From: Phycisphaerales bacterium
GTDB taxonomy: Bacteria > Planctomycetota > Phycisphaerae > WQYP01
Direction: 5' to 3'
NCBI GenBank assembly: GCA_009781185.1
Contig: WQYP01000004.1
Coordinates: 232-64,231 of the forward strand
DNA: 64,000 nt
Positions 1-64,000 of the stretch are shown here, one piece after another. Below the pieces are notes generated by a model. The model searched no databases. It saw only the letters and a list, made by a program, of their open reading frames with translations, and was not told where the DNA came from. The translations under genes and the position numbers were made by a program. Every line of letters begins with the position of its first letter. Position 1 is the first letter of the stretch.

Positions 1-15
1 GTAAAGCGATGGGGC

Positions 16-81
16 GATGAGGGCTTGTGTCCCTCATCGCCATGTCTGCGAGTAACGTTGTCGCCATGTCTGCGAGTAACG
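16..81 (+). repeat. 5' leader element: hairpin GATGAGGG..CCCTCATC (16-38) followed by 21-bp direct repeat TCGCCATGTCTGCGAGTAACG x2 (37-57, 61-81)
   Basis: Read directly from the sequence. It lies just upstream of the dehydrogenase CDS. Confidence 0.5.
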
Positions 82-169
82 ATCGCACAATAATTACAGA
101 GCGATGGAGTTCATGCTTTAGCGTGTTTTCGTGTGCAGCACGCTGAAGCGTGAACTCCGGGATGCTATA

Positions 170-1495
170 ATGATGCCCATGCTCAAAAAACTCCTACACC
201 GTCTCCACACCCGCTCCGCTGCCATCGGCGTCATCGGACTCGGCTACGTCGGACTCCCACTCGTCCGCGCTTTCTCCAACGGCAACTTGCGCTGCATCGG
301 CTTCGACATCGACCCCCAAAAAATCACCAAGCTCATGGCCGGCCGCAGCTACATCAAAAGCATCCCCTCTGCCTTCATCCAAAACCTCCTCAAAATCAAG
401 CGTTTCGAAGCGACGACCGACTACGCCCGCACCACCGAATGCGACGCCCTCATCATTTGCGTTCCGACGCCGCTCGACAAAAATCACAACCCCGATATGA
501 CCTACATCGAACAAACCGCCCAAGCCATCGCCAAGCACCTTCATAAAAATCAACTGATCGTCCTCGAATCCACCACCTACCCCGGCACCACACGCGAAAT
601 TTTACTCCCCATCCTCGAAAGATCCGGCCTGAAAGCCAGCAAAGACTTCCTCCTCGCCTATTCTCCCGAGCGTGAAAACCCCGGCAGCACCGACTTCGAA
701 ACCGCCACCATCCCCAAAGTGGTAGGGGGGTACGATAACGCCAGTCTCAAGGCCGCCGTCGCTCTCTACAACTGTGCCGTCAAGAAAGTCGTTCCCGTCG
801 ATAGTCTCGAGATTGCCGAAGCCGCCAAGATTCTCGAGAACTGCTACCGCTGCATCAACATCGCGTTCATCAACGAATTTAAGATGATTCTCGACAAGAT
901 GGGTATTGACGTCTGGCAGGTCATCGAAGCGGCCAAGACCAAACCCTTCGGATTCCAGCCCTTCTATCCCGGCCCAGGCATGGGCGGACACTGCATCCCC
1001 ATCGATCCGTTCTATCTCGCCTGGAAAGCCAAGCAGTTCGGCATCCATGCCCAGTTCATCGAACTTGCCGGTAAAGTCAATGTCTCCATGCCTGAATACG
1101 TCATCAGCAAAATCGCCGAGGCCCTCAACCGCCGCCGCAAATCCATCCGCGGCAGTCGCATCCTCGTGCTCGGACTCGCCTACAAAAAAGACGTCGATGA
1201 TCTCCGTGAAAGCCCTTCCATCATTCTCATCGAGCATCTCAAGGCCCGCGGCGCCAAGGTCGATTACAACGATCCTCACATCCCCAGCACCCACAAGCAG
1301 CGTGAACACGATCTGCAAATGACCAGTGTCGCGATCACCGCCGCGGCTTTGAAAAAATACGATGCCATTGTGATCGCCACCGACCACACCGCTTACGACT
1401 ATCCGATGATCGTGCGAAATGCTCGCGTCATCATCGACACGCGTAATGCCACCGAGCACGTCAAGAAAGGCCGCGAGAAAATTATCAAGGCTTAA
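170..1495 (+). CDS. nucleotide-sugar dehydrogenase (UDP-glucose/GDP-mannose dehydrogenase family, UDP-N-acetyl-hexosamine dehydrogenase-like)
   Basis: ORF 131..1495. N-terminal Rossmann motif VIGLGYVGLPL and catalytic Cys motif GGHCIPIDP. The start is one of the ATGs at 170/173/179, since the frame is open from 131. Confidence 0.85.
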   Translation: MMPMLKKLLHRLHTRSAAIGVIGLGYVGLPLVRAFSNGNLRCIGFDIDPQKITKLMAGRSYIKSIPSAFIQNLLKIKRFEATTDYARTTECDALIICVPTPLDKNHNPDMTYIEQTAQAIAKHLHKNQLIVLESTTYPGTTREILLPILERSGLKASKDFLLAYSPERENPGSTDFETATIPKVVGGYDNASLKAAVALYNCAVKKVVPVDSLEIAEAAKILENCYRCINIAFINEFKMILDKMGIDVWQVIEAAKTKPFGFQPFYPGPGMGGHCIPIDPFYLAWKAKQFGIHAQFIELAGKVNVSMPEYVISKIAEALNRRRKSIRGSRILVLGLAYKKDVDDLRESPSIILIEHLKARGAKVDYNDPHIPSTHKQREHDLQMTSVAITAAALKKYDAIVIATDHTAYDYPMIVRNARVIIDTRNATEHVKKGREKIIKA

Positions 1496-1500
1496 ATTTA

Positions 1501-1606
1501 GTGATTTGGTAATCTGGTGATTTTGAATTTAGCCATCGAATGGCATTCTCGCATACGCGACAGCGCCAATCACCAGATCACCAAATTACCAGATCACCAA
1601 ATCATC
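1501..1606. repeat. imperfect inverted repeat (GTGATTTGGTAATCTGGTGATTTT ... AATCACCAGATCACCAAATTACCAGATCACCAAAT) between convergent genes; possible bidirectional terminator or binding site
   Basis: Read directly. The right arm contains a tandem CACCAGATCACCAAAT / TACCAGATCACCAAAT. Confidence 0.4.
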
Positions 1607-2399
1607 CCACGATCTCCGCCACCGGCGGCGGCGAGCCGTGATCGGTGATGCAGATCACCGCCGCGCTCAGCGACGCCGGCCTCAGTTCTTTGGGCAACTT
1701 TGCAATCGCCATCGCTGCCGCGTGCAAGGTCGCACCTGTCGTCGATACATCGTCTATCAACCAAAGATGCTTTCCCGCCAATGCCGCATCCTTCCGGCAC
1801 ACAAACGCCCCCCTGAGATTTTCCGCCCGTTGCATCGGCGAATCGATCCTCGCTTGCTGTGCCGTCCGCCGCACGCGTCGCAACGGACATCGCACTTTCC
1901 ACTCCCCCAGCATTGCCGTCTGCCTCGCCAACTCCTCCGCCTGATTGAACCCCCGCTGCGCCCGCCGCGTCCAATGCAACGGCACAGGCACCAGATAATC
2001 CACTCCCACCCCGGATTCCTCCGCCACCCGCTCAATGGCATGCCGCAGAAACGGTGCCAACACCAACGCTACCTCCCACGACCGCCCAAATTTCAACCTA
2101 TGTACCAGCGTAATCAACGGCTCACTGAACGTCCCCACCCTTGCCGTCCGCTTCACCCCCGCATCCCGCTCCCCGCACCGATGACAGCGATTCCGCCAAT
2201 CATTCACCGCGAACGGTCCGACCGTGAGCCCGCAGCACCGACAATAATTCTGCGCCGCGAGTTGCCCAATCTCCATCCGCACCTTTTCCGAAAGCCCGCC
2301 CTCCGCTCCCACCGCCTCCTTATCCATCCAGCACGTCGGCGGAAACAGCGTATCCACCACCGATCGCACAGGAACCTTGAGCACACGAAGCAATTGCAT
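1602..2399 (-). CDS. comF: ComF-family phosphoribosyltransferase (competence protein ComFC-like)
   Basis: N-terminal Cys pairs (FPPTCW, CRCCG, CHRCG) typical of the ComF zinc ribbon. C-terminal PRTase motif LWLIDDVSTTGATL. ATG at 2399 is preceded by no better start, and the ORF is open to 2513. Confidence 0.7.
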   Translation of the reverse strand: MQLLRVLKVPVRSVVDTLFPPTCWMDKEAVGAEGGLSEKVRMEIGQLAAQNYCRCCGLTVGPFAVNDWRNRCHRCGERDAGVKRTARVGTFSEPLITLVHRLKFGRSWEVALVLAPFLRHAIERVAEESGVGVDYLVPVPLHWTRRAQRGFNQAEELARQTAMLGEWKVRCPLRRVRRTAQQARIDSPMQRAENLRGAFVCRKDAALAGKHLWLIDDVSTTGATLHAAAMAIAKLPKELRPASLSAAVICITDHGSPPPVAEIVG

Positions 2400-2406
2400 G
2401 TGTCGC

Positions 2407-2570
2407 TCCTTAAAAAAGGGAGCGGCACCGCAATCCGCTAATCCGGGGGCTCTAGCGAAGCCCACACACCCACGAATCACAGGCCGCTCTTTAAAAAAAG
2501 AGCGGCACCGCAATCCGCAAGCACGGAGGTTCTGGCGAACCTTACACCCGACGAATCACGGGCCGCTCCT
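2407..2570 (+). repeat. tandem duplication (~80 bp x2) of a structured element (AAAAAAGGGAGCGGCACCGCAATCCGC ... CGAATCAC-R-GGCCGCTC) ending in the perfect hairpin GGCCGCTCC-TTAC-GGAGCGGCC; candidate small RNA or regulatory element in the comF 5' region
   Basis: Two units aligned by eye. Each unit is closed by GAGCGGC/GCCGCTC inverted repeats. Confidence 0.55.
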
Positions 2571-2727
2571 TACGGAGCGGCCCGAATTCAATCGAGTGCG
2601 CAGTTAAATCGCCAGATTTCCGTGCTTAATGAAACGAACCGAAATTGTCAAAAGCGCTGTGGCGTAACCGCCATTATCTCATCGCTGATCTCCTGCAACA
2701 AACACGGTACCACTATACCGAATGAAA

Positions 2728-2790
2728 CCACGGAGAGCACGGAGGACACGGAGATTTTTTTAAACTCCGTGCCCTCCGTGCTCTCCGTGG
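2728..2790 (-). terminator. 26-bp stem hairpin (1 mismatch) CCACGGAGAGCACGGAGGACACGGAG, loop ATTTTTTTAAA; lies 3' of minus-strand CDS 2809..3528
   Basis: Near-perfect palindrome read directly. There is no classical T-run, so it may be a structural or binding element instead. Confidence 0.45.
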
Positions 2791-2808
2791 TTTCAAATAT
2801 GGAAGCGA

Positions 2809-3528
2809 TCATTCTTCCGGTCGGCTTTGATCTTCCGTCGCCACTTTCGCCAATTCTCGAAACTTATCGGCGACATAAGGGTTGAGTTTGTTGGCGAACT
2901 CTTCTGTTAGTTGGAGTGCCTTGATCAATTCCAGAACGTCAGCTAAATCCCGTATTCGCCCCGGGTTGCTGATGCCGGAGGCCAGTTTCAATTCAATCAA
3001 CGTCGGCAGATTCAGATAACGAATTCCATCCCGCTCAAAGCTGACATTCGTCGGATCAGGAAATGCCACAGGTTTCGGCTTGCCGTCGCCCGGAAAACCA
3101 CCCGCCACCAAAAACTCGATCTTGACGCCCAACTCCGTATCTCGAAGGTTTTTGCTTCCCCGGAACGGCGCCACATATCCAAGACCTTCCAATTGTTCGT
3201 GAATCGTTTGGATCGCTGTCGGCGAGACCAGCAAATCCACATCTTCCGTGAATCGCCGATACCCGTGCCGAAAAAGAGCCAATCCTCCGACCACGCTGTA
3301 TGCGATTCCCATTTCCGTCAGATGCCTGGTTATTTTCCGAAGTGCCTCATGCACGTTTCCTTTTTCTTGAAAGTACAAACTGCCTTCGTTCAACGCCCAC
3401 CTCAAATCCGAATCGAGCCGATGTTTATAGGAAACAACCACATCCCCCCCTCCTCTGTTGGCAACCTCCTCCCCATCATCCGTTGCAACTTTCGACCTAA
3501 AACCCTGACGCATCATCCACCGCCTCAA
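2809..3528 (-). CDS. nucleotidyltransferase-fold protein (AbiEii/NTP_transf-like); start uncertain
   Basis: GG[LAM]xL..G..R.T.DVDLLV motif (VVGGLALFRHGYRRFTEDVDLLV), comparable to GGYAMELRY..TRDIDL in the AbiEii gene at 11725. Confidence 0.5.
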   Translation of the reverse strand: MRRWMMRQGFRSKVATDDGEEVANRGGGDVVVSYKHRLDSDLRWALNEGSLYFQEKGNVHEALRKITRHLTEMGIAYSVVGGLALFRHGYRRFTEDVDLLVSPTAIQTIHEQLEGLGYVAPFRGSKNLRDTELGVKIEFLVAGGFPGDGKPKPVAFPDPTNVSFERDGIRYLNLPTLIELKLASGISNPGRIRDLADVLELIKALQLTEEFANKLNPYVADKFRELAKVATEDQSRPEE

Positions 3529-3546
3529 AACGCCGGTTACGTCATT

Positions 3547-5049
3547 CTATATCGCCGACAACCGTCGCACGAAATCTTCCAGGATCTTCATCGCCCCCGC
3601 ATCCGAAAACGCGATCGTCCGGTACGTCATGCACAGACTCAATCGGTCCTGGATCGTCGTGAGCGTAAAGACCAGCGGCGCCAGCGGTCCCGTCGGCGAA
3701 ATCCGCAGATAGTCCAAAACCTGCGGCACCTCCACCGCCCCCCCACCTTCCCGCGGCTGATCCGCCCATGACTTGGTCATATTGACATTCGAAATCCCCG
3801 CCACCAGCGGCACCGCTTTGTGGAGCAGTTGAGCCTGATGCCGCGGCCATTTCTTGAGGCGGTCCGTCCAGAAACGCGCCATCACCAGTGCCCAGAATCC
3901 ACGCACGGTTCCGAACGTTTTTTTCACTTTCGCCGTCGTGGCCGCGACTTCGTGCAGCAACTCCGCCACAGGCCGATGCTCCGGCTTGTTCAGCAGTACG
4001 GTGTAACTCGAGAGATACAGGTTAAAAATCCCATCCAGCGGCTTGGCCGACGCATCGCGGATGTCCACGATCGTTCCGACGCCCATCTGGTCCCGCCGGA
4101 AATGGAATGCTTTGTGACGGCGCTTCGCACGCTTCTCCGCGGTAAATTCTCCCATGGTCTGCGCCAGCACCGCGATAAACGCATCGTTCACGCTCGCCTG
4201 GTTGCTCTTGGCAACCCGATGCACCTTGTCAATGAGGCCCTTGGGCAATTCACGGTAGAGGAAACGGCTGTTGAAGTTCAGCGGCTTCCCGATGTTGATC
4301 CGGAACCCATTCCGTTGCCGCCATGTGTTTTTGATGCTCTCCCGCACCGCCGCCCAGCGTGTCAGGCGTCCGACATGCCGGCGGAACATCGACTTGAAGT
4401 CCGGGGCATCGAGTTTCAGCGGCGGCAGTCCGCCATTGGCTGGCGTCTTGTCGGGATACTGATATCGCTGGAATATCCGCTGCATCAGTTCCCGCATTGC
4501 CCGCGAATCGCCGATCCAGTGATCGTACACCAACGCAAAATAATGCGACACCGCTTTGCTGGGCGGAGCTCCGCATGGCAATGCGGGGCTTGGACGTTGA
4601 TCGTGTGGCAGGTCATCGAACTCGCTTGTGGCGTCGCGAACCGTGCCACAGCGCCCGGGCAGCACGCAGAACCGAACCGACATATCCCCCGCCGCGAACG
4701 GGCGATTCAACTCCTCGTTGAAAAAGCTTTCGATGTCCTGTTCGGACTGATGGATCACCACCTCCGTTGCCGGTGCGAAGTGCACCTGCGTCTCTTCGTC
4801 ATCGAACCGCGGCACCCCCAGGCCCATCTCCCAGATCACCGACTCGGCCGCCCGCTTCCAACGCTCACGGTTCGGCTCACCGGTGACTTCCATCACCTGT
4901 CCCGCGTTGTAGGGATGCAAATGCGTCCATCGCCGCATCAGAACCTGGAACGCGTTGAGATGAATGGTTCCGGGAAAAGGAGCGGGGCCGCCGCCAGTGC
5001 CGGCGGGGGAGGGAGGATCGGAAGATGGCGTCGCTGCGACCTGCGTCAC
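3547..5049 (-). CDS. hypothetical protein with condensation/WS-DGAT-like acyltransferase motif
   Basis: 500-aa ORF with an HHxxxDG-like motif (YDHWIGDS) and no other recognisable domain. Same strand and operon position as the ICMT-like and NTase genes. Confidence 0.45.
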   Translation of the reverse strand: MTQVAATPSSDPPSPAGTGGGPAPFPGTIHLNAFQVLMRRWTHLHPYNAGQVMEVTGEPNRERWKRAAESVIWEMGLGVPRFDDEETQVHFAPATEVVIHQSEQDIESFFNEELNRPFAAGDMSVRFCVLPGRCGTVRDATSEFDDLPHDQRPSPALPCGAPPSKAVSHYFALVYDHWIGDSRAMRELMQRIFQRYQYPDKTPANGGLPPLKLDAPDFKSMFRRHVGRLTRWAAVRESIKNTWRQRNGFRINIGKPLNFNSRFLYRELPKGLIDKVHRVAKSNQASVNDAFIAVLAQTMGEFTAEKRAKRRHKAFHFRRDQMGVGTIVDIRDASAKPLDGIFNLYLSSYTVLLNKPEHRPVAELLHEVAATTAKVKKTFGTVRGFWALVMARFWTDRLKKWPRHQAQLLHKAVPLVAGISNVNMTKSWADQPREGGGAVEVPQVLDYLRISPTGPLAPLVFTLTTIQDRLSLCMTYRTIAFSDAGAMKILEDFVRRLSAI

Positions 5050-5109
5050 GCGGAATCCTTCAAGAGCCTGTCACTCGGATGAGAAAAGCCCATCCGACGG
5101 CCCGTCATT

Positions 5110-5754
5110 CTACACGACAAACACCCGTGGCACGAAGCGCCCAACGGATTTCTTATAATTCGCATAATCCTCAGGATGCTTCGACGCCATGTACGTTTCT
5201 TCCCGCCTTGCCTCAATTTGCAAAAGCAGGAAATCGATCCCTGCCGTCAGCAGCACCAGCAGCGTCGGCGCCATGAGCACCGCACAGGCATTGATGGCCA
5301 TCCGCAGCGCATAAATTGGATGCCGGACATATTTGTAGGGGCCGGTCACCACCATTGCCAGCGTTTCTTTGGGATCGATGCCGATCCGCCATGATCGTCC
5401 CATCTTCCGCCAACAGACGAACGTGAAGATCGTGAACGCTGTGCAAATGACACTTGCGGGGATGACTATGATCCGCCACCACAACGGCGTCGGAGCCGTC
5501 GGAATCAACCACCTCAACAACAGTTGATGCTGCCAGTGTCCGTGCTCGACCGCCGCCGCCATCCACAGCCCCGCCAGCAACGCCAAAATACAGGGATACC
5601 ACAAGACCCGCATGAGCTTCCCCACCGTCTCACGCGGTATCGCATTGGGATCCTTGCGAATCTTCCTCGCCAGACGGATCAGCTTCACAATCACCGTCGC
5701 CCAATAAATCGTCAGGCACACGGCAGCAATCAACGCGGGAATTCGTTCAACCAT
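5110..5754 (-). CDS. isoprenylcysteine carboxyl methyltransferase (ICMT)/phospholipid methyltransferase family membrane protein
   Basis: Multi-TM protein with C-terminal signature VTGPYKYVRHPIYA. Confidence 0.7.
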   Translation of the reverse strand: MVERIPALIAAVCLTIYWATVIVKLIRLARKIRKDPNAIPRETVGKLMRVLWYPCILALLAGLWMAAAVEHGHWQHQLLLRWLIPTAPTPLWWRIIVIPASVICTAFTIFTFVCWRKMGRSWRIGIDPKETLAMVVTGPYKYVRHPIYALRMAINACAVLMAPTLLVLLTAGIDFLLLQIEARREETYMASKHPEDYANYKKSVGRFVPRVFVV

Positions 5755-5815
5755 AACTCGCCGTATTTCCTATTTAGCCGGCATGCTTGCATGCCGCTCG
5801 GTGGGGAGAGGAACT

Positions 5816-6094
5816 TCAATCCAGCCCCATATCAAACATCACGTCCATATCGTACTTACTGAACGTTCGAAACGCGATGAGCGTCTGCGTCTTCTGGATC
5901 GTGGGAATCTTCAGGAGTTGGTTGGTGATGAGTTCCGCAAGCTGCTCCGCGTCTTTGACGCGAATGATCGCAACGAGGTCCCATTGTCCGGCAACCGAGT
6001 AAACCTCCGTGACGCCCTTGTGCGCCAAGAGTGCTTCAGCAGTCGCATTAATCGCATCACGAGCGGCGTTAATCTGAACGATGGCAGTAGTCAT
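5816..6094 (-). CDS. Lrp/AsnC ligand-binding (RAM) domain protein, stand-alone
   Basis: About 93 aa from the ATG at 6094 with RBS GGAGAT. AsnC-type C-terminal domain-like sequence (VTEVYSVAGQWDLVAIIRVKD). Confidence 0.55.
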   Translation of the reverse strand: MTTAIVQINAARDAINATAEALLAHKGVTEVYSVAGQWDLVAIIRVKDAEQLAELITNQLLKIPTIQKTQTLIAFRTFSKYDMDVMFDMGLD

Positions 6095-6246
6095 GAGAAT
6101 CTCCTTGAAGATCGTCCCGCGATTGTATCGCAGAAGCCCGCCCAAAGCCCGCCCTCACCTCCGCCCCCATTTTATTCCTTGACTCCTTGTAACTTTTATT
6201 CTTCTTCGTATTCTTGTGTCCCAGTCCTCTTAGGAGGAGGTGGCTT

Positions 6247-6576
6247 ATGGAAACGAGAACACGTTGGTATCACTTGATCGCCTGGTTATTCGGCGGCATG
6301 TTTCTCGCCAATACAATTCCGCATCTCATGAACGGGATCTCCGGAAGCCCGTTTCAAAGCCCGTTCGCATCCCCGCCCGGCCAAGGCTTGTCCTCGGCGA
6401 TGGTCAACGTCTTATGGGGAATGTTCAATTTGATGGTGGGTTACGTGCTGGTGGTCCGCATTGGCCGGTTTGACCTTCGGCAGACGAAACATGTCATCGT
6501 TCTGGGCCTGGGCATAGTCGTGATGGCCCTCATTTCGGCGCGAACCTTTGGAAGGTTTCACGGCGGCATCCTCTGA
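6247..6576 (+). CDS. small integral membrane protein (3-4 TM), hypothetical
   Basis: ATG at 6247 preceded by AGGAGGAGG. Hydrophobic helices. Confidence 0.45.
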   Translation: METRTRWYHLIAWLFGGMFLANTIPHLMNGISGSPFQSPFASPPGQGLSSAMVNVLWGMFNLMVGYVLVVRIGRFDLRQTKHVIVLGLGIVVMALISARTFGRFHGGIL

Positions 6577-6749
6577 CGCCGCTACTGACCACTCGCCACT
6601 GATCTATCCCACAAGCAGACGTTTTTCCAGAACGCGGATCGTTTCGTCCACGGTCGTCGGCGGGGTCGTTGTGTCATCATTTTTTCCCCGCCGCCTTTAC
6701 CTTATAATCCTTCCCTTCCTCCCGAACACTTGTTACCGAGGATTTTACC

Positions 6750-7850
6750 GTGCTTGAGCAAAAACCCCGCATCCTCACCGGCGACACCCCCACCGGCCGA
6801 CTCCATCTCGGCCACTACGTCGGCTCCGTCGAAAACCGCGTCGCCATGCAGGACCAGTACGACTGCTATTTCATCATTGCCAACGTCCACGCTTTCACCT
6901 CCCCCGAGCGTATGGAGAACCCCGCCGGCATCCGCGAAAGCGTCCTCGAAATCGCCACCGATTACCTCGCCGCCGGCATCGACCCCGCCAAATCCACCAT
7001 CTTCATCCAATCCGAAATCCCCGCCATTGCCGAACTGACCTTTTTCTTCGCCATGCTCATCCCCTTCAACCGCCTCATGCGAAACCCCACGCTCAATGAA
7101 GAAATCCGCGACAAGGGGCTCGGCGACAAGTACTCCTTCGGTTTCCCGATGTACGCCGTCGGCCAGTGTGCTGACATTCTCGCCTTCCGCCCGGAACTCG
7201 TTCCGGTCGGCGAAGATCAGTTGCCGCACCTGGAACTCTGCCGCGAAGTCGCTCGCCGCTTCGACATCATCTACAACAAGGTCGATCCGCACACGGAGGA
7301 CAAGGACTTCGTCAAGGCCGGCGGCGTTTTCCCGGTTATCCAGCCCAAACTCGGCCGCGTTAAACGCCTCGTCGGCATCGGTGCTCCGTCGCCCGAAACC
7401 GGACAACTCCTCAAAATGTCCAAGTCGCTCAACAACGCCATCTTCCTCTCCGACGATCCCGACACGATCAAGAAAAAAGTCATGTCCATGTACACGGACC
7501 CGAATCGTAAGAAGGCGACCGATCCCGGCGAAACCGATCCCGGCAAAAATCCGCTCTGGGCCTTCCACGAAACGTTCAATCCCGACACCGCATGGGTCGC
7601 GTCCACCCGCGAAAAGTACAAGGCCGGTCAGGTCGGCGACGTCGAGTGTAAACGCAAACTCGTCGATGTTCTCGTCGCCCTGATCGACCCCATCCGCCAA
7701 CGCCGCTTGCAATACGAAAAAGATCCCGCCGAGGTTCTCAAAGTTCTCAAGGCTGGTACCGCTCGCGCCAACGCCGTCGCAGAAGAAACGCTTCGCCTCG
7801 CTAAGCAAGCTATGAAACAGGATTACTTCCCCCGCACATTGTCGTTGTAA
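6750..7850 (+). CDS. trpS: tryptophan--tRNA ligase
   Basis: Class I HIGH motif (TGRLHLGHYVG) and KMSKS motif present. About 366 aa with a GTG start at 6750. Confidence 0.93.
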   Translation: MLEQKPRILTGDTPTGRLHLGHYVGSVENRVAMQDQYDCYFIIANVHAFTSPERMENPAGIRESVLEIATDYLAAGIDPAKSTIFIQSEIPAIAELTFFFAMLIPFNRLMRNPTLNEEIRDKGLGDKYSFGFPMYAVGQCADILAFRPELVPVGEDQLPHLELCREVARRFDIIYNKVDPHTEDKDFVKAGGVFPVIQPKLGRVKRLVGIGAPSPETGQLLKMSKSLNNAIFLSDDPDTIKKKVMSMYTDPNRKKATDPGETDPGKNPLWAFHETFNPDTAWVASTREKYKAGQVGDVECKRKLVDVLVALIDPIRQRRLQYEKDPAEVLKVLKAGTARANAVAEETLRLAKQAMKQDYFPRTLSL

Positions 7851-7939
7851 CCGAATACGCCATAGTGGACTGGGGTTCCCCAGCATTTGTCTGGCCATCG
7901 CGGCGAGAAACGTGGTCTTGCCCGATTGTGGTGCTCCGG

Positions 7940-7971
7940 CGCACGGTTCGCTTCTTTGGTTCTGTTGTTCG
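7940..7971. repeat. 32-bp sequence GCACGGTTCGCTTCTTTGGTTCTGTTGTTCGG, exact second copy at 56096..56127
   Basis: Exact match found by reading. This copy is intergenic, 3' of trpS. Confidence 0.7.
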
Positions 7972-8189
7972 GTCGCGCGACCGCTCCGAAAAGCGGTCGC
8001 GGGCATCCAAAATCGGGTCGGCTCGCTTGGTATTGAAACTACTCGGGACCGGTTCTTTGCGGAGGTGGCTTCTGATCCTCAAGAAGCCAATGATCAGCCG
8101 GTGGAGGGGTGGGGGTCGTGAGGCGATTGGCGGGATCGTTTTTTATAGCGTTTGACGGCATTCTGGAGCTACTCCAAAATGTCGGGCTA

Positions 8190-9340
8190 TTGTCGTTACA
8201 GCACTTACAAACTTTTATTTTTGCGAACGGATTTTGATGAAAAAGTTTTTTCTGACGTTTTTTGTATTGATTATTAATGCTCTGGCGGTGCGTCGTGATC
8301 TCCACGTCCGCTTCCTCAAACTCCAACTCCAAATTCTCTGGTCGAGGTTGCATGGCAACAGGATCATCCTCACTCCGGAGGAGCGGAAGCAAATGTTGAT
8401 GTTGGGAGCGGAGCTGGAACATGAGGTCAATGATAGTCTGATGATTGTGCATTGCAAGACTTACAAAAAATGGTTGCGCGATGAAAGAGATGGGAAGCAA
8501 CCCAAGAAGGTTGGGCGACCCAAGCTGCTTCCGGAATTGGTCGAGTTGATTATTTGGTTGGCGAAGGAGAATCTTGGGTGGGGTGTCAAACGCATCGCGG
8601 GCGAACTCTGGAAACTCGGTGAGAGGATCGGTGACAGTACCATTCGGCGGGTGCTCCGGCGAGAAGGTTTATATCCTGATCGCAATCGTTCGGCTCGTCG
8701 ACAGGCTGATTCGACATGGCAGAATTTCATCAAGCTCCACATGAATGTCATCGTCGCGACGGACTTTTTATGCAAGACTGTTGTGACGCCTTTTGGCTTA
8801 AAAACCGCGTTTTTGATCATGTTTATTCACTTGGAAAGTCGGAAGGTTTTCATCTCTCCGGCGACCTACGCACCCGGTGAACAGTGGGTTTGTCAGCAGG
8901 CGAGGAACGTTGCTTTGTGGCTCGGTGAGAACGGCGTGAAACAGCGATTTATTATGCACGACCGCGACACAAAATACACGGCCAGCTTCGATGAAATCTT
9001 CAAAGCTGCTGGCGTGGAGATCGTTAAAACGCCCGTTGCTGCACCTAACGCGAATGCTTTTGCTGAAAGCTGGATCGGGAAAATTAAATTTGAAGCCCTC
9101 GATCATTTTCTATGCTTCGGCCTCAAGCACCTCGATCATATTGCTCAAAGTTACGCGAATTTTCATAATGAACTCAGGCCACATCAATCCAAGAATAACG
9201 AGCCTTTACGGTTCGAAAATCAGCCGCCGCCGGAGCGAACGCCGAATCGTGGAACTATAGAATGTCAGCGAATCCTGGGCGGGCTTTTGAAGCACTACCA
9301 CAGGAAAGCTACATAAAAAACCACGCTCGCGAGCGTCCGA
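8190..9340 (+). mobile_element. IS-like element around the transposase; ends not defined (no clear terminal inverted repeats found)
   Basis: Single transposase ORF. A 12-bp palindrome CGCTCGCGAGCG at 9324-9335 follows the stop. Confidence 0.35.
8234..9316 (+). CDS. DDE transposase, rve/integrase-core superfamily (IS481/IS3-like) with N-terminal HTH
   Basis: N-terminal HTH region (GRPKLLPELVELIIWLAKENLGWGVKRIAGELWKLG) and DDE integrase core (FIMHDRDTKYTASF ... AAPNANAFAESW). True start uncertain. Confidence 0.7.
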   Translation: MMKKFFLTFFVLIINALAVRRDLHVRFLKLQLQILWSRLHGNRIILTPEERKQMLMLGAELEHEVNDSLMIVHCKTYKKWLRDERDGKQPKKVGRPKLLPELVELIIWLAKENLGWGVKRIAGELWKLGERIGDSTIRRVLRREGLYPDRNRSARRQADSTWQNFIKLHMNVIVATDFLCKTVVTPFGLKTAFLIMFIHLESRKVFISPATYAPGEQWVCQQARNVALWLGENGVKQRFIMHDRDTKYTASFDEIFKAAGVEIVKTPVAAPNANAFAESWIGKIKFEALDHFLCFGLKHLDHIAQSYANFHNELRPHQSKNNEPLRFENQPPPERTPNRGTIECQRILGGLLKHYHRKAT

Positions 9341-9346
9341 TACAGA

Positions 9347-9540
9347 ATGAGATAGTATTTTTCGGTTTACTATCTCATTGCTATCTCTTTACTATCTCAA
9401 TGAGATAGTAAATCGAGTTATTGGTCGTTTTCCCGAGTGAAAGTCCCATTTTACTATCTCATTTACTAGCTTATTTTGCATAGTTTACTATCTCATTTGC
9501 ATTTTCGGACGATTTTACTATCTCATTACTATGTCATTTT
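9347..9540. repeat. AT-rich array of TACTATCTCAT motifs (5 direct and 2 inverted copies) immediately 3' of response-regulator gene 9546..10655
   Basis: Motif copies at ~9347 (inverted), 9368, 9392, 9402 (inverted), 9452, 9485 and 9517. Confidence 0.6.
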
Positions 9541-9545
9541 GAAAT

Positions 9546-10655
9546 CTAAATATCTTTACTCATTCGCCAGTAGCCGGTTTTAGCGGGGCCGACGAACTCG
9601 ATCTTTCCCTGGTTTTTTAGGACTTCGATTTCACGCCTTGCGGTGGTGAAGGAGCAGTCGAGTTTGTCCTGGATACCTGATACTCGTAATCGTTCGCCGG
9701 TGGAAAGCATCGCCAGAATTTGTGACTGGCGTTGGATACTCGGATCGTCGGAGACGGTTTCCTCCATCTTCCTCACGCCGCCATGCCGGACTTCCGGAAT
9801 TGGCGGCGGGTTTTTGAGCGTGATCTTTGCGTTGAGTCGATAGCCAGCATCGGCGGTTTCGATCACATCGTCGCGACCGACTTTCAGGCCCAGTTCCCGT
9901 CCGAGCGATTCGGTCGCGTTCCGGCGAAAGTCTCGTATACTGCCCGCGATGCTGCCTTGCCCGCCGTTGCCGCTGACCAACGTGATAAGTGCGTTGCTGG
10001 GCCAGGATTTGTAGCTGCCGTCGGATCGCCGTTGCGTCAATGCTTGTAGAATTGTCCACATCTGAGAGGATTTGCTGCGGGTGAGAATCGACACGCCGCA
10101 GAGTTCTACGTGGTCGGGATAGAACTCCAGTTCGCCGCCAGTGAAGGGTTGGTGGGGGTGGTTGATGGCGGTGCTGGGATGAGGTGGGCTGGTGGATGCG
10201 GGAGGAGCGAAGGATACGGGGGTGGCGGGAGGATGTACGTATTTAGCGATGACTTCGAGGATGGCTCGGTCGAGTACGCCGTCATCGAAAGGTTTGTTGA
10301 CGAAGTCCGCTACGCCTTTTTTCAAGAGGTGTCTGGCCAACTCCGGACTATCGGTGCCGTGAGCGGTCATCACGATGATCGGCGTTTTGCGCATATGTAT
10401 TGAAGCCAAGATTTGGTCGATCAGGTTGTCGCCATTCTGGATGCGAGAAAGGCCACAGCCTTGACGAGTCGGAATCGCCAATTCCATCAGGACGTAATCG
10501 TACCAGCCTGCTTTGATTTTCTGGCGGGCGGCTTCCTGGTCGCCAACGAGATCGTACTCGTGGTCCAGGGAATTGAGAATGTTTTTGACTTCCTCCGCAA
10601 TCATCGGATCGTCTTCTATAACCAGGGCTTTGGGAACAGGTGTTTTGTGAGTCAT
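9546..10655 (-). CDS. response regulator: receiver domain + OmpR-like winged helix + C-terminal HTH
   Basis: REC domain (LVIEDDPMIAEEV ... YDYVLMELAIP ... PIIVMTAHG), central wH (ELCGVSILTRS ... DAGYRL) and C-terminal HTH (ILAMLSTGERLRVSGIQDKLDCSFTTARREIEVLKNQGKI). Confidence 0.75.
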   Translation of the reverse strand: MTHKTPVPKALVIEDDPMIAEEVKNILNSLDHEYDLVGDQEAARQKIKAGWYDYVLMELAIPTRQGCGLSRIQNGDNLIDQILASIHMRKTPIIVMTAHGTDSPELARHLLKKGVADFVNKPFDDGVLDRAILEVIAKYVHPPATPVSFAPPASTSPPHPSTAINHPHQPFTGGELEFYPDHVELCGVSILTRSKSSQMWTILQALTQRRSDGSYKSWPSNALITLVSGNGGQGSIAGSIRDFRRNATESLGRELGLKVGRDDVIETADAGYRLNAKITLKNPPPIPEVRHGGVRKMEETVSDDPSIQRQSQILAMLSTGERLRVSGIQDKLDCSFTTARREIEVLKNQGKIEFVGPAKTGYWRMSKDI

Positions 10656-11109
10656 GCTTCACTCTCCATTTCTGCGCCAGCGGCAGCAATGTCGCTGCGC
10701 TCGGCGACGCCATTGATGCCCCAATCGCTTTGGGCGAAACATTTCGCCCGCGATGGGTAAATCTGTGGAGGACGCCGCCAGCAATAGAGATTAAAAGGTG
10801 TCGATTGTTCTATGTTTGTGCGCACGGAGGGCTGGTACTGAAAGAGCACGTTTTCCGTGTGGGCACAACATTTTTCACGGTGAAACTGGTCAACCTCACC
10901 AGCGTTCAGCGTGTCCTTCTCTGCGACAATATGACGCTTTTTCTTTCGGTTAGACTCATAATAAACTTAATAGGAGCGTCAAATTTTGTTGTCGTTTTCG
11001 CTTCCCCTCAGTCAAGCGGATAGGGCACGGCCACTGTTCTTTCGTCTCGGACTGGACTTTTTTCGCCTGGACGCGCATAATCCTTCAAATGTTTTGAAGG
11101 ATTTTGCGT

Positions 11110-11718
11110 ATGCGGTATCGTGACACTCAACAGTCTCTCAAAGCGCTCTACAGCGTGGCGGCTACGCAGGGGGGATACTTTACCGCTAAACAAGCGGCTG
11201 AGGCGGGATACGACTATTCGCATCTGGTGTATCACCTCCAGGCGAGGAATTTTGAGCGAGCCGCACATGGGCTTTATCGCCTGCCCACCATTCCGCTTGC
11301 GGAGCATGATGATCTGATTCGGCTATCGCTGTGGAGCAGGGGACAAGACGATGCGCCCCAAGGCATAGTCTCCCATGCCAGTGCGATGTTTCTTCATCAA
11401 CTGAGCGATGTGCTGCCGACCAAGGTGCATCTCACCGTTCCGCCGGGGTTTCGTAAAGTTGCGCCGCGGGGATGTGTGCTGCACAAATCTCGACTGACTA
11501 CCGCTGAGACGGAAGCTCATGAAGGTTTCGCGGTGACTAAGCCGCTACGGACTTTGCTGGATGTAGCCCGCAATTCGAGCATCACCGACGAGCAGCTTGA
11601 GCGAGCCGTCCATGACGCGATCAGCCGTGGGCTGGTGCGTGAATCTGTTCTGAAGCGGGAGCTGGGCAAGGTGATGTCGCCGACACGCCGTGATTGTTTC
11701 GCCTCTCTGGTCGGATAA
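11110..11718 (+). CDS. abiEi: type IV toxin-antitoxin / abortive-infection AbiEi-family antitoxin-like protein
   Basis: N-terminal wH plus C-terminal AbiEi-like domain architecture. Directly upstream of an AbiEii-like nucleotidyltransferase with a 6-bp gap. ATG at 11110 (ORF from 11104). Confidence 0.6.
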   Translation: MRYRDTQQSLKALYSVAATQGGYFTAKQAAEAGYDYSHLVYHLQARNFERAAHGLYRLPTIPLAEHDDLIRLSLWSRGQDDAPQGIVSHASAMFLHQLSDVLPTKVHLTVPPGFRKVAPRGCVLHKSRLTTAETEAHEGFAVTKPLRTLLDVARNSSITDEQLERAVHDAISRGLVRESVLKRELGKVMSPTRRDCFASLVG

Positions 11719-11724
11719 AAACAC

Positions 11725-12585
11725 ATGATTAAATCTTTTGCATCACCAGCAGCATTTAAAACTTCTTTGGAAGCACGTATCAGAACCATCGCCGGGCAGC
11801 GCGATGTACCCATCAACACACTACGACTGAAGCTGGTGATCGAACGGCTGTTGGCTCGTCTCTTCTCGCAGAAGAATCCGCCGTGGGTACTCAAGGGTGG
11901 TTATGCGATGGAGTTGAGATACCGACCTCGGGCTCGGACCACGCGCGATATTGATCTGACATACGACGCATCTGGCTCAATGGAATTACAGGCTCGCATT
12001 CGATACGTGCGTGAACAGCTCCAAGCAGCAGCGGACATTGATCTCAGCGACTATCTGGCCTTCCGCATCGAAGAGGCACAAACCGAGTTGGCCGGCGCAC
12101 CGCTTGGTGGTGCTCGGTTTCCCTGCGAGGCATTTCTTGCAGGGAAAACGTATGGCCGATTCCACATCGACGTGGGATTCGGCGACGATGTCGGCACTGC
12201 GACTGAAATGTTGTCGGGGGATGATCTACTGGCGTTTGCTGGCATTCCGCCTGCTCAGGCACTGGCGATTTCCAAGCCGCAGCAATTCGCCGAAAAACTC
12301 CACGCCTACACCCGCCCGTGGGATGACCGGATCAACATGCGGACAAAAGACCTTGTGGATTTGGTGCTGTTGATCGAAACCGCAAGCGTTGAACCAGCGG
12401 ACGTGAACGCCGCCGTCCACACGACTTTTGCGAAGCGGGATACTCACCCGATCCCGGTCGAACTTCCCGATCCGCCCGCCCGCTGGTCGGACGAATTCAC
12501 GGCACTGGCCGCCGAAGCACACCTGCAAGCCACAACGTTGTCGGCAGCCATTGGCGTCCTTCGCGTTTTTTGGCAACGTGTGTAA
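11725..12585 (+). CDS. abiEii: nucleotidyltransferase AbiEii/AbiGii toxin family protein
   Basis: VLKGGYAMELRY..RARTTRDIDL motif and overall length typical of AbiEii. Paired with the AbiEi-like gene. Confidence 0.65.
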   Translation: MIKSFASPAAFKTSLEARIRTIAGQRDVPINTLRLKLVIERLLARLFSQKNPPWVLKGGYAMELRYRPRARTTRDIDLTYDASGSMELQARIRYVREQLQAAADIDLSDYLAFRIEEAQTELAGAPLGGARFPCEAFLAGKTYGRFHIDVGFGDDVGTATEMLSGDDLLAFAGIPPAQALAISKPQQFAEKLHAYTRPWDDRINMRTKDLVDLVLLIETASVEPADVNAAVHTTFAKRDTHPIPVELPDPPARWSDEFTALAAEAHLQATTLSAAIGVLRVFWQRV

Positions 12586-12764
12586 CCACCGTGTGATTTG
12601 AGACCTGACCGGTAGATTTAGATAGCGTGGCTACCATCCGACGCTACGCTCCAGCTCCCTTAAGCGTTGAATGTGTTATACCTAATTGCGAACGAATCGG
12701 TCGAAGCTCGCCAAGTCACATTTCCTGAGAGGGTGTTCTCGCTTGGGAAATATTGCAACTAATT

Positions 12765-12800
12765 GACTTGACAGCAGTTATGGCTAATATAAGTTTGACA
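12765..12800 (+). promoter_or_regulatory. candidate sigma70-like promoter (TTGACT-16nt-TAATAT) in a ~680-bp ORF-poor spacer
   Basis: Read by eye. No downstream CDS on this strand. Confidence 0.2.
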
Positions 12801-13147
12801 TCCACCGCGTTGTCAGCGTGTTGTCAGAAGAGAGCGTTACTACGCCCCGGTGCGGGCATTTCATCCACCATGGTAAATCGGGGCGAGGGGCGAGCGGTTG
12901 AACCAAACCCCGAAAAAATCACTGAGTGCGCGGATGTGATTTTGAAATTCAGGCGATCACAACTTGAGTCTATCAAACGAGTTACGCGAAGTAGCCAATC
13001 GCTCTGCCAGATCGTCGTCGGCGCGGCGGCGTGATTATCGGGTGTCTTGTTGGTCGGTGGAAGGGGACCGATAAGTGTTTTTGGGGGCGTTTTTTGGGGG
13101 CGATTCTACTCTATATTTTAATCATCTTGATGTTTCATCAAGCCGAT

Positions 13148-13253
13148 TCGTGTCCCTGGGGGACACGCAAAATGTCCCCCCATGTCCCTGGGGGACATCA
13201 AAAATGTCCCTGCGTGTCCCTGGGGGACACGAAAAATGTCCCCCAGGGACACA
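13148..13253. repeat. tandem ~31-bp units (3.3 copies) each containing the palindrome GTCCC-TGG-GGGAC plus half-site AAAATGTCCCC; immediately 3' of response-regulator gene 13267..14364
   Basis: GTGTCCCTGGGGGACACGCAAAATGTCCCCCA repeated. Read directly. Confidence 0.6.
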
Positions 13254-13266
13254 TATACGCAAACTT

Positions 13267-14364
13267 TTATGCGTTCTTCGGTTTGGCGATGCGGTAATGG
13301 CCGGGGTGGGGTAAGTATATGTATTCAATCAGGCCCTGTTCTCGCAGTTCGCCAATGTCGCGTTGGGCGGTTTTGTCGGAGCATTTGAAGCGGGCTTCAA
13401 CGTCGCTGCGGCGTATCTTGGTCCCGCTGCGAAGTTCAGCAAGTATCCACTGTTGTCGAGCTGTGAGTTCGTTATTCTCATCGACGAGGGGTGGTGCTTC
13501 GGCGAGTGGCGATGCTGCTGTTGTTGGCGGCGTGAAGAGAGTTGGGCTGTTGATTTCCGTCGGTGGTAAATTTTGTCGAAGGGTGATGTGCGGATGGAGA
13601 CGATAGCCACGGTCGCGGCTCATGATGACATCGTGCATTCCGCAGGTCAGGTTCTGTTCCTGTTGTAGAAGGTTGATGATTCGTTCGCGGAGGCAACGAA
13701 TGCACTGGATCACAGAATTCTCGCCGACTCTTCGCCCCAAGTGCTCGGCCAGACGACGGCAACTGAAAGGTTTGAATCGGCCTTGGGTGTCTTGTTGCGC
13801 CAGCGTGGCGAGTATCTCCCAAGCGTAGCCGCGTCCACTGCGTTCCAGAATCGTGACGCCGCAGAGTTCTATGTGATTTTGAAAGATCGCGAGTTCTCCG
13901 CCAGCGAACGGCTGGAGGATGCCAGTAGGTTTGGCAGCGTTGCTGGCTTGGATGAGTATCGGTGCCAAGGCGGACTTGATGACCTCGTCGAGGGTTCGAC
14001 CGATTTTGGGGAAAGGCTTTTTTATATAGTTTGTCGCGCCCTTTCGCATCACGTTCACGGCCAACTCCGGCTCGTCGGTGTCGTGGTCAGCTATCACAAT
14101 AACCGGCGTGTGGCGCATGTGCGTGGAGGCGCGAATTTGCTCCAACAGGTTGATGCCGTTCTGAGAGCGAGGAAACTCGCAGTCCTGTCGAATCGGAATC
14201 TCCAATGCCAACAGGACGTAATCATACCCGCCCGCCTCAATTCGTTGGCGGGCGATTTCCTGGTCACCGGCGAGATCGTAGCCGTGGTCCAGGGACGTGA
14301 GAATGTTGGCGACTTCTTTCGCGCTGGATTGATCGTTTTCGATGACCAGAGCTTTGTGACTCAT
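13267..14364 (-). CDS. response regulator paralog: receiver + OmpR-like wH + C-terminal HTH
   Basis: Same three-domain layout as 9546..10655 (LVIENDQSSAKEV ... YDYVLLALEIP; ELCGVTILERS ... DRGYRL; C-terminal HTH ILAELRSGTKIRRSDVEARFKCSDKTAQRDIGELREQGLI). Confidence 0.75.
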   Translation of the reverse strand: MSHKALVIENDQSSAKEVANILTSLDHGYDLAGDQEIARQRIEAGGYDYVLLALEIPIRQDCEFPRSQNGINLLEQIRASTHMRHTPVIVIADHDTDEPELAVNVMRKGATNYIKKPFPKIGRTLDEVIKSALAPILIQASNAAKPTGILQPFAGGELAIFQNHIELCGVTILERSGRGYAWEILATLAQQDTQGRFKPFSCRRLAEHLGRRVGENSVIQCIRCLRERIINLLQQEQNLTCGMHDVIMSRDRGYRLHPHITLRQNLPPTEINSPTLFTPPTTAASPLAEAPPLVDENNELTARQQWILAELRSGTKIRRSDVEARFKCSDKTAQRDIGELREQGLIEYIYLPHPGHYRIAKPKNA

Positions 14365-14862
14365 TCGTCACACTCCATATTCTGCGCCAGCGGCAATGCG
14401 AGCGTTACCGTGGCGCAGCGATCAACGACGCCATCAATTCCAAAGCGCCTCCGTGGGCAAAAACGTTTTGCCCGCGATGGGGTAAGTCCATGTTCAGGCT
14501 GTCAAAAAAAACATCCGCAACAGAAATGAATATTATACGATATTGCGACGCTTTCAGCCTTCGGAGAAAAGGGCTTTCGATTCTGCCACCGTGTTACGCC
14601 TCGCCGATTCAGACGCAGTCTTTTTCAATCAGGAGTCAGTTCCGAGAATCGCGATCTCGGACTTACGTGATCTTAGACTTATTTATTTTTAGTGATCTCT
14701 CTATTCAATGATTTCCTCGTGCTTTTTTTTCATTGACAGGGGCTGAAAACGCGGGTATATACTGCGAGCATCAACCTCGACATTGTGTTTTCGTGCCGAT
14801 TTTGATGTCGTTTGGGTCTGCCGAGTGTACGGCAGCGTGCATTTGCTCAGTGGTGAGAACGC

Positions 14863-17790
14863 ATGACAAAGGACTCAAAAAAGAATCGGTGCTTGATACT
14901 CGCGCTGGCTGTGACGGCGAGTCTTTGTGGGGTCGTGTCCGTATATGCCGCCGGTCCCGTTGCTAAATCTGCCGGTCCTGCCACGGCTCCCGCGCCGATG
15001 AGCGTCGAGGAACTTCAGAGCAGGGCGTGGACCTTGTTTTATGGTGGGGATTTCAAGTCGGCGGCGGAGGGGGCGGCGAAGCTGCTCACGCTTCCCGCGT
15101 CTTCTGATCCGGCCAAGTGGGAGGCGGCGCATTGTCAGGCTCGCTGTTTGTGGGCGATGGGCGATGCGGCCTCACGAACGCAAGCACAGAAACTCTGGAC
15201 CGACTTGGCGAAAGCCACCCCAACCCCCACATCGAGAGTCAAAGTGCGGCAGGTCATTGCTCAGTCGCTCGTTCTTGCCCCCGGCAATTCCTCTGCTGCC
15301 GGCGATCCTGCGAAAGTGGCGAAGGCGATCTCGCTGCTTGAAAATATTGTTCAATCGGATTCCGCTGGTACTGCGACCGCAGAAGCGGCGATTGAATTGG
15401 GCATGCGGTACATCGCGGCGAAGCGTTTTGATGACGCCAAGCACATGCTGGAATTCGTCGAGAAATACTTGTCCAAGGAAAATATTGTTCGGCTGGAGAC
15501 CAGCGAGGGGGCGGCCATCACGTTTCGCAGAGCCGCGAAGGATGCTCTGAAACAGCTTGAATTCGCGAAGAATGTGGGGATGGCGGCGTTCGAGAAGGCG
15601 GAGGATTTGCGGAAGGCGGAGAAGTTCGCGGAAGCACTCGCAGCCTATCAGGCGATCATCAAAGACAGCGAGGCTCAGAACGGCGGTCAAAAGGGCGATC
15701 AGAAAAATACTTCCACTTTGAGCGATTACGCCGTTCGTAGCGATCTGGCCATCGGTCAATGTTATGTCGGCTTGAATAAACCGTTGCAGGCGGTGGAGCA
15801 TTGGAAGCGGTTTGTTGGGGCGGCTCCTGCGGGTGCTTGGCGCGGTCAGGCATATGCGGCGATGATCGATTTGCAACTGGAACGTTTGTTGGACCTGCCC
15901 GCCGCTGTCACGTATGCAGACATGGCGGACAATGCACTCAAGACTGCTCTGGCGGACGAAAAAATCGCGGCCACATGGAAACCGTCGCTGTTTGATATTT
16001 ACCTGCGTATTGGCACGGTTCGCCTGCTTCAACAAAAGCCGTCGGACGCCGCCACTGCGTTTGAGCAGGCCAAAAAGGCCACGCAAGACAAGAAGTTCGC
16101 CGACGGGCTTGATCCGCTGATTGCCGCCGCCAAAACCAACCAGCCCAACCAGCCGTTGATTCCCGCCGATGCCGTGGTTGGCGCTATGGGATTGTCGTCC
16201 GACAAAACGTTATCCGACAAGGCGACGTTGGTTTTGTCGCTGGCCGTGATCGACAACGTGGCCAAAAAATTCGCCGCCGCCGACGCCCTTTTCGACCGCC
16301 TCCTGACCGACAAACTCCTCAAACGCACCCCCGCCCAGGAAGGCTTCGCCACCTTCGGCAAAGCCCTGGTGCTGCTCTCAAACGCCAAATCCGACCCCGA
16401 CCAAACCAAAAAGGCTTTGCTCACCGCCCTCAAAACCTACCCCCAAGGCTCCTGGCAGGATGAAACCCTGTATCAACTCGCGGCGTTCATTCAACAACAA
16501 GCGGAGGCTACATTCAAAAAAGAAGAATACGCCACGAAACACACCGCGCCGGATCAACCACAAACTCAGAGAAATCTTCCTAAACAGGATAAGGCGGCTG
16601 ATGAACGACGAGCACGGATGATTGCCGCCGCAGCTGAAGCTTTGCCTTATTGGGCGGAAGTTCTCAAAACATACCCCAAGAGTCCACGATGCGAACCTGC
16701 CCTGTATTACGTGGGCGTGATCCAGCACGAGAAAGCGAAAATCAACGCATCAAACGAGGAACGCTTTTTCAAAGAAGCGGCGGCCTCGCTTAATCGTTTC
16801 TGTGATGCTTATCCTAAGAGTCCATTTGCAGGCGATGCTCATGCTCGCCAAATGGATATTGCTTTAGAAGCCCTGTTTGATTTGAAATTGGCGGGAGAGA
16901 AAGCTGAGAAAGCTATTCAGTGGGTTAAGACGGTCGCCAATGCGTCACAGACTCAAAAATCAACAGATACGACAGCACCTGTATCTCTCTGGTGCGGCTC
17001 GAAGTCAGGACCATCTCCGGCATTCTTGGAACGTTTTCGATACGAATGTGGTCTTCGTGCGGGACTCGTGGCTTACCTCAATGAGAAATATGATGTCGCT
17101 ACGGAAAATTTCCGCTTGGCAGGTGCTCCAACATTGGATGACAAACTTCCGAGCAATGCCACGGCCGAAAGTGTGGGAATGAGCGTTTTGATCAGCGCGA
17201 TCCAGAAAAAACGCGTCGTATGGCGCGAAGATGCTGTTCAAATGGTCAACAATGAACGCCAGAAAACGGCGATGAAACTGGCAGATCTTTATCTTTTCGT
17301 CCAACGTCCAGATCGTACCATCAACATCTACAACCGATTCTTAGCGAATGATCCGCTCTTAGGGACCATTGTCCCCGCCGCCAAATCCTATGCCAAGATG
17401 CAGCTGGGGTGGGCTTACAGCAGAGATACGTCGAAACTTACGTTAGCCAAGGAGTATCTCAACTCTGCTTATGATCCTGAGAGTGCGAATATGCCTTGGG
17501 TGCCGTTTGCACTGATGCGACTGGGATCTGTGGAATACAACAACGGTTCGCCGGAGAAAGCTCTACCGCACTTCGAACGTATCTTGAAGCTTTATCCCGA
17601 CAGCAACGAGGCCAAGCGAGCCTTGTACTTTTACGCGATAACGACAGTGAAGCTGGGCAAGTTCGACCTCGCTCAACAAGCATGCCAGCAATTTATGGGA
17701 AAATATCCGAACGATGTTTGGATCCCTCATGTGAAATCCATTATGGCCAATGCGATGAACAAGAATTCTTCTAAACAGGACGTCAAGTAA
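14863..17790 (+). CDS. secreted tetratricopeptide-repeat protein (975 aa)
   Basis: Signal peptide, then helical TPR-like repeats throughout. Confidence 0.6.
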   Translation: MTKDSKKNRCLILALAVTASLCGVVSVYAAGPVAKSAGPATAPAPMSVEELQSRAWTLFYGGDFKSAAEGAAKLLTLPASSDPAKWEAAHCQARCLWAMGDAASRTQAQKLWTDLAKATPTPTSRVKVRQVIAQSLVLAPGNSSAAGDPAKVAKAISLLENIVQSDSAGTATAEAAIELGMRYIAAKRFDDAKHMLEFVEKYLSKENIVRLETSEGAAITFRRAAKDALKQLEFAKNVGMAAFEKAEDLRKAEKFAEALAAYQAIIKDSEAQNGGQKGDQKNTSTLSDYAVRSDLAIGQCYVGLNKPLQAVEHWKRFVGAAPAGAWRGQAYAAMIDLQLERLLDLPAAVTYADMADNALKTALADEKIAATWKPSLFDIYLRIGTVRLLQQKPSDAATAFEQAKKATQDKKFADGLDPLIAAAKTNQPNQPLIPADAVVGAMGLSSDKTLSDKATLVLSLAVIDNVAKKFAAADALFDRLLTDKLLKRTPAQEGFATFGKALVLLSNAKSDPDQTKKALLTALKTYPQGSWQDETLYQLAAFIQQQAEATFKKEEYATKHTAPDQPQTQRNLPKQDKAADERRARMIAAAAEALPYWAEVLKTYPKSPRCEPALYYVGVIQHEKAKINASNEERFFKEAAASLNRFCDAYPKSPFAGDAHARQMDIALEALFDLKLAGEKAEKAIQWVKTVANASQTQKSTDTTAPVSLWCGSKSGPSPAFLERFRYECGLRAGLVAYLNEKYDVATENFRLAGAPTLDDKLPSNATAESVGMSVLISAIQKKRVVWREDAVQMVNNERQKTAMKLADLYLFVQRPDRTINIYNRFLANDPLLGTIVPAAKSYAKMQLGWAYSRDTSKLTLAKEYLNSAYDPESANMPWVPFALMRLGSVEYNNGSPEKALPHFERILKLYPDSNEAKRALYFYAITTVKLGKFDLAQQACQQFMGKYPNDVWIPHVKSIMANAMNKNSSKQDVK

Positions 17791-17809
17791 TTTGATAAGG
17801 AGAACCGCT

Positions 17810-18478
17810 ATGTTTCAGAAACTGAAGACGTGGATAATGGCAATGGGAGTAATAGGGGTTGTCTTGTGTACAACGACTCGCCTCTCTTTTGCCGCCGATG
17901 CAAGCACGCCCATTTTTACTCAAGGATGGTATAATTGCAGTGAAGAAGGTCCAGATGCAATGACGGCAACCGCATCGTCACCAATTGAAGCGAAAGGAGG
18001 ATTCGGAATACCGGATGATCCGGATGATACCATTCTCATTGATGGCATCGGTGGCACCACAGTGTATTTCTCGGGTCGTTCTGCTGAAAATGGTTGTTAT
18101 TATCTGACTTGGGGCATCTTTCTTGGAGGCGGAAGTGAGGTCGGCAGTGATGGCAAAAATGAATGGGAGGCGTATTTTTCAAATGAAGAGTGCGCATATT
18201 TTGTAATATATATTAACAGCCCAACAACAATTGAAGACGACATCTTTTATTGTAATCCTAGTCAAGCTCCATTACCATCTACCATCACCGTCGAATTACA
18301 TAATTATACAGGTGACGAATCAATCCAGTTTATGCTATCCGTATCAGGTGATGGGGAAGTGCATTTTATCGATAGTCCAAGTCAATCCATTTCAAATGGA
18401 GCGAGTGTGGACGTTCATGCTTCTGGAACTGATAGCGGGCCTGTGGGGAAAGTGACAATTACTGTAACGGCTTATTAA
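17810..18478 (+). CDS. hypothetical secreted protein (low-GC gene)
   Basis: ATG at 17810 with RBS AAGGAGAA and a signal peptide. Local GC is clearly lower than the flanks. Confidence 0.5.
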   Translation: MFQKLKTWIMAMGVIGVVLCTTTRLSFAADASTPIFTQGWYNCSEEGPDAMTATASSPIEAKGGFGIPDDPDDTILIDGIGGTTVYFSGRSAENGCYYLTWGIFLGGGSEVGSDGKNEWEAYFSNEECAYFVIYINSPTTIEDDIFYCNPSQAPLPSTITVELHNYTGDESIQFMLSVSGDGEVHFIDSPSQSISNGASVDVHASGTDSGPVGKVTITVTAY

Positions 18479-18516
18479 ACAACTGAAACAACTCCCTATA
18501 ATAAGGAACATCATCA

Positions 18517-19428
18517 ATGAAGTTAGAACGAAATATAAAAGTGTTCATGATCGCAATGATTTGTGTGTTGGGGATATTTAACATCGCGATTGCTGATAAT
18601 CCTCCTGCAAAACCAAAGCCTAAAACAACTAAGGGGGAAGTAGTACGCATGCTGCATGAAAGGGGCAGAGTTAATATTCTTCTCACCGAGGCAATCAAAG
18701 AAGAAGATATCAAAAAAATGATCAAAGCGGGCATAAACGCAAATCTAGCACTGACCGCCGAGAAAGATCTCGTTCAATTTGTAACATCTCAAGTAGATGC
18801 ATATTTAACAAGTCTTAAAGATAAAGATATCGCTTCATACAATCTCATTTCAAAATACAAGAATGAATTGATTGATGCATTGATCAAGAAAACGCAAGAC
18901 CTCATTAAAAAAGGGGACGAAGTGGTCACCGCTGGAGTTGACAAAGCCGTGGCTGAGACTGCTTCAACTATCAAGGCGGCAATCGATTTATCTGCAGCAA
19001 TGAATGGCCTGTCTTTCGATGTTATTAGCGCTTACAGATATAAAGAAAAGGAAAGGAACCCAGGCAGTCCTGGATGGGATAAGCCCACGGTATCAAATGG
19101 TAGCTTCGTTAATGCCTCTGGTTCGTTCAAGATCGGATTTCAAGTTTCAGCAGGAGTCTCTGCAATTGGCGAGGCGACTGTACCAATTCAGATTGAGATA
19201 AAAGTGGATGCGAAAGCTGTGCTAAAAAGCAAGTATGTGGAGATAGGAACGATGAACATTCCAGAAACGACGGCTACGGTTATACCTGCCGTCGATGTCT
19301 CTGTAGGCCTCTCTGTGGAAGTTAAGGCTGGGGTCACTGCTGGAGGTAGTAGAGAAAAGACCGAAACTTTTGAACTGCCTGAGATTAAAAAGGATTTTAA
19401 AGCTGATGGAAATCCCCAGAAGGATTAA
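18517..19428 (+). CDS. hypothetical secreted protein (low-GC gene)
   Basis: Signal peptide MKLERNIKVFMIAMICVLGIFNIAIA and lysine-rich sequence. AT-rich DNA. Confidence 0.5.
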   Translation: MKLERNIKVFMIAMICVLGIFNIAIADNPPAKPKPKTTKGEVVRMLHERGRVNILLTEAIKEEDIKKMIKAGINANLALTAEKDLVQFVTSQVDAYLTSLKDKDIASYNLISKYKNELIDALIKKTQDLIKKGDEVVTAGVDKAVAETASTIKAAIDLSAAMNGLSFDVISAYRYKEKERNPGSPGWDKPTVSNGSFVNASGSFKIGFQVSAGVSAIGEATVPIQIEIKVDAKAVLKSKYVEIGTMNIPETTATVIPAVDVSVGLSVEVKAGVTAGGSREKTETFELPEIKKDFKADGNPQKD

Positions 19429-19457
19429 ATATACTACAACTTTTACTGTGAGGCATT

Positions 19458-20069
19458 ATGCAACTAAAATTTCTTAAATCGTTTGGAATTACTCTTTCGG
19501 CAGCAATAATATTGTCAAGTATAGCAGTATTGGATATTCGAGGAGATGTATCGACTACTGATGTTGCGACTAATAAAGCATTGAAATCTATGGCTTTTAA
19601 TTTTTCTGTCAAAAAAGGGCAGTATTTTCTATGGGCATTCAGTACCACTGCTGAAAAAGTAATACGTCCTCTTGGAGCGGTTCACTGTTCAGAGGATTAT
19701 GAATTGGTTCTTACGGTATTTCCAACAGAGCAAAAACAAGACCAAACAGTCTGGCGACAAGAAATGAAGTTTCGGCAGGTTGGGAAGGATAATTGGGGTG
19801 GCATTCAAGTCCAAGACAGTATTGGAGAGAAACTTCAGATTGAGGATGCTCCAGCAATACTTGAAGATGTTTCAAAGATTGGGAGCCTTGCAGGTATTCA
19901 ACTGTGGCGAATTCCCTATGGGAAAGTGAATGGGGAAACCCGCTCTATCCTTCTGGCTATTGCAGATGATACGGATGTATTTGCGAAATTGTTTATGCTT
20001 CCCAAAACGCCTCAATATGAGAAGCATGATTGGAAAAAATCTTGGGCAGAATGGCCTAGGAGCAAATGA
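19458..20069 (+). CDS. hypothetical secreted protein (low-GC gene)
   Basis: Signal-peptide-like N-terminus. AT-rich DNA. Confidence 0.45.
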   Translation: MQLKFLKSFGITLSAAIILSSIAVLDIRGDVSTTDVATNKALKSMAFNFSVKKGQYFLWAFSTTAEKVIRPLGAVHCSEDYELVLTVFPTEQKQDQTVWRQEMKFRQVGKDNWGGIQVQDSIGEKLQIEDAPAILEDVSKIGSLAGIQLWRIPYGKVNGETRSILLAIADDTDVFAKLFMLPKTPQYEKHDWKKSWAEWPRSK

Positions 20070-20143
20070 CCAGAATATTTATTGTCGACTTGTTCTTGGC
20101 CAATGTTCCCTATTGTTTCAAACCGCTAATAAGGGCATAGGGT

Positions 20144-21943
20144 ATGCGTGCAATAGGTCAATTACATATTGGAATCGTTGTCGTTATCAGTTTGTGTAAT
20201 TTTTGCCGAGCTGATGGTGTTGTTGGAATTATTCTTGAAGACTTTTGGGGCAATAAGGTTGTCCGTAAGATTGCCGAGAGCCCTAAACTTGCTGATATTA
20301 AAACAATACCGGAACGAGACGAACGCGACTTGAGGCGATTCATAGAAGGTAATTGTTCTATCGTAACTCTGTCCACGTATCCTTCGGCGGACGAGAAAAA
20401 ATGGATATACGGTTTTCACGCCGACAAAATTAGTCAGACAGCCTACATGGTCGGTCAGGCCAAAGTGCTAGTCGTGACTAATATGAATAATCCACTCACT
20501 CGTATCGATTATGAGCAATTGCGGAAAATGCTCGGCAAAGCTGATGCAACCGCGACGCAATCTACTCTTAATGATCGTACTGTAACGGCCAACGTGTACG
20601 CCGAAGCCCCACGTTCACTCGCCATGTCGGTTGTCCGCTTCACCGCTATGCGAAAAATCATCGACAGCAACGAATGGAACTTCTTCCCCTTCGGTAATGT
20701 GTGGCAGCAATGCGCCAGTGGTGAGGACGTCATAGAGAAGGTCAAAGCCAATCGTGCCGGTATTGGATTTGTGCTTTTCAAGGACCGTCTGCCAACAGGT
20801 GTCAAAGTGTTGTCCGTAAGCAAGCGACCGGACGATCCAGCGATCAAGCCCAGCGATGCTCCGCTGATTCAAACTGATTATCCGTTGGCCCAGCCGTTGG
20901 TGCTTTATCTTCATCCCACCCAACCTGTAGCAGCCAAGCGGTTTTGCGAGTTCGCTGTAAGTCCGGAAGGTGCGGCCATCGCTGAGCAATTCAGTCTCAT
21001 CACGCCTTGGCGAGAAAATCAATACTACGGAGAGAAGCGTGTCGCTGAGATGAAGGCAGGCAAGGGGCCACGTATTTTTGTTCCGGGGGTGACAGGCGGG
21101 CGGGCGGTTTTGCAGGATGTGGCGGTAGATTTTGTTCGGGCGAAGGCACTCTTGCAAGTGACGTATCAACCCGGCGAGTCCGCCGCCGCCGTTGGCGGTT
21201 TTGTCAACGCCGGTAGTCCGCAGCGAGAATTGCTGTTGCTTGACGGGCGTCCGAATGAGCAGACGTTGCGGCAGTACGGCACGAAATGGAACGACCTTCA
21301 GCCTGTCGAATCGATGCCCGCAGCGGCTGCGGTGGCTGTCGTGGTGAACCCCGCCAATAAAATCGCGTCCCTGAGTATTGACCAGTTGCAATCGATCCTC
21401 ACCGGCAAGACCGGCGACTGGAAACTTCTCGGCTCCACCGCTCGTAGCGGCGACATTCACGTCTTCGGCCTCCCCGGCGACACGACCACCAGCAAGATTA
21501 TTTCCAAGGAACTCCTTCCCATCACGCAGGCTTCCAAACTGAAAACTCGCAAGGACATTGCCGAGGTGCTCAGTGCCGTTTCGCTTGATCCGCAGGCGAT
21601 TGGCTTCGTCGATCTGGCTGCGATTCCGGCAGGCCAAAACGTCAAAATCCTCCCCATCGGCCCGGCGATCAAGCCTGCCGACCCCACGCCGGCTAATATC
21701 AAGTCCGGCATGTATCCGCTGGCCCAGCGGATGTTCCTCTATGTGCATCCCAAGGCCAGCGATACCGCAAAGGATTTCGCCAAGTTCCTCACCTCCGGCG
21801 AATGCGATGAGACCTTCCGCAAGAACGGTTTGATTCCGTTGTCCGACCAGGCCATCGCTGGTATCGTCCTCCCCTCCAAGTCTACCACGCAGCCCGCAAC
21901 ACAACCCGCAGCATTGATCGACAAATCCCGCCCGCCGAAGTAA
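20144..21943 (+). CDS. secreted protein with two PstS-like (PBP-like_2) substrate-binding domains
   Basis: Signature LQSILTGKTGDWKLLG ... GMYPLAQRMFLYVHP, repeated twice within the protein. Confidence 0.6.
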   Translation: MRAIGQLHIGIVVVISLCNFCRADGVVGIILEDFWGNKVVRKIAESPKLADIKTIPERDERDLRRFIEGNCSIVTLSTYPSADEKKWIYGFHADKISQTAYMVGQAKVLVVTNMNNPLTRIDYEQLRKMLGKADATATQSTLNDRTVTANVYAEAPRSLAMSVVRFTAMRKIIDSNEWNFFPFGNVWQQCASGEDVIEKVKANRAGIGFVLFKDRLPTGVKVLSVSKRPDDPAIKPSDAPLIQTDYPLAQPLVLYLHPTQPVAAKRFCEFAVSPEGAAIAEQFSLITPWRENQYYGEKRVAEMKAGKGPRIFVPGVTGGRAVLQDVAVDFVRAKALLQVTYQPGESAAAVGGFVNAGSPQRELLLLDGRPNEQTLRQYGTKWNDLQPVESMPAAAAVAVVVNPANKIASLSIDQLQSILTGKTGDWKLLGSTARSGDIHVFGLPGDTTTSKIISKELLPITQASKLKTRKDIAEVLSAVSLDPQAIGFVDLAAIPAGQNVKILPIGPAIKPADPTPANIKSGMYPLAQRMFLYVHPKASDTAKDFAKFLTSGECDETFRKNGLIPLSDQAIAGIVLPSKSTTQPATQPAALIDKSRPPK

Positions 21944-21991
21944 GCTGCTGGTGATTCCCCCTCCTTTGATTGCGGGATGGAGTAATGAACA

Positions 21992-24598
21992 ATGAACCCT
22001 CTCGCCAACCCTTACGCCGTCGCAAGAAATCCGCGATCTTCACATCGAACTGTGCATTTGTTTTCACGTCCAAGGTATGTTGCGATCCGAACGTTCTGCA
22101 TCATGCTAGCAGCCTCCATCGCATGTCCCGCCCTCGCCCAAACGACCACTGCTCCGACTGATGTAGCGAGCAAGCCTATGCGAGCGATTGGTCCGCTGGC
22201 GACGAAGGAAATGCTCGAAACCCTCGCCACCGAATATAGCAAGGTCAACGGCACCAAGCTCGATTACCGGCGTATGGATTCCGCCACCAACAGTGCCTCC
22301 GGCCTGCTCAGCGGCCAGGAACTGGCGCTGTGCTTCGGCCAAGTCAACGATTATTCCCTCGGCGCAAACAAGGCCCGCTGGAACGCCCTTCGCCCCGAAA
22401 TGCACATCCTGGGCGCTCGCTGCATCGCGATGGTCGTGCATCCGCGCAACCCCATCGAATCGCTCTCGTTCGACCAGCTCCAGGCGATCTACTCCGGCAA
22501 GATCAACAACTGGAAAGCCCTCGGCGGCGAAGACAAGCCTATCCGCCTCTATGGTTTGGAACTGAGTGATCCGCTGACCAAACTTTTCCGCGACAAAACG
22601 CGTATTACAACAAATAATGTTCCATACACTCGCAAGAAGGATTCCGACGCGATTGCCCAGTCGCTCGCCACCGATCCGCAGGGCATCGGCTTCATGGATG
22701 TCGTGATCGCTTCAACGCAGGGGCAGACTCTCCGCATGGTGCCTATTTCCGGCGGTAATGCGGGTGGAGGAGGGAACGGCGATGCCGTGTGGCCGAACGC
22801 GCAAACGATCCGTGACGGAAGCTATCGTTTGCAGGAGCCGTTGGTTCTATATATTTCGCCCAATGCTTCGGAGAATGCCAAGGCGTTTGCAAAGTTTGTG
22901 ATTTCCGATCAAGCGGATGCGATTTGCCGAAAGTATGGTTTTCTGCCGGCAATTCAGCCGATGACTGATCAGGCGGCGATGCTCTTCGAGCGTTTGTACG
23001 GCGCGGACATCAAGCGAGCCACCGCTTCAGAACGCCCCGATGACGCCATCGCCCTTGCTTCGCAGATTCTCGCTTCGGTTCGCACGACCCGGCTCGATCC
23101 GGCCATGATAAGCGTGATGTGCGAGACGGCCTACACGCTCGCGGGAAAATCTTTCACCGGGCGATTCGTGGCGCTGGAGGCGGTGGAATTGCTGTGGCGG
23201 AAGGTGCCAGAGAAGCGTTTTGATGCCGCCGTGAAGTGGGCGGCGCTTTATGAACGAGCATACAACGCTGATGAAACTCGTTTGAACGCAGAGCATGCAG
23301 TCGTGGTGCTGATGCTCGCCGCCGACATCGGCACTTCGAGTGGCCAATATGTTGAGAGCGAAAAACTTTGGAAAAAAGCGGAAGACCTCGCGAAGAAATT
23401 CAAAATATCTCAGACAGAAAACCTCGCTGCTCGAATGCCTGCTTTCATCGCCCGCACCAAGTCCGTCGCCCAGCGTGATTCTATACTTTCAAAGTATCAA
23501 ACCGACCCGAGCAACATGGACCTTCGCCGCCAACTTCTATCTATAGAATTGATCGAACTCGATGCCCCATCCAAAGCGGCCACTTACCTCGACAGCGCTA
23601 GCGATGAAATGTTGAAAACCAATTTGCCGCTGGCATCGATGAAGGTTTCTGAGGTGGCCGAAGACACTGCGGCGCGTTTGGGCGAGTGGTATTTGGGCCT
23701 TGCCGAGCAGGCCGGTTTGGGCGGACGAGAACTCTGCCTAAAGCGAGCAAGATCGTACTATCTGCGATTCTTCGAGCTACACAAAAGTCGCACGGACACC
23801 GCCGCGATCCGCTGTGAATTGGGCTTGAAAAAAGCCGGCGGCACCATGCCTCCTGATTCTACCGCCGCGTCAACCAACAAACTTCCCACCTCCGCCTCGG
23901 ACACCCCCGATTTTCCCCCACTTTTCCGCATCCGCCAACCCAATAGCGAACCAGCTATCACCGACCTGCGTTTGGCCGAATGGGTTTTGGCCGATCCGAC
24001 GATGGCAGATTTATCCAAGGAAAAACTCGGCAACCCGCAATATCTCACCGACCTCAGTCCCCTGTCTCGACTCAAGAAACTGCAATACCTCAATCTCAAC
24101 GGCGGCTCGCAAGTCCACGACATCACCCTCCTGAACCAATTCCCGGAACTCACCCTCCTGGGCCTTCGCAACACTCCGCAGGAAAGCCTCGCCCCCATCG
24201 CCAACCTCAGCAAACTCTATTTGCTGGACCTTGGCGGCTCGCCCAAGCTCAAAGACATCACGCCGGTTTCGGGCCTCTCGCATCTTCATGATCTGACGTT
24301 CATCGATTGCCCAAACCTCACGGACCTTCGCCCCTTGAGCAAATTAATCAACTTGCCAAACTTGATCCTCGCCCAATGCGACAATTTGGAAGATATTTCT
24401 CCCCTTGGCAAAATGACGAACCTTTGCATCCTGAATCTCAGCGGCTGCAAGAAGATCGCGTCCCTCAAACCTTTATATACTTTAGCCAGACTCCAAACCC
24501 TCGACCTGCGTGGCTGTGACAACCTGCCCGCATCCGAAATAGACGCCTTGGCCGCCCAGTTACCAAGCTGCCAAATCACCCGCCCCAAGTCGCCATAA
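21992..24598 (+). CDS. PstS-like substrate-binding domain protein fused to C-terminal leucine-rich-repeat domain
   Basis: LQAIYSGKINNWKALGGEDKPIRLYG and GSYRLQEPLVLYISP (PstS-like). C-terminus has LxxLxLxxN repeats (LKKLQYLNLNG, LTLLGLRN, LYLLDLGG, LPNLILAQC, LCILNLSGC). True start may be an internal Met. Confidence 0.6.
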   Translation: MNPLANPYAVARNPRSSHRTVHLFSRPRYVAIRTFCIMLAASIACPALAQTTTAPTDVASKPMRAIGPLATKEMLETLATEYSKVNGTKLDYRRMDSATNSASGLLSGQELALCFGQVNDYSLGANKARWNALRPEMHILGARCIAMVVHPRNPIESLSFDQLQAIYSGKINNWKALGGEDKPIRLYGLELSDPLTKLFRDKTRITTNNVPYTRKKDSDAIAQSLATDPQGIGFMDVVIASTQGQTLRMVPISGGNAGGGGNGDAVWPNAQTIRDGSYRLQEPLVLYISPNASENAKAFAKFVISDQADAICRKYGFLPAIQPMTDQAAMLFERLYGADIKRATASERPDDAIALASQILASVRTTRLDPAMISVMCETAYTLAGKSFTGRFVALEAVELLWRKVPEKRFDAAVKWAALYERAYNADETRLNAEHAVVVLMLAADIGTSSGQYVESEKLWKKAEDLAKKFKISQTENLAARMPAFIARTKSVAQRDSILSKYQTDPSNMDLRRQLLSIELIELDAPSKAATYLDSASDEMLKTNLPLASMKVSEVAEDTAARLGEWYLGLAEQAGLGGRELCLKRARSYYLRFFELHKSRTDTAAIRCELGLKKAGGTMPPDSTAASTNKLPTSASDTPDFPPLFRIRQPNSEPAITDLRLAEWVLADPTMADLSKEKLGNPQYLTDLSPLSRLKKLQYLNLNGGSQVHDITLLNQFPELTLLGLRNTPQESLAPIANLSKLYLLDLGGSPKLKDITPVSGLSHLHDLTFIDCPNLTDLRPLSKLINLPNLILAQCDNLEDISPLGKMTNLCILNLSGCKKIASLKPLYTLARLQTLDLRGCDNLPASEIDALAAQLPSCQITRPKSP

Positions 24599-24762
24599 GA
24601 ACGTATGGCTCATGCCCTCCGTCGTCGCCTTTGACCACCACCAGAAGAGACTTGCGAGCATCAATCGAATCGGTAAAATTCAGCGATCCAAACCAAGGAA
24701 GGCTGCCGATAGTATGCAACACCGGTGTGGAACGCCCGCTCGTTGCACCTGATGGTTTTGTC

Positions 24763-25422
24763 ATGCTCGTACTAAATGACATCTATAAATCCTTCGGCGA
24801 CGCCCAAGTCCTCAGCGGCGTCAACCTCCGCTTGGAAAACGGAGCCGTCTACACGCTCAAGGGCGGCAACGGGTCGGGCAAAACCACGCTGATTAACGTG
24901 ATTTCCGGCTTCCTCGCGCCGAGCCGAGGGAGCGTTGAGTTCAAGGGGAAGAAGATCGCGAAGTTCGCGCCCTATCGCGTCAATCGCCTCGGCATCGGAC
25001 GAACCTTCCAGGATTTGCGACTCGCCACGCAAATGACGACCTACGAAAATATCCTGCTCGCCATGCAAACCGGACTCTTCGCCTATCCATCGAAGGAGCA
25101 AAAAAAGCGAGCCGACGAAATCCTCGAAACAGTCTCTCTGCTGGCGAAGCGGGACGAACTCGCAGGCGAGATTTCCTACGGCCAGCAAAAGCTCCTCACC
25201 CTCGGCTGCTGCATCGCCAACAACGCCGACTTCCTGCTACTCGACGAACCCGTCGCCGGCATCGACAAAGACAACCTGCTGAAAATCACGGGCTTGGTCA
25301 AACAGCTCAAGCACGCCGGAAAAACCATCCTGCAAATTGAGCACAACACCGCCTACATCGACGCCACCAGCGATCAGACTTTCCGGATCGAAAAGGGCGT
25401 GATCGGGGGGAACGCATGTTGA
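24763..25422 (+). CDS. livG: branched-chain amino acid ABC transporter ATP-binding protein (LivG-like)
   Basis: Walker A GGNGSGKTT, Q-loop and signature SYGQQKLL. ATG at 24763 within ORF 24631..25422. Confidence 0.8.
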   Translation: MLVLNDIYKSFGDAQVLSGVNLRLENGAVYTLKGGNGSGKTTLINVISGFLAPSRGSVEFKGKKIAKFAPYRVNRLGIGRTFQDLRLATQMTTYENILLAMQTGLFAYPSKEQKKRADEILETVSLLAKRDELAGEISYGQQKLLTLGCCIANNADFLLLDEPVAGIDKDNLLKITGLVKQLKHAGKTILQIEHNTAYIDATSDQTFRIEKGVIGGNAC

Positions 25423-26063
25423 AGGTTTCGCACATCACGAGCGGGTATGGGAAGAAGCAGGTTTTGAGCGATGTGTCGTTCGAGGTCGCGGGTGGAGATA
25501 TCGTGCTGTTGACAGGTGGCAATGGCTCGGGTAAGAGTACGATTCTGAAAACGATTTTCGGTTTGCTGAAACCCTGGACGCAAGAGGGCAAGATCATCTT
25601 CGACGACCACGACATCACCGCCACCCCCGTCTCGGCGAGAATCCGCCGCGGCATCGTCTATATGCCGCAGAAGAGGAACGTGTTCGACGATTTCACGGTG
25701 GAAGAAAACCTGCTGACCTCGGCGGCGCGGTATCCGAAGGCGGAGTCGCGGGAGCGGGCAGAGCGGGTGTATGGGATGCTGCCGCTGTTGGGGCGGATGC
25801 GGAAACGGACGCCGTTCCACATGAGCGGCGGCGAGCGGCAGGTGCTGGCGTTCGGCAACGCCGTGGTCCATTCGCCGAAACTGTTTCTGCTCGACGAACC
25901 CTTCGCGGGTGCGGATGCGGCAAATACGGAAGTCCTTCGGAATTGCATAGATGATTTGAACGAAAAAGGAGCGGCCTTTATCGTCGTCGAACACAAGCGG
26001 CAATTGATTGACGGTGTTGCCAATAAGGTGATTGAATTGGAATTAGGGGGCATAAAAAGATGA
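25416..26063 (+). CDS. livF: branched-chain amino acid ABC transporter ATP-binding protein (LivF-like)
   Basis: Walker A GGNGSGKST and signature SGGERQVL. Overlaps the neighbouring genes. Confidence 0.8.
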   Translation: MLKVSHITSGYGKKQVLSDVSFEVAGGDIVLLTGGNGSGKSTILKTIFGLLKPWTQEGKIIFDDHDITATPVSARIRRGIVYMPQKRNVFDDFTVEENLLTSAARYPKAESRERAERVYGMLPLLGRMRKRTPFHMSGGERQVLAFGNAVVHSPKLFLLDEPFAGADAANTEVLRNCIDDLNEKGAAFIVVEHKRQLIDGVANKVIELELGGIKR

Positions 26064-27172
26064 CAAAGAAAATCCTCTTTACAATTGGAGTGGTTGCAGC
26101 AGTTGCAATTGGAGTGTTTGTTTATCTGAATAAAACGGATAAAACAACGGAAACAGTCAAAATAGGGGCAGTATTGCCTCTCACCGGCAATCTCGCTTTT
26201 CTCGGTGAAACAGGAAAGAATGGATTAACTCTAGCAGAAAACTATATCAATACAAATCACCTTTTGAATAACGGACAACAGGTGAAGTTTGTACTTAGCG
26301 ACGGTGCCGGCGTCCCCAAAACCTCCATTAACGCCTTAAATCACTTGTTGGACGCAGAGCAAGTGAAAATGGTTTTTTCCATCGTTTCCTCCGTGGATGT
26401 CTCGTTTATCCCGATACAAAAAGACAGAAACTTTTTATTCGTATCACACGCCACACACCCTGCCTTGTCTGGCGTTGGTCCTTTATTTTTTCGGCATTCG
26501 CCCACCGTGGAGCAAGAGGCAAATCTTCTAAAGCAGCATATTGGCAATGATGCTCCTTCGATAGTTCTACTCAACATGTCGGATGATTATGGCGTAGCAT
26601 TTGCCAAGATCGCAACACAAGAAGAATTTATCCTGCCAGCCAACATTTTTACTTTTAACCCAACAGAGCAGGATTTCAGGACAATTTGCACAAGAGCGAT
26701 CCAGTCTAACCCTAACAAAGTCGTGATATGTGGTAATGGCAAGGATTTGTACAGGATCGTTATTGCTCTCCGTCAACTCGGGTATAAAAATGAGATCATC
26801 GCTACTCTTGGATTTAAAGTAGGAGGGGCGTTTGAACAAGTGAAAGACTCGGCAATTTTTACGTATGTTGATTTTAAAAAGCCAGTAATCGACAGCAAGT
26901 ATTCTGGTGTCTTGAAGGAATATTATAATCAGTATCATAAAGAAATGAATGTCAACGAAATGATATTTTTCAATTCCGCACTGCTGCTTGTGGAGGCAAT
27001 CAATCGCTCTACGGACAAAAACGATGTTAGTGAGATTGCGAAAAAACTGTCGGATATGGGGCCCTTTAGCGGGCTAGGCGAAAACATGGCTATTTCAGCA
27101 ATGCACGATATTTTACCTGAGTTGGAGATATTGACGAATAATAATGATAACGCAACAAGAAATAATCAATAG
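26060..27172 (+). CDS. ABC transporter periplasmic substrate-binding protein, type I PBP (LivK-like), low-GC
   Basis: Signal anchor, then IGAVLPLTGNLAFLGETGKNG typical of Leu/Ile/Val-binding-family SBPs. AT-rich coding DNA. Confidence 0.7.
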   Translation: MTKKILFTIGVVAAVAIGVFVYLNKTDKTTETVKIGAVLPLTGNLAFLGETGKNGLTLAENYINTNHLLNNGQQVKFVLSDGAGVPKTSINALNHLLDAEQVKMVFSIVSSVDVSFIPIQKDRNFLFVSHATHPALSGVGPLFFRHSPTVEQEANLLKQHIGNDAPSIVLLNMSDDYGVAFAKIATQEEFILPANIFTFNPTEQDFRTICTRAIQSNPNKVVICGNGKDLYRIVIALRQLGYKNEIIATLGFKVGGAFEQVKDSAIFTYVDFKKPVIDSKYSGVLKEYYNQYHKEMNVNEMIFFNSALLLVEAINRSTDKNDVSEIAKKLSDMGPFSGLGENMAISAMHDILPELEILTNNNDNATRNNQ

Positions 27173-28172
27173 ATTTTTCTCTTTCACTTCAAAAAGAGGA
27201 TACTGTAAAAAAGAGCGAAGCAATCTGGTTTCGCCTTATTTTGACAACGAATTTAATCTGAGTGCAGGGCACCAATATGTTCTTCCCATATTGAAAAATC
27301 CTGAAAAAGAGGAATTGGTCAAAATCGCGATCAACGAAATTTGCATCCGGCGAATTGATTTGGAAAAATTGGGGGCTAGCGCATGCCACTTGCTGACGTT
27401 TGAGATGGGCGTCATGGGAATATTTGGTTATATTGACGACCTTAAGCCAACTCTCTCGACCCTGTTGCAGGACATGCTGGACCTTTTGGTGTTCTTTGGC
27501 TTTAGCATGGATGATATTTATTTTTCCGTGTGCGATGGCGTAACGGTACTACATAAAAAATATCCGGCAGATACATTGTCTTACGAACTTTTGCTTGAGA
27601 AAGGCGTGAAGGACTCCCACTTAGTTAAAACAAAAGGGAGACAAAATTTTATTTTTAGCAATGGTGAAGAAAGGCCCGCTGGCAATAGCATTGAGATATA
27701 CTACAAAAGGAATTCCACTTATACCGAAATTGCCTCGGTCAATGTCTATAAATATCTTTTTTCTGACGGGAAATTACATCCGATGACGAATCAGGCCATC
27801 GGTGGCGGTTTCGGATTTGACCGTATTCCTTACTTGTTAAATGGATGTAATTCAGTTTTTGACATTCCACCTTTCAGCACATTTGCAGAAAGAATTGCTT
27901 CTTGCTTTGCGAGTGAAATCGAGTTTGAACTTAACAGAGATAAGATTTATCGAATGATCGAATTGATAAAAACCTTGCTTTTCATCGAAAACGATGGGCA
28001 ATTACCAGATAGTACGCCGCATGGGAAAATCATGAAGGGATTTCTCAACAAACTCAATTCTGAAATCGGATATTTGGGGCTGGAACAAAAAAAAATCTTT
28101 GATCTAGGGGTTTCATCTGTAAGAGAGCATTATTCAACGAGGTATTTGCTAGAGAAAAGGGCCAGCCTGTGA
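27144..28172 (+). CDS. stand-alone class II aminoacyl-tRNA-synthetase catalytic-core-like protein, alanyl-tRNA synthetase-like
   Basis: AlaRS N-terminal-like IINRFFSFTSKRGYCKKERSNLVSPYFDNEFNLSAGHQY (compare R.FL.FF...GH....SSLVP.DPTLLFTNAGM). Motif-3-like GGGFGFDRIPYLLNGCNSVFDIPPF (compare GMGLERL..VLQ...NYEID.F). Only ~342 aa, with no tRNA-binding, editing or C-Ala domains. Confidence 0.55.
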   Translation: MITQQEIINRFFSFTSKRGYCKKERSNLVSPYFDNEFNLSAGHQYVLPILKNPEKEELVKIAINEICIRRIDLEKLGASACHLLTFEMGVMGIFGYIDDLKPTLSTLLQDMLDLLVFFGFSMDDIYFSVCDGVTVLHKKYPADTLSYELLLEKGVKDSHLVKTKGRQNFIFSNGEERPAGNSIEIYYKRNSTYTEIASVNVYKYLFSDGKLHPMTNQAIGGGFGFDRIPYLLNGCNSVFDIPPFSTFAERIASCFASEIEFELNRDKIYRMIELIKTLLFIENDGQLPDSTPHGKIMKGFLNKLNSEIGYLGLEQKKIFDLGVSSVREHYSTRYLLEKRASL

Positions 28173-29314
28173 TAAACGCAAAGAAATGGAAGGAATGTCG
28201 GAAAGAGATTAAATTAAAAATCTCGTTGATTATATTAACTTTTATTATGTTAGTACTATGGCTGTTCATGGGAAAGAAGCTAATTCCTAACAATTTTATA
28301 TACTCTTTAATCATCCTTAGTTTTTTCTTGACTCTCATAGTTGAATACTGTAGTTGGCAGATTGCCACACATAGTATCGAACTTTTTCTAACTAAAGGCA
28401 ACGGGGGGAAAACTTTCTTACTGCTTATTGTTTGTATAGGTATTGCTGTTCTTATTGCTATTCTTACTGCTGCTTGTGCGGAATTGCATTTTCTTGACGA
28501 TTTCATTCAAAACTACAAACGCATTGACATATCGTTAAGCGTTGGTGGCTTACTATTAACTTTTCTTGGAATTATTATTTCAGTAATAGTCTTAATGAAA
28601 ATCAATGAAAGAAAAACCATTAAAATTGAAGAATGGATTGTAAGAACAACAGAAATAATCGATAAGGCAAAAAAGGATAATGAGGTATATATCATTGCTC
28701 CTACCCATTGCGCCGGACTGTCAAGACCAGATACACAGCCTCTGCTAGACAACCTATTTAACGTAATTGAAAATAGAAAGGATGTAAAATTTACATTCGC
28801 ATTTTTAGAAAACTTTTTTGACCGAGTATTGAGCCAAGAGCAAGCAGCGCTAACTTTGATAACAGAACGTCACTTAGATGAGATTGATGAGCCTCATTGG
28901 AGGATGTTCAAAGAATTCTGGAGAAACGAGTATAATAATATTGAGTATTCTGACAGTCTCATGAAAGATGCAGAACAAAAGGCGTTCGTAAAAAAGAAAT
29001 ATCTCCAATTGGCAGGTTACTATTCCAGGATAAAGAAAGTTGTAGAATCAACACAAAAACCGATAAGAATGTTAAAGCTAATCGCGAATAGCAGTAGTGA
29101 AACAGAAGCCCCAAACGGCTATCTTACACTAGATGGTCGTTCTTTTTCTGGTTTTTTTGTTGTCGCAAATATTTCGCTAGGAAAATATTACTTGGGTACA
29201 TTTAATCATAATGGAGTTGAAACAACTTTTAAAGGAACAGATTTTGACAATGATAACATAAAAGCTGAAATGCAAGGTTTCTTTGAGGGTTATCTTCAGA
29301 AATGTTGTGCGTAA
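28169..29314 (+). CDS. hypothetical membrane protein: 4 N-terminal TM helices + ~230-aa soluble domain
   Basis: GTG start overlapping the upstream stop (translational coupling). Hydrophobic helices in the first ~150 aa. Confidence 0.5.
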   Translation: MINAKKWKECRKEIKLKISLIILTFIMLVLWLFMGKKLIPNNFIYSLIILSFFLTLIVEYCSWQIATHSIELFLTKGNGGKTFLLLIVCIGIAVLIAILTAACAELHFLDDFIQNYKRIDISLSVGGLLLTFLGIIISVIVLMKINERKTIKIEEWIVRTTEIIDKAKKDNEVYIIAPTHCAGLSRPDTQPLLDNLFNVIENRKDVKFTFAFLENFFDRVLSQEQAALTLITERHLDEIDEPHWRMFKEFWRNEYNNIEYSDSLMKDAEQKAFVKKKYLQLAGYYSRIKKVVESTQKPIRMLKLIANSSSETEAPNGYLTLDGRSFSGFFVVANISLGKYYLGTFNHNGVETTFKGTDFDNDNIKAEMQGFFEGYLQKCCA

Positions 29315-29329
29315 GTATTTCGTGCTAAA

Positions 29330-30202
29330 ATGCAAATAGTCAATAATATAATATATATATTTATAGTTTATCTGCTGGCAAGCCAATCCTTTTCATTGAT
29401 TTATTACTCCGCCCGCTTTTTTCACATCGCCCACGCCGCAACCCTCACTTTTGCCGCCTATTTCACCTTTCTTTTTTCTCGGCAACTCTCATGTCCTGTG
29501 TGGCTGGCTGTTCCGTTGGCGGTGGGGTGGGCTGCAGGTGTGGGGATGTTGGCGGAGATTGCGTTGTATAGGCCGTTGCGGAGGCGGGGGGCATCGGCGA
29601 TGGTTTTGATGATTGCGTCGTTGGGGCTTTATGTGGTTTTGCAAAATGTGATTTCGATGGTGTGGGGGGATGATACCAAGAGTGTGCGGACGGGGGAGAT
29701 TCGGGTGGGGCGTGAGTTTTTTGGGGCGTATATCACAGATATTCAGATTACTACGATTGTGGTTTGTGTGGGGCTGTTTGTGGGGTGCGTGGTGTTGATG
29801 AAATATAGCCGGATTGGGCGGAATATCCGGGCGGTGGCGAGTAATCCGGAGTTGAGCAATATCGTGGGGATTGATTCGGATCGGGTGATTTTGTGGGCAT
29901 TTGGGATCGGGTCGGGGCTGGTGGCGGCGGCGGGGATTTTGATTGCGTTCGACACGGACATGAGGCCGACGATGGGGTTTAGCTGGCTGTTGTATGGGGT
30001 GGTGGCGATGATTATTGGGGGGGTGGGGAGCAACTGGGGGCTGGTGGGCGGGGCGTTGCTGCTGGCGACGGCGCAGCATCTGGCGGCGTATTACATCGGG
30101 AGCCAATGGATGGATGCGGTGGCGTATGTTATTTTGATATTGTTTTTGATGGCCAGGCCGCTGGGCTTTAGCGGGAAACGACTCAAGAAGATCGAGATTT
30201 AG
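29330..30202 (+). CDS. livH: branched-chain amino acid ABC transporter permease (LivH-like)
   Basis: Polytopic membrane protein with LivH-family sequence (RNIRAVASNPELSNIVGID). High-GC. Confidence 0.8.
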   Translation: MQIVNNIIYIFIVYLLASQSFSLIYYSARFFHIAHAATLTFAAYFTFLFSRQLSCPVWLAVPLAVGWAAGVGMLAEIALYRPLRRRGASAMVLMIASLGLYVVLQNVISMVWGDDTKSVRTGEIRVGREFFGAYITDIQITTIVVCVGLFVGCVVLMKYSRIGRNIRAVASNPELSNIVGIDSDRVILWAFGIGSGLVAAAGILIAFDTDMRPTMGFSWLLYGVVAMIIGGVGSNWGLVGGALLLATAQHLAAYYIGSQWMDAVAYVILILFLMARPLGFSGKRLKKIEI

Positions 30203-30204
30203 CG

Positions 30205-31077
30205 TTGGAATATTTGCTGCACTTATTGATTCTTGTGGGCATCTATGTGATGCTGTCGCAGAGCTTGAACCTCTCGGCGGGTTTCGGGGGGATGATTTCG
30301 CTGGCGCATGCGGGTTTTTATGGGGTGGGGGCGTATGCGGGGGCGTTGTTGGCGGTGCATTATCAGGTGCCGTTTTTGGTGGCGGTTCCGGCGGCGATGG
30401 TGCTGAGCGGAGTGTTGGCGCTGGTGGTGGCGACCATCGCGTTACGCACGATTGACGATTATTTCATTATCTGCACGCTGGGCATTCAGGTCGTTGTCTT
30501 TTCGCTGATGAACAATTGGATGTCGCTGACGCGTGGGCCGCTGGGGATACCGGGGATTCCGGGCATTTCGCTCTTCGGCGTGGAGGTCGGCAGCAAATGG
30601 GCGTTCCTGCTTTTGACGCTCGTTTTCGTCGCGGCGATCTTTTTATTCTTGAAGAAGCTGACTGGCTCGTCGTTTGGACGTGTGCTGCGTGCCTTGAGCG
30701 AGGATGAGATATTCACGCAATCGCTGGGGAAGAATGTTTATTTGTCGAAAGTGATTGCGTTTACGGCCGGCGCGATGCTGGCCGCGATTCCCGGCGTGCT
30801 CTACGCACACTACATCAGCTACATTGACCCGACCAGCTTTACGATAGACGAATCCATTTTTATTCTTTCCATCGTCATCATCGGCGGAATGCGCAACCTG
30901 TGGGGCAGCGTCATCGCCGCTGCCTTCCTCGTCTTCCTGCCGGAAATCTTACGCTTTGTCGGAATGCCCAACGCCATCGCCGCCAACATGCGCCAAATCA
31001 TTTATGGCGGAATATTGATAGCCATGATGTTTCGGTACAGCAAAGGTTTTGAAACCCATCACACGAAAACAGCGTGA
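30205..31077 (+). CDS. livM: branched-chain amino acid ABC transporter permease (LivM-like)
   Basis: LivM-family permease sequence (LTRGPLGIPGIPGISLFG). Confidence 0.8.
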   Translation: MEYLLHLLILVGIYVMLSQSLNLSAGFGGMISLAHAGFYGVGAYAGALLAVHYQVPFLVAVPAAMVLSGVLALVVATIALRTIDDYFIICTLGIQVVVFSLMNNWMSLTRGPLGIPGIPGISLFGVEVGSKWAFLLLTLVFVAAIFLFLKKLTGSSFGRVLRALSEDEIFTQSLGKNVYLSKVIAFTAGAMLAAIPGVLYAHYISYIDPTSFTIDESIFILSIVIIGGMRNLWGSVIAAAFLVFLPEILRFVGMPNAIAANMRQIIYGGILIAMMFRYSKGFETHHTKTA

Positions 31078-31098
31078 GTGGATTCACTCCATCGCCGG

Positions 31099-31569
31099 CT
31101 ACACGTAATACCTCATTCGCCGATGGCCTTCACTGTCATCAGTCTTCACCGTGCCTGCCAGTGTGAGCGGTTTCAGGAACAGGCTGATCTTGAAGCCGTC
31201 GAGTTCAGGGAACTCCTTCACCAGATCGCCTGCCATGAATTTCTCGCCTTTTCGGGCTTCCAACCAGCGAGCCACTCGCTCACGCACTTCATCGAGATTG
31301 CGGTATGTTCGCTTCTGCTGCGGCTGCGATGCCGGCACACGTTTACTGCCGGTGATCGTCATGATCGCGTCTTCGATCTGCGAGAGTTGATGATTCAATT
31401 CCTCCATGCGGTCCAAGATGCTCGTCTTCGCTTGTTGCAGCGATTCGAGTTGTTCGAGTTTTTTCTGCTTCGCCTCGGTCTCGATTTTCTGAATCTCTTC
31501 CAACACCTTCCTGGCGACAGCGTTATCTGTAAGGTTGGTTCCTTGCTGCGTTTTTCTGGGCGTTTGCAT
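31099..31569 (-). CDS. hypothetical coiled-coil protein (157 aa)
   Basis: ATG at 31569 with RBS GGAGA, chosen within longer ORF 31099..31839. Convergent with livM. Confidence 0.4.
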   Translation of the reverse strand: MQTPRKTQQGTNLTDNAVARKVLEEIQKIETEAKQKKLEQLESLQQAKTSILDRMEELNHQLSQIEDAIMTITGSKRVPASQPQQKRTYRNLDEVRERVARWLEARKGEKFMAGDLVKEFPELDGFKISLFLKPLTLAGTVKTDDSEGHRRMRYYV

Positions 31570-31866
31570 GATTTCTCCAAGAAAACCGGAATGGTGTGCG
31601 AACGAAAAGAGTATACTGGTCGTGCCTGAATCGTCAATTTTTCTCCCGCATAGAGCGAACGCGGTATCCCTCCCCATACTGGCCGCATTGAACTCGCCCT
31701 TCCCTCTCTCCCGTGGCAGATCGCCAAAACGTGGCACTGGTGGAATATGCGTTTTCACAGTCAAAAACAGGGAAAAACCGTCAAAAGTGCCAAACCCGGC
31801 ATTATTTGTGTGCTGCGCCTCCCCATCCTTATTTCCCACGCTCTGCCGAATTGTCGGTGGGGCGGA

Positions 31867-33222
31867 TCACGCCAGAGCCAACTGTTCTCGTGGACTGGCG
31901 GGCGGTGTCGTTTCCCACGGCAGAGACAACTCGGCGACAGGGCCACGATCCGATGCGCCCATGACCGCGACGGCCATGTATTCGGGAGCGGTTTGGAATC
32001 GCGTAATCTGGTAGTTGCCCGCGCCCGGCGAGAGTGAAATAACCAGGTCCGGCTCACGCGTGGTGTCCACGGGGGAGGTGGGGCCGAACCATACGCCGAA
32101 CCACAGATCGTCGGCGATGGTATCGGCGGCGACGGACCAGTGGATGACGGTGGCGAAGCTGATGATTTCACGGCGTAAATTCTGGGTCGCCGGTAGGCCG
32201 AGGAGAGGGACGGTTTCGCCGGTGATTAAGGTGAGACGTTGGCGCGACCGTGCGGAATCCCAAAAGGCATGGGATGCGACGAGTTCGATTTCGTAAACGC
32301 CGTCGGCCAACGGCACATCTGTCAACTGGCGTAGCTGCGCCTCGGCGGGGATGAAGCCAAGGCAGACACGCTGGTTGGTTTGCGTATCGCGGGCGTAGAT
32401 CGACCAGCCTTCTCGCAGGAAGGCGTGATGGCGAGTTGATGTCACGCCGTATTGGATGCAGCGCATATCCAAGCGGCTGGGAACGTTCTGGCCCGTGATG
32501 TGACGAAGATCGAACTGCGCAGGCTCGTGGCCAAAAGTGATGGCCCGTTCGTCGAACCTCGCGACAATCTGTCCGTTGTAGGGCTGTCGGGACGAGAATC
32601 GTACCGGCACCCCGGCGACTGTGGCGATTTTGTTGGTACTGAAGCGGTTGGTGATTTCGGTCTGGTGAGCGTTGCGCTGGGCGAACCTTGTCATACCCTC
32701 GGCGATCACCCTGGCGTGGATTGTGTATCGGCTGGCCAACTGAGTTCCCACACGGTCGCGCAGGATGTTGAATTGGCTGATTTGTTCGATGGTGTTTGTG
32801 GTACGCTCGTTGAATCGTCCCGGCGCGATGGCGAACGTGCGGAAGCTCTTGGGGGCGGGGACTGTTTCGAGCACATACGGCCCGTAGTAGCCGTAGTAGT
32901 AATAGCAGTAGATGCTCAGGTAATACCACCCCTCCCGCTGCGGCGTGTAGGTGATCTTGACGGTGTAGTCGCCGTCGTCGCCGCCGTAGGAATTGCCCGA
33001 TAGATACGAACCGTTCGAATCGTACAAGTAAAGGTAATGGCTGTAGTTCGTCGGCAGGCGAGTTTGGAAGGTGTAAGTTTGGCCGGCGAGCAAGTACACT
33101 GCCCACCAGTCTTGGGACTGGTCGTATGTCGTGGCACCGAAGACGCGCGTGCCGCCGGGATACTGGGTGGCGTCCCAGGTGAAGGCGTTGGCTTGGCTTG
33201 AACCGTTTTCTGACCCCGGCAT
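31867..33222 (-). CDS. hypothetical protein with N-terminal PPC/pre-peptidase-like beta-sandwich and Tyr-rich segment; candidate phage tail or fiber cargo
   Basis: ATG at 33222 overlaps the upstream stop (TAAacATG). Motif YTFQT..YLYLYDSNGSYL ... YYLSIYCYYYYGYYGPY. Confidence 0.4.
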   Translation of the reverse strand: MPGSENGSSQANAFTWDATQYPGGTRVFGATTYDQSQDWWAVYLLAGQTYTFQTRLPTNYSHYLYLYDSNGSYLSGNSYGGDDGDYTVKITYTPQREGWYYLSIYCYYYYGYYGPYVLETVPAPKSFRTFAIAPGRFNERTTNTIEQISQFNILRDRVGTQLASRYTIHARVIAEGMTRFAQRNAHQTEITNRFSTNKIATVAGVPVRFSSRQPYNGQIVARFDERAITFGHEPAQFDLRHITGQNVPSRLDMRCIQYGVTSTRHHAFLREGWSIYARDTQTNQRVCLGFIPAEAQLRQLTDVPLADGVYEIELVASHAFWDSARSRQRLTLITGETVPLLGLPATQNLRREIISFATVIHWSVAADTIADDLWFGVWFGPTSPVDTTREPDLVISLSPGAGNYQITRFQTAPEYMAVAVMGASDRGPVAELSLPWETTPPASPREQLALA

Positions 33223-33224
33223 GT

Positions 33225-34757
33225 TTAGCTCCACGAGTAACGGGTGTCGGCGTCGATGTTGGGGCGGGATTGATGGCCGTCCATGATCCACTCGCGTCGC
33301 CAGACGCCGTGCAACTTGCCGGCGCTGAGGTTGCCGAGGTCGATGGCGGTGGATTGGGTGTAGGCGTCTTGGAAGGTGACGCTGGTGAGAGCGGGGGCGA
33401 GGGTTGCGGAGGCGGGGTTTTCATATTGGTTCAGGAGCGGTTTGTTGGCACCGAGGTCCACGTCGCTCATGAGTTCGATGGTTTGGCCGGACGACCAGTT
33501 GACGGCGGTGTAGCCTCGCAGGCCGAGGATAGCGTCTGCGGTGGCGCGGGCCATGTTGGTGTTGTTGACGCGGAGGTAGTCGCTGCTGGTGAAGGTGCCG
33601 ACGACTTTTTTTAGCAGGAGTGTGCCGGTGGCGTTGCTGGTGCTCCAGGAGCCGCTGGTGAGCAGGACTTGATCGACGACGGCTGTTGCGCTCGAGTAAT
33701 ATCCCGTCAGCACATCGCCTTGGCGGATTTGGTTGGTGCCGTTCGTGAAGGGCAGCGTTGCCCAATCGACTTGCATGCAATACAGCGTGTTGCCGCTGCG
33801 GTAGAGGACGTAGCGACAATCACCGGCGCTGTTGTTGGCGGATTTGTTTTTGATCCAGAAGCTGCGTGTCGGCCAATCGGAGGCGTCGGTGACGTCGAAT
33901 CCGGCGGCGAGAAGGCCGAGGCTTTGGCCGTAGTCGATGGTTGTGGTTGCGCCGGCGGGTCTGCCTGTGTAAACGGACAGGTCCACCATTGCGTCCACTG
34001 GGTCGGTGTTCTTGACGCATTCCAGGCGGTAGCGCGTTTTGCCGCCGTTGTTGGTGGTGGTTTCGTAGCCTTCGTAGTCGGGGGTGAGTGTGCGCTGGGG
34101 ATAGTCGAGTGTCCATGTATCGGTGCGATCCGCTGTGGCGAGTTGGGCGGCGTTCACGTCGATTTGGATGAAGCCTTGGCCGTCGGCGGCGAAGACGATA
34201 CCGCTGGTGACATTGTTCGAGACGTCCAAACCTACACCATATGCTTGCGTTCCCATTTTGATGAAGACCTGTTGCAGGGCGCGGCGGTAGTTGATTGTCA
34301 GTGTGCCTGCACCCAGAAAAGCCGATGCTTTTCTGATCGTTACGCCGGTGACCTGCACGCCGGCGACAGGTTTGAACTCCGGCAGCACGCCGCCGACGAG
34401 CATGCCGACAATTTCGGTGCTGGAGCGATAGTTGCCGCCAAGCACCAAGCGGAAGGTATCACCGGCCTGCGGAATTGCTGGCAGGTCTTGCGTGAGCGTG
34501 AGGGTGCGGCTGGCGCTGGTAGAACTTTTGACGTGGAAGAACTGGCCTTGGAGAGCGGCGGTGGTGGTGTTGCCTTCGAACCAGCCGATGGCTCCGGCCC
34601 AGTAATCGTCGGCCTGCGAGAGAGCCGAGGCGATGATGCTGGTGAGTCCCCCCCCCTCGCTTCCTGCGGTTGTCGTCCAGAGCGGCAGTGCAGCACCGTC
34701 GCTCGTGAGATTCTTCGCGGGATAGTAGACACGAAGCTTATCGGAAGTTGGTGTCAT
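33225..34757 (-). CDS. hypothetical large beta-rich protein (candidate tail fiber or receptor-binding)
   Basis: ATG at 34757 within ORF open to 35015. Thr/Ser/Gly-rich and tightly packed with neighbours. Confidence 0.4.
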   Translation of the reverse strand: MTPTSDKLRVYYPAKNLTSDGAALPLWTTTAGSEGGGLTSIIASALSQADDYWAGAIGWFEGNTTTAALQGQFFHVKSSTSASRTLTLTQDLPAIPQAGDTFRLVLGGNYRSSTEIVGMLVGGVLPEFKPVAGVQVTGVTIRKASAFLGAGTLTINYRRALQQVFIKMGTQAYGVGLDVSNNVTSGIVFAADGQGFIQIDVNAAQLATADRTDTWTLDYPQRTLTPDYEGYETTTNNGGKTRYRLECVKNTDPVDAMVDLSVYTGRPAGATTTIDYGQSLGLLAAGFDVTDASDWPTRSFWIKNKSANNSAGDCRYVLYRSGNTLYCMQVDWATLPFTNGTNQIRQGDVLTGYYSSATAVVDQVLLTSGSWSTSNATGTLLLKKVVGTFTSSDYLRVNNTNMARATADAILGLRGYTAVNWSSGQTIELMSDVDLGANKPLLNQYENPASATLAPALTSVTFQDAYTQSTAIDLGNLSAGKLHGVWRREWIMDGHQSRPNIDADTRYSWS

Positions 34758-34761
34758 TCCT

Positions 34762-35337
34762 TCAATTCTCCAATGTAAAAGTGTACGTTTTTGAAATGCT
34801 GCCGGCGGTGACGACCAGCGAAGGCGTCGTTTTTGGCAAGTCCCACACGAAGTAGTTCCATGCCTGGCGGAGAGATTCGTTGCCGTAGGCGTCCATTGCT
34901 TCGACGTGGAAGAAGTGCCAGCCGGCGGCCAGTGGGCTTGGACAGGTGATTTGGTAGTTGTCCAGCCCCGCTCGCGCTGGCAGTTCAAGCAGCAGTGTTT
35001 CGTTTGCTTCCGCATAACCGCGATGGTACAGGCGATAGCGTGCGGCTTCGGGTACGCAGCGCCACTGGATCGTTGGTTGGGTGTTCGACGGAATCTCGAT
35101 GGCGGCGGGTACGACGCTGATGTCGGGGAAGTCGTGAATCTCCAAGGCGATGATGGCGCTGGCGGACCAGGGCACGGGTACTACGCGTTCGGCGGTGTCC
35201 ATGAGAATCGGGCCAAGCGTGTGTTTGCCGTTGATGAAGAGCCACGATGCGCCGGTGGGCCACGGGCATGTCCAGGCGATGTTGCAGCGCGAGAAGTCCA
35301 GCGGGGTGATGCGGAAGTTTTTATTCAGCATCACCAC
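34762..35337 (-). CDS. hypothetical protein, FN3/Ig-like
   Basis: 191-aa ORF packed in an operon with its neighbours. Confidence 0.4.
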   Translation of the reverse strand: MVMLNKNFRITPLDFSRCNIAWTCPWPTGASWLFINGKHTLGPILMDTAERVVPVPWSASAIIALEIHDFPDISVVPAAIEIPSNTQPTIQWRCVPEAARYRLYHRGYAEANETLLLELPARAGLDNYQITCPSPLAAGWHFFHVEAMDAYGNESLRQAWNYFVWDLPKTTPSLVVTAGSISKTYTFTLEN

Positions 35338-36421
35338 CCCCTCTCTGCTCCGCGATCAACTTTTCCAGCGCCTGCCAGTCGGGGGTGGTGCCTTGCGTTT
35401 GGTACGCTTTGCGAGCGGTGCGAATGGCGGCATGCAACGATGGCCACTGTTGGGATTCGTCTTCGGCTTCGTGCAGGTGTCCGACGGCGCGGAGGCGATA
35501 GGCGTAGCCGTCCTGGGTTTCGGACAAGAGCACGTAGGCTGCGCCGAGGTGTTTTTCGACGCATTCCAAGCACGACGGACGCGTGGTCGGGATCGCTGTT
35601 GAAGATGCGGTGTTTTTGCAGTTGCATTTCCTTACGGGAATCGTGGACGAAGAAGCGGCGGGTAATTGGCCCGGCAGGCGAGCGATGGCGATCTGCGTGG
35701 TGTCGCTGGCGGTCGATTGGGCTTCGACGATTCGCCTGTCCTCGAACTGTGTGCCGGTGCGCTGGGCGTAGAGCAGTTTGTCGCCGAGGATCGTGCATTT
35801 GTAGGCGGGTTTGCCGTCGTCGCAGGTGATGGTGCGCTGGGTGTCGGTGGCCAAATCGTATTCGATTGTAAAGACGTTTTCTTCGCCCTCTTCCTGCTGC
35901 CACTGACCGCTGATGAGCAGTTTGTCGGGGGCGTCGGCGCGATACGCTGCGCGGTAGATGAACGCGCCGGGGAGTTCGATGACCTTGTCTCCACCTGCTC
36001 CACCCAAGGGACGGCGAACATGGACCAGATTTTCCGGTTCGCCGTGGACGAGCCTGTCCTTATAGATGTGGCCGGACCGCGCTGCTTGAATTGCCACGGG
36101 TGGGCGGAGGCGGTCCAGCGACAGGCCGTCGAAGCGGTAGAGGCGGAATAACGGATCGTCGGTCTTGCCGCCGGCGATCAGAGTTACATGCCAACCTGCA
36201 TCGTCGTGCCACGCCGTCGGCGCACATTCGCACAGGTCTGCGGGTAAGGCCGTCGGCAATCGCCGGACATCACCGTCGGGTGTGCGGAAGTATGCCTTCC
36301 AGATACGCTGCTGGTCGGCTTGGCAAAACAGCAACACCTCGTGCCCTTCCTGATCGAACGTCAAAAACGGCATGTGCGTCATGAGTCCCGCGCTGTGGAG
36401 TTCGTCCAACATCGACATCAC
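35321..36421 (-). CDS. hypothetical protein (366 aa)
   Basis: No recognisable motif. Shares strand and tight spacing with its neighbours. Confidence 0.4.
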   Translation of the reverse strand: MMSMLDELHSAGLMTHMPFLTFDQEGHEVLLFCQADQQRIWKAYFRTPDGDVRRLPTALPADLCECAPTAWHDDAGWHVTLIAGGKTDDPLFRLYRFDGLSLDRLRPPVAIQAARSGHIYKDRLVHGEPENLVHVRRPLGGAGGDKVIELPGAFIYRAAYRADAPDKLLISGQWQQEEGEENVFTIEYDLATDTQRTITCDDGKPAYKCTILGDKLLYAQRTGTQFEDRRIVEAQSTASDTTQIAIARLPGQLPAASSSTIPVRKCNCKNTASSTAIPTTRPSCLECVEKHLGAAYVLLSETQDGYAYRLRAVGHLHEAEDESQQWPSLHAAIRTARKAYQTQGTTPDWQALEKLIAEQRGGGDAE

Positions 36422-36449
36422 CTCAGTATGAGTATTTCAGCAACATATT

Positions 36450-36926
36450 TCAGCAAGAATATCTCGGGCTAGTTGGCTGGCAGGTTCCTGGCCAATGGAT
36501 CAAATCGTCTTCGGGGTCGTAACAGCCGATTTGAAGTTCCAGGTAGCCGTTGTAGTAATAGCCCGAGCGGAATTCGTCGGGCAGGTTCACGAGTTGGCCG
36601 CGATTGTTGACGCAGCCGGCACCGTACCAGGGGTAGCCGCCGGGGTAGCAACTGCCCAGTTCGATCAGCCGCCAATAGGAGTTTGACGGGGCTTGGTGCG
36701 GGCCTTGGTACGGCGTTAAATCCCATGTCGGGCTGGTTTCGGCGTTGGTGACATAGGAGCCGAGCACCTTGGGTTTGCAGCCGCAGCAGAAAGTGCAGTG
36801 GCCGTCGGCGTCGTAAACAGCGCCCTTGCCGCCGGGAAGCAGGCCGCGTTTGCCCGCTCTCCCGCCACTGCTTCCTGCTTCATCATCCTCATCTTTTAGC
36901 ACAACAGTTTTGCCGGCAGCGCTCAT
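36450..36926 (-). CDS. hypothetical Gly/Cys/Tyr-rich protein
   Basis: ATG at 36926 overlaps the upstream stop (ATGA). Confidence 0.35.
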   Translation of the reverse strand: MSAAGKTVVLKDEDDEAGSSGGRAGKRGLLPGGKGAVYDADGHCTFCCGCKPKVLGSYVTNAETSPTWDLTPYQGPHQAPSNSYWRLIELGSCYPGGYPWYGAGCVNNRGQLVNLPDEFRSGYYYNGYLELQIGCYDPEDDLIHWPGTCQPTSPRYSC

Positions 36927-37777
36927 AAATACGTCCCTCCTCCCGCGTCTCCCGCATCTTGGCAGGAGGCTTGTTCGAGTTGTTCGTTGATCCAGCCGAG
37001 CACGAGGTCGTTGTCTTTGTTGTAGTGGGCGTAGCCGAAGGTGGCTTCGATCATGTAGCCGACGGAGGGACGCTTCCATTGATGCGGATCAGATGTGGGA
37101 TCGACATCTTCGGCCAGCGTGTCGTCGGTGGCTGGATCGATTACGTCATACGTCCATGTGGCGGGATTTTCTTCGTCGCCTTGTTCGCCGCCGGTTTGTT
37201 TGAGCTTCACGGGGAAGATGCACGTCGGTAGCGGCGGCCCCAATCGCACCAAGGCCCACTGTACGCCGGTACCGCCTTCGCGCCAGAGGATCGTCGCCGC
37301 GCCGTAGTGCTTGGCTTTCAGGTTGGCTGTCTTGCCGTCAGCGATGTCGGCATACGGGTACTCCACATCCTCATCCGGCACGTCGATCTTCACCGGGCAG
37401 ATGCCCGCGCCGTAGGCCATGCCGATCTTTTTGCTCTTGAGGGGTTCGAGGAGAATCACGAACTTGCCGACGTGATCGTCTTCGCTGGGCGTGACGCCAA
37501 CCACCGCGACTTTGTTTTTGAAGGCGTCGAGGTTGTCCTCGGGATCGATGATCGGCGAATCGATTCCCAACACGCTGTAACGCGAGAGATCGTTGCCGCT
37601 GTCGTTGCGAACCAGCACGATCCCGCTGGAACGCATCGCCGATTGCGGCGTCGAACCGATGTTCCGCTGACTCGCCTGGAACGCCCGCGTCGTATCGATG
37701 AAGGCGTTGTAAGTCGTCGCCGGAATACGTAGCTTGTCGCCCGGTTTCACTTTCTTTAGCGGATCGCCCATCGCCAT
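36923..37777 (-). CDS. hypothetical protein (284 aa)
   Basis: ORF with no motif recognised. Confidence 0.4.
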   Translation of the reverse strand: MAMGDPLKKVKPGDKLRIPATTYNAFIDTTRAFQASQRNIGSTPQSAMRSSGIVLVRNDSGNDLSRYSVLGIDSPIIDPEDNLDAFKNKVAVVGVTPSEDDHVGKFVILLEPLKSKKIGMAYGAGICPVKIDVPDEDVEYPYADIADGKTANLKAKHYGAATILWREGGTGVQWALVRLGPPLPTCIFPVKLKQTGGEQGDEENPATWTYDVIDPATDDTLAEDVDPTSDPHQWKRPSVGYMIEATFGYAHYNKDNDLVLGWINEQLEQASCQDAGDAGGGTYL

Positions 37778-37813
37778 TTTGTCAGCTCCTGCTCTGTCTC
37801 GACCTTCTGATTC

Positions 37814-37919
37814 ACCACGAAGACACGAAGAGCACGAAGACCCACGAAGTCTATTTTTAATTTTTAATTTTTAATTTTTTTTTTTCGTGGGTCTTCGTGT
37901 TCTTCGTGGCTTCGTGGTG
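37814..37919. repeat. large imperfect inverted repeat: ~36-bp arms built from CACGAAG heptads (x4 per arm) flanking an AT-rich core (TTTTTAA x3 + T11)
   Basis: Left arm CACCACGAAGACACGAAGAGCACGAAGACCCACGAAG. Right arm CGTGGGTCTTCGTGTTCTTCGTGGCTTCGTGGTG. Confidence 0.6.
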
Positions 37920-37960
37920 ACGTCGGCGTTCGGAAAAACGGGAGGATTGAGACAAAGCCG

Positions 37961-38770
37961 TCAGCTCCCGATTCCTAATCCCGCGAAGTTGGCCGATTCG
38001 TAAACACTTTCGATGTAGACCGCCACGGGCTTTTTGATCAGCTCTTTGGAGTCTTCGTCCTCGGCGTCCTGGTAGCGCACCCACATGTAATCCCAGCCTC
38101 TCTTGCTGATTCCGCTGATGGTGCCGACGCGTAATCCCGTGGCGTTGGGACTCGCCGCGAACTTGAAACTGATCTCCCAATCGCCGTCGTAGACGCTCTG
38201 GCCTTTGGTTCGCTGTGAGCCGCTGGCTCCCAAAAACAAACACTCGCCAGCGGCACAACCTCGGAACGAGGCACTGTTGATCTTGCCGGTAAGATAGAAG
38301 AGCTGTCCTCGGTAAGGGGCCGTCACCACCGCTGCCGGGAGATAATGCGTTTCGGAGAACTGATAGACTGGGATCGTGATGTCCACGCCTTCGACGCTCT
38401 CGTGTGTCACGCCGATCGCGCCACCGAAGTCGGGGGCGCTGTTGGGATAACGTCCGACGGTTTGGATGCTTTGGGTGATATGCTGCGTGCCGCCGCCGGT
38501 GTCGAAGGTGAACGTCGATTCGCCCGTCTCCGGCTGCTGCTCCATCCGGCCATAACGCACCTTGCCGTCCCACAGCAACGGCCCGACAGGCTCAATATTC
38601 AAACTCTGCCGCACCAAACCGTCATACCAGACCGGCGTGGCCGCCCGCAGTGACTGCTTGGCCGCCAAGTCGTCATCGGTCCCCGCCACCACAAACGCCA
38701 ACTCGACGGACGCACCATCCCCCAGCGACGACTGACGGCTCTCGAATTTTTCCTGCACGCTGATCGCCAT
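37961..38770 (-). CDS. hypothetical protein (269 aa), first gene downstream of the recombinase
   Basis: Starts 1 nt after the recombinase stop. Confidence 0.45.
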   Translation of the reverse strand: MAISVQEKFESRQSSLGDGASVELAFVVAGTDDDLAAKQSLRAATPVWYDGLVRQSLNIEPVGPLLWDGKVRYGRMEQQPETGESTFTFDTGGGTQHITQSIQTVGRYPNSAPDFGGAIGVTHESVEGVDITIPVYQFSETHYLPAAVVTAPYRGQLFYLTGKINSASFRGCAAGECLFLGASGSQRTKGQSVYDGDWEISFKFAASPNATGLRVGTISGISKRGWDYMWVRYQDAEDEDSKELIKKPVAVYIESVYESANFAGLGIGS

Positions 38771-40594
38771 TCAATCGAACTCCGCTTCGTCGTTGCCTTG
38801 GTCCACGAGTTTTTTGGTGTTTTTGGCGGTTTCTTCTGAGCGCTTTACCCAACTGGACAACGCTTTTTCCAAGCATGTCAGGGGATCGGGCGGCATGTAG
38901 AGGATGCCGGTTTTGGTGGCGGGGTCGATGACGATGTGGTCGATGTACGCGGCAATGGCGTTGCAGAGTTGCACGGTGCCGGGCTTGGAATTCAGCGCCT
39001 TCTCCATTGCATCGAATTGCTCCTGTGCCCATTGCCGCAGGTCCGTTGCGGCCAATCGTTTTTCGCTTGATGTGCGGAGTTGTGCCAGTCGCGTCTCGGC
39101 AGCCTTCCGCTTGTTCCGCAGGTCCACGAAGGTCTGCTGTAATTCGGGTACGTCGTCGAGAGCTGTATCCGTCAACATCGTTGCCAGCGATTTCACACGC
39201 TTGCCGATGTCTTCGATTTCCTTTTCCAGCCTCGCCACCTCCGAGCCGCCCTTCTGCCGGGCCAGCACCGACTTGACGAATACGCTGATCGCGACCGAAC
39301 GGCCTTTCTCGTCGCCCAGCAGCGTCAATCGGATTTTTTCCAGCACCCATGCGTTCAGCGGCGGGGCCGGGATGCTCGACGATTGGCAGACCGCCTTGCC
39401 TTTGCGGTGGTACGCGCCATCGACGTAATACTGCTGCGTCCTGCCTTTGGACAATTTTCGCGTCCAACCGTAAAAGTTTGTTTTGCAGTTTCCGCAACGG
39501 ATCAAGCCCGACAGCATGTAGCGATTGGTGGACTTGGCGAGTCCTCCCATCGGTCGCCGCCGCAGTCGCTCCTCGCGTACCTTGGCGTAGGTCTCCGCGC
39601 TGATGATCGGGTCATGAACGTTTTCGGCGGTGATCCAATCCGCCTCGGCATTCCACGTCTTGCCAGCGGTCTTGCGGGCCACATGCTGGCCGTCGCCAGT
39701 GACGCGGAAGATGCTGCCGGTCTGCCGCCGGTTCCATGCGACGGTGCCGCAGTAGGCCGGGTTTCCGAGGATGTGCTTCACCTGCTGGGCGTTCCAGTTC
39801 TTCCCTTTGGGACTCGGGACGCCTTCCGTATTAAACGTCGCGGCAATCATCCAGACGCCCAGCCCCTGAAGGTACATCTCGAAAATACGCTTCACCGTGG
39901 CGATGTGGTCCTTGTCGCCGGGCACGAGGCGGACGATGTCGCTTTTGGTCTTGCCGGGGTTTTCGTCGGCGGCAAGGACGCGGACCAACTTCCCCGTAGC
40001 GTCGAACTCCCGCTTGCGACCGTCGGGCAACCAACGGAGTGTGCGGAGCACCTGCCCCGTAGCCGTCTGGTGCTGGCGGTCGTAACCATACGGCGGTTGC
40101 CCGCCCTGCGAGCTGCGTTTCGCCTTCACACTCGATACGCTGCCTCGGATGCAATCCCGCGCGAGCTTCACGCTGTATTGGCGAGCCTGCCATGATTTCA
40201 CGCCTTGGATCAATTCGCCTTCGTCGCCTTCGGGGATGCCCTCAGCGACGAAGATGGCCTCGACTCCGGCCAATCGCAGGCGATGCAGGTAATAGCCGGT
40301 CTCGTTGGTTCCGCCGCGAGAGAAGCGGGAGATGTCGTAGCATAGGACGGTGCCGAAGTCGCTGCCCGCCTCCGCGTCGGCGATCATCTGCTCGAAGTCA
40401 TCGCGGCCCCGAACGCTCGTGCCGCTGATAGCGTCGTCCACGTACCAGCGGGCGATGGTATACCCGTTCTCTTTCGCCCATTTCTCGACGTAAGCCTGTT
40501 GGTCGGGGATCGAACGATCTTGCATGTCCGTAGAACGCCTTGCGTACCCAATGGCAGCCATGTGTTGTGCCGAAGTTTTCGTAACGTGCCTCAT
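38771..40594 (-). CDS. large serine recombinase (resolvase catalytic domain + recombinase domain + zinc ribbon + coiled coil)
   Basis: Catalytic region AIGYARRSTDMQ ... VLCYDISRFSR. Zinc ribbon CGNCKTNFYGW. ATG at 40594 with RBS AGGAGA (ORF open to 40717). Confidence 0.85.
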   Translation of the reverse strand: MRHVTKTSAQHMAAIGYARRSTDMQDRSIPDQQAYVEKWAKENGYTIARWYVDDAISGTSVRGRDDFEQMIADAEAGSDFGTVLCYDISRFSRGGTNETGYYLHRLRLAGVEAIFVAEGIPEGDEGELIQGVKSWQARQYSVKLARDCIRGSVSSVKAKRSSQGGQPPYGYDRQHQTATGQVLRTLRWLPDGRKREFDATGKLVRVLAADENPGKTKSDIVRLVPGDKDHIATVKRIFEMYLQGLGVWMIAATFNTEGVPSPKGKNWNAQQVKHILGNPAYCGTVAWNRRQTGSIFRVTGDGQHVARKTAGKTWNAEADWITAENVHDPIISAETYAKVREERLRRRPMGGLAKSTNRYMLSGLIRCGNCKTNFYGWTRKLSKGRTQQYYVDGAYHRKGKAVCQSSSIPAPPLNAWVLEKIRLTLLGDEKGRSVAISVFVKSVLARQKGGSEVARLEKEIEDIGKRVKSLATMLTDTALDDVPELQQTFVDLRNKRKAAETRLAQLRTSSEKRLAATDLRQWAQEQFDAMEKALNSKPGTVQLCNAIAAYIDHIVIDPATKTGILYMPPDPLTCLEKALSSWVKRSEETAKNTKKLVDQGNDEAEFD

Positions 40595-40857
40595 GGCAAT
40601 TCTCCTGTAAAGGAACTTTTGTTTTTGCGACGGCACGCGCCGCCGTCTACGACACGATCCCTCAAGTTGGCAACGGCAGCAAGTCATGTCGCGGATCAAT
40701 TTGCAAGCTAAAACCACTGCAAAACAAGGTTAAAAAAGATCGAAAAACGTATTTAATTAACTTGATGTAATGGCGTAACTTGAGGTAAGTCATGGTTGTC
40801 CGGACGGGCGTGGGTGCCTACGCCACGGATAAGGCCCCGAATAACGGAGTATGTACC

Positions 40858-41196
40858 ATGACCATGAAGCAGTCCAAGAAGACCGCGAAGGCGACCAAAG
40901 CAACCAAGCCCGCCAAGGCGACCAAGAAGGCCAAAGCCGTCGCCGCCAAGCCCGTCGAAGCCAAGGCGACGAAGATGTCCGGCCTCGACGCCGCCGCCCG
41001 CGTTTTGAAGGAGAGCGGCGAAGCGATGAACGCCAAGGCGATGGTCGAGACGATGCTCGCCAAAGGCTACTGGACGACCGGCGGACGTACCCCTTCAGCC
41101 ACGATTTACGCTGCCGTCATACGAGAGATCGCCGCGAAGAAAGCCGACAGCCGATTCAAAAAGACCGACCGTGGCCTGTTCACCTTCAACAGCTAA
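40858..41196 (+). CDS. DNA-binding protein: Lys/Ala/Pro-rich histone-H1-like N-terminal tail + winged-helix (HARE-HTH-like) C-terminal domain
   Basis: KTAKATKATKPAKATKKAKAVAAKP tail. C-terminal LKESGEAMNAKAMVETMLAKGYWTTGGRTPSATIYAAVIREI ... RFKKTDRGLFTF. ATG at 40858 or 40864 after GGAG. Confidence 0.5.
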   Translation: MTMKQSKKTAKATKATKPAKATKKAKAVAAKPVEAKATKMSGLDAAARVLKESGEAMNAKAMVETMLAKGYWTTGGRTPSATIYAAVIREIAAKKADSRFKKTDRGLFTFNS

Positions 41197-41429
41197 CCCC
41201 CCCCCTCGCCCCCTCCCTCGCCCCCGCCTTCCGACCTCGGCAACTCGCCGGGGTCTTTATCATGGGTCGCCATCGTTGCCGCCTCCAACGCCTTGAGCCG
41301 TTCCCATTCGGCTATCGGCACGATCACCAAATCCATCGCGTTATAACGCCACAGTCCGAGCGGGCGACCGGTCCGCAGAATCTCCCGGCAGGCAAATCCG
41401 AGAATGGCCCGCACATGGCTGATCGGCAT
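41193..41429 (-). CDS. possible Phd/YefM-like antitoxin-fold protein (orphan), convergently overlapping the end of 40858..41196
   Basis: MPISHVRAIL..ACREILRTGRPL ... MDLVIVPIAEWERLKALE resembles the Phd/YefM pattern. No cognate toxin ORF seen. The G-rich tail could be an artefact. Confidence 0.3.
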   Translation of the reverse strand: MPISHVRAILGFACREILRTGRPLGLWRYNAMDLVIVPIAEWERLKALEAATMATHDKDPGELPRSEGGGEGGGEGGG

Positions 41430-41579
41430 CCCGAAAATAGGTTCATGCTTGGGCATCAAACATCCCGTGAAAAAAATGTTGTACAGGAAAGAAAGTCAAC
41501 TGTACCCCGTGATTGTTCCCTCGGCCATCTCCGGTTGAGACCGCCGAGGGGGGAACCGTTACCCCCCCCCGTTATGGCC

Positions 41580-42113
41580 TCAATAATTCAGCCGCGTAAG
41601 ACCCCATTCCTTCAAAATGGCTTCAGCTTCTTCAAGTGTTAATTCACCATCAGGTCTGCCGTCGGGCCTTTTTTCGTGAGGGCCGCAGCAAATGGAGCAA
41701 CGCCAAGGGTTCTTGCCGTCTTTCGCAGCTTGAAAATCATATGTGATGCTTATTTCTTCCCAGCTTTTCTCATCTTTGTGCGTATTAAACCTGCCATGAT
41801 ATTGCTTCCCGCTTTGGTAATAGTCGGATTCCTGTCGAGGATTGCCAGTCTTGTCGAGAAGAAGTTCTTTATAAGTATGCATTGTGTCGTGCGTTGTTCG
41901 TTGATCGGCATGCGCAGGGTTGTTCCAATCCGCCTGATACCCGCCACCCCTTTCAACCCACGTATCCGGGATAACCGGCAGTCCGCGTACTTTGCGGTCA
42001 GGATTGGAAGCTCGCCCATATACTTGTTCCGCGCGAGGCCCGCGCTTACACCCCACCAACAGTACGCATGTGACGAGAATCATTGAACATAGAACAGTTC
42101 CAGTTATTCGCAT
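41580..42113 (-). CDS. lipoprotein, hypothetical
   Basis: Signal peptide with lipobox LLVGC when started at ATG 42113. The ORF is open to 42176. Confidence 0.45.
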   Translation of the reverse strand: MRITGTVLCSMILVTCVLLVGCKRGPRAEQVYGRASNPDRKVRGLPVIPDTWVERGGGYQADWNNPAHADQRTTHDTMHTYKELLLDKTGNPRQESDYYQSGKQYHGRFNTHKDEKSWEEISITYDFQAAKDGKNPWRCSICCGPHEKRPDGRPDGELTLEEAEAILKEWGLTRLNY

Positions 42114-42162
42114 AGCGTTTCGCTCCATTTCCACGTTATAACCTTCCGCATCGTCGTCCTCC

Positions 42163-42807
42163 TTAACCTCGGCCATCTGCTATGGAGCATTGGCGATTTC
42201 GCCGCCGTCTTATCAACGGCAGGATGCCAAAGATGCCATAAGCACTCACGAGAGCAATAAATAGTCCAAGAAAACGGAATTGGAACAAAATATATCTCGC
42301 TTCAGATGGCGGATCAGACATGCGAAAGATAGTTCCATGCCGAATAGCATCTCGAAAACTCAACGCCTTATTGCAGTCAAAAAAGTTATACGTACCCCTA
42401 TAGATGCGAAATAACGAAATGGAAAAGATACAGTCGCCCGCTCTCGGAGAATCAGGTACCTCTGGCATCAGATAATCATTCATATCTGCATCTCGGTAAA
42501 AAAACGTATGCGTATCTAGATGCAATCCGGATTCCATGCCGGTAAACGAACTGTTTGACCACGGTCCAACAACCTCCAGACTCAAGTTACCTTTCCCGCT
42601 TAAAAGGACAACCGAAACATTGTCGGGCCTGACAATGGCCAACTCCCAAGCGGTCTTATGACTTAAAATCCAACCAAGCAGTAGAATTGAAACAGCTGAT
42701 ATCCAAAGTGACGCCATCAACGACAAACGAAAACGACCGGATCGCCGAGTTGCATAATCTAACACTATCCGGTTCGAAGGTTCTTTTAATGTCGGCTCAT
42801 CGCCCAT
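42163..42807 (-). CDS. hypothetical membrane protein
   Basis: N- and C-terminal TM helices. Confidence 0.4.
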   Translation of the reverse strand: MGDEPTLKEPSNRIVLDYATRRSGRFRLSLMASLWISAVSILLLGWILSHKTAWELAIVRPDNVSVVLLSGKGNLSLEVVGPWSNSSFTGMESGLHLDTHTFFYRDADMNDYLMPEVPDSPRAGDCIFSISLFRIYRGTYNFFDCNKALSFRDAIRHGTIFRMSDPPSEARYILFQFRFLGLFIALVSAYGIFGILPLIRRRRNRQCSIADGRG

Positions 42808-43190
42808 CTCTCAATACTCGCTTAAAAGATGTTTTTAGTTGCCTGTCGGAGAGGATAGCATGCCAGTGTTGGGGGGGGCAATTTCCGCTTGGCTCCGCCG
42901 CCGCGTCGCCGCTGTTGTCGGGGAGGGGCGGGGGGATCGGGAGAGATGCATCATTCAACACTCCTTTACGCTATGCCGTTTATCTAAATTTCCTGCCAGT
43001 TGCCGGAATCACGCCACAACGGGTGGACAAGCAGCTTCATGCCCGTATTGTACCTTGGAGCGGTCTCGTGTTCGCTACGCGCAACAAACAAAAACAGTAG
43101 CCCTGCCCGTTCCCCTCGGCGTCATGGGGCGAACGTATCGGCCAGTACCTAAGTGTTCCGTTAAACCATATTTTCGGTTTAACGGAACAC

Positions 43191-43532
43191 TTACGCATAA
43201 CCGGGAAAACGTTCTGCTGTGAAGTTCGCCTTGGCTTTGGCCTTCATTTCTTTTTCTTTGCCAAGAAATTGTCCGTAATCAATGAAGTAGCGTTTGGCGA
43301 CCTCCGGCATCGCCCAGCGTCGGCGGCGATTATGAAAACTACGTCCCAGGTCCACGATCTTCCCGGCTCGCTCCAACTGGCGCAGTGCTCGTCGGAACGA
43401 AACATGCTCACTCTCGGTGATCTCATTTTTCTGAAGCGCCACCCCGACGATGGCGATGCTGTCGATCTCCTTGCTTTGCTTGGCCAGCACTTCCAGACAT
43501 AGCTGTTGAACTTTGCCCATGCCTCGACTCAT
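43191..43532 (-). CDS. small putative winged-helix transcriptional regulator (repressor-like)
   Basis: ATG at 43532 with strong RBS GGAGGA. Helix-rich sequence LCLEVLAKQSKEIDSIAIVGVALQKNEITESEHVSFRRALRQLERAGKIVDL. Sits directly downstream of the operator-like array. Confidence 0.45.
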   Translation of the reverse strand: MSRGMGKVQQLCLEVLAKQSKEIDSIAIVGVALQKNEITESEHVSFRRALRQLERAGKIVDLGRSFHNRRRRWAMPEVAKRYFIDYGQFLGKEKEMKAKAKANFTAERFPGYA

Positions 43533-43570
43533 TTTGGTGGTCCTCCATCGGTTAAGTGTTTCGTAGCGTC

Positions 43571-43790
43571 GCATTTTACAAAATGTGACAGGCGTCACGT
43601 TTTCGGCGTCACATTTTTTTATTCTGCGTCATGCAAAATGTGACGATGAATGTAAATCGTTATCTTTCCAAACTTTAGTGCGTCACATTTTTTGTCACGT
43701 TGTCACATTTCATTTCACGGCCACGCCACGTCACATTTTCCCTCCCTATAAGGGAGGGAAAATGTGACGTGACGCTCGTGACGCTTAATT
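43571..43790. promoter_or_regulatory. operator-like array: at least 7 copies of GTCACATTTT/AAAATGTGAC plus a perfect 18-bp-arm palindrome CGTCACATTTTCCCTCCC-TATAA-GGGAGGGAAAATGTGACG (43726..43775)
   Basis: Counted by eye in the intergenic region between the AAA_25 ATPase gene's stop and the small regulator's start. Confidence 0.6.
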
Positions 43791-45431
43791 CGGTATGCTC
43801 AAAAGTTCGCCGGTGACGATGATTTCACCGCGATCAGCGAGCACTTGGAGAACGCGATGCAGATTTTGGCGTACCATGCCAGCCGAGGTGCAGGCCGCAC
43901 GCCACGCCTCCATCGTCACCTGCCCGTTATGTTTTGCTAAACGGTGGGCGATTTCCAGACCGGTCTTCTGCCATTTGCCGGACATGGCGGTTTTGGATTT
44001 GGCGACGATGGCGCTGGTGTCGGCGTCGAGGACTTCGATCACTGCGGAGGTCACGGGGTTGCCGTCTTCGTCGGTCAGGTCGGGCAGTTCCACGGGAGCC
44101 AGTTTCATCGCCAGCGGCGGTGGCGTTTCGGCGTCCTTCATTTTCGTGGCGGTCAGCAGCAGGGCGTTTTCGTTTTCGAGGCGGTACTCGGCGTCGAGTG
44201 CGGCTTTGAGTGCGATGGCACCGCGAGCACGGCTTTTGTCGCTGTGGCCGGAATGATGGACGACAAGGATTGTGCAGTCGTAACGATAGCGGATCGCGTC
44301 GCAAGCGGTGACAAACTTGCTCATGTCCTGCGTGGAGTTTTCATCGCCGCCGCCGAAGCAGCGGGCGAGGGTGTCGAGTACGATTAACGTTGGCGGTCCG
44401 ACGGTGGCGATGCCGGTGTCGATGGCGGTGAGTAGCGAGATCAGGTCGGTCGGTTCGGGGATCGCGACGGACGGTGCGAGGAACAGCGGCTTGTTTTGCA
44501 GGCTGATGTTGTGGTGCTCGCTCCACGCGCGGATGCGTCTGCCGAACCCCTGCTGGCCTTCACCGGCGACGTAGACGACAGGACCGCTTTTGACCGAATG
44601 GCCACGCCACGGTGTACCCGTCGCGATCCGACATGCCCAGTCGATGGCCAAGAAGGATTTGCCGCAACCGGGATCGCCGAAGATGAGGGCGAACGTGTCA
44701 CGTTCAAGGATACCACGCAATAACCATCGCGGCGGATGCACCTCGATTTGATCGACGCGAGTAAGCCTGATCCGTGATGCCGGTGGCGGTGGTGCCGATG
44801 CGATGAGATTTTCACGCGCGGGGGGCAGCGATGGCACGGCGGTCGGTTCGTCGTTCTCAAACTCCGGCACCTCCTCCAAATGTTCGAACTCCGGTGTCAC
44901 CTCCAACGGTCGAGGCGGCGCTGCATTCCGATTCCGTCGAAGCGGCTTTGCGGCCCATACCTCCACCGCCCGCAGCCACGGACACAGCAGCTTCGGATCG
45001 AAAATGTCCAGATCGGACGTTTCCAGTTCTTTCCATAAATTGGTCACGTAAGCCATCGCGTGTTGGCGAGCGCGTAGTCGGGCGGCGGGCACTTCGTGGC
45101 CGGGACGATAGCCGAGATGGTGCGTCTTTGGGCCTGCGTCGCCCGCTCCGTACACCGTGTAGCGCTCGCGGAGACGGCGGCGTTGTTTGTGCATCGCCTC
45201 CTCCTCCGCAAACGGATCGCAGCGACGCTTGGCCATGAGTTCGCCAATCGACACCGGCTTCAACATCGGCGGCGGTGGCGGTCCCGGCGGATGCGCCCAA
45301 ACGCGCACAATCCGCCGAGCCTCCTCAACGAAGTCCCGGCGATAAGCTCGCTCGGCGGCGTAGGTGAGAGCATCGACGGGAAAGTTCATGCCGTCCTGGT
45401 ACTCACGCACAATGTTATTGTTTGCAACCAT
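43785..45431 (-). CDS. AAA_25/RecA-fold replication ATPase (phage or plasmid primase-helicase-like)
   Basis: Walker A LIFGDPGCGKSFLAIDWA ... GPVVYVAGEG and Walker B LIVLDTL, typical of the AAA_25 / RepA-like family. Confidence 0.6.
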   Translation of the reverse strand: MVANNNIVREYQDGMNFPVDALTYAAERAYRRDFVEEARRIVRVWAHPPGPPPPPMLKPVSIGELMAKRRCDPFAEEEAMHKQRRRLRERYTVYGAGDAGPKTHHLGYRPGHEVPAARLRARQHAMAYVTNLWKELETSDLDIFDPKLLCPWLRAVEVWAAKPLRRNRNAAPPRPLEVTPEFEHLEEVPEFENDEPTAVPSLPPARENLIASAPPPPASRIRLTRVDQIEVHPPRWLLRGILERDTFALIFGDPGCGKSFLAIDWACRIATGTPWRGHSVKSGPVVYVAGEGQQGFGRRIRAWSEHHNISLQNKPLFLAPSVAIPEPTDLISLLTAIDTGIATVGPPTLIVLDTLARCFGGGDENSTQDMSKFVTACDAIRYRYDCTILVVHHSGHSDKSRARGAIALKAALDAEYRLENENALLLTATKMKDAETPPPLAMKLAPVELPDLTDEDGNPVTSAVIEVLDADTSAIVAKSKTAMSGKWQKTGLEIAHRLAKHNGQVTMEAWRAACTSAGMVRQNLHRVLQVLADRGEIIVTGELLSIPN

Positions 45432-45656
45432 TCAATTACTCTCCGCGATGCGACGAAGCTGTTCACGTTCCCATTGAGCCAGTAGCCACGCCGCCATCGC
45501 TTCGTGACGGCGGTCCCATCTTGCCTGATTTTCAGGAGTGCGGGGTGCAGCCCGTACCTTCATCGTAATATTGCCGACACGTTCGGAAACGCCGAACTCC
45601 GGCGTGTCTTGCATACTTTCATGCATACATTCGGATGCGTCTTGCATAAGAACCAT
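45432..45656 (-). CDS. small hypothetical protein
   Basis: ATG at 45656, ending 1 nt before the ATPase start. Weak. Confidence 0.25.
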   Translation of the reverse strand: MVLMQDASECMHESMQDTPEFGVSERVGNITMKVRAAPRTPENQARWDRRHEAMAAWLLAQWEREQLRRIAESN

Positions 45657-45691
45657 AAACGACTCCAATTCAAGAAGTAGATGAAATGATT

Positions 45692-45733
45692 CAAAAAGAA
45701 AGGGGCGGGAAGCACGGAGAAACCTCCCGCCCC
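45692..45733 (-). terminator. rho-independent terminator (minus strand): stem GGGCGGGA..TCCCGCCC followed by a T-run, 3' of the capsid-fusion gene
   Basis: Plus strand reads AAAAAGAAAGGGGCGGGAAGCACGGAGAAACCTCCCGCCCC. On the minus strand this is a hairpin followed by CTTTCTTTTT. Confidence 0.55.
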
Positions 45734-45778
45734 CCTGACCTCTCCCCCCCTTCCCCATCCCCCTGACCGGAGAATGAT

Positions 45779-47599
45779 TTATGCAATGCCCTTGCTGCGG
45801 ACCGCAGCGCGAGGGTCAATCATCGCGGCACCGAAGTCATGGTAAACGCGCCAGTGTGCGGCGAGCGTATTGACATCGTGCTCGATCCCTTGGAACTCGA
45901 TGGTCGGACTTTGCTGGCCGTTGAGGAACGCCACCACCATCGCCGTGGCTGCCGGGGACGCGAACAAATACCAGTGGGCATTGCTGGTCTGTTTGCCGAA
46001 TTTCTGGGCGTTGGCCAATCGCGGTTCCACTTCCAGTTTCACCACGTTTCGCAGGCTGTTGCCGGTGGGCAAATCGACCTGGGCCATGATGTACTCGGAT
46101 TCCAGCAGCGATCTTGCCGTGGTCTCGAGCGCCGGTGGCACCAGCAGGACTGCCGGGCGGATGTCCAGATCGTTACCTTCATCGTCCCGCTGACTAATCA
46201 TCGCTTTGATCGCGTTGGACAGCGACCAAGTGCTGAGATTGGAGTCGGCACCGTCGATGTAGTTGCTGTTGGCTTTGCTGAAGAAGTTGCCCTCGTTCGC
46301 CAGCAGCACGCCGAACACGAGGTCGTTGAGCTTTCGCATCGCCGCCTTGCCCATCGCTGCCGACGCTTCGGCAAAGACGCCGAGGTCGTCGTTGATGAGA
46401 TCGCGGCGGTCGATGCCCAGCAGTTTGCCGTAGGTGTCGATCTGGTAGGACGCCAGCCATTCCTTGACGGTGCCGTGCTTGAGTTCGCCGCCCGGAGCGA
46501 CCTGTTCCAAACCGCCGACGAAGGAGGGGCGGATTGCGGTGTTGGTTTTGAAGTCGGCCACGGATCGGATCGCCGCGAATGAACGCCACGTCGCCGGTGC
46601 ATCGCTGTAGGCGTCCAACAAATTCTTGCTGGCCAGATCACCAAGCGCAACCGGCAGCGACATCGTGCTCAATGCCGCCTTTACCATCGCATCACGACCG
46701 ACGGGAATTTCCTGACCGTCGAGCGTCAACGCCATCCGGCACAAATCGAGACAGTGCGTAATGCCCAGGTCGTGAGCCTGCTGCAAAACATCGGACTTGA
46801 AATGTTTCTCGGCGGTTTTGCTCATCCCCATGCGAAAAGCCAACGCCGCTTCGATCACTTCGGTTGTTGCCGCCGGACGATACCCACCCGCCATCGGAGC
46901 CGTCGGTCGCGATGTCCGCAGAACCTCAAGTTCCGTCCTCGCCGCATCCCAACCATTGGACACCGCTTTGGCCGCGATCTCAGGATGCCGGGCCGTCAAC
47001 TTCATGATGCCCGCCACACGCACCCGCTCGGCAGCAAGAACATCATCGTCATCGACCACGCCACGACTGGCGGCGATAGCAACGCTGGTGCGACCGTCGC
47101 ACCCCAGCGTCACTACCGACACCTCCCGCAGCGTCCCCTTGGTCACGACCGTCAGCCCACCTTTTGGCGCAACGACAGTCCGACCATTGATCTCCATCTT
47201 TTCACCCGGAGCCAGGCGGACAGTTTCATCGGGCGCGACGCCGACGCTGGCCTGCAACGGGAATCCGTCGCGGGCCAGATCAAGCACCTTCCTCGCCGAC
47301 GCCGTCGAGCCGACAATACTACCAGCGACACGAAGTTGCCCGGCTTGCACCGCCGCCTCACCTTTGCCCAGCACATTGTCCAAACCTGTATCATGGTCCA
47401 CCAGCAGCGGAATCAATCCGCCACAATCCAGACCCGCGAGGTTGATGGCAATGTTCCCCCACCCCCCAACCCGCATGACACCGCCGGTATAAGCGACGAT
47501 GTTCACAGTAGGCTGCTTCACCCCCCCCTCCCTCTGCCCCGCCGCGATCTCAACCTTCGCAGCGGTCAGGACAAGTTCTTGTTCAATCATGGTCGTCAT
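45779..47599 (-). CDS. phage prohead protease (U35/HK97-type) fused to HK97-fold major capsid protein, copy 1
   Basis: N-terminal protease-like region (NIVAYTGG ... EVSVVTLGCDG). C-terminal MCP region (FKTNTAIRPSFVGG ... GELKHGT ... WRVYHDFGAAMIDPRAAVRSKG). Paralog of 59935..61983. Confidence 0.7.
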   Translation of the reverse strand: MTTMIEQELVLTAAKVEIAAGQREGGVKQPTVNIVAYTGGVMRVGGWGNIAINLAGLDCGGLIPLLVDHDTGLDNVLGKGEAAVQAGQLRVAGSIVGSTASARKVLDLARDGFPLQASVGVAPDETVRLAPGEKMEINGRTVVAPKGGLTVVTKGTLREVSVVTLGCDGRTSVAIAASRGVVDDDDVLAAERVRVAGIMKLTARHPEIAAKAVSNGWDAARTELEVLRTSRPTAPMAGGYRPAATTEVIEAALAFRMGMSKTAEKHFKSDVLQQAHDLGITHCLDLCRMALTLDGQEIPVGRDAMVKAALSTMSLPVALGDLASKNLLDAYSDAPATWRSFAAIRSVADFKTNTAIRPSFVGGLEQVAPGGELKHGTVKEWLASYQIDTYGKLLGIDRRDLINDDLGVFAEASAAMGKAAMRKLNDLVFGVLLANEGNFFSKANSNYIDGADSNLSTWSLSNAIKAMISQRDDEGNDLDIRPAVLLVPPALETTARSLLESEYIMAQVDLPTGNSLRNVVKLEVEPRLANAQKFGKQTSNAHWYLFASPAATAMVVAFLNGQQSPTIEFQGIEHDVNTLAAHWRVYHDFGAAMIDPRAAVRSKGIA

Positions 47600-48165
47600 C
47601 TATTTCCTCCTGTTGAAAAAGGATCAAAACCTGCTCGCAGTAAACCTGGCGCTAACAATCTCAACTCACGGCGGACGGAGCCTTCACTCATCCCCAACCG
47701 CCGAGCAGTTTCACTCAAATTACCTTTGCACTCGATCACTAAACGACAAAGCACCTTGCTTTCCTCGTCACTGATGTACTCCAAAATGTCATCGAGACTC
47801 CATCGGCTACGAGTCAGTTCCTTCGAGCGGTTCTTCGTCACCAGATGCTCTACAGGTTCTTTACCATCCATCGGTTCAGGGAATTGCTGGAACCGACGGG
47901 CCTGCTTCGCTTCCTGTTCGGTGACTTTCATCACCGCTCGTTGCACAACTTTGTAAATGAAAGTCTTCTCGCTTGCTCCTTGTGTTGGATCGTACTTCGG
48001 CGGCTTGCGGAGCAGACGCACTATCGTTTCCTGCACCACATCGTCGTAATCAACATGCTCGGGACAATACTTCTGGGCCGCTTGCAGGGCGACCGCCCTG
48101 GCGTACTCCAGAAGCTCCGGCGACAACACCCATTCGTTTTCTTTTTCGTTCGGTTCGGGAATCAT
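47596..48165 (-). CDS. sigma-70 family (ECF-like) RNA polymerase sigma factor
   Basis: Region 2 (YDDVVQETIVRLLRK) and region 4 HTH (LSETARRLGMSEGSVRRELR). ATGA overlap with the capsid-fusion gene. Confidence 0.65.
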   Translation of the reverse strand: MIPEPNEKENEWVLSPELLEYARAVALQAAQKYCPEHVDYDDVVQETIVRLLRKPPKYDPTQGASEKTFIYKVVQRAVMKVTEQEAKQARRFQQFPEPMDGKEPVEHLVTKNRSKELTRSRWSLDDILEYISDEESKVLCRLVIECKGNLSETARRLGMSEGSVRRELRLLAPGLLRAGFDPFSTGGNR

Positions 48166-48762
48166 TTACACCCCCTCGCCGCGCTCGAGCCGTGCCCGGA
48201 TGTCATCGCACAAGGTGAAGGTGATGATGGCCGGTGTATCGTCACGGGGCGGGTGCCGGTGCATGACGAAATACTGATCGTTGGCATTCACGCGACGCCC
48301 GTACCTCGCCGACTCGCGATCCGCTGCCTCCTGTAAAGGTCGGAGGAAGTCGGCATAGCTGCACCCCATCGCCTCGCACATCGCGGCATACGGCGTGAAC
48401 ATCCCGCATTCCTCAAAATAATTGGCAGCCGCCTCAACATCCATCTTTGACCATGCATCACGACTGGCCGGAGTCACGGTTCCGCCCTCGATCAGCACTT
48501 CCAGCATTTGCGGACGGCAGTCATAACCCCGCGACCGCAGGTGATTGGAAACAACCGTCAGTGCCATCGGGAACATTGCCCCAATCTCCAACGACGCCGC
48601 CTGCCGAAAGACGGGGTCCGCATTCCGATGCGGCTTGATCTTGAAATCCACATACTCCTCAAACGACAAACCAAATTTCATCATCGTGTAACCTCCAAAA
48701 AAGGGAAATGTTGTTTCGGGCACCACACCCGTATAACAACTTATTGCCCGGCCAAAGGCCAA
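48166..48762 (-). CDS. hypothetical protein
   Basis: ORF ends 1 nt before the sigma-factor start. Start may be the internal MMKF. Confidence 0.4.
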   Translation of the reverse strand: MAFGRAISCYTGVVPETTFPFFGGYTMMKFGLSFEEYVDFKIKPHRNADPVFRQAASLEIGAMFPMALTVVSNHLRSRGYDCRPQMLEVLIEGGTVTPASRDAWSKMDVEAAANYFEECGMFTPYAAMCEAMGCSYADFLRPLQEAADRESARYGRRVNANDQYFVMHRHPPRDDTPAIITFTLCDDIRARLERGEGV

Positions 48763-48830
48763 TTCGTAAACAATTTTGGAAAAAACTTAAAAAATGTTCT
48801 CGGAACATTCTCGGACGCAACATCCCAGCA

Positions 48831-50831
48831 TCACGCGGCTTCCCGAATAACGCCATCGCTCCAAGCAAAGTGAATCGCGCTCAGTCGGGTAAAGCGCCCT
48901 TCGGTGGCTTTGGCGATGCGGTCGGTGACGCCGCCTCCCCGCATGCCGGGGGCTTCCATTGCGTTGAAGGTGCCGTGGATGCCGATGGTTTTCTTTTGGG
49001 CCTGTTCAATCGTGGAACTCAAACCCTCCAAGTAATCCTGAATGGCAGGCGGGGGTTCGAGCCGATCCGGTCCCTGTGAATCCTTCATCTTCTTTTCGTC
49101 GTGGGCCTTGCCGATGGCGTCACGCCATTCCGCTCTCGCCTTGTCCAGTTCCTCATTGGACTTTTGAATCTTTTCCGCTTGCTCCTGTGCGAGTTCGTCC
49201 TCGGCATCCATCGCGGCCTGGCCGATCTGCGCCATGTTGTAGTTGTACGCATCATCCGCAGTTTTACGTTCCTGCTTTCGCTGATCTTCACGCTGTGCGA
49301 GAGCCTGTTTTTTCTGGGCCTCGATTTGGTTGTTCGTCTCCGCAAGTTCCTGATCCGCCATCTTTTTGGCGGCATCCACATCGAAACTGTCGTCGAACAG
49401 GCTCCACAATTCCAGCAGCCGTTTGGTCGTCCAGTTGATCGCGGTGTTCCACGCCTGCTGAAAGCCCGATGTAAAACTCGTCCACGTCTTCGACAAAAAT
49501 GCCGTCGTTTCGATCCACGCCGTTTCGAGCGAACTTCGGCAGATTTCCCACGCGGCCAGCGCTCCGTAAAACGCGCCTTGAATGATGTTGACGAACGAAC
49601 TTTTGAATTGAATCCACAAAGTTTCAAGAGCATTGATGCCTGTCTGCCATGCGACTTTGAGCGTCAGCCACAAAATCTTCGCCGCCAGCGCAATGTCGCC
49701 GGCAGCCAGAGCGTCGGCGATTCCGCCGAAGGCTTCGGTGGCGAATGAGGAGAGGTCGGCGAAGCGGTCGCCCAGCCAGGACAGAGCTTTCCCGCCCGCA
49801 CCCGAAGCATATATAAGGTATGCGCCAAGTGCGGCCATCGCCGCCACCACCATGCCGATGGGGGAGAGCAGCCAGGCGATGAGGCCGCCGAGCACACCGA
49901 TCACGGTGGAGACGACGCTGATGGTTGTGGCCAGCGCCGAGAAGATGCCGCCGAGGAACACGATTGTTTTGCCCAGTACGAGCAATGCCATGCCCGCCGC
50001 GATCACGCTGGCGGCGACTTTGAAAATCGTGACGATGAGTTCCTGGTTTTGCTTGACCCACGCGATGGCTTTGACGACGAGGTCGATGATGCGATTGGCG
50101 ATGTCTGTCAGCAGCGGAGCCACCGCTTCTCCCAGTGTTGCGCCAAGCTGCTTGAGCACGGCCCAGAGCGTGCTCAACGCCTCGGCCAACTTCACGCCAG
50201 TAGCAACACTCGTTTCCGACGCGGTGAGGCCGAGTTTGCGAGCCTCTTCCTGCATCGCTTCGATTCCCGCCGCGCCTCGGCTCATCATGGGCAGCAAATC
50301 CATGCCGGACCTGCCGAAGATCGCCATCGCCGTTGCCGCGCGAACGGCGGGGCTTTGAATGGCGGCGAGTTTGTCGGCGATCAGTTTGAATTGCTGATCC
50401 GGCGACAGTCCTCGCAGATCGTCGATGGTCAATCCCAACTGCGCGAGTGCCGCCGTCGCCGACTTTGATCCCGTGGCCGCTTGATAGATGGTTTTCTGCA
50501 TCTTCTTAATGCCGCCTTCCAGCGTCGCCATATCGGTTCCGGAGATGCTGGCGGCGTAACCCAACTCCGAAAGTGCTTCGACTGAGATGCCGGTTCGTTG
50601 GCTGAGCGTTTGAAGTTCCTTGCTTCCCGACGCGAAAACTTTGGCAAAACCGACCAGTGGCGCGGCGATGGCGGTGCCGATGGCGGCGAACTTCTTGCCG
50701 AGATCGGCGACAGAATCGCCAAACGCCTTGAGTTTCTTGCCGGCCTTCTGCAAACCCTTCACGAGCTTCTCGTCGTTGACGAGCAGTTCGATAAACGCGC
50801 TGCCAGCTTTGATGCCTTGGGGCGACCCCAT
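48831..50831 (-). CDS. phage tail tape measure protein
   Basis: 666 aa, Ala/Gly-rich helical protein with a central hydrophobic segment and long coiled coils. Located with the tail genes. Confidence 0.7.
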   Translation of the reverse strand: MGSPQGIKAGSAFIELLVNDEKLVKGLQKAGKKLKAFGDSVADLGKKFAAIGTAIAAPLVGFAKVFASGSKELQTLSQRTGISVEALSELGYAASISGTDMATLEGGIKKMQKTIYQAATGSKSATAALAQLGLTIDDLRGLSPDQQFKLIADKLAAIQSPAVRAATAMAIFGRSGMDLLPMMSRGAAGIEAMQEEARKLGLTASETSVATGVKLAEALSTLWAVLKQLGATLGEAVAPLLTDIANRIIDLVVKAIAWVKQNQELIVTIFKVAASVIAAGMALLVLGKTIVFLGGIFSALATTISVVSTVIGVLGGLIAWLLSPIGMVVAAMAALGAYLIYASGAGGKALSWLGDRFADLSSFATEAFGGIADALAAGDIALAAKILWLTLKVAWQTGINALETLWIQFKSSFVNIIQGAFYGALAAWEICRSSLETAWIETTAFLSKTWTSFTSGFQQAWNTAINWTTKRLLELWSLFDDSFDVDAAKKMADQELAETNNQIEAQKKQALAQREDQRKQERKTADDAYNYNMAQIGQAAMDAEDELAQEQAEKIQKSNEELDKARAEWRDAIGKAHDEKKMKDSQGPDRLEPPPAIQDYLEGLSSTIEQAQKKTIGIHGTFNAMEAPGMRGGGVTDRIAKATEGRFTRLSAIHFAWSDGVIREAA

Positions 50832-50834
50832 CGC

Positions 50835-51365
50835 TCACACTCTTTCCTTCAGCAACGTGGCGACGCGGTCCACGATAGCGGTGATGACCGTCTTACTATG
50901 GCACAGCGAATTGTGGTTGGTGTTGGCTACCACGATAGGATCGGGACCGCCGTTGATGGTGGCAGGAAAAACGGGAAACGAGTTGGCGGCCCGGAAGATA
51001 TCGCAGATTTTCGGAGCGGCATTTCCTCGCGGATAAGCCAATGTCTGCGACCAGAGCGGCTCATAAGCCACTGGATCAATCAACACCAGATAATCCACAC
51101 AGATATTCCAGTGAGCAACGGTGATGCATGATTCGAGCACACGTTGAGCACCGAACGAGTGTCCGACGAGCACCACTGTATTTGCCGGGAAAAGGCGAAC
51201 AGTCAATTCGACATCAGCGCGGAACTGGTCAAACACCCGTGACGGCGTCCAAACATAAACGCCATCCATCCGCGAGAGCGCCTTGGCGATGTCGCTAGTC
51301 TGGGGGCTTCCCAGCCCCCCCAGCACCACCGCAAACACCCGATCATCTGAATCACTTGTCATCAT
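50835..51365 (-). CDS. alpha/beta-hydrolase-fold protein (GxSxG lipase/esterase motif GHSFG)
   Basis: VVLVGHSFGAQRV nucleophile elbow. Confidence 0.55.
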   Translation of the reverse strand: MMTSDSDDRVFAVVLGGLGSPQTSDIAKALSRMDGVYVWTPSRVFDQFRADVELTVRLFPANTVVLVGHSFGAQRVLESCITVAHWNICVDYLVLIDPVAYEPLWSQTLAYPRGNAAPKICDIFRAANSFPVFPATINGGPDPIVVANTNHNSLCHSKTVITAIVDRVATLLKERV

Positions 51366-51387
51366 GTCAAAATCCGTCTTTATCTAC

Positions 51388-51433
51388 GTCCGTGTCTGTC
51401 TGTGCGGGGGGGGGCTGTCTGTGGTTAATTCCC
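51388..51433 (-). promoter_or_regulatory. promoter-like motif CGTGTCTGTCTGTG..CTGTCTGTGGTTAATTCCC upstream of the hydrolase gene; second copy at 52168..52207
   Basis: Two similar GTCTGTCTGTGG-YT-MATTCCC elements, each 25-110 bp upstream of a minus-strand gene start. Confidence 0.4.
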
Positions 51434-51628
51434 GTTTTCTTCCGTCTTGTCCTGTGCTTTTTGCACGCCGGCCCGCAACGTCATCGCGAGGATGGACGTT
51501 GCGATGGTTTGGATGACCGTGCCGATGTCGCATCTGCCGTCGGCGAAGGTCGCCAGCACGCTGAGGATCGCGATGAGGCCGACGATGTAGGTTTTCCAGC
51601 CTTGTAATGCATTCCGAAGCGTTTCCAT
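51425..51628 (-). CDS. small 2-TM membrane protein (holin-like)
   Basis: 67 aa with two hydrophobic helices and a charged C-terminus. Confidence 0.4.
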   Translation of the reverse strand: METLRNALQGWKTYIVGLIAILSVLATFADGRCDIGTVIQTIATSILAMTLRAGVQKAQDKTEENGN

Positions 51629-51693
51629 GTTGATTCCTTTTGTTAAAATCCATCCGGCGGTGTCCGCCGCCGCTTGTCTGCCTGCCTCACCGC

Positions 51694-52095
51694 CTAAACA
51701 AACACCAGTGAAGCCGCGATTGCGACGAGTGCCTTGAGCAGTGCGCCGATGGCGTCACGCTGCCAGGCGACCGCTGCCGCATTTTGCACGTTTGCCGTTT
51801 GCATCTTCGCATTGATTGATGCCCATTCGTTGGCAAGCTCCTGGTTGGGCAGTTTGGCGACGATGGCGGCGTAGGACTCGTAAGGATCGCCCTTGCTCGC
51901 CAACTCGATCCACGCCCAGATATCGGCGGCGGTCATCGCGACGAAGGCCGGGCCGTATTGGGCGATCACCGGCGCGAGCGCGGCGGCCTGCGTTTTGCCC
52001 AACTTTGCAGTCACCTGCGCGATGACCGTTTCAAGCGATTGCGCCGCCGCTTCAGTGAGTGGTTCAACGATGCTTCCGAGTGTTGTGTCTGACAT
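51694..52095 (-). CDS. hypothetical protein with C-terminal TM helix
   Basis: 133 aa, Ala-rich, C-terminal IGALLKALVAIAASLVFV. Confidence 0.4.
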   Translation of the reverse strand: MSDTTLGSIVEPLTEAAAQSLETVIAQVTAKLGKTQAAALAPVIAQYGPAFVAMTAADIWAWIELASKGDPYESYAAIVAKLPNQELANEWASINAKMQTANVQNAAAVAWQRDAIGALLKALVAIAASLVFV

Positions 52096-52167
52096 AAGAT
52101 TTCCTTTCCATCATTAAAAAATATCCGCGTCCATCCGCGTGCATCCGCGGCCATTTACGTTCCCCCC

Positions 52168-52207
52168 GTCTGTCTGTGTCTGTCGTGTCTGTCTGTGGCT
52201 CATTCCC
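52168..52207 (-). promoter_or_regulatory. second copy of the GTCTGTCTGTGG..ATTCCC promoter-like motif
   Basis: CGTCTGTCTGTGTCTGTCGTGTCTGTCTGTGGCTCATTCCC, read directly. Confidence 0.4.
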
Positions 52208-52211
52208 ATCG

Positions 52212-52493
52212 TTACGGTTGCGTGACGGGAGTCGAGCTTGGCGATGCTTTGCCGTCTCGTGCATCGCGGAACAACTGCAGAAAATCGGAGAGACCGCCGA
52301 GCACCTGCCCGGCCTGTGCGCGAGTGAGTCCACCCTGCTCTTCCGGAACCTGGATACGACGGTAACTTTCAGCGGCGGCTGCGGCGGCGGTGTCGAGACG
52401 TTCCGAGTAGGTGGGACTCAGTTGCACACCATTGCATGCCACCATGCCTGCCGTAAGGACCGCCGCGAGACAGAATTTGAGAGTTGTTTTCAT
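52212..52493 (-). CDS. small secreted/lipoprotein (signal peptide + Cys); 5' region carries GTTTCAAG x4 tandem repeat (52510..52550)
   Basis: MKTTLKFCLAAVLTAGMVAC lipobox-like. RBS GGAGAT. Confidence 0.45.
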   Translation of the reverse strand: MKTTLKFCLAAVLTAGMVACNGVQLSPTYSERLDTAAAAAAESYRRIQVPEEQGGLTRAQAGQVLGGLSDFLQLFRDARDGKASPSSTPVTQP

Positions 52494-52765
52494 GTGATCT
52501 CCAAAAAGAATAAAAGACTAAAATCTTGAAACTCGAAACTTGAAAACTTGAAACTACGGAGGCGGCACAAACACTTTGAGCATCGTGATGTCGCCTTTGA
52601 GCGGGGCGGGCGGTGGCGACGCGGTGCGTTTGCGTCGTGCGGGGAGTGCCGGATGGAAGTCGGCGGGCTTGAATGCGCGGCCTTTCTTCGGATCGCGATT
52701 GGCGTTGGCGAGCATCGATAGCAGCGCCGCGGTGTGATTCCAGTTGTCTTCCTGGCGTGACTGCG

Positions 52766-53305
52766 TCATGTCGATGAGTTCACGGAGGGTGAAGTGGCCG
52801 GGATCGATGCCGAGGATTCCGGCGCACTGCCAGACGAGTTCCCAGGCGGTGTCGGCCCCTCCTCTGCTCCGCTGTCCAGTTCCGCCAGCGCCGCTTGCAT
52901 CTTGCGTTCGAGTTCCGGACTCTCCAATCGCGTCTCCACCGTCTGCAACGCCGCCGTCTCGAACTTCCGCAGTTTTGCCAGCGCCTTGCTCAGCACCCTG
53001 CGCCGGCCCTGCGGGAAAAAATCGACCAGTTCCTCCAACAGCGCCGTCGTCGCACCATCAATGGCATCGCCCGCCATCGCCCGCCCAAAGTCCACATCGC
53101 TGATCGATTTGGCGTCCGCCTCCGGCTTGCAGACCGCATAAATCACATCGCACAGCAGCACCGGATCGCCGATGAGCCTTTCCAGCAACTTGCCTTCAAT
53201 GACCTCCAGCAAGTTCACCTTCGCCAGATCACGTACACGCTTAATGGCATCCACATTGATCGCCACCGTCCATGTACGCCCCGCGTTATCGACAAAAGTT
53301 TTCAT
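52766..53305 (-). CDS. hypothetical phage protein (possible tail assembly chaperone), followed by overlapping 71-aa ORF 52554..52769
   Basis: Position just after the major tail gene. ATGA overlap with the next small ORF. Confidence 0.35.
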   Translation of the reverse strand: MKTFVDNAGRTWTVAINVDAIKRVRDLAKVNLLEVIEGKLLERLIGDPVLLCDVIYAVCKPEADAKSISDVDFGRAMAGDAIDGATTALLEELVDFFPQGRRRVLSKALAKLRKFETAALQTVETRLESPELERKMQAALAELDSGAEEGPTPPGNSSGSAPESSASIPATSPSVNSST

Positions 53306-53361
53306 GCCATGACTCCAATGAGACAGGGGTTACGTGATTAAAATTGAGCAACAAGGACGGA

Positions 53362-53820
53362 TTACGTTCCGCCGACAGTCTTCCAGACGGGTGGGTTGGT
53401 CGAGTACGTGGGCTTGGCGGTGACTTTGACGCTCAAGGCTTCTTCGAGCGGTTCATCGCGGGAGAAGTCAGTAATCATGCAATCCGCCCACAAGCCTTGG
53501 CTGCCGGTGGAAGTGGCACCGGTGATGGGGCCGTCCATCGCGGCGATGCCGATGATGGAGTTGCCGAAGTAGGCGTCTTTGATCGCTGTAAACCCCGTGT
53601 CGCTTGTGTCCCAGACCATCTCGAATTCGATGCTGCCTTCCTTGAGCGTGCCGGCGGTGGCTTTCCAGCCGCTATTGGCGCGGGTGGTCACATCCGCTTC
53701 GCCTTTGGTCAGGTTCAGCGTGACGTTTTTGACGTTGGTCAGTTCCAACCAGGTGGGCGTGCCGCCGATGCCGGCGACACAATAATACAGGCGAGCATCT
53801 AATCCGAGTCTTACACTCAT
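53362..53820 (-). CDS. phage major tail (tube) protein
   Basis: 152 aa, beta-rich. Position and size match TP901/phi13-type major tail proteins. Confidence 0.55.
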   Translation of the reverse strand: MSVRLGLDARLYYCVAGIGGTPTWLELTNVKNVTLNLTKGEADVTTRANSGWKATAGTLKEGSIEFEMVWDTSDTGFTAIKDAYFGNSIIGIAAMDGPITGATSTGSQGLWADCMITDFSRDEPLEEALSVKVTAKPTYSTNPPVWKTVGGT

Positions 53821-53839
53821 TTAAAAATCTCCTTTCATT

Positions 53840-54511
53840 TTATGAGTATTGAATGGCATCTGGCGCAATGGCCACCGGCACTTGGCCACTTTTATGTCGC
53901 TGCAAGTATGCAATTGCCCGATGAAGCACCTCGATATCTTCGCTCGCGTTGCCGATCACCAGATTGCAAGCTCGATGAACGATGCCACGAACAACGCCGG
54001 TAGAATGATCATGGTCGATGGTTTGCCATTTCATGGGCAGTGGTCGTTCGCACAGGGCACAGCAATACTTCTGTCGTGCCAGCATTTGCCGGTAGTCATC
54101 TGGTGTGATGCCGTATTGTGGGCACTTATATCGCACGGCGCGATCCCACAGTCGCTGTTGATTGGCGTCACACCATTGAGCCTTTCGCTTTTTCCTGCAC
54201 GGACGGCAATCACGAGCAAAATAATCTTTGCCACAACTGCGGCGGACCGGAAAATCGGCCAATGGTTTTTCCGTATGGCACCGGCTACAAACCAGTTGAC
54301 CTCGCTGTCGAATCTCTTGCCATTGGCTTTCGGAAAGTTTGGGTGTTCGGTGGCGATTTCCGGGATGCATCCTGCGATACAAGAGTGTGTTCAACTCGGA
54401 ATAACATTGTTTGCAGCGACTCAGGGGCCGCGAGTCGGAGATGGAACGACGCGGGAATGCCGAGATCGGCTTCTCGTTCCTGCATCGGCTGCATCGCTTT
54501 ACAGCTTCCAT
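53840..54511 (-). CDS. HNH-type endonuclease, endonuclease VII family
   Basis: CALCERPL ... IDHDHSTGVVRGIVHRACNLVIG, plus multiple Cys pairs. Confidence 0.65.
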   Translation of the reverse strand: MEAVKRCSRCRNEKPISAFPRRSISDSRPLSRCKQCYSELNTLLYRRMHPGNRHRTPKLSESQWQEIRQRGQLVCSRCHTEKPLADFPVRRSCGKDYFARDCRPCRKKRKAQWCDANQQRLWDRAVRYKCPQYGITPDDYRQMLARQKYCCALCERPLPMKWQTIDHDHSTGVVRGIVHRACNLVIGNASEDIEVLHRAIAYLQRHKSGQVPVAIAPDAIQYS

Positions 54512-54617
54512 CCTGAATCACTCGTCGCGTTAAACAAAGATTGTTCATCCTGCCGGAAACATCTCGGCAGTTTTCCAGTTCATCTGTCGACCCACGAGGT
54601 CGGTTTTGAGTTTTGAA

Positions 54618-55031
54618 TTAATGGGTTGTGCGTATTGAATTTTCCCAGCATTTGGGTAGGCGTGGTTTTACGTTTTCCAACGCGGGGAGCATGAAGGGCC
54701 TACGGTCGTAACGTTCTCGCTTGTATTTGCCGCCGAATTCGTGGGCTTTTCCACTGGTGCCAGCGTTGGCCGCATCGGGACCGATCACCGCCGACGGCGG
54801 CGATTTACTCACCGCATATTTGATCGCGCCGCGCAAGCGGCCTTTGCGGGTATTCGGCGGCGTCCCGGCGGGCGATTTCTTCGGCGACTTCTTGATCGAA
54901 TGCCGCGCCGCCAGCCGGATCGCCCCCGCAGCGTGGCCGAGGCTGGTGATGTTGCCACGCTTCGCAGCCGCCATTACCTTCTTCGCGTCCAACTTGATCT
55001 TTGCCCTGGCTTGGATCACGGTGGTTCCCAT
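54618..55031 (-). CDS. hypothetical phage protein (HK97 gp10-like tail component?)
   Basis: Size and position only. Confidence 0.3.
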   Translation of the reverse strand: MGTTVIQARAKIKLDAKKVMAAAKRGNITSLGHAAGAIRLAARHSIKKSPKKSPAGTPPNTRKGRLRGAIKYAVSKSPPSAVIGPDAANAGTSGKAHEFGGKYKRERYDRRPFMLPALENVKPRLPKCWENSIRTTH

Positions 55032-55093
55032 CGACGACTTGACGACTTCACAATTTAACGATTTAACAATTCACGATTTAACGATTTGACGTT

Positions 55094-55918
55094 CTACTTC
55101 GCAGCCGCTTCCTTGGCGATGTCCGCTTCGAGCAGTTGGAGTTTGAGGTCGAGGTCGCCGGCCAGCTTGCCCCATTGATCGTTGTACTTGGCATCCGAGC
55201 CGATGGGGGGGATCGTCTTTCGGAAGTCCCGCAGCAGGTCGAGCACCATCTTTTTCGTTGTGGTGGTGCCGCTCCAGTCGGTGATGGAAGTCAGAATGTC
55301 CGCGATGGTTCGCACGTGATTCGGGAAGAGCGGACGCGAGGTTTTGAGGAAAGTGGAACTGAATTCAAACAACTTATCCTTACGCCCCAAATCCGCCGCC
55401 GCCTGAATGGTTTGGACCAGGATGCCGAGTTCTTCGGCTCCATTCACCAGCTTCTCACGGTCGTTCGTTGCGATGTACACACGCCGCAGCAATTCTTTTT
55501 GACGGGTTTTGTCTTGCAGCGCCTTGGCGATGGATTCCGCTGCCGGGTAGTCGCGGAACGTGTACGTCAGCAGCAGGCCTTTTTCAAAAGCGAGCCGCGA
55601 CGTGTTCTTCACACCGACCTTGGCGGCGTCGGTATCCAATTGATCCAGATATTGCTTCGATGTGGATATCTTTTCAAACTCGTACATCAGCTTCGCTTTG
55701 CGAAGCGTCCAGTCGATGCGGGTGTCGATGTCGGCGAAGCTGTTGGGCACATTGGCGTCCAACCACGCGAGCTGTTCATCCACGGATTTGTCGGCGGGGA
55801 AACCGTCCCAGGACCATTTCTTCGGGGTGTCTTCTTTGGCGGGTGCCGTCGTTTGCGCAACCACAACAGCACCGAAAGCAAACATCACAAGCGCCGCGCC
55901 CAAAATAGCCTTCTTCAT
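55094..55918 (-). CDS. secreted hypothetical protein
   Basis: Signal peptide MKKAILGAALVMFAFGAVVVA. Confidence 0.5.
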   Translation of the reverse strand: MKKAILGAALVMFAFGAVVVAQTTAPAKEDTPKKWSWDGFPADKSVDEQLAWLDANVPNSFADIDTRIDWTLRKAKLMYEFEKISTSKQYLDQLDTDAAKVGVKNTSRLAFEKGLLLTYTFRDYPAAESIAKALQDKTRQKELLRRVYIATNDREKLVNGAEELGILVQTIQAAADLGRKDKLFEFSSTFLKTSRPLFPNHVRTIADILTSITDWSGTTTTKKMVLDLLRDFRKTIPPIGSDAKYNDQWGKLAGDLDLKLQLLEADIAKEAAAK

Positions 55919-57165
55919 TGTTTTTCCTTCATGTTAGAGACAGGTTGACTCCACTTCGTCCTACGCAGGTCCGAAGTGCCGCGACCGTTGGTCGCTTTTT
56001 CCGTCAAATCACTGGAGTCGCTGAAATCCCCGGCGTCGGTGATGGTGAGTGACGCGCCGGCGGCAAAGTATCTTTCCTCGATTGCTTTGCAAATTGCACG
56101 GTTCGCTTCTTTGGTTCTGTTGTTCGGCCTTGCCGTCAAATAGTAGTAGCGTTCGCCAACGACCTGCACGGCGATCTTCGTTGTTTCTGTTCGCTTCAAG
56201 AACCGCATGGCGGCGTCGACGTTGACGGTGCTTACACCGAAGTTGAACGCGACAATTCCGGAGATTCCTTCCGGGGCAATTTTCCAAACGGCGGCCTTCG
56301 ATGCTTCCGAGTGGAAGAATTGCAGATTGCCCAGCACGGGGATGTTGGGATTTTGCCCGCGCACCGCCGAGAGTGTATAGCCGACGAACTGGGCGTCGGG
56401 TTTGTAGTTGAGCGTTCGCTTGTTGCTATAAAGAACTGTTCCGGGATTTGTTTGTCGCCAGCCGAGGATGAAGCCGTCGCATTGTTTTGCGAGATGCTGC
56501 AAGCCGTTGAAGTAATCGACCGGGTCCATTGCGTACATGTCGGTTGCATCTATAGAACCGCCAAAGGTGAACCATACTTTGAAGCCTTTGGATTTTGCGT
56601 AGGCGATGGCATTGTCGAAGTTTTTCGGATCGTCCTGCATGTACCAGGCGAGCAGCAATGCGTTGTATTTTTGCCCGGCGAAGTAATCCAACTCGTGCGT
56701 GAAGTTTTCGTATTCCGCGTCGCTGGTCGGTGCCCGCAGTTCCGACACCATCCGCAAGCCCGTCGGCAATGGCACCTCGGTGATCGGCGCGTATGTGCGA
56801 GAGTAAACTTCTTTCCATTTGTCGAGCGTATCGACGTTTGTCGGAAGGAAGAAGCGCCGCCGTGCAATGTCGCTCTCTTTTTCAAAAACTCCTGCGTAAC
56901 GAATGAACCGGGCCACCTGCTCGGGCAGATGATCGAGATTGAACGGTGAGCCGACAAAAGCGGCCTTCGATGTTTCAAAGCGAACCGGCCTCGGCGTGAA
57001 TACGACTTGTTCGCTGAAAAATTTCACGGACGACGGCGCGAACGCTGGCGTCGTCGCAGAGAACGATGCCGTCGTCGGCGTGAACGAGACTGTCACGGGC
57101 TGGAACGTCTGCGAGAAACCAACCGTGCTACACGCCAAAACTAAAGCTGCAATTATGTATCTCAT
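55915..57165 (-). CDS. secreted hypothetical protein (416 aa); contains the second copy of the 32-bp repeat
   Basis: Signal peptide MRYIIAALVLACSTVGFS. Confidence 0.5.
   Translation of the reverse strand: MRYIIAALVLACSTVGFSQTFQPVTVSFTPTTASFSATTPAFAPSSVKFFSEQVVFTPRPVRFETSKAAFVGSPFNLDHLPEQVARFIRYAGVFEKESDIARRRFFLPTNVDTLDKWKEVYSRTYAPITEVPLPTGLRMVSELRAPTSDAEYENFTHELDYFAGQKYNALLLAWYMQDDPKNFDNAIAYAKSKGFKVWFTFGGSIDATDMYAMDPVDYFNGLQHLAKQCDGFILGWRQTNPGTVLYSNKRTLNYKPDAQFVGYTLSAVRGQNPNIPVLGNLQFFHSEASKAAVWKIAPEGISGIVAFNFGVSTVNVDAAMRFLKRTETTKIAVQVVGERYYYLTARPNNRTKEANRAICKAIEERYFAAGASLTITDAGDFSDSSDLTEKATNGRGTSDLRRTKWSQPVSNMKEKQ
56096..56127. repeat. second exact copy of the 32-bp sequence GCACGGTTCGCTTCTTTGGTTCTGTTGTTCGG (first at 7940..7971)
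   Basis: Exact match. Lies inside CDS 55915..57165. Confidence 0.7.
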
Positions 57166-57755
57166 TGCATCTTCCTCTTCTCGCCAATGACGAACTCGAC
57201 GATATCTTTGGGATGCCAGGTTGTGGGCAGGCCGGTCGCGGCGTCGTTGCCGTTCACATCGGGGTTTTCATTCCGGTTTCCGTTTTCGTAGACGACGCCT
57301 TCTACCGTGACGGTGGATGTATAGATACGCATGATGACCATGTCGCCGGGCTTGGCTTCCGCCGGATCGAAACTATCCACTCCAAACAAAGCGATGGATC
57401 GCTTCGGAAAGTTGGGATTCCACTTTTGGTTTTGAATCCTTGCGGCCACCGTCCAATTCGCGGGGTACGCATTCGGCGGCGTCCTGATCTTGTACTCCAT
57501 AATGAGATCGGCCAGCGGAAGAAGCGGACTGCCTTTGGACAACTGCGCTGGCGTGGTGAAGTATCGCATCGTCACGGGCAGATTGGCCGTGAAGCCGTTG
57601 TGGTAGATGCCATCATTGATCGTATGCACATGATTGTTAATCATATGCAGGTAGTTATTTTCAAAGGCAAGTGGCGTCGGGCACGCGAATAACGCCGAGA
57701 TGCCCATCGTTAGCGCCAGGCCGAAAATGGCGAGTGTGCTTTTCCAGAAGCTCAT
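57162..57755 (-). CDS. secreted hypothetical protein
   Basis: Signal peptide MSFWKSTLAIFGLALTMGISALFA. Confidence 0.5.
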   Translation of the reverse strand: MSFWKSTLAIFGLALTMGISALFACPTPLAFENNYLHMINNHVHTINDGIYHNGFTANLPVTMRYFTTPAQLSKGSPLLPLADLIMEYKIRTPPNAYPANWTVAARIQNQKWNPNFPKRSIALFGVDSFDPAEAKPGDMVIMRIYTSTVTVEGVVYENGNRNENPDVNGNDAATGLPTTWHPKDIVEFVIGEKRKMQ

Positions 57756-58168
57756 TATTGCAGTGCTCCCACAAAGATGCCGCCTTTGACGTTCGTGTCG
57801 TCTTGGCCCTCCTGGGTGAACCGCCAGCGATAGAACGCTTCATTAAAGTTGCTGCCGATGAGTGCTCGGGCGTTGATGATGAGCGGCTGGCCACGAAATG
57901 GCGGCATCAACCCGCCGGTACCGATTTCGCGCCAGAACAAAAATCCCTCGCCGTCGAAAACTCGAATCCATCCCAGTTGCTCCGGCGTCGCCGTTTTCGT
58001 ATCAAGCGAGAAAAAGATATTTTCAAAATCCCGATCGCTCGCGAACTCGACCTGCACGTTCATCGGAACATCGGTATTGCTCGGAAACGGCACCATCACC
58101 GTAATATCACGATCTTGCGATACCGCTGGTCCTGCACCAGAACATGGCCTGAATCGGTAAGGCATCAT
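57755..58168 (-). CDS. hypothetical phage protein
   Basis: ATG at 58168 overlaps the upstream stop (TAATG). Confidence 0.35.
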   Translation of the reverse strand: MMPYRFRPCSGAGPAVSQDRDITVMVPFPSNTDVPMNVQVEFASDRDFENIFFSLDTKTATPEQLGWIRVFDGEGFLFWREIGTGGLMPPFRGQPLIINARALIGSNFNEAFYRWRFTQEGQDDTNVKGGIFVGALQ

Positions 58169-58425
58169 TACGTTCCTCCGACCACAGTCACGACATCGCC
58201 GGGCGTGCCTTTGACGAAAATTTCCGAGAGGTCCACACAAACGCAGCGATGCCATTCCGCCGCCAGGTGCGACCAGGGCACATCCTTGCCATCGGTCCCG
58301 CGAAAAAACACCGGCCCGACATTGCTCGGCGGCACATTGATATCCACGCTGGCCACCAACGACTGCTTCGACAACGGCTGGTATTCCCCGGAAAGATCAA
58401 CACGTAACATGACGAAGTTTTTCAT
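58168..58425 (-). CDS. hypothetical phage protein
   Basis: 85-aa ORF coupled to the downstream gene. Confidence 0.35.
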   Translation of the reverse strand: MKNFVMLRVDLSGEYQPLSKQSLVASVDINVPPSNVGPVFFRGTDGKDVPWSHLAAEWHRCVCVDLSEIFVKGTPGDVVTVVGGT

Positions 58426-58433
58426 AGATTGAT

Positions 58434-58865
58434 TTACCTCATAACGCGGTACGTGAAAGTCAGAACACTCGTGAAAACTTGCTTACTTTGCAGGTGATCG
58501 GGCGAGTAGATCGGCTCGTTTTCAGTTTTTACCCACGCTGCCGATCCATCGCCGGGCAGGTCCAAACGCCGTAAACGCAACTCGTCGGCGATCCGCTGGA
58601 CCTTTGCCATCAACGCGTCGAGCGCCTCCGTATCATCGGGATCGATTTTCTGCTGCACACCAACATCGACGGACACGTCATGCTGATTAACGTTCCGACC
58701 CAGGCTGGTGATCTCAATGCCTCGCGGCACCACCGACACCCGCAATGTCTTGAGTTCCGCGAGATCAAATTCGGGCCGATAGGCCCGCACCGCGTCGAGC
58801 TTGAGCGGCTCCGCTTTGAGCGCCGCAACAATCGCGTCCGCAACATCAATGGGCAGTGACAACAT
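58434..58865 (-). CDS. hypothetical phage head-tail region protein
   Basis: Position between the capsid and tail genes. Confidence 0.4.
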   Translation of the reverse strand: MLSLPIDVADAIVAALKAEPLKLDAVRAYRPEFDLAELKTLRVSVVPRGIEITSLGRNVNQHDVSVDVGVQQKIDPDDTEALDALMAKVQRIADELRLRRLDLPGDGSAAWVKTENEPIYSPDHLQSKQVFTSVLTFTYRVMR

Positions 58866-58866
58866 C

Positions 58867-59109
58867 TCAATGCATCCAAAAGACCTGAAAGAACTGCATC
58901 GCGTCGGAAGCCAGAATGCTCACGAGCGCTCCGATCACAATCCAGGTGACACGTTTGCGCCACGCTTCGTTTTGCTCCAGGCGGTCGAGACGCAACTGAA
59001 TGCCTGGTTTGCCGTTGCCGCGAATCGCTTCGTCCAGGTGTTCGAGTTTGCGGTGGATCGCACAAAATTCTCCCCGGCATGTCATGTCATAATTGGGACA
59101 CTCGTTCAT
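58867..59109 (-). CDS. small protein with C-terminal TM helix
   Basis: ATG at 59109 overlaps the upstream stop (ATGA). Confidence 0.35.
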   Translation of the reverse strand: MNECPNYDMTCRGEFCAIHRKLEHLDEAIRGNGKPGIQLRLDRLEQNEAWRKRVTWIVIGALVSILASDAMQFFQVFWMH

Positions 59110-59516
59110 GGATTCTCCACATCTATTTGCTTGGTGTGTATCCGCAACGTCTGCCGATACGCATCGCTCCATCGCCAGCACGGTTCATCACCGGGACCAA
59201 CCACCTCGTACACAAACACCTGCCCCCCCCCAGTACCACTGGTTTCCCGAATCCGGTCTCCGCGTCGCGGCACTATCGGCGTTCCACCGATCATCAAATC
59301 CGCCGCCAAGATCAGATAATCCCGGCTCTCGATTCGCAGCAGAGCGCCGCCACCGTCATCAATCTGAAACACCGTGGTGCCGATCGTTGCTGGTACTTCC
59401 ACCGTCCCTCCCCCTTCACCGCCCCCCCCGCCTCGCTGGTAGACCACGGGCTGAGTCATAAACTTCGTCCGCTGGTCTTCCAGCCAGGCCATGCCTTTCT
59501 GCAGGAGGTCAACCAT
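59106..59516 (-). CDS. hypothetical phage head-tail protein (Gly-rich)
   Basis: 136-aa ORF. Confidence 0.4.
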   Translation of the reverse strand: MVDLLQKGMAWLEDQRTKFMTQPVVYQRGGGGGEGGGTVEVPATIGTTVFQIDDGGGALLRIESRDYLILAADLMIGGTPIVPRRGDRIRETSGTGGGQVFVYEVVGPGDEPCWRWSDAYRQTLRIHTKQIDVENP

Positions 59517-59529
59517 CTCGGCTCGCTCC

Positions 59530-59859
59530 TCACTGCGTCAATCGCACCCGCACCGTGATATCAGTATCGGTGGCGGCTTGAATGGTTTTGCCGATGAGCT
59601 TGTTGCCGGTGGCGGTGGCCGTAGCTTGCTGTGCGGCCACATTCCAATACACGCTGACGCCCACGCCGATGGCGCTACTGGCAGCCGTGGCTTTTGGAAA
59701 ATCAAAAACGCCAGAGACCGCCAAGCTGCCCTGCGTATTGGCCGGAATGGGCCGCTTGGTGACGCCCACCAATTCCCCCTGCACAACCACCGCACCCGCC
59801 GCCACATCAACACTGGGCGTATAGTCAATGTTGTCACCAGCTTGCACAAACACAGCCAT
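59530..59859 (-). CDS. small phage head-associated protein (DUF2190-like)
   Basis: ATG at 59859 with RBS GGAGAG. Immediately after the capsid gene. Confidence 0.4.
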   Translation of the reverse strand: MAVFVQAGDNIDYTPSVDVAAGAVVVQGELVGVTKRPIPANTQGSLAVSGVFDFPKATAASSAIGVGVSVYWNVAAQQATATATGNKLIGKTIQAATDTDITVRVRLTQ

Positions 59860-59934
59860 AATGAAGCTCTCCAAAAAATCACCTTGTCACCTTGTCACCC
59901 GTTCACCTTGTCACGCCCCCCCCTCCTCCTCCCG

Positions 59935-61983
59935 TTACGCTTCCCCTTTGCTGCGAACCCCGGCCCGTGGGTCTTGCAGTGCGACGCCGAAGTCGTGATA
60001 GCCGCGCATCTTCACACCCAGCACATTGAAATCCGCCTCGGCGGTTTCGATGGTCGGAGACTCCTGCCCGTTCAAAAACGCGACTTCAATCAGCGGCAAA
60101 TCGTTGGGGTCGGCGAGCAGATACCACGCCTTTTGGCTGTTGCCGATGTACTTGCTGTTGCCGAGATATCGAGAGACTTCCACGCGATATTTTCCTTGGT
60201 GTGGGTTGGCGATGGGGTATTTGTTGTTGGCGGTGGTGTCGCGCAGTTCCATGCTCTTGTAAAGTTGCGAGCCGATGGCCGAGAGAGTCGTGGGAACCAG
60301 CATGATCGCGGGCATGATGCCGATGGGTTTGCCGTCGGAGTCCACTTGATCCATGAAAGAGGTTTCAGCTTTGGTCAACCCGTCGATGTTGAGGATCGTA
60401 TCCGCGCCCACCAGCAGGTTCTTGTTGGCGGCGGTGAAGAATGCGGCGTTATTCAAGAAGATCGTCCAGAATACGTCGTTGATCTTGAGACCCGAGCCGC
60501 GCCCGAGTTTTCGCGGCACTGTCGTGATCGCTCCGAGGTCGTCGTTGATGGTGTCGCGACGGTCGATGGTGAGCATCAAACCGTAGGTGTCCGCCTTGTT
60601 GGTGTAGGTCTCGTTGCCCAGCGTCCCGTGCTTGAGTTCGCCACCGGGGGCAACCTTTTCATATTGGTCCGTGCCGATGAGACGGTAACTGGTGACGGTC
60701 TTGAAGTCGTTGACGCTGCGAACGGCACAGATGTTCCGCCATGTGCGCTCGACCGAAAAGAAGCCTTCGAGCAACGCCTTGTTGGCGACATTCGACAGGA
60801 TTCCGCCGATGTCGATGGTACTCCACCCCGCCATTACCTGATCCTGCGAAGCGAAAGCCATCCGCATGATGGTGTGGGGATCGGAACGGAAGCTGTAGCC
60901 GCCGTAACCATTCGCTCTCGCCGCTTCCAAAAACAATTCCTGCAACCCAATCCCGTTACGGAACCGCTTGTCGGCAGCCTCCAGCGCCTGCTCGTCGCAA
61001 TGTTCCTCGGGCTTTGCGATCCCCGCCGACAGCAGACACGCCGCCTCAAGCACCTCCTGATTCACGGCACCGGGGCCAGAGATGGAGAATCCCATCGGTG
61101 CTCCTCCTCGCACCGCACCGGTCTTGGGCCGTCCCTCTCGCAGAACCTCCAGTTCCGTCTTCGTGGCATCCCAATTCTCGGCGATGGCTTTCGCTTCGAT
61201 CTCCGCAAAGTGCCGCCCGCCCGCCCCCCCCGGAGCGGACGGCGCACAAAGTTTGCGAATGGTGGCGACGCGATTGGTTTCCGCCAGCGCCTCGGCACGA
61301 ATGTCCGCCGCCGTGGGCGTGGGTGCCGCTTGGATCGCCGGGACCGGCGCGACAGTGGTCGAAGTTTCCGAAGCCGTCACGGTGGTGGCCGTTTCCATGA
61401 TATTTGTCTCCTGCTGAGGACGGCTCGCGGCCACCTTCGCGGAGGTATTGCCATCAGCGCCCAGGTCCACAAAACTGATCTCACCGAGCGTCGCCTTGCG
61501 AACGACGTTCACCGGGCCATGAAATAGCCACCCATTGACTTGTGTCTTCTGGCCGTCTTTGACAAACTCGAAATCATCGACGCTCGCACCGATACTGGCC
61601 TGCCAGGGGAATCCATTCTTGCCCGACGTGACAATCTCCTTCGCCGCCGCCGTGTCCCGCGACACCACCCCCGTCGCGATAAGCTGTCCGTTCTCGATAC
61701 GGATCATGTCGGTGTGTCCGACGCCGGCGGCGGCATCGTGGCCGAAACGGATGGGACGGTTCTGGCTGGGGATCGTCAGTCCCGCCAGATCGATGACCAC
61801 CGGATGTCGCCAGCCAGCGAGGCGCATCTGCCCGCCGGTATAGGCGACCATGCGAAATTTCGGCAGTCCCCCCCCTTGCGTTGCGCCACCGACTTCCGCG
61901 CCAGCGGCGGCTTCAATCTGAAAACTCGCCGTCAGCGTCAACGGCCCCGCTTCAGGCTGCTCGTTTTGAGGTGTTTTGGTCAT
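59935..61983 (-). CDS. phage prohead protease (U35/HK97-type) fused to HK97-fold major capsid protein, copy 2
   Basis: N-terminal MVAYTGGQMRLAGW ... PIRFGHD ... EISFVDLGADGNTSA. C-terminal FKTVTSYRLIGT ... GELKHGT ... GYHDFGVALQDPRAGVRSKG. Confidence 0.75.
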   Translation of the reverse strand: MTKTPQNEQPEAGPLTLTASFQIEAAAGAEVGGATQGGGLPKFRMVAYTGGQMRLAGWRHPVVIDLAGLTIPSQNRPIRFGHDAAAGVGHTDMIRIENGQLIATGVVSRDTAAAKEIVTSGKNGFPWQASIGASVDDFEFVKDGQKTQVNGWLFHGPVNVVRKATLGEISFVDLGADGNTSAKVAASRPQQETNIMETATTVTASETSTTVAPVPAIQAAPTPTAADIRAEALAETNRVATIRKLCAPSAPGGAGGRHFAEIEAKAIAENWDATKTELEVLREGRPKTGAVRGGAPMGFSISGPGAVNQEVLEAACLLSAGIAKPEEHCDEQALEAADKRFRNGIGLQELFLEAARANGYGGYSFRSDPHTIMRMAFASQDQVMAGWSTIDIGGILSNVANKALLEGFFSVERTWRNICAVRSVNDFKTVTSYRLIGTDQYEKVAPGGELKHGTLGNETYTNKADTYGLMLTIDRRDTINDDLGAITTVPRKLGRGSGLKINDVFWTIFLNNAAFFTAANKNLLVGADTILNIDGLTKAETSFMDQVDSDGKPIGIMPAIMLVPTTLSAIGSQLYKSMELRDTTANNKYPIANPHQGKYRVEVSRYLGNSKYIGNSQKAWYLLADPNDLPLIEVAFLNGQESPTIETAEADFNVLGVKMRGYHDFGVALQDPRAGVRSKGEA

Positions 61984-63457
61984 TGTTCGTCTCCGTTTTA
62001 GGTTTCGCTGCCGACGGCGTAACTTGCGCCACGGTCAAACCGAGTTTGTTCATCAATGCCACTTCCTTGGCCCGCTGGCGAAGCTCGTCTTCCCAATCGC
62101 GTCCTTGACGGGCATATTCATATGCAAGCGTTGTGGTGTTACTGGCCAGTCGCGTGGCTTGGGCGTTGGCTTCCTTGGCAGGATCGACGTGTTCCTGCCC
62201 ATCCCAGAACCACTGATGGCCGAGTTCGCTGAAAGGCGTGTTCTTCAACTCTGGCGGCAGGAGGTTCGGAATGAGAACCGCTTCCTCGAACCAGGCCCGC
62301 AGCACATGGTCGAGCACGATGCGCCCGATCTGCTCCTGATCGACGCGAATGGATTTGTAATAGGTCTGGTGATCCAACCGCCCCGATGCATAGTTGTAGC
62401 CCGACGAATTGCCGGCGGCGACGTTGAAGGGCATGTTCAGGCAGCGAGCGATCTCGTTAAGGATTTCCCGCTTGAACATTTCGTAAGTGGTCGCGGGCTG
62501 CTCGGCCTTGACCTGCGACGGCTCCCATCCCTCCGGCGTAAAGACCGCCATGTTCGGCACGAACTCCATCTCCGTCATCGGTTCGACCTCGGCGGCCTCC
62601 CCGCCCGCCGGCGCGTTTGTCTTCATCAGGATCGAAATGTTCGCCACGCTCTCGGCGGCGGAGACCACCGCCAGCGTGTAACGCCGCAACTGAGCAAACA
62701 GCGGCAGCGCCGGCGTGATATCCGGAATCCCACGACTCTGGCCCGGACGATCCGTGCAGTAGTAATGAATGACCGACGCCGCCGGGATCGGATCGGACTT
62801 GAGGTCTGTGAATACTCCGCGTTCGCCGGGATGATTCTTGAGGATGTGATACAGAACCGGGTTGCCGTAGGAATCGAAAACGATGCCGTCAACGAAGGCT
62901 GTAGGCTGAAGGCCGGAGGCCGAAGCGGAAACTCCTTCAGCCTTCGGCCTACGGCCTACAGCCTCATACGGCGTGGCAACCTGATCGGCTTCGATCAATT
63001 GCAAATCGAGTTTGACCGGCGAATCCACCTGCGGATTGGCGACCAGCAGAATAAAGCATTCACCGGACTCGGCTCTTGCCATCCGCATCGTCCGCAGCTT
63101 GTCGGCCAGATTGATCGCTTCGGCCCACCGATTGAAAGCGTCTTCAATCAAGGCGTTGACCGCATCGTCGCCTGTGAGCATCTGCAAGCTCGGCCCGGTG
63201 CCGATGGTGTCGTTCGCGAGCGTGAGCACGATCCCACGAGCATAGGAATTATTGGCGACCTCATACCTCGCCCGATTCCGCAACACTCGCCGCACATGCG
63301 GCAGATTCGCCGCATTCGCCGACAACCCATCCGCCGCCGCCCAGTGCTTGCGGTTGTCCGGCGTCGTCTGCGCCGCATCGTAGCGCCCACGCACATACAG
63401 CGGCGAGTTCACCGCCGCCTTGACCTGCTTGGTTTTGGTCCAGGGCCAGAATCCCAT
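61952..63457 (-). CDS. phage portal protein
   Basis: 501 aa, located upstream of the protease-capsid gene. Confidence 0.7.
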   Translation of the reverse strand: MGFWPWTKTKQVKAAVNSPLYVRGRYDAAQTTPDNRKHWAAADGLSANAANLPHVRRVLRNRARYEVANNSYARGIVLTLANDTIGTGPSLQMLTGDDAVNALIEDAFNRWAEAINLADKLRTMRMARAESGECFILLVANPQVDSPVKLDLQLIEADQVATPYEAVGRRPKAEGVSASASGLQPTAFVDGIVFDSYGNPVLYHILKNHPGERGVFTDLKSDPIPAASVIHYYCTDRPGQSRGIPDITPALPLFAQLRRYTLAVVSAAESVANISILMKTNAPAGGEAAEVEPMTEMEFVPNMAVFTPEGWEPSQVKAEQPATTYEMFKREILNEIARCLNMPFNVAAGNSSGYNYASGRLDHQTYYKSIRVDQEQIGRIVLDHVLRAWFEEAVLIPNLLPPELKNTPFSELGHQWFWDGQEHVDPAKEANAQATRLASNTTTLAYEYARQGRDWEDELRQRAKEVALMNKLGLTVAQVTPSAAKPKTETNNDQNTSKRAA

Positions 63458-63459
63458 AC

Positions 63460-63708
63460 TTACACTGCTCCAGGAGGAACAATCTTGACTCGGGTAAAAC
63501 CTTTGGATGGGTTCTTCAACGCTTCCTTTGCCGCGAGATATTTGTCCGCTTCGATCAAATCCTTCAGCGAATGCTGCTCGACCTCCCCGCTGTCTCCCTT
63601 GGCTCTTTTAGGTCCGGAAGCGTTGGTGTTGATAAATTCTTTCAAGTCGTGCATCGTGCGGTCCTTTCCCTGACTACTTACCGGCGAGCAAGGAAAAGTG
63701 TCTGCCAA
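63460..63708 (-). CDS. small phage protein upstream of portal
   Basis: 82-aa ORF. The terminase genes are presumably beyond the window end. Confidence 0.3.
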   Translation of the reverse strand: MADTFPCSPVSSQGKDRTMHDLKEFINTNASGPKRAKGDSGEVEQHSLKDLIEADKYLAAKEALKNPSKGFTRVKIVPPGAV

Positions 63709-64000
63709 AATGGAAAGATTTCTGAAAAAAAGTCAGAAAAGTACCATATGTAGTACGAAAATAAATTATTGAAATGCAGTCATGTGTCCGCCCCCCCAAA
63801 AAAAAGAAAGTTAATGCTTCGACAAGATTGGTTCACGATTCGATGGAATCGGACGTTCGTAAGTGGTCATCGTTTGTCCGCAATGTCGGCACCGGCGGTA
63901 GCGAACGACCATATGGACGGACTGGCGCGTGCAATACACGATGAGGTGGCGACACCCACATTTTCGACATTCCATTCCACGATCTTCCCCTCCCCACTCT

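Follow-up and report, generated by a model that had tools for sequence, protein, structure and literature searches.

Short-repeat arrays behind two orphan response regulators of a Planctomycetota family with three-domain architecture

In a Phycisphaerales genome, two paralogous response regulator genes flank an AbiEi/AbiEii gene pair, and each is followed, right past its stop codon, by a different array of short repeats. This arrangement raises the question of what the arrays are, and whether they belong with the regulators or with the genes lying between them. Coordinates refer to the window, that is, the whole 64-kb stretch of DNA analysed.

Two orphan regulators with an additional DNA-binding domain

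9546..10655, minus strand: RR1, 369 aa; REC, OmpR/PhoB-type winged helix and C-terminal winged HTH; orphan, Glu at the acceptor position (YVLMEL)
13267..14364, minus strand: RR2, 365 aa; same domain layout as its paralog RR1; orphan, Ala at the acceptor position (YVLLAL)
10656..11004, no strand: region upstream of RR1, 79 % identical in DNA to locus L085, the homology stopping before the AbiE cassette; presumed RR1 promoter region

RR1 and RR2 align end to end with 40 % identity (E=1e-86). A Pfam search matched Response_reg at the N-terminus and HTH_11/HTH_DeoR at the C-terminus of both, with no match in the middle part. The AlphaFold2 model of RR1 (mean pLDDT 87.5) contains three confident domains: REC (residues 1–140), a beta-sheet with three helices and a wing (169–282), and a winged HTH (305–365). 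Its best Foldseek matches in the PDB were full-length OmpR-family regulators (VanR, MtrA, CosR, RpaA and KdpE; ca. 280 columns), and residues 9–285 aligned by tblastn with ordinary OmpR-type regulators. The Pfam matches at both ends, the model, and the Foldseek and tblastn matches thus confirm the unusual receiver-wHTH-HTH layout, which, like the paralogy, had been proposed in a preliminary description of this DNA. The alignment suggested there showed that the recognition helices differ between RR1 and RR2 in the C-terminal HTH and also in the other DNA-binding domain; the helices of both domains also vary between motif classes, a pattern that singles out neither domain as the reader of the array. 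Both proteins share the receiver and the OmpR-fold winged helix with the OmpR/PhoB family, but differ from it in the extra C-terminal winged HTH and in not matching the Pfam model Trans_reg_C.

RR1 and RR2 belong to a family of about 500 clusters at 50 % identity in Planctomycetota. The usual operon contains, in this order, genes for an SMC/Rad50-like ABC ATPase, for a protein that joins HEAT repeats to an ATPase domain of the histidine-kinase type and, last, for the regulator; the SMC-like (AAA_23/AAA_21) and HEAT+HATPase_c genes lie directly upstream of the regulator in 26 of 33 loci. Neither gene is adjacent to RR1 or RR2, and the acceptor Asp is replaced by Glu or Ala only in such orphans (RR1, RR2, L085, L088 and L165). 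Both regulators probably act without phosphorylation. A dN/dS of 0.35 between RR1 and its L085 relative indicates that the orphan is still constrained by purifying selection. Atypical orphan response regulators without the phospho-acceptor Asp are exemplified by HP1043 and ChxR, which RR1 and RR2 resemble in the substituted acceptor, in the absence of an adjacent kinase gene and, for RR1, in the purifying selection. However, the family from which RR1 and RR2 descend typically retains the Asp together with a kinase-like partner of its own, and both have two DNA-binding domains and an array in cis.

Gene-linked arrays and their change among relatives

9345..9539, no strand: array 1, ten copies of AATGAGATAGTAAA (as read on the RR1 strand), eight in one orientation and two inverted
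9323..9336, minus strand: hairpin and T-run resembling an intrinsic terminator, directly past array 1 as read on the RR1 strand
13149..13252, no strand: array 2, three 32-bp units and one more palindrome

Both arrays lie in convergent intergenic regions, array 1 beginning ca. 9 nt past the RR1 stop codon and array 2 ca. 14 nt past that of RR2. Allowing at most one mismatch, TACTATCTCAT occurs eight times within 9347–9537 (six on the plus and two on the minus strand; chance expectation 0.26), with one more weak match elsewhere in the window, and a PWM scan added two degenerate copies. The array was correctly placed directly 3′ of RR1 in the preliminary description, which counted five direct and two inverted copies. 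The array includes a contiguous block of three 11-bp units at 9368–9400, and its start-to-start spacings (11, 30, 34, 52, 10, 11, 11 and 21 bp) are mostly near multiples of a helical turn. The terminator-like hairpin beyond it implies that array 1 is part of the RR1 3′ UTR and is transcribed. The unit of array 2 is a 17-bp palindrome, GTGTCCC-TGG-GGGACAC, plus an extra TGTCCC half-site; three units occupy 13149–13244 and a fourth, inverted palindrome ends at 13252, so that the tandem palindromic array seen earlier stands, with a period of 32 bp instead of 31. The sequence GTCCCTGGGGGAC occurs four times, against 0.10 expected. As RNA, array 2 is predicted to form very stable hairpins (−72.7 kcal/mol, z = −6.6), and a terminator prediction falls on one of its palindromes.

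Searching other genomes, a check proposed with the preliminary description, identified arrays right after the stop codon in close relatives of RR1 (L085, L088, L086/L087 and L165) and of RR2 (L081/L082, L166 and L003). The half-site of array 2 recurs past the stop codons of L081, L166 and L003, and also inside the genes of L083, L084 and L167, with 9–10 GGGACA/TGTCCC half-sites per ca. 110 nt (Poisson p from 1e-17 to 1e-37) in the DNA coding for the linker between the two DNA-binding domains. This linker is of variable length and low complexity across the family. Repeated linker peptides such as DVP/NVP/PGD, DPVN, GTVN and ERVN back-translate to array units, and array-type peptides are present in at least three copies in 30 of 166 family proteins and in at least two copies in 87 of them. 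In L165, one and the same motif occurs inside the gene and past the stop, and the order of its units agrees between the two places. Distant family members again show these motif classes: RR1-type units are of 11–12 bp (TGA-N4-GTAA), often abutting at 11-bp spacing and mostly in the same orientation, and RR2-type units are palindromes of 14–17 bp spaced by 21–32 bp.

At least six copies of an 8-mer were found in the 250 nt past the stop codon in 9 of 32 family loci, whereas 17 of 589 control windows reached that number. Roughly two in three of the family loci sampled had no detectable array past the stop, and only some of these had an obvious internal one. The expectation that orthologous regulators elsewhere have such arrays thus holds for close relatives, but distant members usually lack a 3′ array, several carrying an internal one instead; the cis array is frequent, not universal, in the family. 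Apart from the weak match to array 1, none of the motifs occurs elsewhere in the window or in the ca. 10-kb loci of the relatives, so over that range the arrays are not dispersed REP/MITE-like repeats. Nor was either motif found in any promoter within reach (window and loci), which leaves classical promoter regulation unexplained.

Array 1 and the array of L085 are orthologous by position and can be aligned base for base with an identical spacer, and yet the units have changed in concert: each is TACTATCTCA in the window but TAC(G/A)GTATCA in L085. Gene conversion or replication slippage could also homogenise units without involving the protein. Taken together, the comparative data favour reading the arrays as cognate sites, in agreement with the earlier proposal that they are gene-linked and specific to each paralog: relatives carry them at the same place and the units change with the protein.

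PhoB binds head to tail on tandem 11-bp boxes, and RR1-type units resemble pho boxes in their length of 11–12 bp, their mostly direct orientation and their frequent contiguity at 11-bp spacing. In contrast to OmpR/PhoB regulators, the putative sites of this family lie within or next to the 3′ portion of the gene for the regulator itself, not in promoters, and number 8–15 per array. Iteron control loci downstream of rep genes, such as P1 repA-incA and F repE-incC, act by titration or handcuffing. They share with the family a gene for a DNA-binding protein followed directly by a cluster of its own (here putative) sites outside a promoter, but the family loci are chromosomal, show no evident replication function and are absent from known plasmids.

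Neighbouring genes and the genomic setting of the family

8234..9316, plus strand: rve-type (DDE) transposase-like gene (Pfam rve_3 and HTH_32), convergent with RR1
11104..11718, plus strand: AbiEi (Pfam), part of an exchangeable cassette
11725..12585, plus strand: AbiEii (Pfam), part of the same cassette
12870..13034, plus strand: candidate 54-codon ORF, opposite RR2, overlapping the conserved element at 12878..12904
12878..12904, minus strand: conserved DNA element, consensus GGTTCAAACGAAGGGCAGTCGCCCCGA, family-specific, on the regulator strand downstream of the gene

Pfam agrees with the preliminary description that an AbiEi/AbiEii pair lies between RR1 and RR2. The possible functional tie to Abi raised there was not supported by comparison: the window and L085 have in common the regulator, its array, a 350-bp stretch preceding the regulator and the rve gene, all of them conserved, unlike the AbiE pairs in the same slot, which are only 27–29 % identical, and most family members have no AbiE, lying instead behind the SMC-like ATPase and histidine-kinase-like genes. 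Since non-orthologous pairs occupy the slot, these comparisons indicate that the link is incidental and that AbiE is not a conserved partner of the regulators.

The DDE transposase gene noted beside the island is indeed present, but is more than a chance neighbour. Its product is 86 % identical to that of the gene at the equivalent position in L085, and synonymous divergence between both loci is similar for the rve gene (dS 0.64) and the regulator (0.87); no terminal inverted repeats of the rve gene were found. This synteny makes the rve gene a conserved companion of RR1-lineage regulators. The 54-codon ORF has a promoter-like site (12763–12790) and a terminator-like hairpin (13053–13080). The element GGTTCAAACGAAGGGCAGTCGCCCCGA was present in the window and 12 further family loci, but absent from all of the ca. 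100 unrelated loci scanned; it gave no consensus RNA structure and no Rfam match.

The family operon is often situated among defence genes, its neighbours including GmrSD, WYL, Fic, SLFN/AlbA_2 and AbiE genes; IS elements also occur near other family loci. The product of its first gene matches AAA_23 and SMC_N in Pfam and, weakly, LmuB and JetC in PADLOC, which did not recognise the system as such. No family members were found on known plasmids or phages. Detocs is a two-component module found within defence clusters. The Ambrosia system (bioRxiv 10.1101/2025.09.30.679545) likewise combines a kinase-type ATPase with a receiver-wHTH regulator among defence genes. The family differs from both in its partners, which are a HEAT-kinase-like protein and an SMC-like ATPase but include neither a nuclease nor a methylase nor a PNP effector, and in its cis arrays, which are not described for those systems.

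What the arrays may do

Sequence comparison indicates that RR2-type arrays match the origin iterons of phage initiator genes in half-site, symmetry and period. Pairs of TGTCCC-NN-GGGACA at 22–23-bp spacing occur in 73 viral contigs, against a single contig for a scrambled control palindrome, and the ORFs spanning these arrays code for phage replication proteins (phrog_22470, DUF1376; 10 of 10 tested), the array coming after the N-terminal DNA-binding domain of the initiator; known examples are temperate phages of Pseudomonas and Burkholderia. A version with a 3-nt centre, an extra GGGACA half-site and a 32–36-bp period, the architecture of array 2, lies in genes of other replication-initiator families (8 of 10 tested). 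The arrays inside L083, L084 and L167 are likewise similar to lambda O/ori-lambda modules (including DUF1376 and phrog_2447 initiators) in placing palindromic sites in linker-coding DNA after a DNA-binding domain, with the TGTCCC/GGGACA half-site, an optional extra half-site and periods of 21–36 bp. The RR2-type array might then copy iterons of foreign replicons: the regulator would bind incoming iterons and block initiation or transcription of the initiator gene, the chromosomal copy being an autoregulatory decoy from which invading iterons titrate the regulator, or else the array would titrate the phage initiator. A precedent is the exclusion of lambdoid phages by a cloned fragment with ori-lambda iterons (PMC3349717), and the defence-type neighbourhoods fit such a role. 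Nevertheless, we consider it unlikely. The regulator shows no detectable homology to either phage initiator N-domain, has no helicase-loader domain and no identified AT-rich unwinding region, carries a receiver and has a kinase-like partner in the family, and the arrays of the window are external to the genes. The hosts of annotated phages that have these initiators are mostly Proteobacteria, with none recorded for Planctomycetota, RR1-type motifs have no coherent phage counterpart, BLAST of phage and plasmid records returned no array homologs, and a shared 6-bp half-site could reflect convergence.

An action at the RNA level, with the arrays as REP/BIME-type 3′ UTR hairpins or terminators that stabilise or end the regulator transcript and bind no protein, would suit their position between convergent genes, the fold of array 2 and the transcription of array 1; it is nonetheless improbable, as RR1-type arrays are mostly direct repeats with no hairpin potential, and the motifs occur inside coding DNA of relatives, are not dispersed within the window or the loci, and change in concert with the protein lineage. 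We give equally little credence to a functionless expansion of slippage-prone, low-complexity DNA where the linker-coding sequence tolerates it, with an occasional duplicate past the stop. The character of the linkers and the post-stop array of L165, which resembles a duplicate of its internal one, point that way, but variable non-repeated spacers and inverted copies are unlike slippage products, the window and L085 share the array architecture although their unit cores changed together, non-coding post-stop arrays persist in orphans under purifying selection, and motif classes recur in distant members. The type Ia partition locus sopABC works through an ATPase together with a DNA-binding adaptor and repeats arrayed downstream, and the similar order of genes and array here, with an SMC-like first gene, could mean that the array loads the SMC-like ATPase or segregates a replicon. 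This is very improbable: the loci are chromosomal MAG contigs, with no member known from plasmids or phages, arrays persist in orphans that lack the ATPase, which itself is not of the ParA type, and the receiver and the kinase-like gene point to signalling. Least credible is that the arrays are transposase-binding ends or an insertion target of the rve element, suggested by its abutting array 1 in the window and L085 and by the IS elements near other loci. The arrays of L086, L165, L166 and L081 have no rve neighbour, which already largely refutes this origin; no second end or inverted partner was found, and the units have changed along with the regulator, in contrast to the conserved rve protein.

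On balance, therefore, the reading that we find probable is that RR1 and RR2 are orphans of a Planctomycetota family of three-domain regulators and that each array is a cluster of the regulator's own binding sites, acting as a sink or a roadblock. RR1-type units, mostly in the same orientation and spaced by 11 bp, would fit the head-to-tail binding geometry of OmpR/PhoB-type proteins, and the spaced RR2-type palindromes would suit symmetric dimers. Many copies of the regulator may thus load cooperatively on the 3′ end of its own gene, where the array could be a self-titrating sink that buffers free regulator or a transcriptional roadblock or insulator, within the gene for an internal array and between convergent genes for an external one. 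Since each chain has two DNA-binding domains, it might also bridge to another DNA. As judged from the loci compared, a dense short-repeat array carried in cis, in linker-coding DNA or directly past the stop codon, is a hallmark of this family.

Two orphan regulators and their neighborhood

RR1 and RR2 lie in a locus of a Phycisphaerales MAG, bounded by a tryptophanyl-tRNA synthetase gene on one side and a gene for a large TPR protein on the other, with the following gene order:

8234..9316, plus strand, rve-type transposase-like gene
9546..10655, minus strand, response regulator gene RR1
11104..12585, plus strand, AbiEi and AbiEii genes, between RR1 and RR2
13267..14364, minus strand, response regulator gene RR2

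The database entries for the exact proteins of RR1 and RR2 read "MAG: response regulator [Phycisphaerales bacterium]"; the two have 40% identity from end to end. A receiver domain was found in both (Pfam Response_reg, E = 5e-16 for RR1 and 2e-11 for RR2), with PDB profile matches to the receivers of CheY and PhoB, and a C-terminal HTH_11/HTH_DeoR domain (Pfam) adds a third domain to the two-domain OmpR/PhoB architecture. The middle part did not match any Pfam model, including Trans_reg_C. In the AlphaFold2 model of RR1 (mean pLDDT 87.5), two disordered linkers set apart three confidently predicted domains, of which the middle one combines a beta-sheet with three helices and a wing. In Foldseek, the receiver and middle domains superpose on full-length OmpR-family proteins (VanR, MtrA, CosR, RpaA and KdpE) over ca. 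280 aligned columns, and tblastn aligns residues 9–285 to ordinary OmpR-type regulators. The three-domain layout given in the preliminary description was thus correct, Pfam accounting for both ends and AlphaFold2, Foldseek and tblastn for the middle domain, and we class RR1 and RR2 as OmpR-type regulators that have two DNA-binding domains and whose genes bring their own array of presumed sites.

The regulator family comprises ca. 505 clusters at 50% identity (E ≤ 1e-30) and is confined to the Planctomycetota (Phycisphaerae, Planctomycetia and Brocadiia). A search of genome contigs plus nine exact-protein look-ups yielded, for comparison, 33 loci in which the regulator gene is complete or almost so, designated here by L numbers. 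Two partner genes, with overlapping or abutting stops, directly precede the regulator in 26 of the 33 loci: the nearer codes for a protein of 386 aa that combines HEAT repeats with a HATPase_c domain and has no HisKA domain recognizable by Pfam, and the one before it for an SMC/Rad50-like ABC ATPase of 620–684 aa (AAA_23, AAA_21, SMC_N). This pair is conserved across the Planctomycetota, for instance at:

L083, 2555–5004
L084, 1916–5004
L086, 1776–4990
L166, 919–4004

Family loci have as neighbors genes for GmrSD, WYL regulators, Fic/HATPase_c_4, SLFN/AlbA_2 and AbiE. The cassette was not recognized as an anti-phage system by PADLOC-DB 2.0, where the kinase-like protein had no match, the ATPase produced generic ABC-ATPase matches only (Ppl C-terminus, AriA, LmuB) and the regulator matched only with its REC or HTH fragments. 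The partner genes are missing from the orphans RR1, RR2, L085, L088, L165 and L006, there being neither a kinase-like nor an ATPase gene beside the window copies, and in L081 the kinase-like gene is truncated and adjoins a transposase gene. The phospho-acceptor Asp at the end of beta-3, present in most family members, is replaced only in orphans, by Glu in RR1 (YVLMEL), L085, L088 and L165 and by Ala in RR2 (YVLLAL); RR1 and RR2 are therefore probably phosphorylation-independent derivatives.

The genes between the two regulators produced Pfam matches to AbiEi_4 (E = 2e-7) and AbiEii (E = 4e-30) and are 6 nt apart, a result that concerns the cassette and not the regulators. Locus L085, from another MAG, has an AbiE pair (2891..4547) in the same slot; both pairs are divergent from the regulator and adjoin a conserved 350-bp region upstream of it, but they are non-orthologous, with only 27–29% identity and AbiEii proteins of 286 (window) and 343 aa (L085). 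Because of this low identity, the slot is, judging from the sequences, an exchangeable defense cassette and no partner of the regulator, and the difference between the two loci looks like a cassette swap at a fixed hotspot. The proposed tie of the regulators to the Abi system is accordingly incidental. Elsewhere in the window, G+C content drops to 0.39–0.43 at 18000–20500, between flanks of ca. 0.55, over ORFs spanning 17792..20069; this stretch may be another acquired segment.

Repeat arrays behind and inside the regulator genes

Array 1, behind RR1, consists of ten AATGAGATAGTAAA copies (read on the RR1 strand) at 9345–9539, eight in one orientation and two inverted, including a contiguous block of three 11-bp units (9368–9400). 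Its motif has a single weak match elsewhere in the 64 kb, with 0.26 expected by chance. An intrinsic-terminator-like hairpin lies beyond it (9336–9323, RR1 strand), placing array 1 within the 3′ UTR of RR1. Array 2, behind RR2 (13149–13252), contains three 32-bp units, each with the palindrome GTGTCCC-TGG-GGGACAC and an extra TGTCCC half-site, plus one more palindrome, and its motif has no copy elsewhere in the 64-kb window. Both arrays are situated between convergent genes.

Arrays were also present after the stop codon in relatives of both regulators, so that the preliminary observation of two regulators with adjoining arrays is not only confirmed but extends to a trait of the family. In RR1 relatives they begin at or directly 3′ of the stop codon, with a unit TGA-N4-GTAA whose center differs by lineage; in L085 and L086 the TGA stop codon doubles as the start of the first unit.

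Centers of the TGA-N4-GTAA units in arrays following RR1-type genes
Window RR1: GATA, 10 copies
L085: TACC or TACT, 8 copies
L088: TCTT or TCCT, contig ends inside the array
L086 and L087: CCCT, CCCA or CCGT, 12 copies
L165, after the stop codon: TGGCACTGTAAA, 6 copies

RR2 relatives carry, directly 3′ of the stop codon, TGTCCC-NN-GGGACA palindromes spaced at 21–23 bp (five in L081 and L082, four in L166 and four in L003). A uniform test, counting 8-mer copies with one mismatch allowed within 250 nt after the stop codon, found at least six copies in 9 of 32 family loci vs. 17 of 589 control windows; only one control window reached at least eight. In the loci of relatives examined, the array motifs had no further copies, promoters included.

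Other relatives carry the array within the gene. In L083, L084 and L167, RR2 relatives that at first appeared to be array-less, 9–10 GGGACA/TGTCCC half-sites are packed into ca. 110 nt of coding sequence (Poisson p from 1e-17 to 1e-37 vs. the remainder of each locus), which corresponds in the protein to the linker joining the OmpR-like domain to the C-terminal HTH (peptide …NVPGHVPGDAAPGTGTSQGQGHAGD…). In L165, the linker-coding DNA contains eight TGGCACTGTAAA units in addition to those after the stop codon, with an identical unit order in both places that indicates a duplication. The linkers of L005 (three TGAGCGAGTAA-type units, one of them a CGAGCGAGCAA variant), L008 (ATGACCC/ATGTCCC repeats) and L004 (TGGCACCGGTGCCA palindromes) are likewise repetitive. 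At the protein level, the linker repeats DVP/NVP/PGD back-translate to (A)TGTCCC and GGGGAC, DPVN to GACCCTGTAAAC, GTVN to GGCACTGTAAAC and ERVN to GAGCGAGTAAA; among 166 parsed family proteins, 87 contain at least two copies of such repeats and 30 at least three. Since linker DNA and peptide repeats recur in this way inside the genes of relatives, the sequence comparison indicates that the cis array is a family trait, of which the window has the external version. In L012 (1904..3022, Planctomycetaceae MAG), an in-frame stop interrupts the linker of the regulator (…GAGAST*PRRDS…), but repeated ATGACACCGATGACCCTGAT units come after the gene here as well; it may be a pseudogene or contain a sequencing error.

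Arrays and proteins changed together. A block comprising the rve gene, the array, the regulator and 350 bp upstream of it is conserved between the window and L085 (75–82% DNA identity), and in it the arrays align position for position, including a common spacer AAATYGRGTTATYGGTCGTTTT; the unit cores, however, differ uniformly, being TACTATCTCA in the window and TAC(G/A)GTATCA in L085. Between these two loci dN/dS was 0.35 for the regulator and 0.13 for the transposase-like gene, with similar dS (0.87 vs. 0.64), indicating that the regulator is evolving faster than its neighbor, yet under purifying selection. The rve-type gene itself is syntenic with the regulator in both MAGs (window 8010–9340; L085 6221–7540; 86% protein identity) and no terminal inverted repeats were detected for it; instead of an active IS, it may represent a copy that has become fixed or domesticated.

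A conserved element downstream of the regulators

A nearly invariant core of ca. 27 nt, GGTTCAAACGAAGGGCAGTCGCCCCGA, is found 3′ of the regulator gene and on the same strand in 12 family loci and the window, and in none of ca. 100 unrelated loci (1.39 Mb in all). In all of these family loci it marks the far end of the regulator locus. Its positions include:

Window, 12878–12904, minus strand
L004, 7143–7169
L083, 6186–6212
L008, 3089–3115
L007, 10686–10712
L013, 12480–12506

The slot between the stop codon and this core is empty in L004, L083/L084, L167 and L008, holds the array in window RR2, L081, L166, L003 and L165, and holds extra genes in L007, L013 and L023. By eye, ca. 120 nt beside the core are about 97% identical between L081 and L166, vs. 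76% identity of their regulator genes. The core had no relevant Rfam match in the window region or the nine loci searched; a structured RNA was rejected because there were no consensus pairs, as was a tRNA or att site, there being no tRNAs in 20 loci. Overlapping the core, on the strand opposite to RR2, is a 54-codon ORF (12870..13034, plus strand) flanked by a promoter-like site (12763–12790) and a terminator-like hairpin (13053–13080). Its peptide (…VEPNPEKITECADVIL…) resembles those of opposite-strand ORFs in L081, L003 and L004 and has no Pfam match; it could be a small protein or a mere imprint of the DNA element. A tandem duplicate of TTTTTGGGGGCGT (two copies, 13078–13103) lies between the hairpin of this ORF and array 2.

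The slot genes of L007 (7276..10159, minus strand) code for a protein that by eye is cyclic-nucleotide-binding/TIR-like and for one of 481 aa, and those of L013 (6991..12134, plus strand) for a 1215-aa protein, TPR-like by eye, and one of 478 aa; all are candidate effectors of the cassette. In L005 (7112..9442), a unit of ca. 1152 bp, containing an ORF of ca. 380 aa and a variant of the conserved element, is tandemly duplicated directly 3′ of the regulator, which could be real or an assembly artifact.

Possible roles of the arrays and their likeness to phage iterons

Of the readings considered, the best supported takes each array to be a cluster of binding sites for the adjacent regulator, as the preliminary description had supposed and as the comparison of loci now supports. 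It is suggested by the strict cis linkage, by the concerted change of unit and protein lineage and by the persistence of the arrays in orphans; by the unit geometry, which would suit OmpR/PhoB-type binding in the RR1 class or binding by a dimer in the RR2 class; and by the recognition helices, which on comparison differ between the classes in both DNA-binding domains. No copy of an array motif was found in a promoter, either in the window or in the relatives' loci, so that the role would likely be local. The regulator might load cooperatively on the 3′ part of its own gene, which would act as a titration sink; an internal array could then serve as a roadblock and an external one as an insulator between convergent genes, and the two DNA-binding domains could permit bridging to a second DNA.

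Several other explanations account for some of these observations and fail on part of the comparative data. The arrays might act as RNA hairpins or terminators, a role to which array 2, with its imperfect palindromes and a predicted RNA fold of −72.7 kcal/mol, would lend itself, whereas array 1 and the other TGA-N4-GTAA arrays are not hairpin-forming. Neutral repeat expansion is another such explanation, and so are transposon sites; terminal repeats of an IS were rejected, since the regions flanking the rve gene on either side share no inverted repeats. A centromere-like loading site would recall the ATPase gene accompanying most family members, but the arrangement is not that of type Ia partition (sopABC/parABS): the ATPase is SMC/ABC-like, the adaptor would be a response regulator without plasmid or phage homologs, and the window copies have no ATPase gene. 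The many dispersed copies expected of extragenic palindromes of the REP/BIME kind were not found in the 64-kb window or the relatives' loci. Several RR1-type units read ATG..TAA, which prompted us to consider mini-ORFs (ATG-N6-TAA) like the bar minigenes of lambda; this was dropped, as the ATG is missing from contiguous units, some copies are inverted and the RR2-type units do not fit.

Arrays of the RR2 class share half-site, symmetry and period with the iterons of phage origins, and the internal ones also match them in their placement inside the gene. When IMG/VR was scanned for pairs of TGTCCC-NN-GGGACA palindromes 5–14 nt apart, 73 contigs were identified, vs. one for a scrambled control palindrome. 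All ten ORFs tested that span such arrays code for phage replication proteins (phrog_22470, DUF1376), with the array directly after the N-terminal domain, and their annotated relatives are "replication protein O"-type genes of temperate Pseudomonas and Burkholderia phages. A variant with a 3-nt center, often with an extra direct GGGACA half-site 4–6 nt downstream and a period of 32–36 bp, which is the architecture of array 2, was inside genes of other replication-initiator families (phrog_2447, 3926 and 16167) in eight of ten cases tested. At least two unrelated phage initiator families (phrog_22470/DUF1376 and phrog_2447/3926) carry TGTCCC-N2/3-GGGACA iterons in their own genes (viral contigs L168–L271). 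The regulator showed no homology to the N-terminal domains of two phage initiators (hhalign probability 0.2–1.5%) and no tblastn match to phage initiators, and in BLAST the arrays had no match among phage and plasmid records. Viral scans for pairs of RR1-type units brought up tandem or coding repeats of various kinds whose contexts had nothing in common, and hence no coherent phage counterpart. The parallel may reflect convergence between winged-helix proteins, or functional mimicry.

Origin-iteron mimicry in defense is a minority reading, which we consider improbable although it would be highly interesting if true. The family would then be an immunity or incompatibility module, each regulator recognizing the origin repeats of a foreign lambda-O-type phage or plasmid that has its iterons within the initiator gene. 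The copy of these repeats inside or after the regulator gene would be a decoy for autoregulation: iterons arriving with an invader would draw the regulator away from its gene, raising its synthesis and leading to occupation and silencing of the invader's origin. The SMC-like ATPase and the kinase would provide DNA sensing and activation, and an arms race would have left its trace in the joint change of array units and protein.

Response regulators rank with the most thoroughly studied transcription factors of bacteria, and we know of no family among them in which the gene regularly brings along a dense array of sites, presumed to be bound by its own product and co-evolving with it, whether in linker-coding DNA or just past the stop codon. 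Because one array class is so like the iterons of phage origins, a mechanism of defense or incompatibility directed at origins can be put to a direct test. If binding is confirmed, the natural protein–site pairs that changed in concert would be useful for learning the rules of winged-helix recognition, the arrays would represent a new cis-architecture for control by self-titration or roadblock, and a three-gene cassette conserved in defense-type neighborhoods of the Planctomycetota would be identified, made up of an SMC-like ATPase, a HEAT-kinase-like protein and a dual-DNA-binding regulator.

Follow-up and report, generated by a model that had tools for sequence, protein, structure and literature searches.

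Our analysis reports on a nested insertion in a 64,000-nucleotide stretch of DNA from a Phycisphaerales bacterium (GCA_009781185.1 WQYP01000004.1:232-64231; the window), in which an element of about 10 kb sits inside the tape-measure protein (TMP) gene of a prophage and brings a capsid gene of its own. The host replicon is a Phycisphaerales genome and the prophage is a lambda-like siphovirus. As judged from its sequence, the inserted segment is a site-specific integrative element mobilised by a large serine recombinase, and its nesting within the prophage is essentially certain. We propose that it is probably a capsid-encoding phage satellite embedded in its helper, and it is one member of a widespread, apparently undescribed family in Planctomycetota. 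An earlier note on this DNA had correctly placed the portal, copy 2, major tail, tape-measure, hypothetical, sigma, copy 1 and AAA_25 genes on the minus strand, and had read them as one late operon of one phage with two capsid genes; copy 1, the sigma factor, the hypothetical gene and the AAA_25 gene instead make up part of a separate element. The recombinase and the distal tail genes (37961-38770 and beyond), which lay outside the range of that note, explain the two-capsid arrangement.

The element interrupts the tape-measure gene

The boundaries of the element are fixed at base level by two close relatives of the prophage (L089 and L090) in which the site is empty. On the TMP side the window equals the empty site up to a GAAG tetranucleotide and then diverges; on the recombinase side the match begins at GAAGAA and continues across the TGA and the start ATG of the tail gene that follows, so that both junctions lie at a common GAAG. 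The insertion point is codon 644 of the prophage TMP gene, which places the element inside the 3' end of that gene. All 98 related phage loci in IMG/VR have the TMP gene followed directly by homologs of the 269-aa and 284-aa tail proteins, and each has a single capsid gene of the copy 2 type, with the copy 1 type in none of the 98. Host genes begin below about 31.1 kb.

The TMP gene of the window is therefore chimeric: codons 1-644 are phage, and all its IMG/VR relatives align only to residues 1-644, while the final 22 codons (48834-48898) come from the element end and are unrelated to the native tail. The last 21 codons and stop of the recombinase gene are in turn the native TMP 3' end, an in-frame tail swap. 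Joining the element ends gives GGGTAAAGCGC-TCAGAAGG-GCGCTTTACCC, a perfect 11-bp inverted repeat around the GAAG crossover, which is as expected for a serine-recombinase attP; the two attL/attR-type junctions have only GAAG in common. In this computed reconstruction both open reading frames are restored in frame and attP falls within the recombinase gene, at its 3' end, so that on integration the recombinase and the tape-measure protein exchange their C-terminal tails. The same computation shows that, once the element is integrated, the distal tail genes are separated from the TMP gene by 10 kb and a strong terminator. The joined palindrome was absent from the IMG/VR and JGI metagenome contigs searched.

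These data bear on the possibility that a single phage truly has two capsid genes within one late operon. The common strand, the lack of large gaps and the absence of a predicted terminator between the TMP gene and the gene for the 172-aa protein (hyp172) would fit such an operon, but the empty sites in 98 relatives, the precise junctions, the attP palindrome and the independent occurrence of the element elsewhere leave it with next to no probability. An att junction at 47.6-48.8 kb, which the earlier note would have taken as the mark of two separately integrated phages, is essentially what we find, together with a second junction at the recombinase end, although the inserted DNA is not a second tandem prophage.

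Table 1. Coordinates of the prophage, the nested element and their features in the window.
Feature	Position	Strand	Basis
Portal (lambda family), helper prophage	61952-63457	-	Pfam Phage_portal_2 E 1e-56; relatives in IMG/VR phage contigs 60-67% identical
Copy 2 prohead-protease/scaffold/major capsid protein (MCP) fusion, 682 aa, helper prophage	59935-61983	-	Phage_capsid_4 E 6.5e-43; phrog_4523 'major head and protease protein' E 9e-72
Major tail protein, helper	53362-53820	-	
Tape-measure (TMP) gene, helper, chimeric	48831-50831	-	TMP PHROGs, down to E 2e-42
TMP-side junction, GAAG core	48899-48902	-	Empty-site comparison (L089/L090)
Nested integrative element, 10,066 bp (one core copy counted)	38833-48898	-	Empty-site alignment
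Promoter-like motif T[AG]CGAAT-N13-GG[AC]AATAAG	48741-48767	-	Alignment, 16 loci
hyp172, conserved 172-aa protein, predicted MerR-type winged-helix DNA-binding fold	48166-48684	-	
ECF-like two-domain sigma factor, 189 aa	47596-48165	-	Sigma70_r2 E 1.4e-11; r4 E 1e-3; phrog_1740 'RNA polymerase sigma factor'
Copy 1 protease/scaffold/MCP fusion (MCP1), 606 aa, element	45779-47599	-	Phage_capsid_4 E 1.5e-42
Intrinsic-terminator-like hairpin	45699-45736	-	15-bp stem, 9 G-C pairs, then T-run
Small conserved ORF (74-108 aa)	45432-45758	-	tblastn relatives, same position, 25 loci
AAA_25 replicase/helicase, 548 aa	43785-45431	-	Pfam AAA_25 E 4e-44; phrog_906 'DNA polymerase/primase' E 3e-54
135-aa ORF	43191-43598	-	56%-identical relative in L159
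26-nt block identical to helper early-region site (~69904-69929, beyond the window)	43069-43094	-	blastn and alignment
Two low-G+C cargo ORFs, 214 and 198 aa, predicted membrane proteins	41580-42807	-	G+C dips to ~0.50
HARE-HTH protein, 134 aa, divergent from recombinase gene	40792-41196	+	Pfam HARE-HTH E 4e-11
Large serine recombinase, 607 aa from M42	38771-40594	-	Resolvase E 8e-23, Recombinase E 2e-25, Zn_ribbon_recom E 6e-11
Recombinase-side junction, GAAG core	38833-38836	-	Empty-site match from GAAGAA onward
269-aa tail gene, helper	37961-38770	-	
284-aa tail gene, helper	36923-37777	-	
Remaining helper tail genes, cut off from TMP gene by the element	31867-38770	-	

Gene content of the element

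The core genes of the element all lie on the minus strand, co-oriented with the phage late genes, with the exception of the HARE-HTH gene. The capsid operon opens with hyp172, which had been called at 48166-48762 and probably starts at M27. The start of the sigma gene abuts the hyp172 stop and its own stop overlaps the MCP1 start (ATGA), and the three genes form a translationally coupled unit ending at a strong terminator; this hairpin, which the earlier note had also recognised after copy 1, is the best terminator-like site in 38-51 kb. The region 2 match of the sigma factor is above the Pfam cut-off and its region 4 match is below it; among 25 relatives Sigma70_r2 is found in all, the r4 model in 9 and r4_2 in 5, a pattern that points to an ECF-like (group 4) factor with regions 2 and 4 only. 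The promoter-like motif upstream of hyp172 is followed by a G+C hairpin and then an AAGGAG ribosome-binding site. It has a single match in the window. In its strict form it is found in 25 of 73 loci, each time as one copy at a matching relative position, with no further copy within +-10 kb.

Between the MCP and replicase genes lies the small conserved ORF, which has no match in Pfam, PHROG or PADLOC; the replicase position is taken in other family members by a PrimPol/AAA_25 protein. The two cargo ORFs have no Pfam or PADLOC matches. A repressor/operator module had been suggested around the 135-aa ORF, for which Pfam and PHROG profile searches gave no significant family match; the HARE-HTH gene was found instead, adjoining the recombinase gene in an arrangement kept across the family. 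The recombinase itself has the Resolvase catalytic domain, the recombinase domain and the zinc ribbon of the large serine type. Pfam and PHROG profile searches found no portal, terminase or tail genes in the element, and about 90 relatives likewise gave no portal or terminase match; neither a small terminase, nor a cos/pac site, nor other known hijacking genes were recognised in the element. The 172-aa protein was considered as a possible small terminase (TerS) or Rpp-like packaging redirector. The DNA common to element and helper consists of homologous coding stretches and the one 26-nt block, which is unique to this contig among 225 loci.

The two protease-capsid fusions

Copies 1 and 2 share 35% identity along their entire length (BLASTP E 2e-102), which is lower than the 40-50% estimated previously, and both are full-length and intact with no frameshifts. 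In both copies the N-terminal domain has the Assemblin/T4 gp21 protease fold, and an invariant His/Ser pair (H69/S118 in copy 1, H82/S130 in copy 2) is kept throughout both MCP clades. The conservation of this pair, and a spacing like that in HK97 gp4, for which we take the catalytic residues to be His65/Ser114, suggest that these residues are catalytic; a search for a solved homolog in support of this assignment found none. The capsid domains match Phage_capsid_4 in both copies (E ~1e-42), with a further match to Mu-like_gpT, and the HK97-fold assignment rests on these profiles because the AF2 model of the capsid part is of low confidence.

In a neighbor-joining tree the two copies fall into separate clades. 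The copy 1 clade (97 sequences) takes in every one of the 92 sequences that have element context, and no member has a portal gene upstream, while the copy 2 clade (51 sequences) takes in every one of the 25 fusions that follow a portal gene. The copy 1 clade is kept whatever the surrounding structural genes, be they lambda-type or SU10/SPP1-type. We assign the copy 1 capsid/protease gene to the nested element and not to the phage.

A family of related elements and its insertion sites

The core order of hyp172 winged-helix (wHTH) protein, optional sigma factor, protease-MCP, small ORF, AAA_25/PrimPol replicase, HARE-HTH and large serine recombinase is found in about 90 other Planctomycetota loci. 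MCP1 has more than 1500 homologs, the best 120 of which are 51-87% identical, and 491 loci in GTDB species representatives are nearly all from Phycisphaerae or other Planctomycetota. All family and phage data come from metagenome-assembled genomes and metagenome contigs. A single odd contig (L210) hints at exchange between the element and a full-size phage.

These comparisons speak to whether the element could be a second, related prophage that entered the first, in nested or tandem form, and has since decayed to a remnant. Its MCP, HARE-HTH and AAA_25 proteins are indeed distant paralogs of helper proteins (35% identity, 64% over 75 aa of the domain only, and 27%, respectively). However, all of its ORFs, copy 1 included, are intact and full-length relative to their counterparts, the same compact 8-12 kb core recurs in the same order across species and sites, an adjacent portal gene is never seen in the MCP1 clade, and the element ends form a clean attP; random decay would not produce these features. 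The remnant reading is largely refuted and retains very little probability.

Several family members sit in the late genes of prophages related to the helper: three split TerL at about codon 304 (L191, L212 and L215), one splits the portal gene at about codon 350 (L213), and another lies at the 3' end of the MCP gene (L205), each co-oriented with the late genes. In at least 14 genomes family members split an SU10-type MCP gene at profile position ~53, in the orientation opposite to the target gene; this target cluster lacks terminase and tail genes and is therefore not an obvious helper.

Such insertions could also act as a switch of gene integrity, in which the element keeps prophage late genes (the TMP/tail operon, TerL, portal or MCP) broken until excision and so controls or disables prophage production, the capsid gene being incidental. 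The splitting of essential late genes in several relatives, the unrelated replacement tail of the TMP and the strong terminator upstream of the distal tail genes all accord with this, and helper-embedded PICIs (HE-PICIs) have been interpreted likewise (PMC10111431). As a full account we consider it improbable: it leaves the conserved core of protease-MCP, 172-aa wHTH protein and replicase in about 90 loci unexplained, and it is compatible with a satellite rather than exclusive of one.

Many other family members occupy ordinary places in the chromosome and lack phage genes within 10 kb, so embedding is not obligatory, and the cargo next to the core in other members includes restriction-modification genes, ThsB-TIR, McrBC, YopA and DUF1016. 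Together with the lack of a portal, terminase or recognisable packaging gene, this might describe an integrative defence or interference island whose capsid-protease acts against infecting phages, as a decoy or by poisoning assembly, or builds shells not meant for its own spread, and whose variable cargo adds defence. The decoy suggested by the earlier note survives in this form, as a use of capsid protein against phages, and not as the best-supported reading. We hold a defence island to be unlikely, since the complete protease-scaffold-MCP architecture with its invariant catalytic pair goes beyond the requirements of a decoy, the element, like known satellites, carries a replicase and a recombinase of its own, and the cargo in the window has no PADLOC matches; satellites commonly carry defence cargo, and cargo therefore does not discriminate. 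A further suggestion, of a domesticated system resembling a gene-transfer agent, found no support.

A model for the proposed embedded satellite

The best-supported explanation is thus that of a satellite-like or capsid-redirecting element piggy-backing on the phage, which the earlier note had itself raised, and we consider it probable that the element behaves as a helper-embedded satellite. Upon induction, either helper late transcription or the element's own promoter-like motif and sigma factor would turn on the hyp172-sigma-MCP1 unit, and the recombinase would excise the element, restoring the TMP gene and the tail operon. The replicase may then amplify the 10-kb circle, while MCP1, with its own protease and scaffold segment, would build element capsids that are probably smaller than those of the helper; portal, terminase and tails for these particles would be supplied by the helper. 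The repeated nesting in late genes of helper relatives (TerL, portal, MCP and TMP) argues for this model, as do the parts of the element, which are intact and look functional with respect to fold, His/Ser pair, sigma factor, translational coupling and promoter-like motif. HE-PICIs offer a precedent for the concept (PMC10111431). On the other side stand the non-obligatory embedding, the lack of a recognised packaging or hijacking gene and the failure to find attP in contigs; moreover, capsid proteins of the one MCP1 clade would have to fit different portals, of lambda type and of SU10/SPP1 type.

Comparison with known systems

Serine-recombinase elements that split a gene and restore it by precise excision are known from the B. 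subtilis skin element, SPbeta and the Listeria comK phage ('active lysogeny' or regulated gene integrity); these interrupt host genes and are themselves (defective) prophages. The element described here likewise uses a large serine recombinase to split a gene, but the gene that it breaks is a late gene of a prophage, and it is itself a mini-element carrying one capsid gene. Phage P4 encodes a primase-helicase and a transcriptional activator of late genes, Delta, whose role is analogous to that of the satellite-borne sigma factor. To our knowledge neither P4 nor the Vibrio PLEs encode an MCP, and we know of no PLE embedded in a prophage. For both excision and integration, PLEs rely on a large serine recombinase (PMC6002521). 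Neither PLEs nor P4 have a sequence relationship to the element.

Parallels also exist among satellites that carry capsid genes. The element encodes its own HK97-fold capsid protein and protease, as capsid-forming PICIs (cf-PICIs) reportedly do while taking some virion parts from the helper. Whereas the genes of cf-PICIs are said to cover everything needed for head formation and packaging (portal, head-tail connectors and terminase/HNH included) but no tail, the element has the protease-MCP fusion only. MCP1 is also reminiscent of SaPIbov5 Ccm, reportedly a satellite paralog of the helper HK97-fold MCP that alters capsid assembly. Ccm is said to lack a protease domain and to co-assemble with the helper MCP; MCP1, in contrast, is a complete protease-scaffold-MCP unit whose clade is kept independently of the neighbouring phage type, which argues that it may form shells autonomously.

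A further parallel is with the HE-PICIs, which use many late-gene targets (terminase, portal, capsid and tail) within one lineage, have off-target chromosomal copies, often carry a capsid gene and do not functionally replace the target gene, a state termed 'regulated gene integrity' (Tommasini, Mageeney & Williams 2023, PMC10111431). The window element similarly lies inside a helper late gene, at TMP codon 644, with empty sites in relatives and its key satellite genes co-oriented with the interrupted gene. The integrases of HE-PICIs are tyrosine integrases of a single clade, accompanied by AlpA; these satellites have the gene zones of PICIs (Bro-N proteins, PICI primase) and are found in Enterobacteria with lambdoid helpers (PMC10111431). 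Pfam and PHROG profile searches gave no match to AlpA, HTH_17 or Bro-N in the element and no homology of its core genes to PICI genes, and its integrase is not of the HE-PICI tyrosine clade. In the Planctomycetota family the recombinases are of the large serine type, encoded by a gene that spans attP, and the elements carry a sigma factor, a fused protease-MCP, the 172-aa wHTH protein and a HARE-HTH protein. The best reading is that this family is convergent with the enterobacterial HE-PICIs and is built from different genes.

Gene content of the late region

The window lies within the ENA metagenome contig ERZ27257292:k141_657946 (79,131 bp; record coordinate = window coordinate + 249), assigned at NCBI to a Phycisphaerales MAG, and metagenome assemblies form the basis of the data throughout. 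The genes that the earlier note listed, from a portal gene to two fusions of a prohead protease with a major capsid protein (MCP), are all present on the minus strand in the order it gave. Its central observation stands, because the two fusions align end to end (E 2e-102); their pairwise identity is 35%, and not the 40-50% it had estimated by eye. A 135-aa ORF and two low-G+C membrane-protein ORFs sit below the AAA_25 gene. Tail-like genes continue past the 269-aa gene to ~31.9 kb, with host genes (among them ABC permeases and binding proteins) below. The tail module of the prophage, here called the helper, is cut in two by the block carrying copy 1.

Features of the late region and the nested block (window coordinates)
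Feature	Position	Strand	Remarks
Portal gene, lambda-family	61952-63457	minus	
Protease-MCP fusion copy 2 (MCP2), 682 aa	59935-61983	minus	followed by head-tail genes
Major tail protein gene	53362-53820	minus	
Tape-measure protein (TMP) gene	48831-50831	minus	followed by a hypothetical gene
Sigma factor gene	47596-48165	minus	
Protease-MCP fusion copy 1 (MCP1), 606 aa	45779-47599	minus	
Terminator-like hairpin, strong	45736-45699	minus	
AAA_25 protein gene	43785-45431	minus	preceded by a small ORF
HARE-HTH gene	40792-41196	plus	
Large serine recombinase gene	38771-40594		Resolvase, Recombinase and Zn-ribbon domains
269-aa gene	37961-38770		ATG abuts the recombinase stop codon

On the same contig, outside the window, genes for a GpA-type large terminase and a ParB-methylase lie upstream of the portal gene, and the helper also encodes a second HARE-HTH protein, a PrimPol/AAA_25 replicase and a DEAD helicase there; with terminase and replicase genes on one contig, the helper therefore has its own packaging and replication genes. 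At ~9.1 kb, its capsid-to-TMP interval exceeds that of most relatives (~4 kb). Probable morons occupy the additional DNA (50835-51365, 53840-54511 and 55094-57755): an Endonuclease VII/HNH gene, a hydrolase-like gene and three ORFs that lack family matches and have signal-peptide-like N-termini. In the host part of the window, two low-G+C islands (17000-20500 and 25500-29300; 0.37-0.45 vs ~0.56 elsewhere) contain ORFs mostly lacking a Pfam match, and a fragment-like 342-aa match to the alanyl-tRNA synthetase family lies in one of them (27144-28172).

A serine-recombinase element nested in the tape-measure gene

Comparison with uninterrupted relatives indicates that the copy 1 block is almost certainly a serine-recombinase element nested in the TMP gene of the helper. 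The 269-aa gene has 127 relatives in IMG/VR and the TMP has 37; in the 98 IMG/VR loci that have both genes the two are adjacent, with a gap of 66-141 nt in 92 and of ~560-630 nt in six. Each of these 98 loci has one MCP2-type fusion and none has an MCP1-type gene. In every TMP relative in IMG/VR the match is confined to residues 1-644 of the 666-aa TMP of the window. The empty site could be resolved to the base in two close relatives (IMGVR_UViG_2820189034; TMP 85% identical): the window follows it as far as GCCACC GAAG (48902-48899), diverges, and matches again from GAAG AAACCGCC (38836-38833 onward), past the TGA and into the ATG that opens the 269-aa gene. The insert measures 10,066 bp (38833-48898).

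When joined, the ends of the element read TTGGGTAAAGCGC TCAGAAGG GCGCTTTACCCGA, a perfect 11-bp inverted repeat flanking the crossover, which is the form expected of a serine-recombinase attP. As the empty-site alignment had fixed the junctions independently, this palindrome constitutes separate evidence. The predicted attP junction (38837 to 48898) is GGGTAAAGCGCTCAGAAGGGCGCTTTACCC and the predicted restored TMP junction (48903 to 38832) is GCCACCGAAGAAACCGCC. The proposal in the earlier note that a single phage carries two capsid genes in one late operon is thereby refuted, since copy 1 belongs to a separate, nested element. A search of IMG/VR and JGI metagenome contigs for excised circles, using the joined palindrome GGGTAAAGCGC-N8-GCGCTTTACCC, returned no match. 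Among other members, L213 has a plausible 13-bp pair of attP-like inverted repeats at its ends; those of L003, L205 and L212 are ambiguous, and for this reason terminal repeats of other members are not used as evidence here.

The crossover falls in the same frame in the TMP and recombinase genes, so integration exchanges protein tails: the last 22 residues of the integrated TMP come from the element (GRFTRLSAIHFAWSDGVIREAA), while the C-terminal tail of the integrated recombinase is the native TMP tail (ETAKNTKKLVDQGNDEAEFD). Excision would yield a 664-aa TMP and a 609-aa recombinase with its own tail. Sequence analysis further shows that, once integrated, the element separates the distal tail genes from the TMP gene by 10 kb that include a terminator. 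The element contains a replicase, a set of regulators and a complete capsid-building gene, and lacks portal, terminase and tail genes. A pure gene-integrity switch and a decayed nested prophage are both weaker explanations than the defence or interference island considered below.

The capsid operon

The gene for the 172-aa protein, the sigma gene and the MCP1 gene are translationally coupled, with the stop codon of the first abutting the start of the second and the stop codon of the second overlapping the start of the third. Region 2 of the sigma protein is clear, and was matched in all 25 relatives tested; region 4 is weaker. Upstream of the operon lies the motif T[AG]CGAAT-N13-GG[AC]AATAAG (48741-48767), followed by a hairpin and a ribosome-binding site. 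In its strict form, the motif occurs in 25 of 73 loci searched over ±10 kb, once per locus, at a constant position and nowhere else. There is no terminator-like site between the TMP gene and the gene for the 172-aa protein; the strongest in the region comes after MCP1.

Pfam, PHROG and PADLOC gave no match for the 172-aa protein, the small ORF, the 135-aa ORF or the two cargo ORFs. Among PDB sequences, profile searches with the 172-aa protein and with the protease domain found no match, and no significant match came from a BFVD fold search with the 172-aa model. The AF2 model of full-length MCP1 is poor (pLDDT 58), its usable part being the protease domain only.

A search for a cos/pac-like segment common to element and helper, as in 11capE, one of the helper-embedded PICIs (HE-PICIs), found just diverged coding homology and one unexplained 26-nt block. 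This block, TTTTTGTTTGTTGCGCGTAGCGAACA, occurs exactly at 43069-43094 (minus) and in L002 at ~3529-3554 (~69904-69929, outside the window). Both sites are intergenic, one in the element and one among the early genes of the helper, both are preceded by a similar stem-like stretch, and no copy occurs in the remaining 223 loci. The block could serve both as an operator, origin or packaging signal, or be the trace of a recent exchange.

Distribution of the element family

Homologs of copy 1 in metagenomes number more than 1500 at E <= 1e-10, the best 120 of which are 51-87% identical and far closer to it than copy 2 is. Scanning one genome per GTDB species gave 491 loci, the best 80 of which come nearly all from MAGs of Phycisphaerae or other Planctomycetota; several MAGs contain more than one copy (two or three), and the isolate ZRK34 accounts for one locus. 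In a neighbor-joining tree of 148 full-length fusions, copy 1 falls in a clade of 97 with all 92 element-context sequences, none of them preceded by a portal gene, and copy 2 falls in a clade of 51 with all 25 fusions that have a lambda-type portal gene immediately before them.

The conserved order is 172-aa protein, sigma, protease-MCP, small ORF, AAA_25 or PrimPol/AAA_25 replicase, usually a HARE-HTH protein, and large serine recombinase. About half of the loci encode sigma; in members that do not, a distantly related ~180-aa protein lies immediately upstream of the MCP gene (E 9e-7). Variable cargo, mostly upstream of the 172-aa gene, includes restriction-modification systems, ThsB-TIR, McrBC and methylases. 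The chief alternative to a satellite is an island for defence or interference that would not use its capsid protein for its own transfer.

Three relatives are of separate note. The cultured isolate Planctomycetales bacterium ZRK34 carries a member (L199, CP050848.1, 4067-15062) with a 639-aa MCP fusion, an AAA_25/DUF669 replicase, two serine recombinase genes and a TMP-like fragment near; its downstream recombinase, just a 306-aa ORF, may be broken. IMGVR_UViG_3300037189_020839 (L217, 9542 bp) is apparently circular, with an 87-bp terminal repeat; its MCP1-like fusion is more distant (37-48% identical) and is accompanied by genes for a tyrosine integrase and a DUF3987/Toprim primase. This is a comparable mini-element of capsid, replicase and integrase with another integrase type. 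The phage-like contig IMGVR_UViG_3300028840_005165 (L210, 794-14587) has an MCP1-type fusion at the head-gene position, preceded by a gene like that for the 172-aa protein and followed by head-tail genes, a TMP gene and a homolog of the 269-aa gene; no portal, terminase or serine recombinase gene was seen on it. The contig may derive from an embedded composite by recombination or deletion, or may reflect capsid gene exchange between satellite and phage.

Insertion targets

Relatives of the helper have been struck in several late genes, always with the element co-oriented: in TerL near codon 304 (L191, L212 and L215), in the portal gene near codon 350 (L213), in the last codons of an MCP2-type gene (L205) and, in the window, in the TMP gene. 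At TerL, in-frame recombinase-TerL ORFs (TerL residues ~304-760) are found at 6901-10056 of L191 (1051 aa), 14887-18039 of L212 and 5040-8192 of L215, and the recombinase is predicted to be fused to the terminase nuclease domain in the integrated state; an in-frame tail swap of this type is also seen in the window on a smaller scale. Across the family, recombinase ORFs run 5-480 codons past the conserved region into neighbouring DNA, which fits an attP within the recombinase 3' end. In L201 (14775-17699) this extension covers 399 codons of a DNA methylase gene, which itself also has an intein-splicing-domain match. An MCP2-type phage capsid gene accompanies an MCP1-type element in the IMG/VR contigs L029/L205 (IMGVR_UViG_3300026519_000539), L206, L208, L209 and L211, with the junction mapped for L205; in L211 a C-terminal piece of an MCP2-type gene immediately follows MCP1.

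A further target, an SU10-type MCP gene adjoining an SPP1-type portal gene, is split at Pfam profile position ~53 in 14 GTDB loci and in L226/L227, with the element in the opposite orientation. That this target represents a full helper prophage was rejected, since a complete genome shows a ~7-kb portal-capsid cluster without terminase or tail genes. This cluster, in the complete Phycisphaeraceae genome CP054178.1 (L227, 1648-5744 and 17719-19922) and also in L003 and 13 further loci, comprises the SPP1-type portal gene, a 145-aa gene, the SU10-type MCP gene and four more ORFs, with an adjoining LexA-like repressor (HTH_3 + Peptidase_S24) and host genes on either side; possible identities for it are a satellite that itself forms capsids, a cluster of GTA type and a conserved remnant. 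L187 has two serine recombinase genes and SPP1-type portal halves in opposite orientations (3459-5582 and 15179-18349), an arrangement that points to an inversion or to two insertions, either nested or adjacent. At least 10 other loci have ordinary host neighbours (aldehyde dehydrogenase, signal peptidase II, glutamate dehydrogenase, sulfatase, LVIVD). A solely prophage-embedded family was rejected, many members being flanked by ordinary host genes.

Proposed model of the element life cycle

In the proposed model, the capsid operon would be switched on late, triggered by read-through from the late operon of the helper, by the motif and sigma factor of the element itself, or by both. The recombinase would cut out the element and so repair the helper, the excised circle would replicate, and MCP1 would build capsids for the 10-kb genome, with portal, terminase and tails supplied by the helper. 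We consider this full satellite scenario to have a slightly better than even chance of being correct.

A broader reading, which we regard as evenly balanced, would make the family a new class of satellite, the first in Planctomycetota/PVC. Its members would be capsid-only, with a single, self-sufficient protease-scaffold-MCP gene and a sigma factor of their own, and would spread by serine-recombinase insertion into helper terminase, portal, capsid and TMP genes. On portals of the helper they would assemble capsids of their own, probably of small size, and excision would gate the tail and packaging genes of the helper; this helper-embedded life style would have been invented independently and be convergent with that of enterobacterial PICIs.

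The apparent anomaly of two capsid genes is accounted for by a precise and testable nested-element model. The family is large and, so far as the searchable literature shows, undescribed, in a phylum whose phage-satellite biology is almost blank; in full-text literature searches, no publication dealt with satellites of Planctomycetota or with elements of this kind from the phylum. If the satellite reading is true, late-gene embedding has evolved at least two times with unrelated recombinases and gene sets, which would argue for a general and successful strategy. The one-gene capsid module offers a minimal system in which to study capsid size control, and the family provides satellite-borne sigma factors with a conserved candidate promoter. 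Its serine recombinases, with defined attP/attB pairs that include in-frame tail swaps, are potential genome-engineering tools.

Comparison with known satellites

The likeness to the Ccm of SaPIbov5 is limited to a satellite-borne paralog of a capsid protein, and the element is not a capsid-forming PICI (cf-PICI), since genes for portal, connector and terminase are all absent from it. Its configuration matches in several respects that of the HE-PICIs, for which a logic of repair by excision and use of helper parts has already been proposed (PMC10111431). Shared features are embedding in late genes, co-orientation, a range of late-gene targets, off-target chromosomal copies, and a lost target sequence that is not replaced (PMC10111431). 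Even so, the family does not belong to the HE-PICIs, because its integrase is of the serine and not the tyrosine type, it lacks AlpA and the PICI gene zones, and it resides in a different phylum. The helper-embedded life style appears to have been re-invented with another tool kit, which includes a sigma factor carried by the satellite and a capsid module of one gene.
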